Part shown: piece by piece, positions 1-64,000 of the stretch
Layout of the letters: every line of letters begins with the position of its first letter
Position numbering within the stretch: the first letter of the stretch is position 1
Made by a program: the position numbers and the translations under genes
Assembly: GCA_002633005.1 (NCBI GenBank)
Contig: NMRA01000490.1
Span: forward strand, 262,475-326,474
Reading direction: 5' to 3'
Length of the DNA: 64,000 nucleotides
Origin: Phoronis australis
Taxonomy: Eukaryota; Animalia; Phoronida
Notes under the pieces: generated by a model
The model's database searches: none
What the model was told of the DNA's origin: nothing
The model's input: only the letters and a program-made list of their open reading frames with translations

Positions 1-1502
1 GAGTTTTCCGTGACAATGATTGCTAATGAAATATTATTAAAATGTGTAAATAGCGCTTAAAGGTCAACGTTGTCAGTATCATCCGAGATTAAGCGGGTGC
101 CAGGCTACCTGAAGAAGTTTCACTCACTTTACTGTTTAATCTAACCTAATCCGATTAGTGTTGAGGAAGGCCCATCGCAGTTATTGTACGATGCTCTGTT
201 CCTCACACCCATGATTGCGACTCATAAAATGACAAGCTGCAGGGCTGGTCTCAGTCAACTGACCGACCTGTTAATTCTTTTGAAGACCTGGAATTACAAC
301 TAATGTGATAATTTGAGATAAATTTCACAGCGGTAATTGGTCACAATCAAAAGTTGTTTCTTAGTGATGGAACGCGCGGCTTTATGCCGATTTGCCACCA
401 GATGTCGCAAACCCGGCTCGCCAGGTTTACGTTAATCTTTTCTCCGTTTCGTTTGAAAAGATTTCTACCAGTATCACGCGCTTTCGAAGAATGATGACTT
501 AAATGGGTATCTAAACTTAAGCGTTTTATATTCAAGGAAATTGAAATCGATTGACGCAAAGTGCACATGAACAACGTCTATATCTTCCTGAAAATAATCC
601 CCTCATTATTAACCGACACGTATTTATCTGGAATTTGGATATCTGCCAATGATGTTAACGTCTACGTAATGAAAATACGACATTACGGAAATTCTTTTAA
701 AATCTAGAGGTCATTATAAAATTTTCACTTGCTGTGAGATAAATGAATTCCATGACAGACATTTTGCTAGAACTGGAACATACCGTTATTCTATGACAGC
801 AGAGTTTAATTAAATATCGTGACTTAATTACATTTGTCTTTCCGCTCTGGTTGTCTTTGTCGATAATGAATATCTACTCAACGTAATTTATTACTTCTCT
901 GGGCATGAAGCTAGTGTGTGGTTCAGCTCTTTAAGAACATGATTTTTGTAGTAGTCGACATCATTCCGGGTTTTTCTAAGCTGCGGCAGCGACTTTCACG
1001 CCCCCTAGCGACTGAGTCGCCGAGTGAGTTTGTCCTCAATGCCAAAGCTTTACCAACCACGGGTTGCTTTCGTGGTACAGTGGTTCAACCTGATTACCTC
1101 TTGCTAATTTCCGAGCTGTAAACTAATATGCCGTCTGATCTATCTTCTTATGCTCCGTTCCCACATCATACGACAGATAGGATGCCGGTGTGAACGCGGC
1201 TCGTTTCAAGCGACTGATGTTCCACGTCACGTGACTCCTCGTCACTGTTTTCCTACTAGCCTGCTGCAACATTCAAATGAACATTACTCAGTTGCTGTGA
1301 AATCGTTGTACTAAACACGCAACCAAAACTTGTTCGTGTACTCGAGCGCTCTCTCTCGGTAAATTTATTGTAATAAGCTGGCCATGCTTATTACCCGGAT
1401 AGAGCTCATACATGTTACATGGTGCCCGTACTGACCAGAGTGTTGTGTAATTAAATGTATGTAACCGATTTTGTGACCGGTAAACGCGTTTTTGGTATTA
1501 TT

Positions 1503-1870
1503 ATTGGATAGGATAGACTTCTAAAGAGCTTCGACCAGAGCTATAAAACGAAAAGAAAAAACACGTCATTCGAATTTTATTACAAATTATCAATTTTCAT
1601 CGTTGTCTACCAACCATTCGCTGAAATGAAGGCCAGTGACATACGCCTTTAAGATTTGCTGCCATTTATCAAGTGAGCTTTACACCAGCAGAGTGTTGAT
1701 GGACTGCAACTGCCAGTTTTATCGCCGATAATGAGTTTGGAGGGCTTTGTGAATGTTGATTGTTCTCGAGAACACGACTATTAATTAACTAATACTAAAC
1801 TGAACGCGTTTATTACCATGATACTGTCCATATCTGAAACAGGGAATGCAGCTTTGGCTAGAACGTAAGT
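1503..1870 (+). promoter_or_regulatory. Candidate core promoter and leader exon
   Basis: ATTGG (reverse CCAAT) at about 1503, TATAAAA at 1542-1548, Inr-like TCATTC at 1566-1571, and a consensus GTAAGT donor at 1865. Motif evidence only. Confidence 0.3.
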
Positions 1871-3540
1871 TTTAGTTAAAACGTTTTAAAACAGTTATAT
1901 GTGAAAGCAAAGCGTTTTAACTGGAACTTTTGACGCGTCACACTTTGCGCCAGTGCTGTAGTGAGGCGTAGGCGCACGTAGGCGCACATAGGCGCAGCCA
2001 ACCACCTTTTAGCATTTGAACGTAGCGCCTACGCACCTTAAGTTACGTTCAGTGCTGTTCACACAGACTTACTGTAGAACAAGTTACTCCTTGAACGAGT
2101 TGTCGTTAGGTTTGGAAGCTTTTTGGACTCTATGTAACCTAGTGCAATTTACCCACTTGTGACAACTTTCCTGGACCTTATGGAGGCGGAGAAAGATGTT
2201 CCTGGGTAACTTGCACCACTTCTAATTCCTGTGTGGCCTTAAACCTGGGGCAAGGTTGAAGTAAGCTGTGGTTACATACAGACGGGTTTCTTTTTCGCGT
2301 CATACTCGCCTAAGATTTCATTTTCACGCTCAGAGCGACAACTTCCGCCTTACCCTGGTTATCAGATTGTACTGTGTGTGTGTGGACGTTCCAAAAGTGG
2401 GGTAAGTTACACTAGTGCAAGTTGTTCTATGGTAGACTGTGTGGGGACGAGATATCACGCAAAGTAACGAGTGGTATCGTTGAAAAAAGCTCTCGTGGAA
2501 TCCTATCACAGTAAAGAATATTACGATACAGGTTTTATGAGGAACTAAATGGCCTAGTTCTATTTCGTCTTCAGCTAACTGGACATGACAAAATGAGTCT
2601 TTAAAACTAAGTAAGGTTCTGTGTTGAAAAGGCATGGGACGCGCAAACTCGTAAATATACGTTTTAAACAGAGTGTGGCGAATTACTTCTTGGGGATGCT
2701 AACGTGAGAGTTATTCACTTTAAATATTGCAAGAATTTCTAAAAAAATCGTCAGATTCACTATTTTTGAAACATATACGAAATATAAACTCTGTCGTCCC
2801 AATATATACGCTTTTCAAATACTCCGCCTCTAACACATGCGCGCATGCGCCCAAAGAAGTCAGACTGGGGACTGTTTTCTTTGCACCGAAGGTCAAAGGT
2901 CACATTTTCTACGTTTTACGCTACTTTAACAGCGACTGAACAGGACAGAATGCTAAAGCAAGGTTCTGTGTTAACAGCTTGATGATTGTAGCTGCCGGAA
3001 GTGGCATAACATTTCCCGGGGGAATCGGCAGACCGTTCGACCCCGTAAAACATTTTAGCGATATCAACCTCAACGTGAGACTAGAAAGCAGTTTTAAGCT
3101 AAAATGTATTAGGTGAAACAATTTAGCTAATGCGTTTTAAATTTAGTGCTCGTGTGAATCCAACTTAAGTCGCTGAAAAGTACTCTCGTTGCCATCAAAG
3201 TTTAACGAATTAGGGATTTACCAAGGATTTACTAATTAAGGATTTTTACAGGATTTACTAAGTCTGCGGTGGCCATGGAAACATTTACTTTATCTTGGTT
3301 TTCTTATGAGATGAACACGCATCGAGATCACAAGTGGAGACGACGTTAACCAGACGACCTAACCACACGACCTGAGACTCGCAGACGATACCATGAACCG
3401 TGAAACACGCGTTGACGTAAAATCGATGATCTGCTGACAATATTTTGTAGTTGTTAAACATCAGTCTTGGAGACTCCGGGAAGACTTTAAAATTAATGCA
3501 TTAACGTATTGTTACTGTTCTTTAATCACGTCTGACAGCA

Positions 3541-3558
3541 ATGGCGGAAGATAAACAG
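3541..3558 (+). CDS. Candidate alternative first coding exon (MAEDKQ)
   Basis: gcaATGG start, phase-0 donor CAG|GTAAAA followed by T-rich intron-like sequence. Short, so chance occurrence is possible. Confidence 0.4.
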
Positions 3559-6500
3559 GTAAAACTCGTTGTTTTTTGTCGGATTTTATTTTTTTTCATT
3601 CAACCATCCTTCTATTTTAACGATTTATACGAGTCTGGGGCAACTGTAGTAAATTTAGTTCCATGTGATGCTCTTGGTATTTTTAGGAGCATTTCTGTCA
3701 AGGGATTTGTTTTTCATGTTGGGAAGGGCACAAACTTAGCATTATTTTAGTTCATTCTATCGTTGTATCATTCGTTCTCCCGACTAAGTAGTTGTTTCCA
3801 ACAAGTAGCGCGATGACGACCTTTTGTTCTGGCGAATACACCCGTCTCATTGCTACTTTGGTTATGCGTTTGGCTCAGGAGCCCCAAGTTGGGTAACAAC
3901 TTTCGAATGACTCTATTGCAAATGTGTTTGTGTCTGTCGCGGGTTTTTTGTCAAACTCACTTTGAGTAAACTATTTTTCATTGTCAGAATTTTGGTTGTA
4001 TGTTCTAGCTAAGAGCAAGAGCGCCAGCGAAACAGTCACTTAGTGAACGCGACCTCTAGAGTTGATTACCTTAACACTCTCGGGCACTAACAGCATCCAT
4101 CTTGAGAAGATAATGACCACGAGGGGGAGAAGTTATCGGGCTGTTCCAAACCCTGGACAACTTTTACTCTCCTTCGTCTCTGTTCAAGTCATTCGGTCTT
4201 ACAAAAAAAACTTCCGTTTGGTTCAACTCCAGACATCAGTGAGCGGTTTCCAACGTGAGGCTAAATCCAGATACCAATCTAGTCCATTGTTTAGGACTTT
4301 TGTGCTGCATTAGGGCTCGCAGGCCAATTGTACACCGTGCATCAAAGATACTAAAACTTAACAAAAACCTAGGGAATCAGTTGACTATTTTTGTTGTATT
4401 TTTTCTGATATGAAATTATTCTGACCATTCACGAGGAATTCAATTTCAGAAGCCAAACAGTTTGAAAACTCACCACAGCAGTCCATGGTATATCAATTTA
4501 TTTTAGATACTGTTTTATTGCCGTGAATCATCGCTAATGCGTTAATTGCTTTGCTTAACACAATATTCCAACTACACTGACCCATCACTTCAGTGGTCGC
4601 CATAGGTTACGTTAGTAAGATCTCAAGCATACTCACGAAACACTCGCCTTTCACTCGCGTGATTTTGCCTGGTCTTGCGTGATCTAGCTTTTCTTGCGAG
4701 AAACGTGGTCTACAAAACGCTAGCCAGCTTGTCATAGCTAATCAGCCCAGTTCGTGATTTTTCATTTTTATACTGTTAGTAGGCATTCAATCTCTAACTT
4801 CGGACTCCGTCTGGCGATCGTAACTTCTTTGTAGAATTACGATCACGACTAGCGTTTTGCGGTAGATATTTTATGTCACGTGTTTGGAAACCTCAACTTC
4901 AAATTGAAAATGGTGACTTGAAAGTTCGTTACACGAGTTCACGTAGAGAGGACAAATAAAAATGGTATACGCTGGGAGGCAAAATTGACTCTTAATTCTT
5001 ACATGAAGGTGTACGTCCGTTTGTTATCGACGTGGGATGTCGAGGCAATGGATTTGGTCTTGTAAACTGAGACGAAATGTCTCGCTATTCATTAGCGTTC
5101 TTCAAAACTGAAATTCGACTTTATGCCCTTTCAAATGTAAATGTCAGAATGTTATTTGGATTATTCACAACGTAATACTTATCCGTTTTTTCACTCCTAT
5201 GTATTCTTTTAATGTTGAGATTTGCAATTATGTGCAGTCAGCTAGGGGGTGGTATTGAATAAAAATGGTTAACATGCATAGTACGATCATTTCAATAACA
5301 TATTCACGCTTAACTGAGCAGTGTGTATGATGCAGGAACCCTCATATTTACTAAGCATAATGTAAATGTTTTGTCTGTTAGACAATGAATCGTGGGCGCA
5401 TTTGGAGAATAATGCAGGAAAGATCGGGATTTGACCATATTAGGCGTTACGACCGTTTCACGGCCAAGTAAATGAAAACTTGCATAATAACGGTCATGCA
5501 GTAAAATTTCATCCCATATCAAATAAGTTTGAGAACGCTCTTGAGTTAGGAAATAGCCCGCATGTATACACGTTCATACAGTGTATAAGTAAACTGCGAG
5601 AGAGGATAGACATTGTTATACGTTGTCGAACATTTGTTCTCTCTGAGTACATTTAGTTGTTTCATTAAATGGATGCAGTCGATGAAAAAACTAGGCATGT
5701 CCTTTAGCTGTGAATCTACATTGTTTTCTTCGAACCTTTTCTGCAGAGATTTTTGTTGCCAATTCCCAATGAACCAATTCGTTTCAGTCTAGAGGTCAAC
5801 AAATATTTTGTTTGACGAGTCAATAGCACGTAGCATGCATCACAAGCTTGTTCACTTACGCGGAATAGATTATTCCGATAATCTTGCACTCGGCCGTGTC
5901 TTGGCTACGCATTCACCACCAAGAGGCTTTGGTTCGCGCGTCCGTGCCGTTTACAAACCTCCAGTTTTAGAGCGGATTACCTATCGCGAAATAAATGAGA
6001 TCAATTTTCTTTAATATCAGAACCCCTGATCGCCATCTGGTGTGCTTTTCGGATTGTTGAATTATTGAAAATTTTAATTATCCAGTGTTTAATTCCAGAC
6101 TTGTAAGCTAAATGTTTTATGTCGACGTTCTTTAGTATGTTCAACCGCTTATTCAGGGTGGTTCCCTTCTTGAACGCTAGATGGCGGGGCAGCTTTCTGT
6201 GCAGGCAGGAAAACTCTTGCGTCGCAAGCCAACCGTAGGGTGTGTTATCTTTCTGATATCCAGCCACAGTTATCTCTACTTGTAACCATATACAGTTTTC
6301 TCAAATGAAAAAACATGGCATTATTTTGCAGTACCAGGCGTCAAAAGCAATGCCAAGTGATTATTTCTGCTTTTGATAGCTCGGCTTCAATTCTTCACCT
6401 GCGTCGCTGGTAACCGCGGGTACCAAACTACCTGAGGATTTCAGAATAAGGGACATCCGGTCCCAGAAATCATGCAAATTATTAATATACGCACCCGTAT

Positions 6501-7893
6501 TTGACAAAAAAGCACATTATTTATGTGTTATCATGAAAATATTTTGGGCCCATAACTTCCAAATCCGTAGATATACGCCAGAGTACACTCATTTCTGTAC
6601 AAATTGAAGCGTGCTTTATTAACCCATGAGAGTTTCGCCTTTTTGAGTTGTGACTTTGTAATCCCACAATGCACTAAATGAGAAGAAATCCCACAATGCT
6701 CAGAGTGGGAAGACCACATGTACCGTTATCTACGTGTCGACTGATTATCGACTAAACAACGCTATATCAACTGGAAAATAATTATCTATTTTCATTCATT
6801 TGGCCAGATAAACGAAGGCAAACAGCAGGCACGCACGTGTTAACCGAAATAAAAGAATATCTAGGCAACGGATTAATCAAAAATTTTGTACAGTATCAAA
6901 TTAATTCTTCTGGATTGGACATTTTCTCATCGATTGCGGATAATTTAGAGGCTGTTTCTTGATCGGTTCGCAAAAGATGCCGGGCAAACTTTTGGTAAGG
7001 AAGATTAGTACGCTATTTCTTTAATACCTAATTTAGTGAAACAGTTGTTTTGTCTTTGCGTGTACTAATCGTAAGTTGAGCTGAGGAATCAGCAGGTCTC
7101 GTACGCAGAGTAAAGATGGCCGAACCGCCTGACGCTGTTTCTTGTCGTATTGTCACTGCTTTTGAACGTTTCAACATAAGTGGAGTTAAAGGAGTTGCTG
7201 TCTGTCGTACATTGTTGGAGTAAATACATATTGGATCACGCTTTAGAAAGATGTTGCTATTTTGCTATTAAATAATGTCGATAACCACCTTTTGTGGTAT
7301 TTTGTAAAAATGCATGTACAAATATAAGTTAAATATGACTCACTGGAAAGGGTCGTCTGCTACTCTGAAATCGCAATCAGGCGTCTTTCCTTAAAGCTTT
7401 ATTTCCTTCCTAGTTTCTGTCTGAATATAAAAAGAAGGCAACTTACCCTATCAAAACGAAGTTTGAATTAGCTTGTCGTGATAACCACAGCAGGAATTGA
7501 AAGAGAGCATCTACAAAGGGATTGAAGGACCCAACTTTTAGGGACTGTCCAGCCCTTGTTACTCGCATTTGGTGACGTATTATCTGCTTGAGGATGAAAA
7601 TCATTCTCTGTCATCATATGTGAACGCTAGGGACATGTTTTTATGACTATGTAAATGTTAGGTAGTGGATTGGAAAAAAAGTCATTTGACAACGATAGGT
7701 TTTGTTCCAAAGAAGAACTGATTGGATATTGCACCGATGAGTCTGAAACGTACGTATTGTAGAGGGTGCATGATATGAAGTCGTCATATCTACGACCTGG
7801 TGTGCCACTTAATCAGAGAAATGTATTCCAATATGCCATTGGGCACTACATTAACAGCAGTACTTCACTGAGCGCATATTTGTCTTCATATTA

Positions 7894-8239
7894 GAGACTT
7901 TCAAAGGAAACGTACGGATAGGCTCTGACGTCAACAGATTTTTGAGCTATGCACACTTCTCCAGAAATCTTCATGGCTACTAGTCAGATCTCTGGTGAGG
8001 CTTTCTCCTAACTTCGGAGTATCACGAAACCTGCGCTAACTTTTACAGCCATCTATTCTTTGAACATAGCAATACAAATTAACAGTAATATCAGTATAGG
8101 TACATAAACCACATTCGTACACCATTTACCCGGTGTAGGTGCCCTCAGGTATTGAGTGAGTGTAAAGTTTACTGTGCTCTGATTACGTTAGAGCCTATCC
8201 GTACTTTTTCTGCATTAAAACGGATAAGCTGAAAGTCTA
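7894..8239. mobile_element. MITE-like non-autonomous DNA transposon
   Basis: Inverted ends agactttca ... tgaaagtct with subterminal inverted gtacggataggctctgacgt / acgttagagcctatccgtac; flanked by TTA and TAA. Confidence 0.65.
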
Positions 8240-10637
8240 TAATAACTGCTTGTAAACAGTCAGCAGGTGTTTTTTACATCATTTTATGCATGACACGTTC
8301 CGGAGTTTTTGGACCACGGATTACATTTGCCAGTTTTGCTTGTTTTGTGAAAAAAAATGCAAAGCACGTAATCGGAATTGATGTCTTCCATAAAAAGCAA
8401 AAACTTGTTGACTTCCTGGTGAAGTATGTAGATGCGGTGATCGATAGACGTTAATGCAAGTCTTTGCAAGAAAGCGGAAGCTCTTCTCCTCTGCTCGCTG
8501 ACCTCTACATGCAAATGACTGCGTGCTCTTTAAATTAAGCTGCGTGTATAACTTATTATTTCTGATATAGTTGCGATGTCGTTGACTAGCTAATGTTTGC
8601 GTCGAAGATTAAGACGCGGACCTCTTGACATTTGCCTACTGGTTTCGTTAATGAAATGATGGATGATAGTCTTGAAGATATGCGCAACTTATTCTCTGCT
8701 AATAACTGTTCACGGTTTACACGGTTCTAATTACACGATGAAACATTACAAATATAAACATAGCTACCCGTGCACTTCGTCGCCATCTTTTCGATGTCAT
8801 TGTTACTCTTGTGGCTAATTTGAACTGTCATTGTTGTTAACAGTTGACAGAGTTCCGCTGCCGGCTCTTCTTCCGTAATCCTCGAGAGACGCAAGCAAAA
8901 AAAACGAGTTGATCAATCACGATTGGCAAAAATTTGTTTAAGTATATTTTGTCATCTCCCTATACGTCTGTCGCTGCGTTTTTTGGCTTAATTTCTAATC
9001 ATCGGTCTTTCGTATCAAATAGTCCTGAACCAAGCTATGGCATTACAAGAAATATTTTCAAACGAGAAGACAATGCTGGGTCTTTCCCCGATGCAACAAA
9101 GCAGCCGCCATGTTTTACATGTATGCTGAAGCGTGGGTAATTATGCCTTGGCAAAACATAAACAGTTTGCGTTGAAATTTTGGAGCGAGTTCCTTCCAGG
9201 CTTAGGTTTTCTCGATAAGATTTCCCGCTAAATTATCTTGTGTCATTGTCTGATGCATTTCATTGGTTCTTGTTCCTTTTCCTTGCCGATTTCATTGGAT
9301 GTCAAACCGGAAGCGTTGCAATCGTCTGCATCTGACACCCATTGAGTTGTCTCTATTAAATTCTTCAATTTTCGCCGTCATTATACAGTTATGTCCATCT
9401 GTAAATAATTCTGAATTCTTTCGCGTCTGCCCAATAATCTGAGGCAACGGCTGCATATAATCAGTTGAGTTTTTAGAAGCATCTTTGCTCCACGGTTCAC
9501 TCTGAGAAGGAAACTATTTAACTTGTTCGGAAAAAGCTTCCTGGACGTATTGTGTGGATATTCATGATACTGTATAAGTGTTAACAGTTTGCAACCCGTA
9601 ATAAATCGTTTTGGCTTGAAACGAACAATTGCGCGCTCGTGAATTGCCACTATGTTGACGTTTACAATTTTATAGCCGTTATTTATCAAAGAATTATCAC
9701 CAACTTTTCAAAACGCGCGGAAAATTTGCCACGTGGTCTCCTATGTCACAAGAAGACAACGTATCAGTTGGTACTGGCTGACTATAGCACTGCGTACTTC
9801 AACAGCGGATCAGCAGTAGTATATTCGTCTGAACGCCGTCGATTACGTCTGTGTCCTTCATCTTCCAATGACGGTTATTTCGTTCATGTACACTGCACCC
9901 ATTCGTCCAACTAGTTCTAACCCTCTGTTCAATTCATTCGACTTGTCCACGTGTGACGCACAGTCTCTAGGCCCGTGTCAAACATGGGAAAATGGGGGAG
10001 ATAAGTCTCATTTATTTCCAGCGTATCGGCGCATAAGTAAAATAAATTTCAAAAATTTAAAAGCCTAATTGATGTGTGTTATTTATGATACAGTTTCACT
10101 CACCTGACTCTTCTTAATTGTTTAAATGATCAGGACTTACAAAAAGTGAATAATTTGGAAGTGTGACTTTAAATTATCAGATGTAGTGGTTAACAACAAA
10201 GCGTTACCGATCTCGTTAATATATCTTTCTGTCTATAATCGCCTAGGCTAGATTAATTATCTCGTTCCCAACGAGTACTAATTAAGAACGCCGCGCATCT
10301 TAAGTAGCTTATATTCTCGCGCCACCCTGTACTGATCCCGCGAGTGCGTTTGTCACTGCTGTTCATCGGTTTAACCGAACTCGTAATTTCGAGAGCCAAG
10401 TCTTCTTTTTCTGCCTGTGTGAGGCGGCGTGTTGCAATAAACAGAGATAAACTGTTTGCGTTGCACCTCCTAGTTCACGTAAGGAGTTGGCGTACGTGTT
10501 GACGCGCTAACTATTTATTTAAACGATGGGAGTTTCGTTAGCGATTCCTCCAGAAGCGCACCAGATAGCGAGAGGCATGGACTGAAGGTTTGGTTGTTGG
10601 TGTCCGGAGTTGCTCCTGTTCCTGACTTTGAGTCGTA

Positions 10638-10670
10638 ATGGGTCAAAGAATATTACAGCCTAAATACACT
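10638..10670 (+). CDS. Candidate alternative first coding exon (MGQRILQPKYT)
   Basis: gtaATGG start after a GC/CpG-rich leader (about 10290-10640), phase-0 donor ACT|GTAAGT at 10671. Confidence 0.4.
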
Positions 10671-11599
10671 GTAAGTAAATAATCCAAAAAGTTTTGATAT
10701 TTTGCAGCGTGAGTCTTGTTGTCTTAATAGAAAATGAACACGCGTGCATGCATGCGCGCTCGTTTAGTATTCTTATTTCTGCATCACCAAGCAAACATTA
10801 GATTGGTCACGTTTCGTTACAAGAAAGCTACTGACTTCCGTTGTTTGGGAATCTTCACAGGGCGCTATTCACGTTCTGGTACTGTCGATTTTACTCAACT
10901 TGCCGATGTTCGACATATAATTGAACCCGCATAACTGATTATAATTTTAACTGAGATGCACTGGGTTATTCTAAATGCTCACATTTAATAAAAAGGACAA
11001 CGGATTCACGTGTAGGTGACCAGCTTAGCTTGATTGATTGCAAGGGCGTTCTCTCTACCAGGAGAACCTTGGCTCTTCAGAAAGATTTCCCTGCGTGTAG
11101 TCTTCAAGTGACTTATAAGTTTTGTTTTGGATTTCAAAATGGCATTACCTCTCCTCTTACAAGATAAACTCGTAGTGAATACAAGTCGCAAAATTGTTTG
11201 CCGGCGCCATTTTCGGTTTATTTCATGTGGCTGTTTTTTGTTTAGCTTTGTATCTATACGGAATTCGATAAATAAATCAGTCTAGACCGCCTATATGTTT
11301 ATGAAAGAATAGCTTTAAAACTTTCCTAGGTGTGATAGAACTTCAATTTGACCATCAAAATATATTGATGTATCACGTGTAATTAACATGAAGGATGGTT
11401 TGGAAAGGTTAGTAAAGCTGCACCAAAAGCGTCTATCCAGTCTCCGATTTCCCGGTCGTGTGGTTCGTTTTAAGAATCGGGACTTACTTTCCGTCTAAGA
11501 ACGGACAGGTTTTAAACTTACTTTGTATGATAGAACAACCTAGTTTATGATTGCCGTTCTTGGTGACGAGTGAACAAGAAATGTCTCTGTTAAGCAGTC

Positions 11600-11743
11600 G
11601 TTAACCCGCCTCCACCTGTTAACCCGTCTCCACCCGTTAGCCCGCCTCCACCCGTTAACCCGCCTACACCCGTTAACCCGCCTAGACCCGTTAACCCGCC
11701 TACACCCGTTAACTCGCTTACACCCGTTAACCCGCCTACACCC
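11600..11743. repeat. 18-bp minisatellite (gttaacccgcctacaccc), about 8 copies
   Basis: Direct tandem units are visible; they explain the repetitive ORF 11540..11746. Confidence 0.95.
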
Positions 11744-11936
11744 CAAAAGCCACTTTTGATTTAGACCACTTACCGCTATGAAATTTGTCTTAAATTATGT
11801 CTAATGTCAACTTGGAAAATGATATCAGGCTTTGAAAAATGTGCTTGTTATTGTTTGAGATCAGGTTCTACATGGTGACCTGTCACAGCAGTGCCAACTG
11901 GAGCGCTGAGGATTGTAATAACGAACTGTCAGACAC

Positions 11937-12197
11937 GGGGGTCTGTATCTCGAAGTTTGTTGTCCTTAGCTAAAAGTAAGATATCTGACTGGGAAAAGTC
12001 AAGAATTGATTTTTTGTCTTTTGACTTAAGCCTTTAGTCTGCTTCCGAACAGTCGGATTTCTGTCGTTTGGCTTCCAGTTCTAAACACATTTTCTTACTT
12101 TCAGCCTTTAGCTTCTTATAAGGCTAAGCCACCGGTAGACTGGTTTTTAACCAAAAGTCAAAAGAAAAACGCAATAGACCCTTCGAGAAACAACCCC
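11937..12197. mobile_element. MITE-like element, possibly PIF/Harbinger type
   Basis: Imperfect TIRs ggggtctgtatctcgaag ... cttcgagaaacaacccc, about 260 bp apart, non-coding interior. Confidence 0.55.
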
Positions 12198-14588
12198 AGA
12201 ACCATTCGACTGACAGCCATATTGCATTGAGCGCACAAATGGATTGTGTTTGAGGTTCTTCTGTTCTTCCTAGTCCTAGACATTATCTCTAAACTTGAGG
12301 TCTGGCACATGCTGATCTCAAACTTAAAGCCGTAAATGGCCCAATTTAACTTAGGATACTTTACTGCTAAAGTATTACGAATTGACTCTCGTAACGATGT
12401 CCAATGTTAGCCGATAGGAAGTGCATTTCCGTATCCAACCAATTAGGTGCTATAGTTTATTCTACTGTTTCCGGTCAAGTTGATTAAGTGTTTTCATGCC
12501 AACTGTCCTATGTGTGCAGGTGCGATGTTATGGTCGCTATAGTAACATTTTGAATCTCGGAACTCAAAGTGAGACGTTAATCGATCTTTTCACTAGTTGC
12601 GTAAACCTTTTCTTTTAAAAATATTCAGCTACCGAAGAGTGTATCGAAGGGCAGATGAGCTCTGCAACGTAGTCACAATGGAATTTGAATTTATCAAACT
12701 GAGCGGACTGCTTCAGTATAATTTCTGAAAAGAAAATTTTGCCTAATTGCTCTTCTATGCAGAACTGCTCTGTCAGTGTTTCGTTAATAAACAGACATCG
12801 TGTAGTGCTACGAGTTTTTCAATATTCACCAAGTTAATATCACGTGTCAATGTCACGTGTCAATGAAGATGTTTAGGACTGCCTTCATGATATCAAGGTA
12901 ATTGTTTTGTAATTTGATACTATACCCATCCATCCTTATCTTGTTTAATTTGAAATATTGGCCGTGCATGGACATCTATTTTCACCCTCTTAACAAAATT
13001 TTCCAGTTTCTCTCCGCTTAGGTAACTATGACAATTTTTTAACCACGTTGACGTTGATTGAGATCGACTTGCACCGTAATAGTACCACACTGGTATGTAT
13101 TTATTACTCGTGAGGAAAGGACGGCTGTACTATGCAGTTAACTCAATTGGTAAATTTACCATTCAGCCTGACGAGAAGTACCTCGGTGAATTCACGGAAT
13201 CAAATACTGGGCAGGTTTTATACTCGATTAAGCCTTGGTGATGAGATTAGTAATGACAGCTCTCACAGAAATATGTAATGTCTAACAGTGAGCGCCGCTG
13301 AGCAACATTGAGCATGGACCATTTCAAAGTAGCATAAAATAAGAATGGATCGGTTTGCTGAGCCACAGACAGCATCTACATGTACAAGGTTTATTCTGAC
13401 CGCAGTATTCATGAAAGACAAGTGTTAACTTGTCTTGTTTCACAACTCGATTTTTGTGACTCGCGAAATTAAGGCGGCCATTAATCCAGCTTCCACCACA
13501 AAAATATTTAGACTTGTTACCGTAATAAAAATGGCTTCAAATTACGTCACTGATTTGTGGGCTTTGGAAGCCAAGACTGCCGGTTCATCATTGGTTGAAA
13601 TGCGAAGTTCACGTGCATCAACGTGTCATTTCATTCTACAAAATCTAACGAAGTGTTAGGTTTTTGCAAGACCAAAAAGCCATTCTTATCTAAATCAGAA
13701 ACAACTTCTCTCAGTTAAAACTTAGCTTCCTCAACGCAAAAAAAGGTTTATAGCCGTTTTAAATCAAACCAGTTGACACTCAAAATTGAGTGAAACGGAA
13801 TTTTCCAAAATCGAAACAGTGCTCAAGATACCTTTAGCTATAATTGCCTTTTGCTTCTGACACTTTCAAAATTCTTCATGTTACGTGCAAAAGGAAAACG
13901 GAAGCGAAGTTAAAGTACGTGTACAACCGCACAATTTAGGTATTAAACGTTGGTACCACACTTTTCAACATATGTCGACGGAAATTATCTTCAGGGAGAT
14001 GAAAACGAACGTTTTGGAAGTAAGATGAGATGTGTCACAATGAGCTGTAATTACGAATGATTCCTTAGAAATTCTCTTGTTGTAAGAGAAGACAACAGAC
14101 TATTACTATTCATTAAAGGGAAATCGTCGGCGAAAAAAATGATTTTCTGTGATCAGGCCTCAGCGCGGAACCGGAACTTGCAACCCTCGCTGTCGCATTA
14201 CATTTCAAAACTCCGCTTACAGAGTGAGTCCGACTCGAGAAATGACAGCGTATTTTAAGAGAATTTAACTAGTAATGTCTCTGGCCATTATGTCATTGAA
14301 TGATTGAAAGACTAGTTTGAGAACTGGCGATTTGTAATGAAATCACAAAAACGAAACATATTTTGTTGTTGTACGGCTCTGATCAATGCTAATGACTTCA
14401 AGAAGTCTTTATCATCCAACAATTATCTAAAAAAATGCGTTTTACGGTAGTAAAATGGATTGTGTCCCTTAAGTATGCCAGTGTTGGATTTTGACCATTT
14501 ATTGTGTCCTTTTGATTAAACATTGTCTATCGGCTTTTAAAATACTTCACCTCTGACCTCCGTTTGAACCTTCTCCCGTCTAGCTCAG

Positions 14589-14739
14589 CCTCCCGTTCAG
14601 TAACGCTAGGACCTCGCTAAAAAGCAAGACTTCACGAGATTACGTGAGATATTACCGTGTATTTTAAATAAGAACGCGTGACTTTGACTAGGTTTTAGCT
14701 AGGTCCTAGCGTAGGTCCTAGCGTCTACTGAACGCACGC
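14589..14739. mobile_element. About 150-bp MITE present only in copy 1 of the duplicate
   Basis: Copy 2 has the empty site tagctcaggtcaat; copy 1 reads tagctcag[insert]caggtcaat. Inverted arms cgttcagtaacgctaggacct / aggtcctagcgtctactgaacg. Confidence 0.85.
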
Positions 14740-15538
14740 CAGGTCAATGCCACAAAAATATGAAATAATAGAAAGGAAATAGTTTATTTTCGACACTTGT
14801 AAGAAACAAAAATCATGCGTCACAAGCTCGTATCCTGGGATCCAACTACAAGTCTAGCATAATAAATGGCGTTCGCCATTACGGATTTTACTGGACCTCG
14901 GTGTGACGTCAGGTTTTCAACCTGTTGTGTTTATTCGATAATCTTTACAGATCTATTGCAGGCGTTGCATTATTTTAAACAGTGGAATTGTTTGTGTTCA
15001 CTGCGATGTCAAGTAAGCGATGAATTGCTTATGAGTACAGAGTTCAAGAATGAAGTCGAATACAATTGTAAAACGTGGGTTTTGTAGCTTAGTTGTTAGT
15101 CTGCACTTGTGCTCAAAACATTGATTACGGTAGATCTGTTCGGCTCCGTTAAAAGGGGTTGGCCACTGAGACGAATGAATGTCCGTGCATGAAAGCCTCG
15201 GCGAATGAAAAGCTGACCAACGCTTGAAATTAGAAGCATTGCTGGACTTCCGCGTTTCTGTGTAGGGCCTATATCGATACCGAAGTCCCGAAGACGAGTT
15301 AAAGACATTTATATGGAGACTCAGGTTAGATTATCTTTTCGAATTGTTCNGCACTTTCAAAATTCTTCATGTTACGGGCAAAAGGAAAACGGAAGCGAAG
15401 TTAAAGTACGTGTACAACCGCACAATTTAGGTATTAAACGTCGGTACCACACTTTTCAACATATGTCGACGGAAATCATCTTCAGGGAGATGAAAACGAA
15501 CGTTTTGGAAGTAGGATGAGATGTGTCACAATGAGTTG

Positions 15539-15775
15539 CAGAGGCGGATCTACAGGGGGGGTTCAGGGGGTTTAAACCCCCCCCTCGGGACAGGATCAAA
15601 AATAAAAACTGGAAAAAAAATCGCCAGAAAAACGAAATTAGCTACTAAAAATCCCAAAAAATCTTACACGGGAGGAGGGAAACCCTCTCGCGACCTTCCT
15701 TCTCCTCGGCGCTACGCGCCTCGGATTCTTTCGAATCCTAAACCCCCCCTTACTGAAATCGTAGATCTGCCACTG
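15539..15775. mobile_element. 237-bp hAT-like MITE with 5-bp TSD, present only in copy 2
   Basis: TIRs cagaggcggatctac / gtagatctgccactg (13 of 15 match), AGTTG duplicated on both sides (15534-15538, 15776-15780), empty site tgagctgtaatt in copy 1. Confidence 0.92.
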
Positions 15776-18661
15776 AGTTGTAATTGCGAATGATTCCTTA
15801 GAAATTCCCTTGTTGTAAGAGAAGACAACAGACTATTACTATTCATTAAAGGGAAATCGTCGGAGAAAAAAAAGATTTTCTGTGATCAGGCCTCAGCGCG
15901 GAACCGGAACTTGCAACCCTCGCTGTCGCATTACATTTTAAAACTCCGCTTACAGAGTGAGTCCGACTCGAGAAATGACAGTGTATTTTAAGAGAATTTA
16001 ACTAGTAATGCCTCTGGCCATTATGTCAATGAATGATTGAAAGACTACTGTGAGAACTGGCGATTTGTAATGAAATCACAAAAACGAAACATATTTTGTT
16101 GTTGTATGGCTCTGATCAATGCTAATAACTTCAAGAAGTCTTTATCATCCAACAATTATCTAAAAAAATGCGTTTTACGGCCGTAAAATGGATTGTGTCC
16201 CTTAAGTATTCCAATTAGCCAGTGTTGGATTTTGACCATTTATTGTGTCATTGTAATTAAACAATGTCTGACGGCTTAATACTTCACTTCTGACCTCCGT
16301 TTGAACCTTCTCCCGTCTAGCTCAGGTCAATGCCACAAAAAATATGAAATAATAAAAAGGAAATGGTTTATTTTCGACACTTGTGAGAGACAAAAATCAT
16401 GCGTCACAAGCTCGTATCCTGGGATCCAACTACAAGTCTAGCATAGTAAATGGCGTTCGCCATTACGAATTTTACTGGACCTCGGTGTGACGTCAGGTTT
16501 TCAACCTGTTGTGTTCATTCGATAATCTTTACAGATCTATTGCAGGCGTTGCATTATTTTAAACAGTGGAATTGTTTGTGTTCACTGCGATGTCAAGTAA
16601 GCGATGAATTGCTTATGAGTACAGAGTTCAAGAATGAAGTCGAATACAATTGTAAAACGTGGGTTTTGTAGCTTAGTTGTTAGTCTGCACTTGTGCTCAA
16701 AACATTGATTACGGTAGATCTGTTCGGCTCCGTTAAAAGGGGTTGGCCACTGAAACGAATGAATGTCCGTGCATGAAAGCCTCGGCGAACGAAAAGCTGA
16801 CCAACGCTTGAAATTAGAAGCATTGCTGGACTTCCGCGTTTCTGTGTAGGGCCTATATCGATACCGAAGTCCCGAAGACGAGTTAAAGACATTTATATGG
16901 AGACTCAGGTTAGATTATCTTTTCGAATTGTTCATTTTATCGCTCATCAAGCAGATCCTTCAATGGTAGTTGTAGATAAAGGTAACTATTGTATAAATTC
17001 ACTTAAGTCACTTGTGTTAACAAGATGTGTTAAAGGCCGCCAGTTCGTCGAATTTAAACTTTTAACCAGGTGACCCGTCAATGTGAAACGTAGCTGTAAA
17101 ATCCACGGCGATGATTTCCCAAAACTCTTGTTAAAGGGCCGTGTGGTGTGCACAGTTTGATGACCGTGACAATAAGACTAAAATGATCAACACAACCCGA
17201 CAAGAAATGTGGGAAGATTTATAATTAACCTCACGATTGGGTGTGTTGCACTTGTATCGTAACATAGCTGCTGCTCGTCGTCATCATGAAATTGAAGTGT
17301 TACATGATAAGACATGTAGAATTAACGATCGATGTAGAATCAAGAGAGCGAACTTGCACCCCTACTGGAACTATAGATGGCGCTAGTGAATTGAATCAGA
17401 TTTCATTTAGCTTCCCAGTTGTCACCGGTTACCAAAAAGCGATTTCTAACATGTCCATTGACGTTCTGGGAGGAAATATGTTCGAGTCGATGACTTGCTA
17501 TTATTCTGCAGTCCTACATAGTTGCCGAGCCCAACGTAGTAATCGTGAAGTAGACGTTACGAAACATTGCCTCTAAACTTAACTAGCCCTGCGGGTTCTA
17601 TGACCCGTTATAATTTAACAAGACCATCCAGCTTATTCGGCGCTATGATAACTTATGACCAGACAGTCCCGATTGTCGCGTGGCGCGCGAGTTACACGGG
17701 AAGCCTCGCGTGGTAACAGTGTCGCTATTCATTAATAAGATCTTGTTGATCTAGAGATGACGTCAATATCAGGACAAGCAGTCCGTTCTGTGTTAGTGTG
17801 TATCTGCTCAACCCTCCACTGTTTGTTCATGTTTGGAACAGCAAGCTGCCTACATATTTTGTAAGAACTCGACACTCGTGTACACAAACCAGGCTCACAG
17901 TAAAACCAGTAGCACAGGCTTCAAACACTGATGGCGAGGGTGATTTGGCCACCAATCTGAACCTGAAGTTTTGGGGAAACAAAAGTCCTTTTGCTGAAAT
18001 AATGTATTAAGTTAGCTCTGCAGGGACATGGCTAATTAACAAATAAGTGTCTGACTTCTGTCGGATTCGCACCTTTCCAATGTTTTCGAATAATGTTATT
18101 GTAAAGCCGATATCGCTGCTGACGAAACTTGAGTGCGTCAACGATATAACTGGGATTTTGTTTTGTTTTTGCGTAGGATTTCACTAGTTGTGTGTTTTAT
18201 GCTTCCCCGTTGCTATTTCAACTGGACGAGGCTCTATGCAGGTTTGCTTGCTTGTTTTACGAAAACCACCATTTTTAATAATGGAATAACAGTAAAATAT
18301 CCTCCATTAAAAATAAGATGTTGAAAAAATATGAAAACTTCATAATCTCAAAGCAGCCTGTCACGGTTGTTTTTCGTTTTAAATCCAAGCCTTGTTACAG
18401 CCTATTAATGAACAAGCCTCCTGAGTGAACTCACTGCGGATCTAAGATCTAACGGGTAATGCAACCACGATTTCCGAAAGGAAACTGTTCGCGCTACGCT
18501 ACAAACGGCATGTTGGTGACACGTTTTTCCATGTTTTAATCAGTCGAGTCCGTAGGGGAACCTTAAATTCGTATGTCCGCTGTAGGATGCCCGCGTGATC
18601 TTAAGAAAAGTAACTTGAGTGGTGCAGATAGTACTGTTCATAACTACAACAAAACAAGTAA

Positions 18662-18730
18662 ATATTACGGAGTTATGATATTACGGAATTATGATATTAC
18701 GGAGTTATGATATCATGGAGTTATGATATC
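18662..18730. repeat. 16-bp tandem repeat (atattacggagttatg) x4
   Basis: Direct inspection. Confidence 0.9.
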
Positions 18731-21700
18731 CCAGTAAAATTACTAGATATGTGCCACTTAACATTTTCGATGTTTATTAATGATTATCTCAACATATCAA
18801 TTAAATTTCCAATTTCTATATGGCAAATTGTGAATGTGTTTCTTGTTCGACACAAAGCAATTTAAAAATAATTATATTTCACTGCCAAATGGCTAACAAC
18901 GCCATCTGTCTGCAACAATTTCTATATTGTGGTTTAGTTAATTGCTTAAAAAAGCTCGTGGATTTATGTCTCCTTGCTTTTGTAAAGCAAAAACTGACTG
19001 GGGGACACTAAAATTACTGCTTTTACGAAATGATTTATCAAGGAAGACACGATTGAACGTAGCTAACGTTAAAGGGACACTACACCGTGTCTAAGTCTTT
19101 AAGGCCAAAACTACCTGAACTGGTTGTGACTTTTTAAGGTGTTCTGCGTGAGCTTCTGAGGTGGAGGACAGAGCACATTGGGTGTGCCCAGCATGTTATG
19201 ACGTCGGCTCTGCACCCAGATAACCCAGATAATTGCGATATTGTTAATAGTTCATATTTTTTAAACGGAAACAGTAAGGTGACGCCAACTGTAATGAGTC
19301 AGAATCATTTTTGTACCCTCAGCGTCTCCTGACACCGACTGAAGTTGGTCCTTCTTTTTTCTTTTTATCCAGCGCCACCTGGTGCTAGGGGTGAGGTGCA
19401 GGTATCAAAACGAGTCGGGCTCAGACCAGAAGCAACTGTACTACTTTTTGTCTGATCATCAAAATGTTTCATACAGAATAATGTTCAGTAACCCTCTCCA
19501 ATCAACAATGGTTAGGAGGAAAAATGAAAATTACTTCAAATTTGCGAGATATCTGCAAGCATAAAGACAGCTTTGAGGATTTACTCCTTGACACTGTTGG
19601 CGTGACTAGTATTGGCGGTGGTGTCGATCGGTATTAATGAAGCAACAACATGTCTTATGGAGTCGCGTAACAAATATAATCAAGTTAATTACGTTGCTTC
19701 CACGTACCTGCTGAATCAACGTTGGACCCGCGTGAAAAAGCTCATTGCACACTTTCTCGCGTTGTGACGTTGAAATGGTACTGTTAACTATTCTTCGTGT
19801 GAATGAAAATGTAAAAATGTTTCGCAGCGATTTAGATTCAGTACACGAACAAATTCATTTACGTCAGTTCTGAAGAAGCCTGCTGCGCCACCTCGTGTTT
19901 TCCTGCGTATATGTAAAATTCAATTACTCTGTCTCGCGGGAACTGGTATGTTGCATGCAGGAGTCTAAACGTTTTCTTTGGAAGTGAAAATTTTGGGGTT
20001 CACTTGGTCGATTTGAATATATTTTATTAAAACGAGGTCCTGAATTTTCAAGTTTCCATGTAAGGTTATGTTGAGTGCTACGCCAACAGGTCAAAGTTAT
20101 CCAAATTCACAGTAAGATAAAATATGAATAAAACCGTTGATAAGTCTAAAATATCACCAGCGAGCTCTATTGCGACTGCAAGAAGTGTTCACTTGCTACA
20201 TTTCACTACTCGAATGTTTGTGGCTTTCGCATAATAAACCCAAAACAATGTGAACAATGCTCTGTGCACTTTTTTAAAAGTTTATTTTCGAGAAAATAAT
20301 GTTTTTGCCCTGTAATTGCTCTTTGAACCTATTTATACATTTTGTTGTATACTGCTTTTTCTAGCTGAGCTTTTCTCAATCGATTCCTGCTTTCTTATTA
20401 GAAACTTATATTGTTCTGGGGAATTAGTGTTTAATCACCGCTAATGTATTTTTACAAGCTTTGGTTGACAAACAATAAGCAAAGCCGTATAGGTGAGCAT
20501 TTCTTCCACTTAAGGCGGGTAAGTGCCATTAAAACATTCTATTACAGTGACTTCTATTGAACGAAACATAAGTAACCGCTTGATCGCATTAGCGAAGGTT
20601 TAGCCATTCTTGTACTCGTGGGATCTCGTGGCAGCTTTTCATTTTTAAAGCCTTAGAATTTCTGTTCTAAACACGGTACACAAACACTCGGCCCCTGGCT
20701 TACATTCAAGCTTAGAAGTTGATTGTTGGTTATGAAAATAGTCGGACTTGTAAGCGCTGGTAGTGTATTCAATTCGCCGACAATATACAAAAGACGATAT
20801 ATCCTAAGAATCGCCAATCGCGAATTGATAGTGACTCTCATGGAACTTATATCGCTTGTAGACTGTTGCTTTTATAAGGCATTCACAGCTATAGGGCATA
20901 ACATATGACCTATTGTGAAGTAAACGTTGATTAATGAAGATATTGTTAGTTGTGAACCATTATGGTTTTATACTGCGAACAAATCACATTTACTAGAGAC
21001 CTATTTTGTAACTGAAAGTGTGCTTTTTTAGAGTTCTAACAAACATTGGCGTATAGTTGTACGGTAACATTGCGGCAGCGGAATAACATTGTAACCCGAT
21101 TGGTTGATCGCCACATTTCGATAATCTATAAGGCTTTTGTGTTCTCGTTATTTGAGCAATGGGACTCCGGCGTCGAGCTTGAAGCCGGGTGTTTTAGTGT
21201 TCTCTACTGAGTAAGGCCCGGGACATGTTGATTAGAACAGGAGGCGCGTATCTGGTGCTGTCCGACTGTCTCGGGTTTATTGCGACTGCATTTGCTGCCT
21301 GGCCAAGAAAGTGAAGTTAAACTTGTGCAAGAATCCAGGAACTCGCTCCAGTTCTTTTGCCTATTCATGAACAGCGGAATCGTTTACAGTTCCTAATTAA
21401 ACAAATCGTCTCCAGAGTCGTCGCTGGTTTCCGTTGAGGAAAACCAGGTTACTCGGCGCTTGTAATATACAAAAGAGGATCCACTGGGAACGCGTTAAAA
21501 GACGTTTAATAGGTAGGCCTGTAAGACGCCATTGACCACTTCTCGGAGCAGTTCGATTGTAATTGGCTCGTCCACGCAACTTGAGGAGACTCTGTTATAT
21601 CGATCAAGCGCTACCAGGTTTGGCAAAGTCAAAACAGGTGTAAATTGTACAACTTAAGCGTTCTGGTCGTGCGCGGTCAGTGAGGCCGAATTAACAGGGG

Positions 21701-23034
21701 GCAAGTTATCGACTTCATGGAACTTGCTCAAAGAGCTTCGTTTCGTAGTGAGCAACTGGAATGGTAACTTTTTCGAAGATTTTCGTGCACTTGTCTCACC
21801 TCATTGAGGAAAGGAAATTTGACCGAGTCCTCTGACTGCGATTGTTTTGATTTCAAGTTAACCTCCTTCATTACCGAACAGTCACTGCGACCATGACGGC
21901 GACATCTCGTGCAGTAACTCCTGGTGCAAATTATAGGTAATTGAAATAGTAGAACTCGAATAATACGCTTACGTTTTATGCCACCTATAAATTGCTTAGC
22001 TGCTGACACTGAGTGACACCCCCAAATGAGGAGAAGGCCGTAGTTTGGAGAGGGCCTGCCGCACATGGTTCATGGAGAAACACGGGTACAAACGCTTCCT
22101 TTAATCGAAAACTGGCCCGTAGATTGCCGTTCATGCTGCAAAGAGGATTAACACATTCCGCAGCTGGTCCAGTGTTTATTTTCGATCATCGAAATTGTAC
22201 AGTTTCCACTTGTCATGGGTCCACGTACAGACTGTAACAATACGTGAAGACATCTCCAACTCGGACTCTGAGGTACTGCGATGAATAATAAGCAGGTCTG
22301 ATCGAAGTGTTGACTCTCACCGGACGTTAAAGGTTATTGCAGTGTGGCTATCTTCCTTCTGTACTATCCTGCTTGTCTTCATACCTTCAAGACCATTTCA
22401 ATCACTAAGCGGCTTCATCGGTTGAAATAGTGCATTTCGGGAACGTCTTCCATATACTTTCCGTCAGGTGTCGTGGTTGTTGACGTCTTCCAAGTGGTGG
22501 TAGGCCTACTGTTTCCTTCGTTTAGGCTTACACCTTCTATTGAAAGGATTTTCACAGAGTTATTACTTTCGGAAAGCCAATTTGAACAAGCCATTTTTAG
22601 AAAGTTAATGGGATGTATTTCTTGTCATTCACTGAATTTATCCAAGTCTTCCGAAGAGTGCTTTTGAGGTATTATAGTGATTGTGACGAACAGGAGAGAA
22701 ACATCAAAAAGCTAGAATCACATCTGTGATAAGTTAAACAACTTCTGACACGCAGTGACAACAGATAGCCAAGATTTTCATGCCGCGTTTACTGTATATT
22801 ATGCACTTCGCCAAGTAAGAGTGATTAATTGTCTTCTGCAATTATTAAACTGTCCGTTAGTTCTCGAGAGGCTTCGCTGAGCAAAGCCTTATTTCAATTA
22901 CGTGTTAATCTTCATTGTTGACCTCCATGAATATAGGCAGTCAAGAGACACGATACTAATCTCTTGATTTATGAGTTAAATATCGTACAATAATTGTTAT
23001 ACAACACGACGTGGAGTAATTTCTAAGGTTTAAC

Positions 23035-23223
23035 ATGGCTGCCGGAGTTGCTGCGAATCTCGCCAACAATATTAACAGGCACGACTCGCCCATGATGGGC
23101 AGCCGCGACAGCAAGACACTGTCAAAGCAAGTTTCGGTGCTTGTGGAAGGGAAGAAAATCAAAGTCTCCGATCCCGTGCTCCTTCGAACCAAAACAGTTG
23201 ACGACACTTTCCGTCGCATGGAG
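23035..23223 (+). CDS. Candidate first coding exon (63 aa: [63 protein letters not shown])
   Basis: aacATGG start, GC/CpG-rich coding-like composition, strong phase-0 donor GAG|GTAAGC at 23224, compatible with the phase-0 acceptor at 54655. Confidence 0.75.
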
Positions 23224-26200
23224 GTAAGCCTCGTACGCGATACTGGCAACGAATTGCATTATGGGTGCTTCACTGTAGGCGCCATCTTTGAATAAGTGGT
23301 GTTTATCGCAATGAAACTTCAATTTATTTTTATAACTGCACTATTTATTGGTTTTCAATTTTACGAATTTAACACCAGTTTTTATGTACTGTAAATGTAT
23401 TATTTACAAGATCAAGTTCTCGGTGCTATCGATTCTGGAAATCAATTCTATACAGTTGATAGTGTAGTGAATTGATGCTGTTCTGGGCAAATGTTCAAAA
23501 GATCTACAAGATCGATAAGGTGGTGAACATTTCAAGATTAGCCTTAGCATTGATGTCTCATGGGTGTTTTCACTAATATCAATGGTAGATATCTCAAGAA
23601 CCAATACCTACTACAACTGCTGCATGTTTATTCCCTCGGATGTATGGATATTACCAGACCAACACTTACCTCGTGTTGCCTAAATTGTTTATGAGATATT
23701 GCGCCCTGCGCGTTAATTAGTCAGTGAACGCTCTATTAAAACGTGTCCCGTAGCTGATACTTGTCAGTCAAACTCGTTCTAAGAACAACTCACTAAAACC
23801 TCGGACCACTGATTCACCTCCGGAGCGGGGTTTTTTAGTCCGAGCTAAAACCTGGCGGCAGTTACTTTTCTTTTGGTAACTACATAATGCAACTGATTTT
23901 TTTGCCACTCCTTCTAATAGTTTACCTCACGGTGACCCATGAGTCGGCTTTTCGTTGCACTGAGTTCACTTCAACGATCCTCAACGCAGAATTGCGTGAG
24001 ATTACGAGTTCAATTAGTTTGCTGAAGATTGTTTAGAGAGCGCATTAGCCGCAGGGAACAGTTAAGTGGAACAAAGTTGTTACGTTAACTGCTAGCGGGT
24101 CCTCGCAGCTAATTTCCCACCGCCAAAACTGGCTCCTGCCGCTTCTAGCTTCTCTGAGGAAGCTAATATAGTCAGAAGCCAATGCTCTATTCATTAACAC
24201 TTGCATCGAGTATTAGAGTGGATTAGATTTAATGGCATGCCGAATGTGTCGCCATGACATTTTCAAATAATCTACTCTCGTGTCTTTTATCTGATATCAA
24301 AGACGTGCTGTGTTTCAATGACCGGTAAAATTGAGTCATATTGGTAAGTGCAAAGCGTTTGAATCTGTTTTGGTAAAAAAATGGTGATGATGTTCACGGT
24401 CCCACGATAACCGATAACCCGGGCTGAGCTACGCTGACACAAGCACTGCCTAGCCTGGGTTTCGTGCTTTGCTTGTAATACGTTGCACATGACGATATCT
24501 CCCTAAGGCGTGCTGGGATCTACCAAGTCATCCGAAACACCTCGAGAATTTTTGTAATCTCAAATTGCCCTCGAAAGTAAGTGTTATCTGCACCGGTGCG
24601 AGCTTCAGTCATATTACCAAACATTGTGTCCAGTTAGAAAGTCACATAACGCGATGACTGATGTCCGCACATGCGCAGACAACGTAACTAAAGGAAATAT
24701 GAAGCCACGAAACTGCTCGAGGTGTTCCGAATGCTTTACATTTAACATCCAGAACAGCTCGGGTATCTTCCTAGCCTGAAATGTTAGGCCACGTAGGCCC
24801 TAAATACCCGATTTGTTCCTTGGCCGGATGCAGGCCAGTTATCGAACCTACACCATGTCTTTTTAAATACAGTTACACAGCATATAGTTTTGTAGTCGGT
24901 AAAATGTCGATTTGCTGATGACTGTGTTGGAGTCGATACTCGATCCCGAAATCATGTTACCGATTTCCTGTACGAGAATATTTGAAAATTTCAGACTTAC
25001 TATTCAGTATTTAAATCTAGTTATAGATAGTGATATTCCACGCACATACATTTAACTATGTCTCTTTTATTTTGTGTTGGATATTGTAGTATACGTTGTT
25101 TGGATTAACTGTCGTGTTTACGTCATTAGCGTATGGAAAGCATTGGTTGGCCTTATTATAGAAGATCTATTTTGAGGGAGGAATATATATATAGGGTAAA
25201 TGCACTAATCTTTATCACAGCGTTAAGGTATCGCTGTTCTGTGTTCTGAAAATTTTCCTCTTTGAATAAAACGAGTATTGTTAGCTCATGCATGTGGCTA
25301 GTGGTCAGTGCGGTGCTTTGTAATCCGTTTTTTCAGTTCTCCGGTTCTCTATTGTAAAATTGCGCCTTGGCTTCGCCGCACGGGTACCCGAGACAGTACC
25401 ATGCGATAGCAATCGTGACAGGACTGCCTGCACCCCGGTCCCTCCCCCAACTAACAACTAAAACGAGAACGCAATTGATCAAATAACTCACTCGAAATTA
25501 TACCGAGAAGGCAAAATACTCAGGCACCCGCATTAGAGAGCCCCGCCACTGAACCTGCGTAGGCCTTCATTCCAGCCGTCTTTCGGAAAAAAGCTCCAAC
25601 AAAGACATGTGAAATTGTAAATTGCAATTTTATTAAAAAATGTTTATTCGGTATGTTTAGAATTTGTAATCTACATGTGAACTATTTTTCGTGTATTGGG
25701 ATTTAGCCGATTTTTCAAGTTAGGCCTACTCCCGTCCCAAGGCAGTACCACTCAGGCGCATCTATGGAAACAGTAACGAGCAGCATCTACTGCTGATTTT
25801 TAGGAAAATCGACATTACGTGAGAATGCACAACTTTGTAGCCCTTGCGTTTAGAACCCTATGAATATGCAGCATCGATTACAGCCAATATTGATCTTCCC
25901 CGAGGAAGCAACAACAGCCGGTTTCAGAAGCTCATCCTCAGATTCACGCATGTGTCGCCATCTAACGTCAATGTAAAGTAGCGATAAGCGACCTCCTATC
26001 CAGCATCTTAGATTGTGGACTAAGCTGCAGTGAAAAGATTGCATTGGAAACTGTTATTGAGGTTCATGGGAGAAAATGCCACATACAATGACGATCTATC
26101 CGAAAAATTTCAACGGAACTTCAAATGTTGGTAGGCGTATTAGGCTAACGCTAAGCCCCAAAACGGTAACGCACTGATGCCGACTCTTTAACAATGCTCT

Positions 26201-29200
26201 CGATATTTCGCCGCGATTATGAGTTCTTACTTGTAGACAGTGATTTTTGAGAAAGCTCTTAACCTCTTTTGAAAAAACTTCCGACTGTCTTGCCGAGTTC
26301 AGGCTAAAGTCGGATAATGTTCGCACTGGAATAGGTAGTGCAATAACCCCCCGCGCTGCTTTCTCAATCAGAAAATAATTATGCCAAGCTACCCGTATTA
26401 TTTGGATTAATAACGATTTCTTGGCTGGTGAAGAATTGACAATTCTGTATTTCTTCGAACCAAGCTCATTAATTTTCTGGAATCATTAACTTCCTAACAA
26501 CTTGTGTGTGTTATGGTGGTCAAGCCAGTCTCGCCATCTGGTGACTTGCACAGGTTGATGTCAGCCTCCGAATCGGTACGAGTCCGCCAGAAGTCGTAAA
26601 TTATGCAACTAGTTTCAATTCTAGGTAATAACGAGAACACAGTGGCATTTGGAACTACAAGCCAATGTGAGATTCATGCACTTGTTACTATCGTATATGC
26701 GCATTTTAAACCCATAAACTGCACCAAGTCCTATTTTCGGAATGACGTAACCTCCAATTAGGAATTTTGTGTCATCTTGTTCTATAGCGAGTGTTTCTGG
26801 CTTCCTGGTACCAGTTAAACCAAAAAACAACTGAGGCAAAAGAGGTGCTGTCGCTTACAACGGGCTGGGGATTGCCGTCGCGAACGCGACAAATGTCCAC
26901 GTCTTCAAACAGAATTACTGGGACTTTGTGCGTGGTTCGTTACTGTGGACCTCAGCTCATTACTATTTCACTCTATTTTATTTTATTTATTTAACAAATT
27001 TTACTAATTTTAAACTAATTCACTTTATTAGCTTTTCGATCTAATTGTACATAGCTGTCTGTATTTTATTTCATGTAATTATTTCTGACTGGTCCCACTT
27101 GAAAATTAGTGTATACACTGAAGGGGTCTTTTAAAGAAGTTTAAATAAATAAATAAATACTCAGTTTAGGGATAACCGCCTTCTCTTAGGCGCATGCACC
27201 TATACATCACTTGAGTATAAAGTACATTAAAAATTTGCAACACACGTGGGAGTGGCGGGTATACAAATAGACGAGAAAAGACTATTTGTTTATAAAATTC
27301 CTGTGAATCATAACTTAAATTATAACCTTATTTGTGTTTAGGAAATGAAAATAGGAATTTCTTAAAAACGAAATTAACACTCCGACAGGTGAGGTTAGCG
27401 GCTGTTGACAATAGTTTCGTCTTAGGCTATATTTAGTATTGAAGACAAACAATAGGTAGCGCAGTAAGCATTGCACTAAGCATTGATTTATTAAACTAGC
27501 ATGTTAACGATAGTTTTTGCGAATATTCGGCCTATTTGTTTTTTGTGTTTGCTTCTGTTAAAAATCTATAAGCAGAGTAAATTAGATGTCATATGTTTAG
27601 TTTTGTTCGCATCGACTGTGCGAAATTTTAGAAGTCAGAATGAGTACTTAGTTCTTATTGGATAATGATAACGAGTCTCGCCATAAATGGAGTGTGATAC
27701 CAAAAAGCTGACCGATGTGTGATCTGGATGTTGTTTTGTGAAACATTTTGGTATGCCATGTGCTAGTTTGTTTGAAGCAATCTTTGGACTGCGACATGGC
27801 TTCAGACAAGGACGATTTAGAAAGTCGCGAAGGGTCTGAATCGACAGTAAGTTTTAGCAGGCGTATATGTTGCCTGCAACCAACCATGCGCATGTCTCAT
27901 TCATTAGTTGCCCGTTTCTGTATCGCATCGGGACTAAGCATTTTGATTTTGATTTTGCCCGCTCATCACATCAACACTGTATGCGCAAAATTTCGTTAGG
28001 CGAATTGCCAGTTTTGAGTCTTGGTCAATTTGTAACTTTGTAGACGTAGTCGGGCTACAGACTCGATTTATTCGATCTCCCACCAGCAGTTTTGCTATAG
28101 ACTGTAGGCAACTTATTGCCTGTAGGGCGTTTTAATCTAATCAAAGAGTTTTGATTTGTTTTTGATGTGTCTAGCTCACTTAGTGTTGATTTAAGGATCA
28201 ACCTCTTGATCAAATTATTTCTTTTCCAATTAATTTGCCATTGCAGGCTTATAATATGGCTGACAATGTTGATATACTTGTTTTATCATTTCATTCTATT
28301 CCATTATTTCTTTGAGAGAAAATGAACTTAATTTAACTTTTGATGAAGCGAACTCATTTTTAGAAACCAAACAGTTAAAATATCACGAAGCTCAGTCTAC
28401 GACATTGCAATTAATTTCTGTAAGTGTGTTATTGGTACAGTCACCCCTTATGTTCAAAGCTGCCAGTCGCTCAACACAGAAAGAAGTTAGATCAGTGTTG
28501 ACGATAAGCAGAATTGATGACGCCAACAGTTTTTATACAAATCTATTGAAGAAGGTTTGATGAAACTGGCCGAGTACTTAATGTTCAGCTATCATGATCG
28601 GATCTCTGCACAAGTTCAAAAAGATGTCATTAGTAACGGGAATGAAACCCTAAAATAGATTCTGGCCGACTGGTCACCCGTGACATGAATTTTATGAGCT
28701 TAGTCTGAGGAAATAACAAACAGCTTGTCCTTTTCAAGCCCAAAAGTCACTTTTTTGGACTCGGGAGCAATTTGAGACTAATTTCATAACGGCAAGTGGT
28801 CTAAACAAAACATGATTTTTTGACAGCTAAATACACAAGCTTAATGCCAGTTTAGTGCTGGTTTTAGAAATAGAAATTTTGTAAAACACAATCCACCCCA
28901 TTTTCACTTGGCAATTTGTGAACGTGGTCAATGAGGTTAAACTTTTTATTTCTTGTGGGAAGGTACGGGATGTGCTACTGTGACTAATAATTTATACACC
29001 GTCAATCCTATCAGGAATGCCAGGTGGGAAAGATTAAGGTCTTACCAGCTGTACACCTGAACTGTTTCTTTTTATGTTGATATCACATGCAATATGGTTT
29101 AACTCATCAATAATAAAGTCATTTGTAGAAAGTTCAAATGCAATTGGACTGTTGTTGTGATTTACTTGTGGATTAAATGCATTTGGTAGAAATTCTGAGC

Positions 29201-32200
29201 TCTTTTAATGAAATCTAGTCTGAACCAGGCACACGTACGGTAGTGTAGCACTAAGCCTTGAACAATTAGGCCTACTTACACACTCAGTGTCAATTTGGTG
29301 TTATGAAATGTTGAAGTTTATTATTTGATAAACTACAGACACCTTGGTAGCCATTAATTAACACTTTTTAAAAGATAAAATCATTAAATTAACTTTATGA
29401 GATACAATCATCAAATTCTAAAACCACAGTAACTTATTACGTTATCTCGTTATCTCGTATTGTGTCACGATAAGATAATAACGAATTGTTATTATAAGGT
29501 TTAAGAGCGATTGTGTTGTCTTCACTGCCCAAGCCGCTCGCTGTTGCAGTTGTATGAAACATGCTAAATTGTGTCATTTTTTGGATGCCATTTTAACAAT
29601 CACTTGTAACAGTCCAATGTCATTTGACTAAACCAAGCAATGTGGACTTTCAAACACTGCCATTGGGTTATTTACGTCACAGTGTCATTTACTTGAAGTA
29701 TTTTTTGAAGATTTTTAAATTACATTCCTCAACTAGACTCAGTAACATCAACTACCTAGCAACTGGTACTTAAGAAATTCATTGTGTCAGTTATTAAAGG
29801 GATACTAAACCCTGTTTTGATGATTTCAGCCAATCCTTCATCATCTGCTTATGCATCATTGGCGTCAATCTTGAAAGATAGAAACAGGAATCCACTAAAA
29901 CCGCCCAGTGTCACAGATTGGATAGTATGGTTGTTGAGGGGAGGTCTTCCCCGACAGCTGTAATTTGCTAAAAGTGTAGGTTACGCTTTCCCGTTTAGCG
30001 GACATCGAAAGAAGTTCTCAAATTTTCCTCCAATCTTTTGAGGGTTGCCGAGGGTTATAGAGCATTATTTTGTTTCAGGGAATTAGATGGGAATGTTGGG
30101 TTTGGTATCCTTTTAACATTAATCCAAGTGATTTATTTTTTAATTCGGTTGTACTTTAAGTAATTACAGAACCATTTAAGTGATGTCAGTGTTTGAAGTT
30201 GTCACATTTTAAAGTACGTGTAACATGACTAGACATCTATTCCTCAATTGGCAGCAGGAAATGAAGTATTGGCTTGGTCAGAGTATGGACTAATGGTGAA
30301 ACTTTTTTCAAGTTCTAAATATTTGCCTCGGTATTGTTTCTTGTTAAGTAAACACTGACTGAATGGTGAAGAGAAATATTGTGATACAGCTGAATTCTTC
30401 GATTGCAAATATTTTTGTTCTGTAGAAATGTAACCCAAATTAACTCAACTAATTGCACGACGTGGTTGAGCCATGTTCACTTGAGTAGCCTATTGAACGC
30501 TTGTCCCTAGCACATGGCGTGTTTCCATGGACTTGTCGATGTATTGATTCTACTCTCACTTGTTTTAACCATATATGCTCTTGAGTCATCAACATATGTG
30601 GCTGCTCTAATCCTTGAGTCGAATTTTCAAGGTCATTCCCAAGGTCATCCTTTTTGATGCGTTTGTTCCTGCCCCTTAAGTTTTGCAATTGCAATATGCT
30701 CTTTAGTGTTCGTTCAAACTGTGCTTTGTTTCAGTAGCAGTTGGCTCTGATGGAATACTCTAGCAAAAGATTTGAGAGGTCACCTCTATTGGTACTTTTA
30801 AATCTTCTTACATAGTTGATAGTCCACTGGTTATTTAGGATTAAAAATGTCCACATTTGGGTAACCCCGGAACATCACATTTCAGAAATGTCCGATTCCC
30901 GACTATAGTAACTTTTAAGGAAAATTTACACGTTGGTTGTCACAGTTTGGAGCACAGCTTTCACCAAACAACATTCGGTGGAATTTAAGGTTACACAACA
31001 TATGAAATCTTCATGCATTTTTAACATAGTGATTCAGCTTATAGAACTACAATGATTACTAAAACTATTTTAAATTGGTATTGAACCTTGGCCTTGGTTG
31101 AACTTGGTCAAATTTAGCCACAAGAGGGCAGCGTGCGCATGTGTGTGACTGAGAAGTGAATATCTCGGCTAACAAATAATATCAAAAACAAATTGTGTTG
31201 AGATCAGACCCAGGCTTCGGAGTGGTTGCAGCCCAGCAGTTTGCTAGTAGAACTAAAATCTAATGTGGCTAGTCCTCCAGTATAAATATCCTACATAACT
31301 GAGAAGGTCACCAGCCTCAGTTACAATTAAATCTTCCGAATGGCTAGAAGCCAATTCCAGGATCCCTGATTTCTAATTAAATCACGAAACAACAAATTTT
31401 GTTTTTTTTATTGCTCTTACCAAAGCTAGTAACTTTACAAAGTCTGTATCCAACCCATCAATAATCATGAAAATGTGTTTTTCCGACCACGAAAGTAATT
31501 GTTTCCTTTTCAAGGCTCTTGTGATAAGCACCCTCACCTTGGGTTTGGCTGTGAGTATGTTTGGGAAATGACAGATATAACGTGCCCGCATTTTGAGAAC
31601 CAGTTTTCTCCACTGAATAATGGGTGTCAAACTGGTGAGCGCGTTTTATCCGTATGTATGTGCCTGGATATACTGTGTCTTAATTATCAAGGTGAATAAA
31701 TAATCGGGTTTCCCATATTTATTGATTTTAAAAGCCAGTACTCTATCTGTTTACACTACCATTTGCAAATTGGTAAATGGCGAGGCGTGAATGGTTGTTG
31801 CCAGCAATCATTGTTCACGAAAGAATGGGATAATTTGGTGTTGAAAAATAGCTCAAACTTGAAAATATTCCACACTTTGGGCACTCTCTAAAGTTTCAGA
31901 CACTGAATTCAATGTCGAAACTGAATTTTGTTGGTTCTGAAGATTGGAACTTGGGCGATTTTTGTGTTGAGGATATTTCTCAAATTGGGGACACTGTGTT
32001 TTGTATTTGTCAACGGACACAGAAAATAGACTTGGCAGTTCATAAAATATTGAAGATAACCCCCAACTCAATGTTTTCGGGCCTACCCACAGTGTGCACT
32101 GTTGAGGTGAATGATCGTTGACAGTATTTTTTTTTCTTAAATTTGGTACATCCAATACTTCCTATATTTAAAACTTGGTGCAAATTCCAACTTTGTGCAA

Positions 32201-35200
32201 AATAGTTATTCTCATTCCCAAACTGAAGTATTTTTTAACCGTGGACGTGTTTACGATGTTATTTGTGCAAGACAACATTTTACTGTAATACTCTTGATCT
32301 ACGGTAGACACAGTAAGTGACAGATACCTGATGGCAGTTTCTCTTCAAGTTTGGTTGAATAATCACCTCTACTTGAAGATGCCTTGAGCAAACAGTCTCT
32401 GCTTAATTAACCAGTGTATATAAACAAGGTTAAAATGCTAGAACATGCTTAGGTGATTTAGGTTTAATGGTAATGACAAAATAAACCTCCTAGAATTTAA
32501 GCTTTTGACTTCAAGGGTTTATCAGATGAGAATGCTTTTCCAAACCTCTTGTAAAATTCTGTTCGTAGTTTGTATCGTACTCCTCAATTAAGATTCTGTC
32601 CACTGGTGTGTAACAATTTGAATTAGCAAATAATTTGCGCACTGTATGTTTGTATTAATGGTAATTTGTACGGTTTTGTACATTGGATTAATAGAGCGAT
32701 TACCACCCCCTATTGGCGAGTTTCACACCTCAGGGGGGATATGAGGGAGGTTATATCCACTCGGTAATTCCAGTAAATGTATGGCTGTGTAATTCAGGTC
32801 AGTGACGATAATGATGGTTATGTTGATATTGATGATGGTGAAGTGAATGTAATGGAAACCATTCTATTAGAAGTTGATTTCGATTAATTTTAATCAAATG
32901 CGACAATAACTCAGTGCCTCGTAACTTGTCTGGGCTCTGATTCTCGAGGAAATGCCTTACTTTTGAGTTTGGATATTGATAGAACATTAACCGGGCTTTT
33001 TTACTTTGTACTGCATCACGAACAGAATGTATTCAGGTGGACGGGAATTGTCAGACGGCTGTGATAAATACATGTGCGGTGGGACATGCAGTTGAAGGTT
33101 AGAACAGGTGTGAAGTAGCCAGAATACTTCAGAGGCTCTTTCTGGAGTGTAAAATCTTGGCATAGCAAAGCCAATGTGATCATGTGTTTTTTTTCATGTC
33201 ATTGGGTGTGTCTTACATTTGCTTGCGTAATCTCGCCAAAATTTTTGTCCATGCATATGTTCCATGAAAATTCAGCTTTTTATCAATAAGCGAGAGTCAT
33301 TTTTCTTCTCACTTTTTATTATCTCCCCTGAAACTTGATTACGGAGGGTAAAAAATGGTTGATTTAGGACACGATTTTGTAAAAAAGTGGAATTTCATTT
33401 TGTCAAAGTTCTCAGCAAATAACTTTCCTTTAAAGATTTACTTTGATTTTAGAATTATGTTTGTACTGTCACCAAAACATTGCTTTTGAACAGATTTCAT
33501 TGTAGTTTCTGCTGCAGTATGTTAGAAGAGTTGAAAAAGCCAAAAGTCGTAATTTTAGCTTTTTATTTTGTGCCAAATTGGAGAATTTTTCTTCTAGTAC
33601 TGGGTAGTGCTATGCTTCAGTTTACACAATGGCTGACTCAAGTTCCACTAGGTGGAGCTAGTATGATGCCAGTCTTAATAGAAATATATTCATTTGCGTT
33701 ATCACAAAGGACCATAACACCCCACAATGCCTTCGTGTGGACAAACTGTTTTCCGATCTTGATTGCCATGAGTGCCACCTAGCGAGCAGGATGTTTCCGT
33801 GTGCCTCTATCAGTATCATTTAGATAACGGTTGCACAGAATAGTGTGTCTGCCATGCATTGAATAACAAGTCAACTGTGTCTAGTGCTAATATCATCATA
33901 TGCTACTGATTGGGTGCATGCTGGTGTTAATAATTCAGCTGACATCTAAATGATTAATCGCTTGTATGATGCGATTGATTGTCACCGAGACTGAAATGGT
34001 ATACACCGTGGGCAAAATGCCTATTTGACACGTGTAACGTAGGAACGTTTCTGGCGAACATTAGCTTTTTTGTATTGTATCCCTTTTGTTAATTGGCTGC
34101 TCTCAAACGCTAACAGACAAGCCCCAATAAATGACAAACCCCATGACATCGTTTCACTAAATGTCAGGAGTGGGGTGGGCGGTCATAGCAACTAATGTAT
34201 GAAATGTGCTGCCGCCTGCCAGATAAGAAAGTGCACATGACAGATTCACAAATTACTATCACATTTAAACACGCCATTAAGTGAAATCGTCTATAAAAAT
34301 GAGAAACAAGATGCAAGCTGGTACTTCTACAGTTACTGTTAGTCATAAATTTCAAGGGATATTAAGTGCGGAATAAACTTTAACGGAAAAAACCTTTAAC
34401 GGAATAGCCTCTTGATTAGCTGTCTCGACAGAATTTCAAAAACAAATTAAGAACGAGGAATTATTATGAATGGCGTTAATTGTTCACATTTTTACCATGC
34501 ATGTTATAAAGTAAAGTGTCATTACTAGGTGTCATTTAAAGCCACATTTTCACTGTTAAAATCTCCGCCTGTCTTCGCTGGCGTATTTGCTCACTCAGCA
34601 TCATCGTGTCTTTTTTGTTTGAATTGAAGTCGGCTACAGTCACCTTGAATCCCCGGCCCCTGGCGGCCATATTGCTTGCCTACATCAACTAGTAAACCAG
34701 CTGTGACTGGCAACTTAGGGGGGCGGGCCTTAAGCGATGACGAACTGTCAGTATGCCTTGGACATAGAAATCATTGATAATCTGAGCAAGGACTATTGCA
34801 ACTGTAGTTAACATGGAACTTCATGTTTATAGTGAATGCAGGCCACATAGTGGTGCTTGAGTTCAAAGTATAGTCTTCTTTAGTCATTGTTTCTTAAATT
34901 CATTTTCTTTGATGTTTGCATGCCAGACTTTGTTTAGAGAAACAACTACCCTCACTATCAGTAGTTTGTTGACATAGCTACCCATAATGATTGAGGTGCT
35001 GGTTGTACAAATGCAAATAACCTATTTTCTCTCCATTTTGCCCGAATATGGCAATAGCAAAATAATTATAAGTTGTGTTAAGCGCTACATTGACACGTAA
35101 AAAATTACTTTAAAGTATGATTCCATAAAAATGACAACTGAATGTCTGGGTTCAAGGCCTCTAGTTTTGTAGACATTCGGCTATATACAGAGACCTATCA

Positions 35201-38200
35201 TCAAGGTCTTATGTAAACTCAAGAAATCAACCATTAATTTTTTATGTGTTTCTTGAATTTTAACATTTTGTCTTGTTACTGTGATAGCATTTTGGAGTTT
35301 ATTACGGCTCGTAGTTATACTGGAAAACAAAGTTGTCTTGGAATAGGCCATGCGCTGTAATCTTGAAGTGCAGTCGCTCTGGTTCTCGTCATGGATGGAG
35401 TGCTGTTGATCACCGAACCGTGTGTAGATTCTCATGCTGAAGTATATATCCACCATCTATTAGCCGTCCCTTGACACTAACTGGAGCATCAGTATTGACT
35501 TGTGACCAGCTTGTCAAACATTCATCAGCTGTTTGAATATCTTATGGATATCATAATTCAACTAGGCTTTTATTTATACAGTCTTGCAAAATTGACTTTG
35601 GCAACTGCAGAAGTGTGCTTGTTGGTTCAGGCTGAATCTTGTGTTTGTGTTTGTGTTGCTGTTGGTATATTCTCCTCCAGGTTGTACGCTTGTGCCTGAA
35701 ATTGGTCGCAAAATGCAATTTTGACGAATTTTTAAGGTAGTAAGGAAGATTTTGCGCAATAAATTTTATAGAGAATTACGTAAACACTGGTTTATTTGCT
35801 GGCCCTTTTTTTCCAAGATGTGGTTGATTTTAAGTCACAGAAAAGTAGATAACACCTCCGACCACCAGAGGTAAAGGCGACTGAAAAGAACAGTTTTGCT
35901 CATTACCTTAACAGTGACTTAATCGAAAACTAACGCAATAATTGAGAGATTGTACTAATTAACTCATTATAATGACGTAATTAATAATAAAAATGTTTGC
36001 TAGGAGTGAATTAAATGTCTGTGGGCGTAGCCTAGCATAAGTTAAGTCGTGTAACATTCGCAGGTGGGTTCACTATCCTGTTAACTGATGTCTTTTTGGT
36101 CCTGTTTTTGTTCATGTTTTTTCACTTTTGTCAGTCTTTATGTGGATTCTGTGTTGTAGTGTGACAGTTCAGATCTTCCTCAATAGATGTCTCTGTGTGT
36201 TTCTACTTTGCTCACAGAGTGTCGCCAGTAGTTCCTTCATTGAATGTGCAAGAGAAAGATCTCTATTCAGGTCGTTGCTTTGTTGTAAGGGAATGGTTTT
36301 TCAACTTTAATGAAGCAAAGTTAATTTAGTTTAAAAAAAGAAAAAAGTACGTGTTGATTTTCTCTTAAGACAATTTCATGAGAAGGAATTGAATTTTTTT
36401 TGTTTGTGCATGATAATTTAGTGCTGAAAGCTGTATACGCGCGGATTGAAATGTGAACTGCATACTCTACTCTGACACATTAGAAATTTTCTTTCTTCAT
36501 TTGTGTCTTGCTGTCTGTGGTCATTATTGATTTAATTTTCTGATAGTATGTCTTGCAAACAATACTGTTGATCACACGCTGATGTGACTACTCAGTTGTC
36601 ACACATACCTGATCCCTAACTTCTTTCCGTTCGATAGAATAAAGTACTTTCCTGGAAACTAATCTTCTGCACATCATAGAAAAAGTATAATGCATTATTT
36701 AATGCTTTCAGATACATTGAAGCAGCCAATGTTAAGAATGTGCTTCTAAATGTCGAGTATTATGGCAGTTTGACACCTTCGTTTATCACTAGGTCAGTGC
36801 ATTCATAATTCGCTGATTGTCAATTTTATTTTTACCCCTATGTCGTTCTTTATCTTTTCATCTGGGTGATCATACATTATTATTTTCAATGATGGCATTA
36901 TCAATTATTGCCGTTTCTATGCCAGTTTGTGAAGTCTTGTGTGAGCTTGACAAACTACTGTAAAATCTCGCTAATGCTTGCTAAAATGAGTAATTTTTCA
37001 TTTTTTAACACTTTTTACATTGCGAATGGCCACAGTTGCTCGGAATCATTTGCCTATTGTTAGCTATGGCATAGATCTTTATAAATGATAAAGCATTTAT
37101 TCGTTGTTACTTATCTTTTATGAGCCATATTGTAATCATATTTGGTGAGACTTGACTGTATTCTGTATATTTATGCGTCATTTTCTGTGCGGGTTGTTTG
37201 AGTTGCTGGCTTTGTGCGCTGTTTTAACTCCATGTGTTGTTAACAAATGTTGTTAATATTTCCATACAGTTTCTAGACAGTGTTATGTGTTGTTTGTTTT
37301 TTTTTGCTATCGAAAATAAAGTACCACTTAACAAATAGACCAGTTTGTAAAAGAATTTCTTCAAATTCGAAGTACTGCCTTAACGTGTTCTTAACTACAT
37401 TACTTGGTGTTACTATTTATTTTTTGTCCTGATAAATTATCTGCCAAAGCCCTAGAGGTTTCGGTAGCTTATTGTACATGATAATTTCGATGAGAAAACA
37501 TTGAACTGCAGATCTGCAAATTGCTTTTAAATTGGGAATGATAACGCTACTTTACGCTGCAGTCATAGTTAATTTTTGGGTAGGAAACGGAATTCTCGCG
37601 AGGCATTTCTGCACTGTTTTGCCTCCATTTGTTCGTTTTGTTTTCAAGGACACCAATGAAAACAAAACGGTTTCTGATACTTTAAAACATTCTTCAGTTT
37701 CTTGTAAAATGATCATGCTTTTCTCTGTTGTTTTCTCGTTTTACATCCAATTGCAGGTGTTTGATAGAATTAAATAGTTTAATTTTCAGAGTTAGTAAAT
37801 ATTTTGTCTGTTCACAATAAACTGCAGGTTGCTTCATGTGTGCATGTTTGATCACATTGGTCATAGTTGGTCAGGGTTTGCAAAGTAACCCTGTCCAATG
37901 CACTCATGCATAGCTTTTGCCAAGGTAGCATACATATTTCACTAGTACCTATTTTCAATTGCGGTTCAATTTTCTTCAGTTTAGAGGACAAAGTGTGGTG
38001 TCGGAGTGGAATTTCCAGTTTTCAAAGTTCTCAACAACAAGCACTTTTAATTCGTTGCTAACATGGTTTGGCTTTCACCTGACAACTTTTGGAGAAAGTT
38101 TGAGTGTTTCGCATTAATCTGGGAACATATATAGCAGTAATAATTATTTATCTTGTATTCCAATGTTTGCCGTAGGCGTAGTTGCAAGATAAAGCTATAT

Positions 38201-41200
38201 GTTCTTGATTTTGGCTAAGTGGCACAATAGACAACAAAAACAGTAGCATATGTCAATCTGTTGGATGCTGTTGTTCTATCCAACATATGTCAATCTGTTG
38301 GATGCTGTTGTTCTATCCAACAAGATAGTAGGCCATATGTAGGGGGGTTTTGTCATTGGCTGCAAACTGTGCATGGTGGGTAATTAAAAAGGAGGAATTC
38401 CCTCACGTCACGTCACGGTTCAAAGCCCCCTGTACTGAAAGGCCGCCCCAGGCAGTGGTACTGTTACCAGCTGTTGGCTCATCTTTTGCAGGCCAAACAA
38501 TTTGTATTCTTACAGAAGTCTTACGCACTGCTGACTGCAAATTGTATTGAACTGAACTATATTAATCATGATGTGTTGCGGACATTGAGAGATCAGCCTC
38601 TGTTTGATTGATTCGCTACCAGATTGTTCATCAACATCACTCTTGATGGCTTATTACTGCACAACTCTGTCTACCCAGCTTCCGAACTGTGCTGGATTTC
38701 ACTGACTAGACTTACATTGTGTCTACTGTTGATTGCGAAAAATTTACCTCATGATTTTCGCTGCGTAGTTTAAGCGCCTTTAAAGGGTGTGGTTACTCTA
38801 TAGTTCAAGCTGTGAAGATCTTTATGTTGTTCCTACACTAGTCATGTTCACCCATGCTCATCTGTGCTACTTTTTAGCACATGTCTGACATTTACTCAAC
38901 CTTCTCCCTGTTTTGTGCGCTCCTCTCACTGTCGGAGAAGCACCATAAGGAGATGCAACATACGGATATGATTTGACACTTCTTATACGTTGTACCGTGT
39001 TCAGGTAATTCTGAAAGAAAGGACTGGTATTGATTGTAGACGGTGCTTCACTAATACTGTCAAGTTAGTTGGTGTTTGGCTTCATCCAGGGACTGATGTA
39101 CAGTGGAAGACATCTGTCGTATTTCTTGCCTCTACTCTAATGGCTGGATTGCAGAGATCAGGCTCCCGTAAGAGCACGCGTAGTAATGTCAGCCACTTCA
39201 GCTTGAAAAGTCAAGTAGGTGTTTTCACTGTAGACTTCTGCTTCATAATTCAACAACAGTTACAACTTACTGGACATGACTAAAGTTTGGTTTGGTTATG
39301 CTTTTAAATTAAGGGGTACTTAAGTTTAAGGGGTACTTAAGTTTGGTTTGCATATTTTTAAGTTATGGGGGGCTTAATATTGGTTTGCATATTTTTTAGG
39401 ATAAAGGGTGCTTAAATTTGGTTGGTATGTATTTTAAGTTGAGTTGTCCATAAATTTGGTTTGTATTTTTTAAAATTAAATGAACACTAAGTTCGGTTTG
39501 TATATACTTTAAAGTTAATGGGTCAATAAAATTAAGTTTCCAGAATTTTTTTAAATGAAGGAGGCATTAAATTTTGGTTCACGTATAAACATCTCTTAAG
39601 TTAAAGTGGCACTTAAGTTTGGTTTGCATCTTTTTAAGTTAAAGATGGGCGGTTTCGGAACTACCGTATATATACTTTATACGTCAAGAGGGAGACTAAA
39701 TGTTACTTTGACTGTACTGATGGTTTGTGTAGATTGTTTATTTCAAGATTACCTGCTGCTGGTAGTTGATAGTCCCTAAAAGATTTTCTGTGGCCCTTAT
39801 TCATTATCATCTCATAAAATCAAGAGTACTTAATATTTATTTATTCAGTAGAAGGTTGCTAAATGACATTATGCTCTGAATATATTATACTCAGCTTTCA
39901 GTTATTCTTCACAGTGTGGCGAATAAGTGAAAATCCATTTGGCCAAATTTCGTCTCAAAAATAGGATTAAAAATATTTTAGTCTGTTGATACCATAGTTT
40001 GTACTGGGCAGATGTCATAAAACGTCATGAAGCGTCATTTGGTGAAGTTTCCACTTTTTCTAGGAAAGTAATCAGTCTTTGAAAATGGAAAATAGCAATT
40101 TTGACAATTATTTTTGTGAGAAACATTTGGAGAATTGTGGGACTTTTATCAGAAAATGTGTATTTTGATGAGTTCAAAGTTGGAGATTATATATAACTTT
40201 CAATTAGCATTTCACAAAGGTTTTGCTCAGATAAACTTTGCCAGCGCCCTTGTTGCTAAGGTGTTGGAGAGAACAACTTCATAGTTGACAACCTTCCGAA
40301 ATAAAACAGCAGAATTTCTAGATCTAAGCTATACTGCAAGGGAGGGGTTCATGTTCAAGGGAGGGGGACATGTTCAAGGGAGGGGGACATGTTCAAGGGA
40401 GGGGGACATGTTCAAGGGAGGGGACATTTTCAATGAAGGGGGACATGTTCAAGGGAGGGGGACATGTTTAAGGGAGGGGGACATGTTCAAGGGAGGGGGG
40501 CATGTTCACTGCAGCACCCAAGAACTCCATGCTGTGAAATGGAACAGCGCAGAAGAGATAGATAGAAAATCATGCAAATGTATGAAAACGTATTGCAGCA
40601 CATTAACAACAGTGTCAGTATGTAAATTGTTTTGTCACTTTTGTCAGAAGGCAAGAGATTCTGATGGCGGCGAGACAAAGTTTTTGAAAGCGGAATAGTT
40701 CGCAACTATACAGCTGTTTCAAAAAGATAACATCTAAGAGTTCTTTGGATAAAGAATAATGGCGGAAATAAATGTCACTGCATAAATGATAAAATGTCCA
40801 GACTTTCTTCTTACGTTTGGTGACAAGTGCTAGGATACAAACTCTGCTAGTGATTTAGTAAAAATTCCCTTTTTTCCTTTTTTTAAATTTTGTCGGAATA
40901 GAATTTCACTTTCAGTCTGAGGCCTGTTTAAAAAAAGTGACGTAATACCCAAGTCAGAAATTAGTCTTGTATTGCACACAACTATTTCTGAAAAATAACT
41001 AAATGTCGTGGGTCAAAAGTGCAAAGTCTCTGAGAATATACACAAACTGGTAGTTACTGAAATAATTGCTTCAAATTATTTCCAAACTGTGATGTGCTCA
41101 GGCTTGGCTAAACCTTTTTCAGTAACTGTGATGTGGGATTGTCAGAATGTCTTAAGTCACTCTCATGATACAGACACCTGAATTTGAAATTGTATTAACG

Positions 41201-44200
41201 CAAGTCACTTTAGTACTCTTTTAGAGCTAAAAAGTTACATGTCAAAAGCTTCCTATTTTGTGAGGAGTCATCAATTCGCATGACATCGATTTCTATCTCT
41301 TTGGTGCTGTTGATTCTTGTATCTACTGAAAGCGTACTTCTGGTTGATGAATGGACGCAAGTTACTAATGATGATACTGTGTCATTTTCATCTCATTTGA
41401 TGATAGACAGATAGTTATTGAAAAGAATGGTTCAATTATAGTTCTCATCATGGGTCACTTATCTCCAGTCTTGAAGGCCGTGGACAGAGACTGGACATAA
41501 TTGCGCATGCTATGTACGCTAATTTTTCTCTTATTTAACATGCAATATGGCCGCAATATTGTCAAATTATATTTTGTCAAATTTCTTCACAAAAATGAAG
41601 ATGAAGACCATTTTAGTTTGTGACTGCCAGTACTGCGAGGATGTCATAAAACAACTTTTTGTAAATTTTCCATTATTTGCTGTTGAAGTTATCAGCTTTA
41701 GAAAAATGGAAAATTACAATTTTTGCTATTATTTGTGTGCGACATTAGTGAAAAATCACTGTTAGGATTCCCTAAACATTTTCCCTTGGCATGGTCTAAA
41801 TACATCTACATAGATCATAGCTATGTACACTGTTTGTGGTTTCCAGCAGGGGTTTTCCACTCCTCACAAACAGTAGTCAGTTGTTTGCCTTGAGCAATGC
41901 CAATGAGAATTGGTCTTGGTTGCTGTGATTGACTAATTAATCCTCACTGCCCTGGCTCCAATTATTAATATTTATTTAGTATTGATTTGTTTAGGAAAAC
42001 TTGTCGTAATCTAAACGAGGTTCATTGGGTTTAACAATGAACGTCTCATCAAGGAATATTAGAAAGTTATTACATAATCCACAACTAATTGCTGTTTGTA
42101 CTATTTGTTAATTGAACTTATTAATTTGTTTAAATCTTGGTGTTTTGTACCGGTGCGTCAGTTGTGGCTCTATATAACCTACTCCAGGAATATTCCTGAC
42201 CAGGTTTGATCCTGTGCCCTTTGGGCGCACATGATGATGAAAATGTGCCTTTTTCAAAAAGTTGTGCCCAGCAGACTTAATGTAATTAAAGTGATAACCT
42301 ATGAAACAGAAACCTCAAGGGCAATTGAAATAAGAACAGTCGTGTTTTACTCTACTGGCTGTAAGTTGACTAGAATATTGCAGTTTTGGAAGAGTAATGT
42401 GTTTTATAAGATGCACCAGGGGGCGCACTGCTGCAATGCATTTGTGTCCTTTTATTTTTTTATGCGCTAATTGCACGAAAGCACATTCCAGGAATACCCC
42501 TGCTACTCTTAAATGAAGTTTCTTTGGTTTACAAATGATGCTATTGCGTTATGTAAATATAATAGAAGAGTCTTTGAGATAGAGGCACGTGTGATAGAAG
42601 TCTTGAGATAGAAGCTCCTGTGATAGAAGTGTGAGAGATAGAGATCTGTGTAATTAGGGTCTTTCATACTAACGTGGACGCGTCGATGGTTTGGGGAGTT
42701 GCGGTCGGTATGAATGCTTAACTCCAGTCTTGAATCGCAGTTAACAGCTCCAGTTAACATCGCAGTTAACAGGTGGATTTAATAGCGCAGCATGCGGGTC
42801 CAAACGAAGTTATCGCCAGGTGCCACTGTTATTGTCAACAGTTACAGTGTAGTGCTGTCACTTAATAGTTGCTTATATTTTGCTCTAATAATAACCAATC
42901 GATTTAAAAATAAGTTTAATGTCATTTAGCTCATGTGAATGTTCCCAAATTGTCACATTGCAAAAAATCTTAGCGTGCCGCGCTACCTTGCGATGACTTT
43001 GATGACAATAGCGTCACCTACCGTTTACTTCGATGTTTATTAACTACCGAAGCCAGTATGAACGGTCCAGTAAACTGCGCTGTTTACGTCGATACTCCGC
43101 TCAGACCGAAGTCAATATGAAAGGGCCTATAGAAGTCTGAAAAAGATAGAGAACTGTTTCTAATAGAAGTCTGTGAGAGAGGTCTATGTAAAAGAAGTCT
43201 CGGATAGGTAGAGATGTATGTAATAGTCGTCTGTGAGATAGGGGTTTCAGTGGTCTATGTAACAAGTCTGTGAGATAGAAGTCTGTGATATAGAGGTTTT
43301 TGTGATAGAAAGTCTGTATGACACGACTGACTGCATGGTACAAGACAGTGTGATAGAAGTCTGTGCAATAGGAGTCTTAGTGATAGAACTCGCTGTGGTA
43401 GAAGTCTGTGCAATGGAAGTCTGTGCAATAGGTGTCTGTGCAGTAGATGTCTGTGCAGTAGATGTCTGTGCAATAGATGTCTGTGGGAATAGATGTCTGT
43501 ACAATAGAAGTCTGCAGTAGAAGTCTGTGCAATAGATGTCTGCGCAATAGATGTCTGTTCTATAGATGTCTGTGCAATAGATGTCTGTTCAATAGAAGTC
43601 ATGGCTCATAAGACAGCTCTGGTACAAAAGGACTGTTGGTTGCTTGTTATGCATATGACGTCATTACGTGAAGAATATTCTTGAACCATGTACATGGAAT
43701 GCCCAGTTGGCAATAGTCACACAGGTATTGAAGTGAATTGTCTACTTCATAATCTTTATCAAAATGCAATTTTTATAAAGCACGTCTGCCGGTTAATTTG
43801 GTTGTTGGTCTCCTAATATGAACAATCTGGTAGATCCAAACGTACCTTGTGCAGCTCCCCTCGCCATTGACCCCTCGCCACTCCTTTTCCCAGTTCTTGG
43901 GATTAAACACCAGATGGCGCAATTGGTTCACACGCTCCTTTGAGTATATGGGTTGCATCAGAACTGCCACAACTCTGAGCCAATGTCCTATTTTGGGAGC
44001 AGTTGCCATGGCTACTAAGTCCAGGAGCTATGTCTCCTCACTGGGAACAAAGGTGTTGATGGAAAAGTGACAGTTAACTGTGACAGATACCTGTATAGGT
44101 AGCTGACCAAAGACAAGTTGCCATGGTGTAACTACTGGTCTGGACAACACATTTTATCTTTCAATGATGAATGTCTGCAAAATTATGGTCAATTTGAGGT

Positions 44201-47200
44201 GCCCCTGTCTGGTCCTGGAGGTGTGCTTCATTACATTGGTCATGGTCTGGTGATCCTAAATGACCTGATGTGACTGTTGACTGTCAAGCTACAGTTTATA
44301 TAAATTCAAGAAAGGGTAAACACCTCCTTGCACATCCATCTGTAACTTTGAAAGTGGTCTTTGTGTTTAACTGGTCAAGAAGGATGATGAACATGAAGGA
44401 TGATGAAGCCAGGTTTCCATTGGTGGCGGACAAAGCCAGCAAAGGTTCATTGGGGCAATGTCTGTGCTGGTTTTGCTTCCATGTAGTACGTAGTCTCGGA
44501 TATTTGATATCTATCTGTTGTCATTAAAAAATTATTGTCGCTGCGTTGTTGGTCAGCTGTATGGGCAGCCATATTCTACACTCCCAGTGTCTTGTGTTGC
44601 TGGGTTTGAAGTTGTGGGATAAGTTGCCACTTATAGTGTGTATAGGACCTTAGTTAAATACGGACATGTCCATGTACCGTAGTTAGCCAAAGATCTGCTA
44701 GACCATGGATTTTAACTTCGTAAAAGTATTTTGCCTTGTAGAAGAAAGCTTGAAGAATTTCAGTTTCAAATTTGTACTAATCTCCCATTATTTGAGTCAC
44801 GTGATCGTGTTTTTTCTTTGAAACGTAGCAAAAAAGAGAGTCACTTTCACAGCTAAACAATTGTAACAATACTGTATTCAAATTGCGTTTCATATAAATG
44901 TTCAAAATGAATTAATCAAAAAGGTTACAGTTTTGTAATTCTTCATTTTGACTTCATTTTATGCATCTTTTGACTATTTTTTGTTAGCGCTTATGCAGAA
45001 GTGGAGCTGTTTAAAACAATCGCTAACAGCATTTTGGAGAATAGTGCATAAAGCATTAACTTTCATATAAATTCTCTCAGAAATTTCTGAATTATGATTT
45101 CCAAATTTTGCCAGATTTAGACTTTTTTCAAGGGTCCTTACATAACCTTAACCGCCAAAGAAAAACCTTTGAGAACTACTTGCAAAGTTAAAGTTACTTT
45201 TTTGTTCTTGCGAGGATTTTCCTTCATTTTATCCTAAAAGTTGCTCAAAATATCTCCTCCTGTAGAGACTTAATTGAAAGTGAAACTCATCCCGCCACCG
45301 GAATATGAGGACAGGTTCTACCAAAAATTGTACACCGTGTCGGCCATCTTGTGCCTATATTTCTTCTTGTTGTCATTTGGTGACTAAATTGTGATGCTAT
45401 CTCCTGTTAAATTCACTAAACATTTTTGCTTGGGCAAAGTTAAGCTCATGGTGTTCAGCCCTGTTTATCCATTTGCTACCTTACATGCAATTTAGTTTGT
45501 AGAATGTGACATTTATGTGTGAGAGTTTTCAAATACAGTTGAAGGAACTTGGTTAAAAGTTCACGACCTGAGAGGTCGTGAACTTTAGTGGATATGTTTG
45601 TTGAAGGTCTTCCTGATGTCTGTTGGTGATGGGCTCTTTGTTGTATGTAGCCCTGCATAAATGTTGTGTACAGCTGGTCCCTCTGTATCCAGATAGGCTT
45701 CATGGAGTGTGGTCAAGTATTTATAAACACAAGTCACTGACCTAGGGATTGTGAACTGGTGATGTTGACCAACCCCATGATTATCATCACAGAATTAGTG
45801 TGAGCTCCAAAACAATCACCTCTCATTGTACAATCAGTGGATCATGCATCACTGGCAAAAATCTCGAATCATGGGTCCAGCGTCCACCGACATGTGACCC
45901 CTCACCCTGTTGGTGATAGTGTTGAAGAGTGCTCTCTCTCATCCACCAATTACATTAAACAAAATTCAAATGAAACATTCAGAGAATTTACTTAATGCAC
46001 TTGTCTCCAAAACTCCATTAGGAATTGTTTTTAAACTGATCTACTTTTGCTATAGAAAGGCTTTCAAAAATATGACTTTAATTTATTTTTGTTATGGAAA
46101 AAATCACAATTTGCATTAAACAAAAACAAAATAATGACTCAGAAAACTGTAACAGTGTTTTTGAGATTTTATCTTGAACATTTCTATCAAACATGCTGTA
46201 CATCTTGCTGTTACTATGTTTCATTTTTGCTAAATTTATCTAAAAAACCTCAATTTGTGACAGATTGGCTTAAAATAAAAATTATTTGCATGCTTTCTGC
46301 CTGCAAAACATACGTTCACTTGTAATTCTACATGCATGGCTGAACGCACTGACTTATAGATGAGCGCCTACATAACCTTCACAGAAGACTGCTCTCATAC
46401 AGGAACTGTTTCAGCTGCAATAAAACCCATGAGATGCTATTTACCTTCAGCTTATCCCTCATTACACATTGTCAGTTGTGTGTATTCAGTCCAGGTGAGA
46501 AAATAGTCCCACGCTATTTTTTGCACCTCAATAGTTGTTTACGTTAGCCGTTTAAATACGCCAACCCTGGTAGTTTATTGGTACATTAAAGGTTTCTCTG
46601 CGCAAACCAGTTTTATTTGATTAGGGCTGGCAAATTTGTGCTGAGATAAAAATCCAGTCTAAGGGTGCACTTACAGTGAAGATCTTTGAAGGCAATAACT
46701 TTTGACAGAGGGACATATATCGCCCAGTGTTCAGTCTTATTAGATTATATGCTCTGTGATTTAAATCAACAACACAGTATATGAATATTTGCATTAATAT
46801 CAGGCAGGTATTTTTAGCCGAGCTGTGTTCAGGTATTCAGTCACCTGTACAGGGGGTTTTGTTGCCTATACTGCTGGCTGTGGTTAGTGTAGACATAATG
46901 TGAATGCTGAGGAGTTAATGTAAATGTCTTTAAAAGCAAACATTTTATGATTTGCAATACTTTGCCCAAAACGATGAATGAAATGAATTTTGACTAATGT
47001 ACTTTCAACGTTTTGTTGTGTAATTACTATAGCGTTACCATGGAGATAGAGCCTTGAGATTGCTGCTTACTTACTTATTATATCTAACAATATCTATTTT
47101 AATATTAAGTGCCCCTATCATGCTTTTGGATATTTACAGTAGCCTAAATACCACAAGAGACTGCTGAAGTATTAATACAACATAAACATGTAACATGAAG

Positions 47201-50200
47201 CCATGCACCATGGAGAGCTAACACTGTGTGGTGGGCTGGAAATTGACTAAAAGATGCAGACACAAGGGAGTTGCCCTCTTGTGACTACATTCATTCATGT
47301 TCTGTTTTCTATTCATTTGTGAGTCTGTGATTAACTTTCATGGTCTCAGATTTCGGTGTTGGGGTTGATTTGTTATTCTTGCTTCGGCCGTGTTGTTTCA
47401 TTGGTTGGTGTGCTTTTGCATTGATTTTGTGTTGAATTCCATTTGCGGTTTCAGCTCTTGAGTTAGCTGTTGTATTCATGAGCTGAGCGTGGACGGTGAG
47501 CGTGGACGGGTCTTTTTCTGGTCTTAAATATGGCATCTTTGTGCTCCCGGCTTTAATGTGTTGGTATCGTATCAGCTCAAAACCAACAGATGGAGCTCAT
47601 CTGGTGAAAGAACTGATTTTCTGGGAAAAATGTTTTTTTTAATTGGAAAAGGCTACCTACCTACCTGAACTTTCGCTAAGGGGTTAAGTTTGGTCACTGT
47701 GTGAGAAGTAAACAGTAGCGCTGTAGGAATATAGGAGGCATGTGTTGTTCAAACAAATGTGCGCCCATATTATCCTGGTGTGCTGATATTGTGGCTCATT
47801 GGCTATGAGGGCTCTGCTTTTCAATTACACTCCGGAAAATGTGGGTAGCAGTTCAATGGAAATCTCTTCTTTAATGCGACTTTAACAAGGTGGTTTGTAA
47901 AGCCCTACAGTATTTACTGACAAGATTTTCAATTCGATTTCCATTCAAAGAGATTCTTACTTTATTGGATTGATTGACTCGGAAATTACCAATCCAGCAG
48001 AAATCTCTGAACTCGTCTGGCTCGAGAGATTCAGTTGTTCATTTCAGGATGTAGCACCATACGATCTGCAGTCAAATTCAGTTTGCGTCCATTGATTACT
48101 CGTGATGGGTTCATCTATCTGCAGGCTCGCATATTCTCCTTGTTCTGTGGTTTGCAGCGGCCCTCGGAGATAATGCTGTTACGTACTTAGCCTTGGATCT
48201 CTTCTAATATCTGATACAGTTGGCATGCAAATTGACTTCTGAGAGCTGCTGGTGATTTATTGTTTCAAGTACGCTGATTTTCCCTGCAACTGTGATGTCT
48301 GCCAATGTGCACCCAACCATCTGTTAACAGCTTGCTTGCCAGCATTCAACAACACTTGATCTGTTGTGAAGAAGGCCAGCCAGATAACATCACTGAGCAA
48401 CCTGAATCCACTCAGGCTTGTCTTGACATTGTCTTCTCCCTCATCTTGTGTTCTTGGTGTCTTCTTGAGAGCCCTGAACATAGATTTTACAAGCTCAACT
48501 TGGAAAGCAAGATGGATACTGGATGTTTCAAGAGACTGAGCAGCTGAGGGCTGGTTGGATATCTCAGAGTTAATGAACTATCTTCTGGCATGTTCTATCA
48601 ATCGCTGGTCTGCTGCCTATGATTGGAGGGCTATTTTTGTATTATTCTTAATGTGTTGCACATTTTTACAGTTCCTTACTAGAAGCAATCATAAAACTGG
48701 AAAATTACTCTTCCGGAGGAAGCGTGTAGTATGTAATTGCGTCACACTGCTACCATTGAATGTGTAGTGGAGTATATATTCTCAATTGTCCGGCACTCGG
48801 CCTTTCTGCTGTGGAAATGATAGTTTGACAGATTACACGGTACTAGTGGTCCCAGTCTGCTTTGCCTGGATAAGTACCCCTCAGGGATAAGTACCGTTCA
48901 GGGATAGTTACCACTTAGGGATTAGTACCTTAGATATCTGCAGGAAGGTGATGGAAATTATTGAAAACTGCATTGTTCACTTATTTTTGAACAAGTAGTA
49001 CGAGAATGTGTTCGTGGTGTGCTTTTGGTGTCAGTTCTAGTAGAGTCTAGTGGAAATTACTGACATTACGCCGAGTGACACATAGCCTCGATACCAGCTC
49101 TGATCTGGCCTCCAATACAAGTTGGTCATCGCGTGAAAATAATCGTCATGGAAACTAGGCATGAGGAAGAGGAAGGGTTTGCCGTCGAGGCACTGAATAT
49201 TCTCCGGCGGCCATCTTACTGGTTTCCCCGTCCCAGTCGTCACCTACAGTATTTCAAACGGGATGTCAATGTCAGAGCAGCTCAGAAAAAGAAGCTGGAA
49301 GCTGAGCAGGTATTCAGTTGATTCACTTTTATAGTAGCTGCTAGCGACCTCTATAGGTCAAGATATACAACATATAGTAGCTGCTACACGTGCTGTGTAC
49401 GCTCGTAGAAAGTAAAGGAATAAGACCTTGAAATGAAAAATAATGATGCGTATTTTAATATGCAAAAGTGTACCTAAAAGTTACAAATTAATGACCCGTA
49501 CAGGCGTATGTGCTCTTCTAAACCTGTTTCATGACCTTGGCCTTTTGTTTGTTTTGAAATTGGTAAGAATAAATAGTGCAGTGTTTGCCCTAGCAGCCAT
49601 ACTGCATTGCGGATTGAAACGTACCCACCCTGACGTTAAACCACTTATGATTGCTGGTTTATTTCTAGAAATAAATTCTCGTGGCGAGACTGGTTATAAG
49701 GATTAGTGACTAATTAAATCAAAGTGCAAGTTCACTTATCCCCTCTTTAAAATTTGTATCGTAAATTTGAAAATCGGCCTTTCCTGTGAACCAAAATGTA
49801 ACTATTCCTTATTCTCACATAAAAGTCAGGTGCTTAAGGCTTACGACCTATCACCTGAGGTGGTACATGTTCTAGTCTACTGTAACATTTCATGACATCA
49901 CTGGCCAATCACTGCATGTGTTCCAAATGTGTCCAAATGAAATGGTTTGATTGGATCACATGATCACATGATCTGTCAACAACTGCTCTGGGGTGAGAGC
50001 CATCACACATTACTTGAGTCTCTGCAAGACATACCAGGCAAGCTCAACTATTCTCGAATAAGGAAGTCTTTGGCATGATAAACAATAATAAAATTTAAGC
50101 AAATTTGAAAACCACTACAGTCCAGTACACACAGATTTCTGTAAAGAAGGTGTAAAAAGTTCATTGTCGTCTGCATGTTTTTGTAATAAAATTGCAGGGT

Positions 50201-53200
50201 GTCAATTTGTATTTATTCAAGCTGTTTCACAATTTTAGTACTAGGTATATGTTATAGTACTGTGTAATAAAAGTTTTTAATTGTGAACTTTTGAGTATCA
50301 GTGAAGTACACTTAGCAGTCTTTTGCTAAGTGTGCCTAAGGCATTAGTCAAGAGTTATTGGTGGAAACTGTCGATTTAGATTTCGAATCCTTTTGGTCGA
50401 GTCCGTTTTGGCAGCCTCCAAAACATGACCAATTAACAACTTTATTTCTCAAGTAATTTTAAGGAACTGAGTAACATTTGGTGGTCAGCGGTCACGCGAT
50501 GCATCTAAAAAAATTGTAAACTAACTTCCTCAGTCTAAGCGTCTTCTCACTTTATTTATAGTTGACTGCTCTCTTCCCTTGTTCATGAAAAGTATGTAAT
50601 TAGTTGGCAGTTACCATATGAAGCAAGGAAATTTTCGTAACCTAGTAACCTGGAGCGCCTTCAGTGAAAAGTCATTCCTCATGAGTGGAGATTTGATAGT
50701 CAATCAAGTGTGTTGGTACAAGGGAAAGTTTGCTCTAGCTAAGTGACATTCCAGTTATTGCCTTGAGAGTTGGCAGCCATCCCTTGTAATTTTAATTAAG
50801 GATGACTTCATTACCACGGGCGATTAATCTTGTGTGTAGTGCACCGGTGTTCTCTGTTAGTATTCTCAGGTATATGTTATGGTTCTTGAACATTCACACC
50901 TGGCCTGCTGAAATGGTGGAATTCCTAGAATTCTTCAACAGTAGCGGGGCTTGTGCTGCGCTGTGAGGACGTGTCCAGGTGTTTTGGTCTGCTTGCTGAC
51001 AATGCATTTTTTGTGGAAAGCGAATGGTGTGTGTTATGAGCAAAATGACTTCTTCATGCATAATTTGGCTGAGGAATATTTGCCCTGTAATGCAAACTGG
51101 TAACGAGTCCTATCCCCGATTGTGTTTGATTTGATTCAGGGAGTTATGGGGGTGAGTATATACATAAAACTCATTGTGGTAACATTAAATGATGAATTTG
51201 TAGTTGAGCCTATAAAATGCTGTGGTTTAGTGGTTAAAACTAAAATAAAGCTCAATATGTTGGGGTTGCCTTGACAACAGTTACAACTGTATTTGACCTC
51301 GTTAAACCATCTAAAATTCGAATTATACTCTTTTGTTGCATAAAATCAGCCAAAACTATTCCTTACCACAGTGCGATTGTATTGGCGTTACGATTAAGAA
51401 GATAGAAACTATCGACTACTCAGTTGACCAACTCTGAAATTGCTTGGTTCTTATGTTCTCGATATTAACTGAAGTGGCAGGGTATGTTATGAGACCGATT
51501 TTATGAGATTAAAAGGCCTAATTCGATTTTCATCTATTAGCCGCCAACAGGATGAAATCCTACTTCAAGACTGATATTTGGTCTTGTATGCAAGGAACAT
51601 ATGGAATGACGGGGTCTTATAGGGGAAATGATGGTGGTCTTATGGTAAACCCTGCTTTTAAGGTGACTGTCTTGAAAACAGTGTATAACATGTTAGGGTT
51701 TATATGTGAGCACCAATGGCAATTCTTTTAATATGTACTGTAAATATCCTTCTATCAGGTGTTGAAAATTTTCTTAACATTTAAAGGTCATATTCATAAA
51801 CGATTAAGTGACACTGTTTGATCACGGTGTCAAAACTGATTAATTTACAGGGATATTTAGATTTGTAATCTAAGTAATTAAAATGAGATAATGTCACTTT
51901 CTTCCGTTGTATTTAGCTGCACACGTTGACGGTCTATAATTACAAATTGCTGTGGTATAAACTAGAAGACTTTCACGTAGAATCTTTGGTTTCTGGTAAC
52001 TCACCAGGTGTTCTGACATGTTGCTCCTGAAAATTTGCGTATTTGTTGAAAGCGACTCAAATATGTCTACATGGCACTTTATTTTGAAAGCGCTTTATGA
52101 TAAAATCTACACATGAAGGCACAATATGGGAGGGACACGAGTGAAATTTTATTCTCTCGTTTTAGCCGTCACGATAAAGTAGTATCATTACTTTTCTTTG
52201 TCCGAGTCCGGTACCATGGCAACCACCAGACATTGTTTTGAAGAATTATATCCATTCTCAACAGTTTTACTAGACCTTGAATCTTTAAAACCGCGCAATT
52301 TTAGCAAATAATGTTTTTGTCGAAAATTAGTGAGATTTTATCGGGCTCTGCTAATAACGAATGTTTATTTGCCATGAAGTTTAGAAATTTTCTTGCACTT
52401 GGGATCTCTCGTGGTCATGGTTTTTCAGTTGCTATGCAACAAGATAGTAAGATAGCTTATATCTGATATCTAGCGGATTAAAAAATCCCCTTCTAATTGC
52501 CTCTTGTGAACTAAACAGAAATTTGATGAAGTCTTCCTTCGATAGTCAGTTAATCAGTTATTTCCAAGTGTTTCTGACGTTCATCAATATCTATATGAGT
52601 TGTGGATGGTGCTCTGTGGAGAGTATGTAATGTAGAGATGTCAGTTCATAACACATATTGATTCCTAGTTGGTAAGGGGATCAATTTAATTATTCTTGCT
52701 AAATATAGCTTGTCTCTTGCTGGGATAGTGTTTACAGCACCAGTTATGCTGATCAGAACTTGTCACATGAGCACCCCACTTATACTACTGACAAATGAAC
52801 AGTTCTCTTTTTTGAGTTATCATATGTCTTCCTTTAACTGGTACCTATAAAGCTGGAAAGGTGGTTCAACGAAAACTAAAAAGCATTCTGCAAAGATTAT
52901 GGATAATAACTTGTTCCATGATACTGAAATACTTGTTGAAACCTTGAGACAGCTTCGCAAATCTATAATTTGGATGTCTTTATTATTTTGAATTGCTTTT
53001 CCTTTCTTTAGTAGTTGCTAAAATATAAAATTTGGACAAAAGCGTGTTTTTCCTTATGAATTGGATAATAAAACCTGTGCCCTAAAAACTTTCTATATTC
53101 CTGGATATATTCTTGTTGGGGAGGAGGGAATTTTCTGTGTTTGTGAAGATAATTATGTTGTTTGCTTCAGCTGGCATGGACTAATACTTAGTGTTTATTG

Positions 53201-56200
53201 CTAGAGCCATAATGTCTGTAGTCATTAAGTAGTTAAAGAGCTGTATCATGTCATGTAGCACTATAAGCATTAGCTGTGTTCTCATGGATTTTGAAATCCC
53301 TGAACTGTGTCTGGGAAAAATTACTGTCAGTGTCTCCAAGTATTCCTACTGACTTCAGAATACTGTTATTTTTCTCACTCTGTTGGCAAGCATTGACATT
53401 ATACTAAGTACTTTCAATTGAGTAAACAAACCATGGTAATTTATTAATGAAATTTCCGGGTTTTTAGTTCACGCAAATAACTGGTAAATCTTCTCCCAGT
53501 GCAATATTTTCCTATTAAAACTTAAGCAAATGTGTAGAGGACAATGGGGAACAGGCAGCTGCGGCTCAATGAGGAGCCACTCCTCAACCAGCCTTCAGAG
53601 CTGTACTCTAGACCTTTGGGTGTCCACCATCTAATGCAATATTCTGAACTAGCCTGTATGTTTCTATCGTCAGCCTGTTCAACAGCTACTGTGTTGTAAA
53701 AACGACCATGTGATCAGTGACCTAATTGTGATAGGTGCACTTAATGTAGCAATCATGTTCATCTTAATTGCCATGTTGAATTCAAAAGGAGAATTACTAC
53801 CAGCACAATTTGTCATTAATGTTGAACTCTACAGTCTTGTGGAGTTATAGATGTCTGGGGGGGGGGCATTACCTTGTAAACCGCAATTGTCTTAACGAAC
53901 TGAGCATCCGTAATTTTACAAAAAAGACACGGAAATTACAAAAAAGACACGGTGGTCATGTGACCAAATTAATGATAGACTGATAAAAAGGTCAAGTTCT
54001 ACAGGCTTCCTACTTTCGGAATTATATACCTTTACCAAGTTGACATCTGTAGTCTGTGTGATATTTTGGTAACTGTACAGACTTGTTGATATGGTTGTCC
54101 CTAACCTTAACAGTTTCTCCTCTGTAATGCATTGCAGTGCAGTGGGGTGAAGTTATACTGAAACCACTCTCCTATTTTTAAGAACAGTCACCTGTAATTA
54201 CCATGTGAGCAGGTGCAGCTCATCACAACCTTCACCCTCATCAAGTCAGTCACACCTGTTTTATATTTATCACTCCGGTGGGGTTCTTAATGGACTTGGT
54301 GTAGATAACTCAAAACATCCATTTCAACTGTCTGTAATATTTCCTGTTCCTGTTGCTGATATATACCTGTTTGGGCCCTCCTGGAACTCTGTTCATTGAG
54401 TAAGGCACTTGCCCCCAAAACGATAATAATAACAATAATGATAATAAATATAAAAAAGAATAATTATAAAAATAATAGTAGCATCAGCAAAGGCAATGTC
54501 ATTGATATGATGAGGATAACAATTGTAGGGATATTAATAATGGTAATAATAATATTAATAATGATGATGACAGTTATAGTTGTGGTAATGAGATTGATTA
54601 TGATGATAATAATGATAATAATAGTAATAACGCATATATTGTTTATGCTTTCAGGAGCTGGTGGGAAGCAATCCTACTGAGAGGAACTGGCGCGGGATCT
54701 GTATCGCTCTAGTCGTCATATTGATTGTATGCGGCCTCATCACTACAGCGGCCATATTGGTCAACCCAAGTAGGTCCTACCTCTCATTATTGTTTGTTTG
54801 TTATGCAACTTCACGCAAGGCAGAGATTTTTGTGTTCTATTTCTGTGTTTGAGGTCTGTGAAAATGCACCTGGCAGTTTCATTGAGAACACCCTGCAGTG
54901 CATGAAATGAGCTTTTTAAAGGGCAATTTAAGAAGCCCACATGTATGCAATTTTAAAAATGACAGCTACCATTTTTAAGAATACATGTCCATGATTATCC
55001 CGGAGTCATTATTCCAGCAGGATATTGTGTTTGCTCCACAGAAGGGAATGGAGAATTAAGATCTGATCTTTTGCTGTGCCCGCCCACGTCAGATTCTATT
55101 GTTCCTATGGTTACTAAATAGTCTCCATGGGAACGGTAATTAACACAAAAAATATCTCCACGGTAACCAAGGATAAGTATTTTTTACTAAACGTCACATC
55201 AAAAACGGTTGCGCTCCCCTGTAATCTAAAGAAAGGCTAATTTTTTTGTAGTGGAACCGTTTGATTCATGTTTTTGAGTGGCTGAACCATGTGTTTTGGT
55301 TCTTCAATACAGAGAGCTATCACTCCTAATTCCCTATGATAACACTGTAGACAGAATGGAGCTCATTGATTGCTTCATCTGGAACATTCACTGCTAATAA
55401 TTTGATTTATTCCAGTTTGGAGTTCAGATGATTTTGGCTTAACCTAATTAGCACTGTTGTGGAGAATCGTTAACAGTACATGTGAGATAGTTCAAGTTGG
55501 TGTTAATTAATTGTTTACAGAGAAGGTGAAAAAATACTATGGAGAAAAGTTTTCGTTTGATGACATATTCCTAGCAAGAGATCTAGAGAAAGTATTTGAC
55601 CCACAGTGGTTTACAGGTACGTGGACTGTGGGGACACCTTTTGGTGAGGACTTGAGCTAGTTTGAGTGCACATTGGCGCTGATTATTCAAAGTTGTTGAT
55701 CAAGTTGTAAAACGAAAATCAATCGAATCATTGACGAAGTTAAATTAATAACTCTTTTGAATTGTAAATGTGGAAGTTATCAAGTCACTCTGTACTAATT
55801 TGTTTTTAATCTTTGAAATGCCCTTAAAGATACATAGTATATTTTTAAGTGGAATAGGCTTTAATCTGAAGGCATTACTTTGTGCTGTCAAACTTAACAT
55901 TGAATAATTTATCCATGTTACTCTAAGATTGTTTCTTTAATCTATCCTGTCGTCCACATGAACTCTCCTGTCAGTGTCACGAGGTGGCGCTATTTTTGTT
56001 GTAATATTTTCTCATGGGCTGTAATTCATTCCATGTTTTTGGCCTAACAAACGTACAAATTAAAGTTCTTGCAAGCACTGTTTTTATTGAATAGAGTGTT
56101 ACTCCCAGGAAAAGAATTGTGTTACACGAGAAAATAAGTACCAGTCGTGAGAGAAGGATCCGTACGCGGATCATGAGGCAGGAAGATTACGTGTCTCTGC

Positions 56201-59200
56201 TGGATTATCCGTAATTCTCTGATATTGTAACTTAAGCCCACTAGAAGTCTTAACTGGACACTTCGGCTACTCAGAGTATTTCTTATTTTTGTCTTATTGT
56301 TTATTTGGTTATTTTGACCTGAATGTCACGTGTTGTTCTTTCAGACACTGATGAAATTGCCTTCAGAAATAAAGAGGGACATGTCGTCGCATACAGCGCC
56401 ACTGATGGCACAGAGAAGAAGCTCATGGATGAATCATATCTTGTAAGTTAATCCTGGGTAAAAATATAAGTAGACCAAATACTGTCACTGACTGGTAGAA
56501 GGTAAGAAACAGCCCTGTAAATATGTCTGCAGTTATTCAGTCATGCATAAAACTAGTTGAGATGTGTTGTTCTAGTTTCCCTGCTAAATGGGGAGTGTCT
56601 TTGTCAATAAAATGTTGAGAAGGGTAGACTGATACCCATTAACCTCATGCAGAAATGCTGTGTATATTTTTGTCTGAGGATGAAAGTATGATTTTGACTA
56701 TGATCGATGTGTCTTCAAGTTGTAGTAATGTGTGGTTGCATCACTCAGATGGAAATCGATTTTGTTCTCAAAGCACAGTCAGATTTTTGCCATTACATGC
56801 ATACAACGGTGTATTATTGTTGTATTATTGTATTTCAGCGACAGCTGGACACAGACTGGTTTGTTGTATCCCCAGACAAACAGTTTGTCTTGGTTGCTCA
56901 CAAAATACAAAAGGTAAATTTTCTAATTCATTAGCAGTGATACCTTGTTCACATAATAGTAAAAACAAGTGTTAATTTCACAACAAAATTTGTTTCAGTA
57001 CAGTACAGGTTGTTCTGGAATAACTTAACATGCATTTGCAGTTTGGCACCAGTTGCGAAGGTGGTGCAGTTTGTTTTAGAGTACCTGTTCCCAGTACAGG
57101 TTGTTGTGTGAACGCAACTTAAATGCATGTGCAATTTGGCAGCAGTTGTGAAGGTGGTGCATTTTGTTACAGAGAACCTATTCCTAGTACACATTGTTGT
57201 GTGAACGTACCAAGAGCAAATCCAAGGTGTTATGCAACCAAATTGTCATTCATATATTCCTTATTTACAGGTTTTAAAGTTATGTTGGACCTTGTTGACA
57301 AACATCTAGAAAACTATATTTTGATTTAGAAAAATTGTAGATTTTTTGAAGTAGAAAGCTTGTAGAATTTGATTTTGAGTGTTTCCTAATCTGCCATTTA
57401 TTGGTCTACAGTGCCCCCTGTTGTGACCGCTGTTACCCTTCCTTCCGTAGGTATACAGGCACACAACGCTTGCCATCTACAAGGTTTACGATGTTGACAA
57501 GAAACGGCTGACCAATCTCTACCCTACAGGTACGCCAATAGAGTCTCAGGCCAACACACTGTTGCAGCTCGCCAGGTGGTCTCCCAAGGGCCACTCATTG
57601 GTAAGTAATCTGTGTTACTGCGTGACGTGTGAGTTGCTGGGGTCACAGTTTTCTTAAATTTAATTATTTTCTTAAAGGTAAGCAGTATCCATCTGAATAC
57701 TATATAGGCTCTTGCTTGTGTTTAGAGATATTGTGCCAGTCAGCTCAGTCGTTACTTATTATTAGTGTTACGTATGCAAGATGTATCCTCCCATCCACAC
57801 CTCCTACACTCATACTTTACTTGTCCTATTACGTGACTTGTTGCTGAGACAGAACATTCCATGCTATTCCACTTAGTTGAAACCCTGAAGGAATTGTGCA
57901 TACAGCTCTTTCATTCACACCGCGTTGACCTCTAGCTGACCTCGCATTCTCCTGATGCTGACCTCTAGCAATTTTTGAGCCTGTTATCGGCTTCGACGTG
58001 TTTTCATTTGACGAGGTTAGATATTATAGTTATATGATAAATACACAGATGTTTGGCTTTGAGAGTTCAAATATGGCATTCGTGTTACAGGTGTATGTGT
58101 ATGAAAATAATCTCTACCACACTCATGATCCCGTACAGACCGGTCATCCCGTAACCAGCGACGGAGTACCAGGGATGATATTCAACGGCGTGCCTGATTG
58201 GCTGTACGAAGGTGAGGCTCTGTCCAGAAACAACCAATCAGATTGAGCAGCAGTAACGTCCCTGCTGCGTAGTTGTGAACTATGTTATTGTGAAATTGGG
58301 AACAGAACTCAATCTGTCACCAATCCTTACTGAGAGATTATAGGTTAAACACCTTTGAATTTTGTTGCTTCAATATGTTGTGAGCATCACTTTCAAGACA
58401 TCAATGTCATACTTCGCCAAATGTAATGAGCGGTTAGGCTTACTAACTTACTTAAGTCTATATCACCGTGAGAATCCTTCTATGGCGTTCTATTCAAACC
58501 CGTATCTAGTACTGCTACTTCGGCCATTTTGTTTGTTCTCTGTTCTGGCAATGACGTAATATGGTGGGGGAAGACTACTTCACGTATCTTTGACTTTACG
58601 GCATTTGAGAGATTAGTCATGTTTTCTTATGTTGCTTAAGTGTTGTTGGAACTGTCTGGACATCGAAATACTTTCTAAGTAGATAAACTAAAGTCCATTG
58701 AAGGACTACTTTAAAGAAAATTTAAGGTCATAGTTGTGTTACAAAGGTTACAAATCAGGTGTTAGAATTATTTATAGGTTGATTGATTCACATACTCACC
58801 ACTAGGGGCGCCTCGAAAAACCTTTGCTTATGCAATGGCAACTGTTTTCCCACAATGCTACATTTCTGCCTCGCCAACCTATCATTTCAGTTGCAGCCAT
58901 TTTGCGTGCTTGATTTTGCCTGATCTCGCTCTTGCAAGAAGCTTGGTAGGGACAATGGCAAAAAAGTAGAGAAGCAGTGTAAATCTAGTGCACAATTATT
59001 TGATATCCAACCAACTTCACTGAATAATAATCTCAATTTGTATACTTTTCAGAGGAGATTCTTAGTTCTGATGGCGCCCTCTGGTGGTCGAGGACAGGCA
59101 AGCGGTTCTGTTACGCTCAGTTCAATGACACAAATGTTCCGCTGTACCAATTCCCATTGTACGGTTCAGGTGATTTGTCGCAAGATCAAATGGTGCGAGT

Positions 59201-62200
59201 ACGCTACCCCTCGGTAAGTTGATCAGCCGTGTTATAGTTACAGTGTTTTGCTGCTTGATTTTTATGAACAAAAGTTCGGTATCATTCAATGTGCAGCAGT
59301 ATATCTATCTTGCCATTTCCAGTCACATCAACAGGAGATATACAACGAGCCGTCTAATGAAGACTTACTCCATCGAGATCTTATTTTGAAAGCTTGTTTG
59401 TGTGATAAAGGTTATTCAAATTGGAACCCAATTTGCAGCACAGTAGGATTTCATTGGATCAAAATTTTCATGAAGAGCAAATGAGAAAATTTTACTTGAT
59501 TCTTTGAAAAGTTTTTATACTACGACTATCGTCAACAAACACATTGAGAGGTTGTGAACACTCTTGACAGTACAGTGAGAGGTTATGAACACTCTTGACA
59601 GTACAGTGAGTTGTTGTTGACACTCTTGACAGTACAGTGAGAGGTTGTTAACACTCTTGACAGTACAGTGAGAGGTTGTGAACACTCTTGACAGTACAGT
59701 GAGAGGTTGTTAACACTCTTGACAGTACAGTGAGAGGTTGTGAACACTCTTGACAGTACAGTGAGAGATTGTGAACACTCTTGACAGTACATTGAGTGTC
59801 TTAAAATAAAAAAATGACAATTTTGCTGTTATTTTGGTTTAAGTTTGTGTAAACTTTACTGTGCACATAAAGCAAGACATAGCATCAGGTGATTTCCTGT
59901 TCAAACACTACAAAATTCTTCAGTGGTATTGAGATCACTGAGACAAAAAATCTGATTGGACGTTTATGAGTACAAGTCAAGGCAGCCTATTATGTAAGGG
60001 TGCAGACAGTATTATTACTATCAGTCTTCTCTGTTTCTCGGTTGGTGTATTGGCGGTAAAAGTATGAGGAGATTGTGTTATTCAACAGTTCTGGATCATT
60101 AAGTGTTGCCCTTTAACAGGTTTGTCCCTCTTTTGCGGATTGTATGTCTGACCTACTTATCAAAATGTCAGCCACTCTTCAGTTAATGATCAAGGGAAGA
60201 ACATTACATTGCTCATCCAGCGCTGATATTTGTCAATTTCCTGGTGTCAACATTGCGACTCAAAGTGCAGTAAATCCCAAATTCGTCTGCATTACAATGA
60301 TGTTGCATAATAATTAGGATATGAGACTAGTACGTTTGCCTGTGAAGAAGCAGGACAAGTGCTTGGCACACATGTTGCATTGTGGGTAAATACGTTTGAA
60401 CAAGAGTTGTGCTGCGCTGTTTTAGGACGGGCCGTAACACCTGGTGACTTTGTTAAAAATAACTCCGGACGTACTTATGTTTTCAGGCGGGTGATCCCCA
60501 TGCAAACAACAATCCTACAGTAAAACTGATGATTGTTACCAAAACTTCCGACCGTGTGGTCAACGTGGAAGTCTCCCCACTACAGTCACCCTTCCAGAAT
60601 CGGTGAGCGGGCTTCCTTTGTCCAGTGCCAATTTTTCCTTAGGATGCTGGCGAAGGTTAATAGTACCTGCCAGAATATGACACGTTTACCCCATACGGGT
60701 TATTCAAATTCTTATTGACTTCAGCGGTAAATAACTTTTATCAGGATGCTGTGTACGTGTTATAGTCTGTTTCTTACTTAGTCATCCAATAGAAAAATGA
60801 TAAATTTGTCAAGAGCTCCACCTAGTGACAATCACTACCAAAGAAGATGGCAGCCAGACAACAGCCACTGAAAATTTCTAGTGGAAATTCTCAGTTTTCT
60901 ATTGAAGGGGTAGTATGAAACAGACATATTGACTTTGTTGATAATAATTACAAAATATATTACTTTTGTTCATTAGAACACGTGATACACAGAAACGGCC
61001 ACAAAATATTAGACTTGGATAAAAGAATTTTATTCATAAATATTGTAATAAGACGGTTTGGTATAATTTTTGTGTTTTTGACCAAGTCTCAGAAAGTACT
61101 GAAAGTGCTGTGATTGTTCCTGCAGACAACAGTATTACTTCACGGCTGTGACGTGGCGGGACGATGACAAACTAGTTGTGGTGTGGTTGAACCGTGCTCA
61201 GAACCATTCCATATTCACGCTGTGTAATGCAAGCACCGGTGAATGTACTGAGGCAAGTGTTTGTCTGTTGTGTGAGTCTGTTGAGGGTTAGGATCACTTG
61301 TTAATGTGTCGATATGGATCCTGGCGGGGTTCTGTTGGCGGGGTGATCATTATATAATACATAAACATGCTGTTCGGTTATCTTACTGATATTTTGCCAT
61401 AATAAAGGAATACTTTTTCACAATTATAGCGTAATTGACTCGGGGTAGCTGTGAAGCAAGTTGTCTATGAAAATGTTCCTGGTGATGTGTCTCTAGGTGT
61501 GCTTACGTCATTGTTGTGGAATGGTGTAGGTTAATTCTTTAATTACAAGTATTGTTTTCAGATCCAGCATGAAGAATCAAAACACGGCAAAGGTTGGGTG
61601 GATGTGGTGAGTTCTACTTTTTTCCATTCCGTGCGACCCATTTTGAGTGTCGTAATCGTTCCCATGCAAACTGTGTTTCCCCCTTAATCACCTCCATCCT
61701 GCCAGAACACTGACGCCATTTTGTGGAAACATTCTCTGAAAGAAGCTTTGTTGAATCTGACAAAATGAAACCAAATCGAAGACCGTAAATTTTGTGGAAA
61801 GTCTGTAAAACTGGCATATTTCACATATTATCGAAGCTGTGTAGCTTATAAGCAACAAGTGGAAAACAAAAACGACACCAGATTGTACCTCAGAAACGTC
61901 ATTCAATATTTGCAACTATCGTCAGTTATAATAGTTAAACAGAATAGGACAAACTGCTATAACATAATGTTCACGTCACATCACAGTGTACCTCTCAGCA
62001 TGGGGAGTCTGTATGTTTGTTTTGCACTGTGATGTCATGTGAACATTTTGCTACAACAATCTGTTCTATTCTGTTTGACTATTGTAACTGAGAATGATAT
62101 TTCTCTAACATCGAAACAACCTTTTTATGCTGCACTCTAGTTATCTATTTCTCACTTCTAATTTATCCAAAAACTAAAATTACTCAGACGTCTGTTATGG

Positions 62201-64000
62201 ATGTTGTTATGCATTTGTGTAAACTTTTGTTTCCATGGTATTTTCAGTGAATTGTTGGAAATCAGAAATTTTGCTTTAGCTTAACTTTACTTGAACTCAT
62301 TACCATACTTATTGTTTTCATGAATGAATTCAAAAATTGTGTAAGTATTAAAACAAAATGATAATTTGAAAAACTTGCAAAATTGCTTTTTTCGATTTCA
62401 TCTTAAACATTTATTCAAAAGACAGGAAAAATTGATCATGTTGTTTTGCTTAGAATGTACTTTTCTGTTTTGCTAAGTTTTACTACAAGGACACGGTCAC
62501 GTGACCCAACTAATGACAGACTTGTGCTGTAAGAGAGAAATTTTATGTGCTTTTTAGGTTCAGAATAAATTGATATACCTTTACTGGGTTAAAATCATAC
62601 ATTTTGTGGTTATTTGGCTAAATACAAAGATTTGTCAATAAGCCCTGCATACCCTTAAGTGCACTATAATATTTGTTCCTACAGAGCCAGCCTCCCTTGT
62701 TCAATGGTGCAAGAGACGTGTTCTTCCAAATACTGCCTGACCGGCTAACCTCACAGGACTACTTCAAACACATAGCTAGGATCACTGTCCCAGTAGGTAG
62801 TGTGCAGGCGTGTTTCTTATGAGTAAATCTGTGCCATGTAAGACCACTGAAATTGGCGACACAGAAGCTAAGATTTTGCGAGTGAGCTCGATACCTTGGT
62901 GTGGTAGACTAGCAAAATAGCCACCAATGAAGTAATTGGTCACGGAGGCTAGGATGTGGAATTATGGGAGAAATGTGCAGTCTCGATTTCAAAAATGAAG
63001 ATTTCTGGCCACAACTGCAAGTGTCTTGTAGTTTTAGAAGTCAGCTCTGTTGGTCTCCTCATGCGATCTTGATGTATGTTGTTTACTCACATTATATTTA
63101 AAACGGACGCCTGATAGTGGTTACAGTCCCTTTTAAAACGCACTTTAGCATTGACCCATTCATAATGTAAGGAGAAAGCTTAGTTTTAGATGGCAAAGTT
63201 TGGCCATTCTTGTATTTATACTAGTAACGCTGTACGGCATAATTTGGTTATGTATTCTTAGACTGGTAACATTTGCTCATAGGATGACAAGGCTGGTGAA
63301 CGAACATTCATCACTTTGGGTTTCTGGGATGTTGTAAGCTTGTTGGCTTACAACACCAAAGAGAAGCTTGTATACTACATCGGCACTGGAGGTGATCCAC
63401 GCAAACGGCACCTGTACAGGTGAGTGTGCACCTCAACTAGTGTAATCCTGAAGATACTGGTTCAAATACTGACCACTGTTTTCGACCAATCACGTGGTAT
63501 CTGACCACTGTTTTCGACCAATCACGTGGCATCAAATCACATTTCTATGATTAAGCCAGTCAGCTGTAAACCAATGTGGTATTCAACCAAGTGTTTTGAG
63601 TAGGTTTACTCGATTTCGTTTCAATGTCACAATTTCCTCAACATTCTCCACACTACTCTGGCTGACAGTTATACTCTTTTGGTTTGAATATTCACTGTGT
63701 GCTGATGAGTTAGGCATGCATCTTTTAATTTTTTATTTATTTATTAATGTAATATTTACAATGAGGGTTGGTCTGTCATGAAAGTGGTGTACTCAGGGAT
63801 ATTGATGTTGAAATGTGTCACAATTGAATGGTCACCGTGGCAACCAATGCTGTACATGATCATTCGCAGAATGTTTGTTTGATGCCTACCCTTTATCTTC
63901 AGCGTCGGTGACATTGATTCGTCAAATCGTCGTCAAGTGACTTGCCTGTCATGCAACATCAGTGCTGATTGCCAGTACGTGTCGGCCGTGTTCAGTCCAA
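23035..64000 (+). CDS. DPP10: DPP6/DPP10-like dipeptidyl aminopeptidase-like protein (S9B family, type II membrane), multi-exon, 3' end outside window. Model: join(23035..23223,54655..54769,55521..55616,56345..56442,56839..56913,57451..57600,58091..58211,59053..59213,60487..60602,61126..61252,61562..61606,62685..62792,63283..63419,63903..>64000)
   Basis: Manual splicing gives one open frame with AG acceptors, GT donors (one GC) and matching phases at every junction. It contains [38 protein letters not shown] (cf. DPP6 [29 protein letters not shown]), [50 protein letters not shown] and CLSC, all DPP4/6/10 propeller motifs. DPP6 and DPP10 cannot be told apart; probably an invertebrate co-orthologue. 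Confidence 0.93.
24510..24756. mobile_element. Degenerate inverted-repeat (MITE-like) element
   Basis: catccgaaacacctcgag (24529-24546) is an imperfect inverse of ctcgaggtgttccgaatg (24716-24733); outer ends uncertain. Confidence 0.5.
26960..27159 (+). mobile_element. Probable 3' tail fragment of a non-LTR retrotransposon (CR1/L2-like)
   Basis: T-rich tract, short structured segment (ggtcccacttgaaaattagtg...actgaagggg) and terminal (AAAT)n tail; no RT coding sequence seen. Confidence 0.4.
27796..27846 (+). CDS. Candidate alternative first coding exon ([17 protein letters not shown])
   Basis: gacATGG start, phase-0 donor ACA|GTAAGT at 27847, located at the CpG-rich to CpG-poor boundary. Confidence 0.6.
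38247..38320. repeat. Perfect 37-bp tandem duplication
   Basis: catatgtcaatctgttggatgctgttgttctatccaa x2. Confidence 0.95.
39281..39644. repeat. Degenerate minisatellite, about 38-bp unit (taagtttggtttgcatattttttaagttaagggg...), about 9 copies
   Basis: Recurring tttggtttg...ttttaagtt at regular spacing. Confidence 0.8.
40338..40508. repeat. 19-bp G-rich minisatellite (aagggagggggacatgttc), about 9 copies
   Basis: Direct tandem units; they explain ORF 40285..40698. Confidence 0.95.
42560..43600. repeat. About 15-bp minisatellite (atagaagtctgtgca-like), interrupted by an insertion
   Basis: Units at about 42560-42655 and 43130-43600; they explain the QTSIA-repeat ORFs. Confidence 0.9.
42657..43127. 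mobile_element. About 470-bp MITE inserted in the minisatellite
   Basis: Imperfect TIRs gggtctttcatact ... aatatgaaagggcc, TA on both sides, CpG-rich interior unlike the CpG-poor flanks. Confidence 0.7.
48868..48929. repeat. 17-bp tandem repeat (ggataagtaccncttag-like), about 3.6 copies
   Basis: Direct inspection. Confidence 0.8.
49148..49309 (+). CDS. Candidate alternative first coding exon (54 aa: [54 protein letters not shown])
   Basis: gtcATGG start, protein-like composition in a local CpG-retaining patch, phase-0 donor CAG|GTATTC at 49310. Confidence 0.6.
54422..54630. repeat. Degenerate (ATA/ATG)n trinucleotide microsatellite just upstream of the shared acceptor
   Basis: Low-complexity ataataatgatgata tract; explains the Ile/Met-rich ORF 54396..54680. 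Confidence 0.9.
54655..54769 (+). CDS. DPP10: First shared exon: juxtamembrane segment and transmembrane anchor ([38 protein letters not shown])
   Basis: tttcag acceptor, 115 nt, phase 0 to 1, donor gtaggt; near-identical to the DPP6/DPP10 TM exon. Confidence 0.96.
55521..55616 (+). CDS. DPP10: Shared exon ([31 protein letters not shown])
   Basis: tttacag acceptor, 96 nt, phase 1 to 1, donor gtacgt. Confidence 0.9.
56345..56442 (+). CDS. DPP10: Shared exon ([32 protein letters not shown])
   Basis: ctttcag acceptor, 98 nt, phase 1 to 0, donor gtaagt. Confidence 0.9.
56839..56913 (+). CDS. DPP10: Shared exon ([25 protein letters not shown])
   Basis: tttcag acceptor, 75 nt, phase 0 to 0, donor gtaaat; SPD motif. 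Confidence 0.93.
57001..57207. repeat. Diverged tandem repeat, about 92-bp unit x2.3 (intronic)
   Basis: cagtacaggttgtt...gaaggtggtgca...ttcc recurs at about 57001, 57091 and 57185. Confidence 0.8.
57451..57600 (+). CDS. DPP10: Shared exon ([50 protein letters not shown])
   Basis: ttccgtag acceptor, 150 nt, phase 0 to 0, donor gtaagt; YRH and WSPxG motifs. Confidence 0.93.
58091..58211 (+). CDS. DPP10: Shared exon ([40 protein letters not shown])
   Basis: ttacag acceptor, 121 nt, phase 0 to 1, donor gtgagg; NGxxDWLYE signature. Confidence 0.96.
59053..59213 (+). CDS. DPP10: Shared exon ([53 protein letters not shown])
   Basis: ttttcag acceptor, 161 nt, phase 1 to 0, donor gtaagt; completes DWLYEEE; ALWWS and FNDT motifs. 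Confidence 0.96.
59546..59793. repeat. 31-bp minisatellite (gagaggttgtgaacactcttgacagtacagt) x8 (intronic)
   Basis: Highly homogeneous head-to-tail units with no spacers. Confidence 0.97.
60487..60602 (+). CDS. DPP10: Shared exon ([38 protein letters not shown])
   Basis: tttcag acceptor, 116 nt, phase 0 to 2, donor gtgagc; completes YPxAG..NPTVKL. Confidence 0.92.
61126..61252 (+). CDS. DPP10: Shared exon ending at a GC donor ([42 protein letters not shown])
   Basis: cctgcag acceptor, 127 nt, phase 2 to 0, donor GAG|GCAAGT; WLNRAQN motif. Confidence 0.9.
61562..61606 (+). CDS. DPP10: Shared short exon ([15 protein letters not shown])
   Basis: ttttcag acceptor, 45 nt, phase 0 to 0, donor gtgagt; H-E...GWV motif. 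Confidence 0.9.
61918..62096. mobile_element. Foldback or MITE-like hairpin with about 70-bp arms (intronic)
   Basis: tcagttataatagttaaacagaatag...atgttcacgtcacatcacagtg pairs with cactgtgatgtcatgtgaacat...ctattctgtttgactattgtaactga. Confidence 0.8.
62685..62792 (+). CDS. DPP10: Shared exon ([36 protein letters not shown])
   Basis: cctacag acceptor, 108 nt, phase 0 to 0, donor gtaggt; PxF...FxHI motif. Confidence 0.9.
63283..63419 (+). CDS. DPP10: Shared exon ([45 protein letters not shown])
   Basis: ctcatag acceptor, 137 nt, phase 0 to 2, donor gtgagt; ITxGxWDV and PRxRHLY motifs. Confidence 0.94.
63469..63532. repeat. 32-bp tandem duplication (intronic)
   Basis: ctgaccactgttttcgaccaatcacgtgg(t/c)at x2. 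Confidence 0.93.
63903..64000 (+). CDS. DPP10: Shared exon truncated by the window end ([32 protein letters not shown])
   Basis: tcttcag acceptor, phase 2; CLSC...C...FSP motif of the DPP4 family. Confidence 0.94.

What the first reader, a model, noticed from the sequence alone, without database searches (positions are those of the whole stretch)
3541..54769. Array of alternative phase-0 first exons feeding one transmembrane exon
Seen: at least five ATG-to-donor segments with good start context end in phase 0, spread over about 46 kb. They are MAEDKQ (3541), MGQRILQPKYT (10638), the 63-aa MAAGVAA exon (23035), [17 protein letters not shown] (27796) and the 54-aa METRHEEEE exon (49148). All could join ELVGSNP at 54655. 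Established: mammalian DPP6 and DPP10 use alternative first exons spliced at this same position to tune Kv4 gating. Inference: an invertebrate locus with a comparable or larger set of chemically distinct cytosolic tails would show this variable-N-terminus system is ancient or independently expanded. None of the tails resembles MNQTA.
Basis: partly seen in the sequence, partly recalled or inferred. Interest (0 to 1): 0.78.

Follow-up and report, generated by a model that had tools for sequence, protein, structure and literature searches.

The report
Alternative first exons of invertebrate DPP6/10
This invertebrate copy of the potassium-channel partner gene DPP6/DPP10 splices at least two different upstream coding exons, and likely three to six, onto one shared membrane-anchor exon, a layout also found in mammals and in public brachiopod, limpet and sea-squirt annotations, so the swappable-tail design is likely ancient rather than special to this animal.

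Summary
All five ATG-to-GT segments exist as stated and end in phase 0. The exon at 54655 is the DPP6/DPP10 transmembrane exon. The ATG-GT pattern alone is barely above chance. The 23035 exon is supported by homology to a Lingula first exon (2 of 300 shuffles). The 49148 exon looks coding but had no reads; 3541 and 10638 remain unverified. A sharp CpG drop begins just after the 27796 exon, and Lingula shows a similar drop near its acidic first exon. That likely marks the broadly expressed promoter. The layout is not special: public annotation gives 8 tails in Lingula and 11 in Patella, and a tunicate carries a DPP6K-like tail. So the design is likely ancient, with fast exon turnover. Kv4 tuning by these tails is inferred, not shown. 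Ten paper searches surfaced no description of invertebrate arrays.

The parts
2982..3074 (+).
   Evidence: Open ATG to GT in phase 0, donor score 1.4, weak start context; resembles Lingula's most upstream tail P0293 (8 of 1000 shuffles, pair picked after the fact); NRF1-like motif at 2841. No RNA test.
3541..3558 (+). Candidate first coding exon MAEDKQ; unverified
   Evidence: Sequence only; no tail homologue (135 of 300 shuffles reach its best score); composition uninformative; no loose-end cluster.
10638..10670 (+). Candidate first coding exon MGQRILQPKYT; unverified
   Evidence: Sequence only; no homologue (289 of 300); composition not coding-like (871 of 1500); not seen in loose ends.
23035..23223 (+). 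Conserved first coding exon, 63-aa tail with a non-polar start (MAAGVAA) and a juxtamembrane V-D-x-x-F-x-x-M-E end
   Evidence: Best donor of the set (6.7); global match to Lingula isoform X1 tail P0289, reached by 2 of 300 shuffles over 184 tails and 0 of 300 over Lingula's 8; top of 172 candidates; last 10 residues score 16.0 against four mollusc tails, next best 8.0 of 2063 + and 1631 - stretches (motif chosen after the fact); coding-like (15 of 1500). Not seen in RNA.
27796..27846 (+). Main first coding exon in the sampled RNA; 17-aa acidic tail [17 protein letters not shown]
   Evidence: Loose ends at 54655 equal its last 30 nt in X2 (7 reads) and X3 (4 reads), and part of a mixed X1 cluster.
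28000..28200 (.). CpG change-point: likely start of the germline-methylated gene body
   Evidence: Share of C followed by G falls from 0.217 to 0.109; best point 28075, log-likelihood gain 129. Lingula L001 drops from 0.168 to 0.046 at 22375, about 1 kb before the ATG of its acidic exon at 23436.
44384..44485 (+). Donor after 44444 (phase 0 for ATG 44400/44403, 15 aa, MMKPG..) and a likely donor after 44485 (phase 0 for ATG 44384, 34 aa with a Cys-rich end)
   Evidence: GT..AG joint 44444>54655, X1, 4 reads, 2 starts; loose end at 54653; sense-only depth 0.62-1.07 in bin 44095-44539 in all 3 raw runs. The second donor is inferred from the mixed consensus.
49148..49309 (+). Candidate first coding exon, 54 aa (METRHEEEE..); plausible but unseen
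   Evidence: Coding-like composition (8 of 1500 open random stretches); weak donor (1.07); depth 0-0.16 per strand and no joint; no homologue (238 of 300; no Atlas hit of 0.9 or more).
54655..54769 (+). Common exon 2: ELVGSNP juxtamembrane segment plus type II transmembrane helix
   Evidence: phmmer E 4.3e-11 to DPP6 chain 7ukg_I; sense-only reads and joint 54769>55521 in 3 of 3 raw runs.
55521..63999 (+). Core exons of the extracellular DPP IV beta-propeller; the gene runs off the window before the hydrolase domain
   Evidence: Ten exons after exon 2 stay open in one frame with AG..GT ends, one GC donor; joints 55616>56345 and 56442>56839 and a loose end into 57451; PF00930 E 4.6e-11.

Best explanation
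This is the 5' half of an invertebrate DPP6/DPP10 orthologue in which at least two upstream coding exons, and likely three to six, each likely under its own promoter, splice in phase 0 onto one shared transmembrane exon, so that one ectodomain and membrane anchor would carry different short cytosolic tails that likely tune Kv4/Shal channel gating or trafficking by cell type. Shown: gene identity, the shared exon, and splicing from 27846 and 44444 to 54655. Inferred: (1) The acidic 27796 exon is the broadly expressed, germline-active promoter, because CpG depletion starts about 200 bp behind it and Lingula shows a similar drop near its acidic exon. (2) Exons upstream of it lie in CpG-undepleted DNA and are likely tissue-restricted, probably neural, which would explain their absence from shallow bulk RNA. 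(3) The 23035 exon is an old lophotrochozoan exon whose uncharged Ala/Gly/Val start would act as an N-type pore plug, the job MNQTA does in DPP6a/DPP10a. (4) The multi-promoter layout dates to the bilaterian ancestor, while single exons turn over quickly.
For: Identity; tree among DPP6/10 orthologues in a non-mollusc lophotrochozoan group, SH-aLRT 88, unstarred. Splicing. Conservation of the 23035 exon; its order relative to the acidic exon is the same in Lingula (15403 before 23436). CpG boundary in both species. Breadth: distinct tails at the same junction in Lingula 8 of 8 proteins (all 8 map to separate ATG..GT phase-0 exons of L001), Patella vulgata 11 of 11, Tubulanus 4 of 4, Lineus 5 among 7, Styela 4 classes among 8, Artemia 2 of 2 full-length. 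Styela X3 tail matches fox DPP6K (0 of 2000 shuffles). Function: fly DPP10 binds and modulates Kv4.3 through this region (PMC4873792); mammalian tails set inactivation (PMC3973911, PMC9409431); the Shaker plug is a non-polar, acetyl-Ala-initiated peptide (PMC12460158).
Against: Three of the five listed exons (3541, 10638, 49148) have neither reads nor homologues. The 23035 exon was not seen in RNA. The 44.4 kb joint rests on 4 reads with 2 starts in one run, its second donor on a mixed consensus, and the 44444 donor is out of frame for the three upstream ATGs, so it may be splicing noise. Transcription starts were not mapped, so some of these may be second exons behind a non-coding exon. The CpG change lies after the acidic exon here but about 1 kb before its ATG in Lingula, and only two species were tested. 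The 27796 tail's match to Lingula's acidic tail is not significant (27 of 300). A profile of the mollusc/nemertean MN..DLE tails found no hit in the window and no significant vertebrate tail (best E 0.11). No channel binding or gating was tested.
Confidence: 0.75

Rival explanations
1. The array is real but selection acts on the promoters. The tails are mostly neutral by-products (each first exon needs an ATG before a type II anchor), and the protein works mainly as an ectopeptidase expressed in different tissues.
For: Most window tails have no detectable homologue among 184 tails. Tails differ even between two nemerteans. Invertebrate orthologues keep a GWS[YH]GG-type catalytic motif (Tubulanus, Branchiostoma, Dreissena, Sinanodonta), and fly DPP10 is an active peptidase (PMC4873792).
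Against: Some tail classes keep residue-level motifs across phyla: the V-D-x-x-F-x-x-[FLM]-E end in brachiopod, limpet, scallop, oysters and this window, the MN..DLE class in molluscs and Lineus, and DPP6K-like residues in a tunicate.
Confidence: 0.2
2. Only two or three of these exons are real (27796, 44.4 kb, probably 23035). The 3541, 10638 and 49148 segments are chance ATG-GT patterns, and the array in this window is smaller than claimed. This can hold together with the best explanation.
For: The minus strand yields about half to all as many candidates. No reads, joints or homologues for these three. 3541 and 10638 are not coding-like.
Against: 49148 is coding-like (8 of 1500, one of 11 tests). 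Only 18-19% of three runs of unstated tissue was read, at depth about 5-13. Verified Lingula exons include equally short ones (9 and 11 aa).
Confidence: 0.35
3. The arrays in vertebrates, tunicates, amphioxus and lophotrochozoans arose independently from a single-promoter ancestor, because long first introns readily gain new promoters.
For: No significant tail homology between protostomes and deuterostomes was found. The beetle proteins listed show essentially one tail class.
Against: The phase-0 junction before ELVG is shared in all groups examined. Multiple tails occur in both deuterostomes and protostomes, including Artemia and Ixodes. Some exon classes are shared between phyla within each side.
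Confidence: 0.2

Closest known systems
Mammalian DPP6 (a/E, K, L, D, S) and DPP10 (a-d) N-terminal variants
   Same: Alternative first exons encoding the cytosolic tail, joined at the ELVG(S)N junction to a common transmembrane exon and ectodomain (PMC3973911 passages; alignment).
   Different: No MNQTA tail in the window. The RNA-dominant exon is mid-array here, whereas the broadly expressed mammalian variants are closest to exon 2 (PMC3973911). The array spans about 50 kb. The catalytic serine state is unknown here.
Lingula anatina 'inactive dipeptidyl peptidase 10' isoforms X1-X8 (XP_013386096.1 and others; locus L001)
   Same: Eight phase-0 first exons in 21 kb; X1 tail homologous to the 23035 exon; an acidic exon downstream of it; a CpG drop near the acidic exon.
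   Different: The other seven tails have no significant match in the window; the locus is more compact; core exons share only about 40-60% of residues.
Drosophila DPP10 orthologue (PMC4873792)
   Same: Invertebrate orthologue with a conserved transmembrane region; shown there to bind Kv4.3 and change its gating.
   Different: The paper mentions no N-terminal variants. The insect proteins seen here mostly carry one short acidic tail.
N-type inactivation plugs (Shaker, PMC12460158; DPP6a/DPP10a MNQTA, PMC9409431)
   Same: The 23035 tail starts Met-Ala followed by uncharged Ala/Gly/Val residues, like the Shaker plug.
   Different: Resemblance in composition only; no block was tested. I recall that vertebrate Kv4.2/4.3 begin with the same seven residues as this tail, but searches did not confirm it.

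Membership tests
DPP6/DPP10 (DPLP) family | ELVG..NW[KR]GI juxtamembrane motif and type II transmembrane helix | tested here: met
   E 4.3e-11 to DPP6 over 38 of 38 residues.
DPP6/DPP10 (DPLP) family | Extracellular DPP IV beta-propeller (PF00930) | tested here: met
   Exon 59055-59213, E 4.6e-11, 42.5 bits against cut-off 22; collinear exon matches to Lingula.
DPP6/DPP10 (DPLP) family | Groups with DPP6/10 orthologues | tested here: met
   Falls inside the protostome set in a 43-row quick tree. No DPP4/FAP outgroup was included, so the test against DPP4 rests.
DPP6/DPP10 N-terminal variant system | Two or more first coding exons spliced to the common transmembrane exon | tested here: met
   Donors 27846 (two runs) and 44444 (one run) join 54655.
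DPP6/DPP10 N-terminal variant system | Each variant starts from its own promoter | tested here: inconclusive
   No start clusters at this depth; the CpG boundary fits a promoter at the 27796 exon.
DPP6/DPP10 N-terminal variant system | Binds Kv4 and tails change gating | not testable with these tools
DPP6a/DPP10a exon 1a class | N-terminal MNQTA motif | tested here: not met
   No candidate starts so; a profile of 12 MN..DLE tails has no window hit below E 2.6. Such an exon could lie upstream of the window.
Mammalian inactive DPLPs | Loss of the catalytic serine | not testable with these tools
   The hydrolase exons lie beyond base 64000 and no genome is held. Several invertebrate orthologues keep the serine motif.

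The most novel reading that the evidence does not exclude
The DPP6/10 tail toolkit dates to the bilaterian ancestor, and lophotrochozoans have their own N-type inactivation plug in it. The conserved 23035 exon (MAAGVAA.., homologous to Lingula X1) would block Shal/Kv4 pores like MNQTA but from an unrelated sequence, possibly mimicking the channel's own N-terminus while escaping KChIP capture. It would be deployed from unmethylated neural promoters upstream of a methylation-marked housekeeping promoter.
Probability: 0.3. Interest if true: 0.7.

Novelty: new member of a known kind. Interest (0 to 1): 0.42.

Why it matters
The papers read treat DPP6/DPP10 tail variants as a vertebrate toolkit: exon 1a is traced from fish to humans, and exon 1K from teleosts to humans and not found in shark or lamprey (PMC9409431, PMC3366920). 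This locus, together with public annotation, shows the same splice architecture across bilaterians, with more tails in some invertebrates (8-11) than in either mammalian gene (4-5). It also shows exon classes conserved between phyla and a DPP6K-like tail in a tunicate. That gives channel physiologists a natural library of tails to test on Kv4/Shal, for example in molluscan neurons. The window itself is an ordinary example of this layout.

Tried and rejected
No genome is held, so nothing beyond the window could be read. No indexed RNA holder was listed; the raw-read runs came by species label. Contig run X4 gave no coverage of exon 2 and was left out of the second lay. The first lay was crowded by repeat-derived reads (130 loose ends not shown), so the second used a 1067-base stretch. 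Homologue searches with the 23035 tail found nothing: word search 0 of 53 candidates, Atlas, PDB, Pfam. The 49148 tail gave only Atlas scores under 0.9. Pairwise z-scores were uninformative (several near 4) and were replaced by family-wise shuffles. tblastx/blastn of Lingula L001 against the window found only core exons; the upstream chain of short hits is noise. The Patella locus (381 kb) came without DNA, so exon order and the CpG boundary could not be tested in a third species. The careful tree did not finish and the quick tree was used. In one search one of 12 exons was read in the wrong frame, which affects only a rough ranking. Other strong-donor candidates (31620, 46360, 51552) are not coding-like and are not counted. 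The idea that the 23035 exon belongs to a Kv4 gene was rejected: it is a 63-codon exon matching a Lingula DPP tail, with no Pfam Shal hit. The recalled identity of its first seven residues with vertebrate Kv4 could not be confirmed. Earlier-findings look-ups were empty. No complex or fold prediction was run.
Full report
Observation. The five segments are present at the stated coordinates, open, and end in phase 0 before a GT. The exon at 54655-54769 matches the DPP6 transmembrane segment (E 4.3e-11). Ten further exons continue one reading frame, and one exon tested hits PF00930. The ATG-to-donor pattern is weak evidence by itself: 5 candidates on + against 2 on the control strand under strict settings, 11 against 9 and 29 against 16 under looser ones (the donor matrix uses recalled frequencies).

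RNA. No indexed RNA holder was listed; three raw-read runs and one contig run of the same species label were offered. About 18-19% of each raw run was read. On 43650-56990 the core joints appear in all three raw runs, on one strand only. A GT..AG joint links 44444 to 54655 in X1 (4 reads, 2 starts), and the 49148 exon has depth 0-0.16 per strand and no joint. On 54634-55700 the loose ends before the acceptor equal the last 30 nt of the 27796 exon in X2 (7 reads) and X3 (4 reads). X1 shows the 44444 donor again, plus a mixed 4-read cluster (agreement 0.68) whose letters are all explained, by eye, by the 27846 donor and a donor after 44485. Clusters under 3 reads are not listed and one row was hidden, so rare exons would be missed. 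The 3541, 10638 and 23035 exons were tested only this way. The 44.4 kb exon was not in the finding. Donor 44485 is in phase 0 for ATG 44384 (34 aa, Cys-rich end) and donor 44444 for ATG 44400 (15 aa); the latter is out of frame for the upstream ATGs and may be noise.

Placement. A quick tree of 43 rows puts the gene with nemertean, brachiopod and annelid orthologues (SH-aLRT 88, unstarred; highest identity 46%). It is therefore likely a non-mollusc lophotrochozoan with no close relative in the protein collection.

Conservation. Of seven window tails tested against 184 distinct tails from full-length homologues, 23035 stands out. Its best match is Lingula isoform X1, reached by 2 of 300 shuffles family-wise and 0 of 300 within Lingula's eight. 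27796 is borderline (7 of 300, to a Patella tail) and the other five are not significant. 23035 also ranks first among 172 ATG-donor candidates. Its last ten residues fit four mollusc tails better than any other of 2063 + and 1631 - stretches (16.0 against 8.0; motif chosen after the fact). It and 49148 have coding-like composition (15 and 8 of 1500; 11 candidates tested). In the Lingula locus all eight annotated tails map to separate phase-0 exons between 10001 and 31148, with exon 2 at 31401. The homologue of 23035 lies upstream of an acidic exon, as here.

Promoter hierarchy. CpG frequency halves at 28075 (range 28000-28200), about 200 bp behind the 27846 donor. Lingula shows a sharper drop at 22375, about 1 kb before the ATG of its acidic exon. 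In invertebrates CpG loss reflects methylation, and housekeeping genes are more methylated (PMC8857923, PMC4378018; only the starts of the abstracts were seen). I infer that the acidic exon carries the broad promoter and that exons upstream are tissue-restricted. This fits the RNA but rests on two species, and the offset differs between them.

Breadth. Distinct tails at the same junction: Lingula 8 of 8 proteins read (9 in the cluster), Patella vulgata 11 of 11, Tubulanus 4 of 4, Lineus 5 among 7 (one lacks the segment), Styela 4 classes among 8, Branchiostoma 15 strings among 18 proteins of several species, Artemia 2 of 2 full-length. Beetles show essentially one class. Large clusters were listed only in part (15 of 52, 73, 23 and 18). 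These are database gene models, which I checked against DNA only for Lingula. The Styela X3 tail aligns with fox DPP6K (0 of 2000 shuffles), keeping the Met and changing to Leu the Val that PMC3973911 names as critical. PMC3366920 found exon 1K only from teleosts to humans. A mollusc/nemertean tail class (MN..V..K..DLE) starts like MNQTA, but its profile gave no significant vertebrate tail and no window hit, so protostome-deuterostome exon homology is not shown.

Mechanism. Shown: one transmembrane exon receives at least two coding exons. Inferred from orthologues: the shared segment binds Kv4 (fly, PMC4873792, first quarter of the text read; contact with S1-S2, PMC8566240 passages) and tails alter inactivation (PMC9409431 and PMC3973911 passages). 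The 23035 tail begins with uncharged Ala/Gly/Val residues like the Shaker plug (PMC12460158 passages); 25 of 127 tail strings of 15 or more residues have such a start. I recall that vertebrate Kv4.2/4.3 begin with the same seven residues. No call confirmed this, and the Lingula homologue differs there, so convergence or chance is likely. Rivals are neutral tails on a peptidase (several invertebrate orthologues keep the serine motif), a smaller array than claimed, and independent expansions.

Literature. Ten searches of the held library surfaced no paper describing invertebrate DPP6/10 first-exon arrays; most results were seen only as listings. Subscription papers (Jerng 2009, Nadal 2006, Takimoto 2006) were not read. 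Figure S1 of PMC3634772, an image of inactivation-domain alignments that I could not see (legend only), may bear on this.

Verdict. A real feature and a new member of a known kind. The interest lies in the comparative picture rather than in this window: 0.42.

Noticed in passing
P0156/P0161 (Styela clava isoforms): A tunicate tail ends in a near match to DPP6K (0 of 2000 shuffles), which would push exon 1K back to the tunicate-vertebrate ancestor. Another Styela tail begins MNQETTA, resembling MNQTA; that resemblance was not tested.
   Followed up: partly
P0305, P0313, P0324, P0355, P0387, P0389, P0390, P0169, P0177 and others: A conserved tail class MN[S/A]..V.V..K..[D]LE occurs in gastropods, bivalves, octopus and the nemertean Lineus, duplicated in Haliotis and Mya. 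It is a candidate invertebrate N-type plug. It was not found in the window or among Lingula's eight tails.
   Followed up: partly
window 13861-16950: About 1.5 kb duplicated at 96-98% identity on either side of the single N at 15350; likely two haplotypes overlapping at an assembly gap.
   Followed up: no
window 61126-61252: This core exon appears to end at a GC donor, a GC-AG intron; not tested with reads.
   Followed up: no
window 44384-44485: One exon with two donors 41 nt apart, each in phase 0 for a different ATG and frame. The longer tail ends in CLCWFC, a possible palmitoylation site (inference).
   Followed up: partly
window 2841, 10750, 27190, 41503: NRF1-like GCGCATGC motifs (motif recalled) lie within about 100-700 bp of the 2982/3541, 10638 and 27796 exons; the fourth has no known exon near it. 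No chance test was done.
   Followed up: no
window 46320-46764 and 47655-48989: A few RNA reads lie in the intron, some on the antisense strand; not explained.
   Followed up: no
L001 1-7971: In Lingula an IMD/WH2 gene lies head-to-head about 2 kb upstream of the first DPP exon. No counterpart was found in the window, and CpG stays undepleted to base 1, so the array may extend upstream.
   Followed up: partly
GCA_932274485.2: The Patella vulgata gene with 11 tails spans 381 kb, about eleven times the Lingula gene (35 kb).
   Followed up: no

Follow-up and report, generated by a model that had tools for sequence, protein, structure and literature searches.

Does a DPP6/DPP10-type subunit of an invertebrate carry a mimic of the inactivation peptide of its own partner channel? 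The window, by which we mean the whole stretch of 64,000 nucleotides analysed here, contains a gene of this type, and a distal candidate first exon of that gene (exon 1a) opens with MAAGVAANL, a sequence resembling the start of vertebrate Kv4 channels. The initial annotation proposed that this isoform may mimic the inactivation peptide of its partner while lacking the residues by which KChIP holds the channel, so that it could restore fast inactivation in KChIP-bound channels.

The vertebrate background of that proposal agrees with the literature, as given in the available portions of the sources. KChIP holds the Kv4 N-terminal segment through W8 and F11, and the segment of Kv4.2/Kv4.3 that serves both inactivation and KChIP binding is A2-R35 (PMC8566240). 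DPP6a and DPP10a block the pore via MNQTA, and Cys13 is conserved (PMC3366920, PMC3968176), while DPP6S binds S1-S2 of Kv4.2 through its transmembrane helix (PMC8566240). Alternative first exons on a common DPP6/DPP10 (DPLP) core are a known vertebrate pattern (PMC3973911). The DPLP balls are dominant and cell-type restricted, 2 of 9 mammalian DPLP variants being described as balls, and known balls work without resembling the N-terminus of the channel itself in sequence. The balls of Shaker likewise have little sequence specificity; they require non-polar residues at positions 4-8, and positive charge within residues 12-20 speeds binding.

A DPP6/DPP10-type gene

The conserved part of the gene lies at the 3' end of the window:

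54655..54769, + strand: exon 2, common; juxtamembrane segment and transmembrane helix of DPP6/10 type; RNA joint 54769-55521
55521-55616, 56345-56442, 56839-56913, 57451-57600, 58091-58211 and 59053-59213, + strand: exons 3-8, beta-propeller; RNA joints and Pfam DPPIV_N
60487..63419, + strand: further propeller exons, predicted; the start of exon 9 agrees with RNA loose ends

By sequence the gene is of the DPP6/DPP10 type (S9B), as the initial annotation had it. A PDB search with exon 2 matched DPP6 at E 1.4e-11, and DPP4 is absent from the 12 chains listed at E<=10. Exons 2-8 are linked by six GT-AG joints in three RNA runs. Pfam DPPIV_N (PF00930) matches all five of the propeller exons given, four of them above the curated cut-off, and propeller exon 8 scores 43.8 bits to DPP4 versus 26-27.6 bits to DPP6. 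The hydrolase domain falls beyond 64000, outside the window.

With vertebrate DPP6/DPP10 (PMC3973911) the gene shares the DPP6-type juxtamembrane and transmembrane exon 2, the DPPIV_N propeller and the use of several first exons. It differs in being from an invertebrate, in the higher score of its propeller exon 8 to DPP4, in having no MNQTA in any of four N-termini, and in having one first exon with two donors in two frames. Drosophila DPP10 is the nearer comparison in one respect: in the accessible part of its description (PMC4873792) it too combines a DPP6/10-like transmembrane region with a more DPP4-like ectodomain, and it binds and modulates Kv4. The same part describes no Kv4-like N-terminal variant. 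The catalytic serine, lost in vertebrate DPP6/DPP10, is kept in the fly, according to the portions of the literature available. By analogy, the product of the present gene would also bind and modulate Kv4.

The CpG observed/expected ratio is about 1.05 up to about 28000, near exon 1b, and about 0.5 from there on. GC skew is steadily positive from about 28000, close to exon 1b. The CpG drop and the turn in skew likely show where gene-body methylation begins and where the main promoter lies. The CpG pattern would point to exon 1b as the main promoter and to exon 1a as restricted. A mosaic CpG pattern speaks against a vertebrate genome, and a vertebrate host was rejected on the ratio of about 1 outside the gene body. 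BLAST against the 119 Shal loci described below, an Rfam search with two weak miRNA-hairpin matches far under threshold, a tRNA scan, repeats and k-mers pointed to no particular phylum.

At 56638-56913, reads of runs X1 and X2 extend across intron 4 to exon 5; they carry a deletion of 11 bases at 56810, and the loose end before 56638 has a sequence absent from the window and no AG. A structural allele or a retained intron is the likely cause.

First exons and their use

Upstream of exon 2 we distinguish the following features:

23035..23223, + strand: exon 1a, distal candidate first exon, 63 codons; phase-0 donor at which one read ends; presumed join to exon 2
23035..23061, + strand: Kv4-like start MAAGVAANL, residues 1-9 of exon 1a; RNA reads over the motif: 0
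23032..23043, + strand: motif over the exon 1a ATG, presumably YY1-like/Kozak, encoding the M-A-A start; motif class over-represented in the window
27796..27846, + strand: exon 1b; encodes 17 residues of acidic character; the first exon used most in the runs examined
44384..44485, + strand: exon 1c; its donor at 44444 closes 15 codons read from 44400, its donor at 44485 closes 34 codons read from 44384 in another frame; seen in X1 only

Runs X1-X3 were each read to 18-19%, and the counts at the exon-2 acceptor comprise loose-end groups of three reads or more. The 19 loose-end reads listed at the acceptor (54655) all trace to the exon ends 27846, 44444 or 44485, and none matches exon 1a. The end at 27846 accounts for seven reads of X2, four of X3 and about two of X1. 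Four X1 reads match the donor at 44444 and about two match 44485; the latter, with the two matched to 27846, make up the remaining four loose ends of this run, whose mixed consensus is exactly what a 2:2 tie between the two ends gives. RNA reads thus splice three donor sites in two exons (1b and 1c) to the common exon 2, and exon 1a is ruled out as the main first exon. Exon 1c yields a short basic and aromatic start of 15 residues via 44444, and via 44485 a start of 34 residues with a Cys-rich hydrophobic patch at its end.

Around exon 1a itself, nine reads fall on 22400-24000 (six of X2, three of X3, none of X1 or X4), and none of them covers 23035-23061. One X3 read spans about 23175-23224 and then diverges from the genome, at the donor 23223. 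It fits splicing to an exon that opens with G but not with GT, such as exon 2. The junction from 23223 to 54655, which the initial annotation had put forward for confirmation by RNA-seq, is not confirmed by this: the one read fits use of the donor, its partner was not seen, and the 19 listed acceptor reads lead elsewhere. Of the informative reads, exon 1a accounts for roughly one in 20. Upstream of it, at 22400-22811, lie six X2 reads in the sense direction, probably one fragment in three copies; they could represent a long 5' UTR or a promoter further upstream.

Anatomy of exon 1a

Read directly from 23035-23061 (+), at the head of exon 1a, the start is MAAGVAANL as first annotated. The whole of 23035-23223 is open for 63 codons and ends in a phase-0 donor, GAG|GTAAGC, which scores highest among the ATG-to-GT candidates with a good start context 5' of exon 2. 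The first ATG has A (a purine) at -3 and G at +4, GC climbs sharply at this ATG, and only 0.36% of the 189-nt windows before exon 2 are as GC-rich as exon 1a. The open frame, the good ATG context and a donor used at least once (one read) make exon 1a a plausible first exon, in line with the initial annotation. Immediately 5' of 23028, upstream of the ATG, lies TTTCTAAG, and a second ATG at 23095 (Met20/21 region) also stands in a good to strong context.

The codons of M-A-A belong to an ATGGC-type motif class that is the top over-represented 8-mer of the window (9 versus 0.9), a longer form occurring 3 versus 0.22 times. A second copy of the presumed YY1-like/Kozak motif lies at 23279-23288 on the minus strand. 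PMC3429435, in its available part, reports an overlap of this motif class with start codons of human promoters.

Exon 1a has Asn at positions 8, 11, 12 and 14, and Ile at 13. A single-sequence structure model places a helix at residues 3-13, a hairpin at 32-45 and helices thereafter, at low confidence (pTM 0.24), and a fold search with this model gave no match. A Pfam search with the peptide gave none either. PDB searches with 63 or 20 of its residues at E<=10 returned no Kv4 chain, and ribosomal S20 scored above any Kv4 chain. Sequence searches found no relatives of exon 1a. These searches carry little weight, since the same route barely retrieved the conserved exon 2 (only one protein and no Atlas match), although exon 2 matches DPP6 in the PDB at E 1e-11.

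The match to Kv4 starts

MAAGVAANL matches the MAAGVAAWL of human and mouse Kv4.2/4.3 at 8 of 9 positions, residues 1-7 and 9 being identical. The identity claimed at the outset thus holds for human and mouse KCND2/KCND3, whose starts are given in the available part of the PMC3519636 supplement. It also holds that exon 1a is without the W/F KChIP anchors: it has Asn at position 8 and no F11, and W8, P10 and the WLPF...GW core are absent, with 0 core matches even at three mismatches. A Shal gene start anywhere in the window was rejected on the same result, 0 core-motif matches with three mismatches.

The distribution of the vertebrate form is narrow. The accessible part of the PMC3519636 supplement has at least 19 rows with the Kv4 core motif, and MAAGVAAWL occurs in four of them, all human or mouse, and in 0 of its 13 listed invertebrate rows. 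Protostomes there start mostly with MASVAAWL, amphioxus with MAAVAAWL, urchin with MAAAWL and Nematostella with MAADVVAWL. Among five anthozoan Shal1 rows in the supplement of PMC9989356, the vertebrate start is likewise absent (0/5), and MAAGV occurs nowhere in that file; Nematostella is present in both published sets. We also collected at least 119 Shal loci by a core-motif scan of metagenome contigs (35 of 64 parts), a scan that misses starts without the core motif. MAAGVAAWL was found in one of the 119, a vertebrate Kv4.3-like locus with a CpG observed/expected ratio of 0.4. The other 118, all non-vertebrate, agree with MAAGVAANL at no more than 6 of 9 positions, with or without one gap, and the published amphioxus start agrees, by eye and allowing a gap, in 7 of 9 columns. 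Searches for Kv4 sequences from hemichordates, tunicates and further echinoderms returned none; these groups, apart from urchin, and the Shal of the host lie outside this comparison set. Across the 119 loci, 3 to 7 residues precede the conserved W, in 19 forms, and the core after W is nearly fixed; seven residues precede W in both anthozoan and vertebrate Kv4 starts.

Specific mimicry of the native channel is unsupported by this distribution, because the host is not a vertebrate and the vertebrate start is absent from the 118 loci and from 18 published invertebrate rows. Here the initial annotation finds no support: among the sequences compared, the form matched at 8 of 9 positions is found only in vertebrate Kv4, and the invertebrate loci reach at most 6/9.

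Taken as a single pair, an 8/9 match exceeds chance: its model probability is 1e-8 to 6e-7, calculated with residue frequencies of the gene itself or with assumed Ala-rich ones. A 6/9 match to an anthozoan-type start has a model probability of 3e-5 to 3e-4 per pair. Given four N-termini, dozens of partner peptides and some 250,000 windows, a match of such a kind would, on our rough estimate, be expected about once.

Properties of the tip

Among the four N-termini, a hydrophobic tip free of charge is peculiar to exon 1a. Its first charge comes at residue 15, and the other three starts are charged by residue 5. Over residues 1-10 its hydropathy is +1.50, compared with +1.42 in vertebrate Kv4 and -0.9 to -1.5 in the other three starts, and its first ten residues are non-polar and uncharged as in Shaker balls. 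The positive charge of those balls in residues 12-20 is lacking; this stretch has one Arg and one Asp, net 0. Residues 1-20 together have a net charge of 0 and a hydropathy of -0.14, versus about +1.2 for Kv4. Neither MNQTA nor Cys13 is present in exon 1a (Ile13). An MNQTA-type exon elsewhere in the window was rejected, no M-N-[QEH]-[TS] frame occurring on the + strand before exon 2.

A weakly Kv4-like tail

Behind the tip, a second and weaker likeness was noticed by eye, and its tests are hence post hoc:

23086..23187, + strand: residues 18-51, weak in-register likeness to the Kv4 linker and T1 start; borderline alignments, predicted hairpin at residues 32-45

The Shal N-termini comprised 89 distinct sequences; the tests used the 61 of them that have T1 in frame and left out the other 28. 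A Shal profile scored 1.2 bits against the tail, a value reached by 155 of 2000 shuffles, and the best local score over the 61 N-termini was reached by 23 of 500. Against three anthozoan-type loci chosen after the fact, the score of the tail was reached by 17 of 5000 shuffles and by none of 217 windows from real proteins or 301 ORFs of the window. An alignment anchored at Met1 joins residues 1-51 to residues 1-58 of an anthozoan-type Shal, with one 7-residue gap over the KChIP-binding core and a score of 33. As the best of 60 non-vertebrate Shal, this score was reached by 0 of 600 full shuffles and by 12 of 600 in which the first nine residues were fixed and only the tail was shuffled. Vertebrate Kv4 also falls into this register. 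In the alignment of residues 18-51 the identities number 10 of 34; the DNA is identical at 38 of 102 positions with no third-position excess, and beyond residue 51 its identity drops to 7 of 36.

Possible origins and roles of exon 1a

The explanation that we place first, at a little under an even chance, is that exon 1a is an ordinary minor N-terminal variant, a non-blocking tail whose 8/9 match to Kv4 arose by chance from a start of small residues. It is suggested by a DPP6-type exon 2 and by alternative first exons on a common core, the vertebrate pattern also found here; by a Kv4 likeness that ends at residue 9, with no MNQTA, no Cys13 and net charge 0 over residues 1-20; and by M-A-A codons that lie within the top over-represented 8-mer class of the window. 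Promoter switching would put cytoplasmic tails of 63, 17, 15 and 34 residues on one transmembrane helix. Through the shared helix the subunit would bind S1-S2 in the voltage sensor of Kv4 and speed gating as DPP6S and fly DPP10 do. Within a restricted cell type, the tail of 63 residues would adjust gating or trafficking to the surface, like tails of the DPP6K/L type, without plugging the pore. The caveat attached to the match from the start, that it may be coincidental, is accordingly favoured as likely, with a target of the vertebrate lineage and a likeness that stops at residue 9. What counts against chance is the low probability per pair, the sole uncharged tip, and a tail in register with Kv4 better than in 588 of 600 shuffles. 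A rather unlikely alternative that takes up the uncharged tip is a generic, convergent N-type ball: by analogy with the balls of DPP6a/DPP10a, the tip, on a tether of roughly 75 residues, would move into the pore of open Kv4 and give KChIP-bound channels back their fast inactivation, its Kv4 likeness arising because the pore selects such residues and not from copying. A hydropathy close to that of vertebrate Kv4 and unlike that of the other three starts would suit such a ball, as would the loose sequence requirements of Shaker balls, with non-polar residues at 4-8, in the sources available. DPLP balls are moreover known, dominant and cell-type restricted, and exon 1a is little used and sits outside the part of the gene depleted in CpG. 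As with exon 1a of DPP6a/DPP10a (PMC3366920, PMC3968176), it is a minor first exon that gives a DPLP an uncharged tip, and would by analogy act in KChIP-bound Kv4; it differs in its 63 residues and in lacking MNQTA and Cys13. This absence weighs against a ball, together with the Asn residues at 8, 11, 12 and 14, a net charge of 0 and the negative hydropathy over residues 1-20, from which binding would be weak, and the small share (2/9) of mammalian DPLP variants described as balls in the available literature.

The likeness of the tail bears on a further account, which we regard as improbable: that exon 1a is a captured Kv4 5' end. A duplicated piece of Shal (N-terminus and T1 start) would have gained a donor, kept its tip and shed the core that binds KChIP, namely W8 and some seven residues after it, so that the isoform would carry a KChIP-proof copy of the channel's ball. 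The Met1-anchored score and its shuffles, the results with the three anthozoan-type loci, the common register of vertebrate Kv4, the predicted order of helix, hairpin and helix, and the seven residues before W in anthozoan and vertebrate starts alike are all in its favour. Its weaknesses are that the likeness is post hoc, that local and profile scores are reached by 23/500 and 155/2000 shuffles, and that identities number 10/34, with no excess at third positions of the DNA and no likeness beyond residue 51. Ribosomal S20 outscores Kv4 chains in the PDB and no fold matches; V-x-G-K hairpins are common; and the best partner is an anthozoan-type Shal, the host not being shown to be a cnidarian. 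Compared with A2-R35 of Kv4.2/Kv4.3 (PMC8566240), exon 1a is without W8, P10, F11 and the conserved core that follows. Together, the two readings in which the tip is functional come close to the ordinary-variant reading. We give least weight to the view that MAAGVAANL is not a free N-terminus at all, owing to rare splicing noise, another splice partner, an acceptor near 23027 joined to an exon further upstream, or translation from Met20/21. The single read, with none over the motif and the partner acceptor not seen, is compatible with it, as are the sense reads at 22400-22811, TTTCTAAG before 23028 and the strong context of the ATG at 23095; the strong context of the first ATG, the GC rise at that ATG, the 63 open codons and a strong donor in the right phase speak against it.

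At a minimum, the gene extends to an invertebrate a device known from vertebrates, the switching of promoters to give a DPP6/10-type subunit different cytoplasmic tails, here with four unrelated N-termini. DPLPs with alternative first exons have been described before; the invertebrate member is what is new. If the tip blocks the pore, it would be a DPLP ball unrelated to MNQTA, and residues 1-9 without W8/F11 would form a natural experiment separating N-type inactivation from KChIP binding. If exon 1a descends from Kv4, it would represent exon capture from a binding partner. A literature search, with most subscription papers outside its reach, returned no report of a DPLP tail resembling a Kv4 start, nor of partner-exon capture in the Kv4 complex.

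Other features of the window

A local duplication of about 1.5-1.7 kb with 96-98% identity lies at 13861-16637, around the single N of the window, and represents a recent tandem duplication or an assembly join. An intronic hairpin at 61967-62046 weakly resembles a plant miRNA family on both strands, at 33 bits against a threshold of 100, and is probably a small inverted repeat. Minisatellites occur at 11599-11743, 40337-40508, 43264-43600 and 59541-59796, with periods of 18, 19, 15 and 31.
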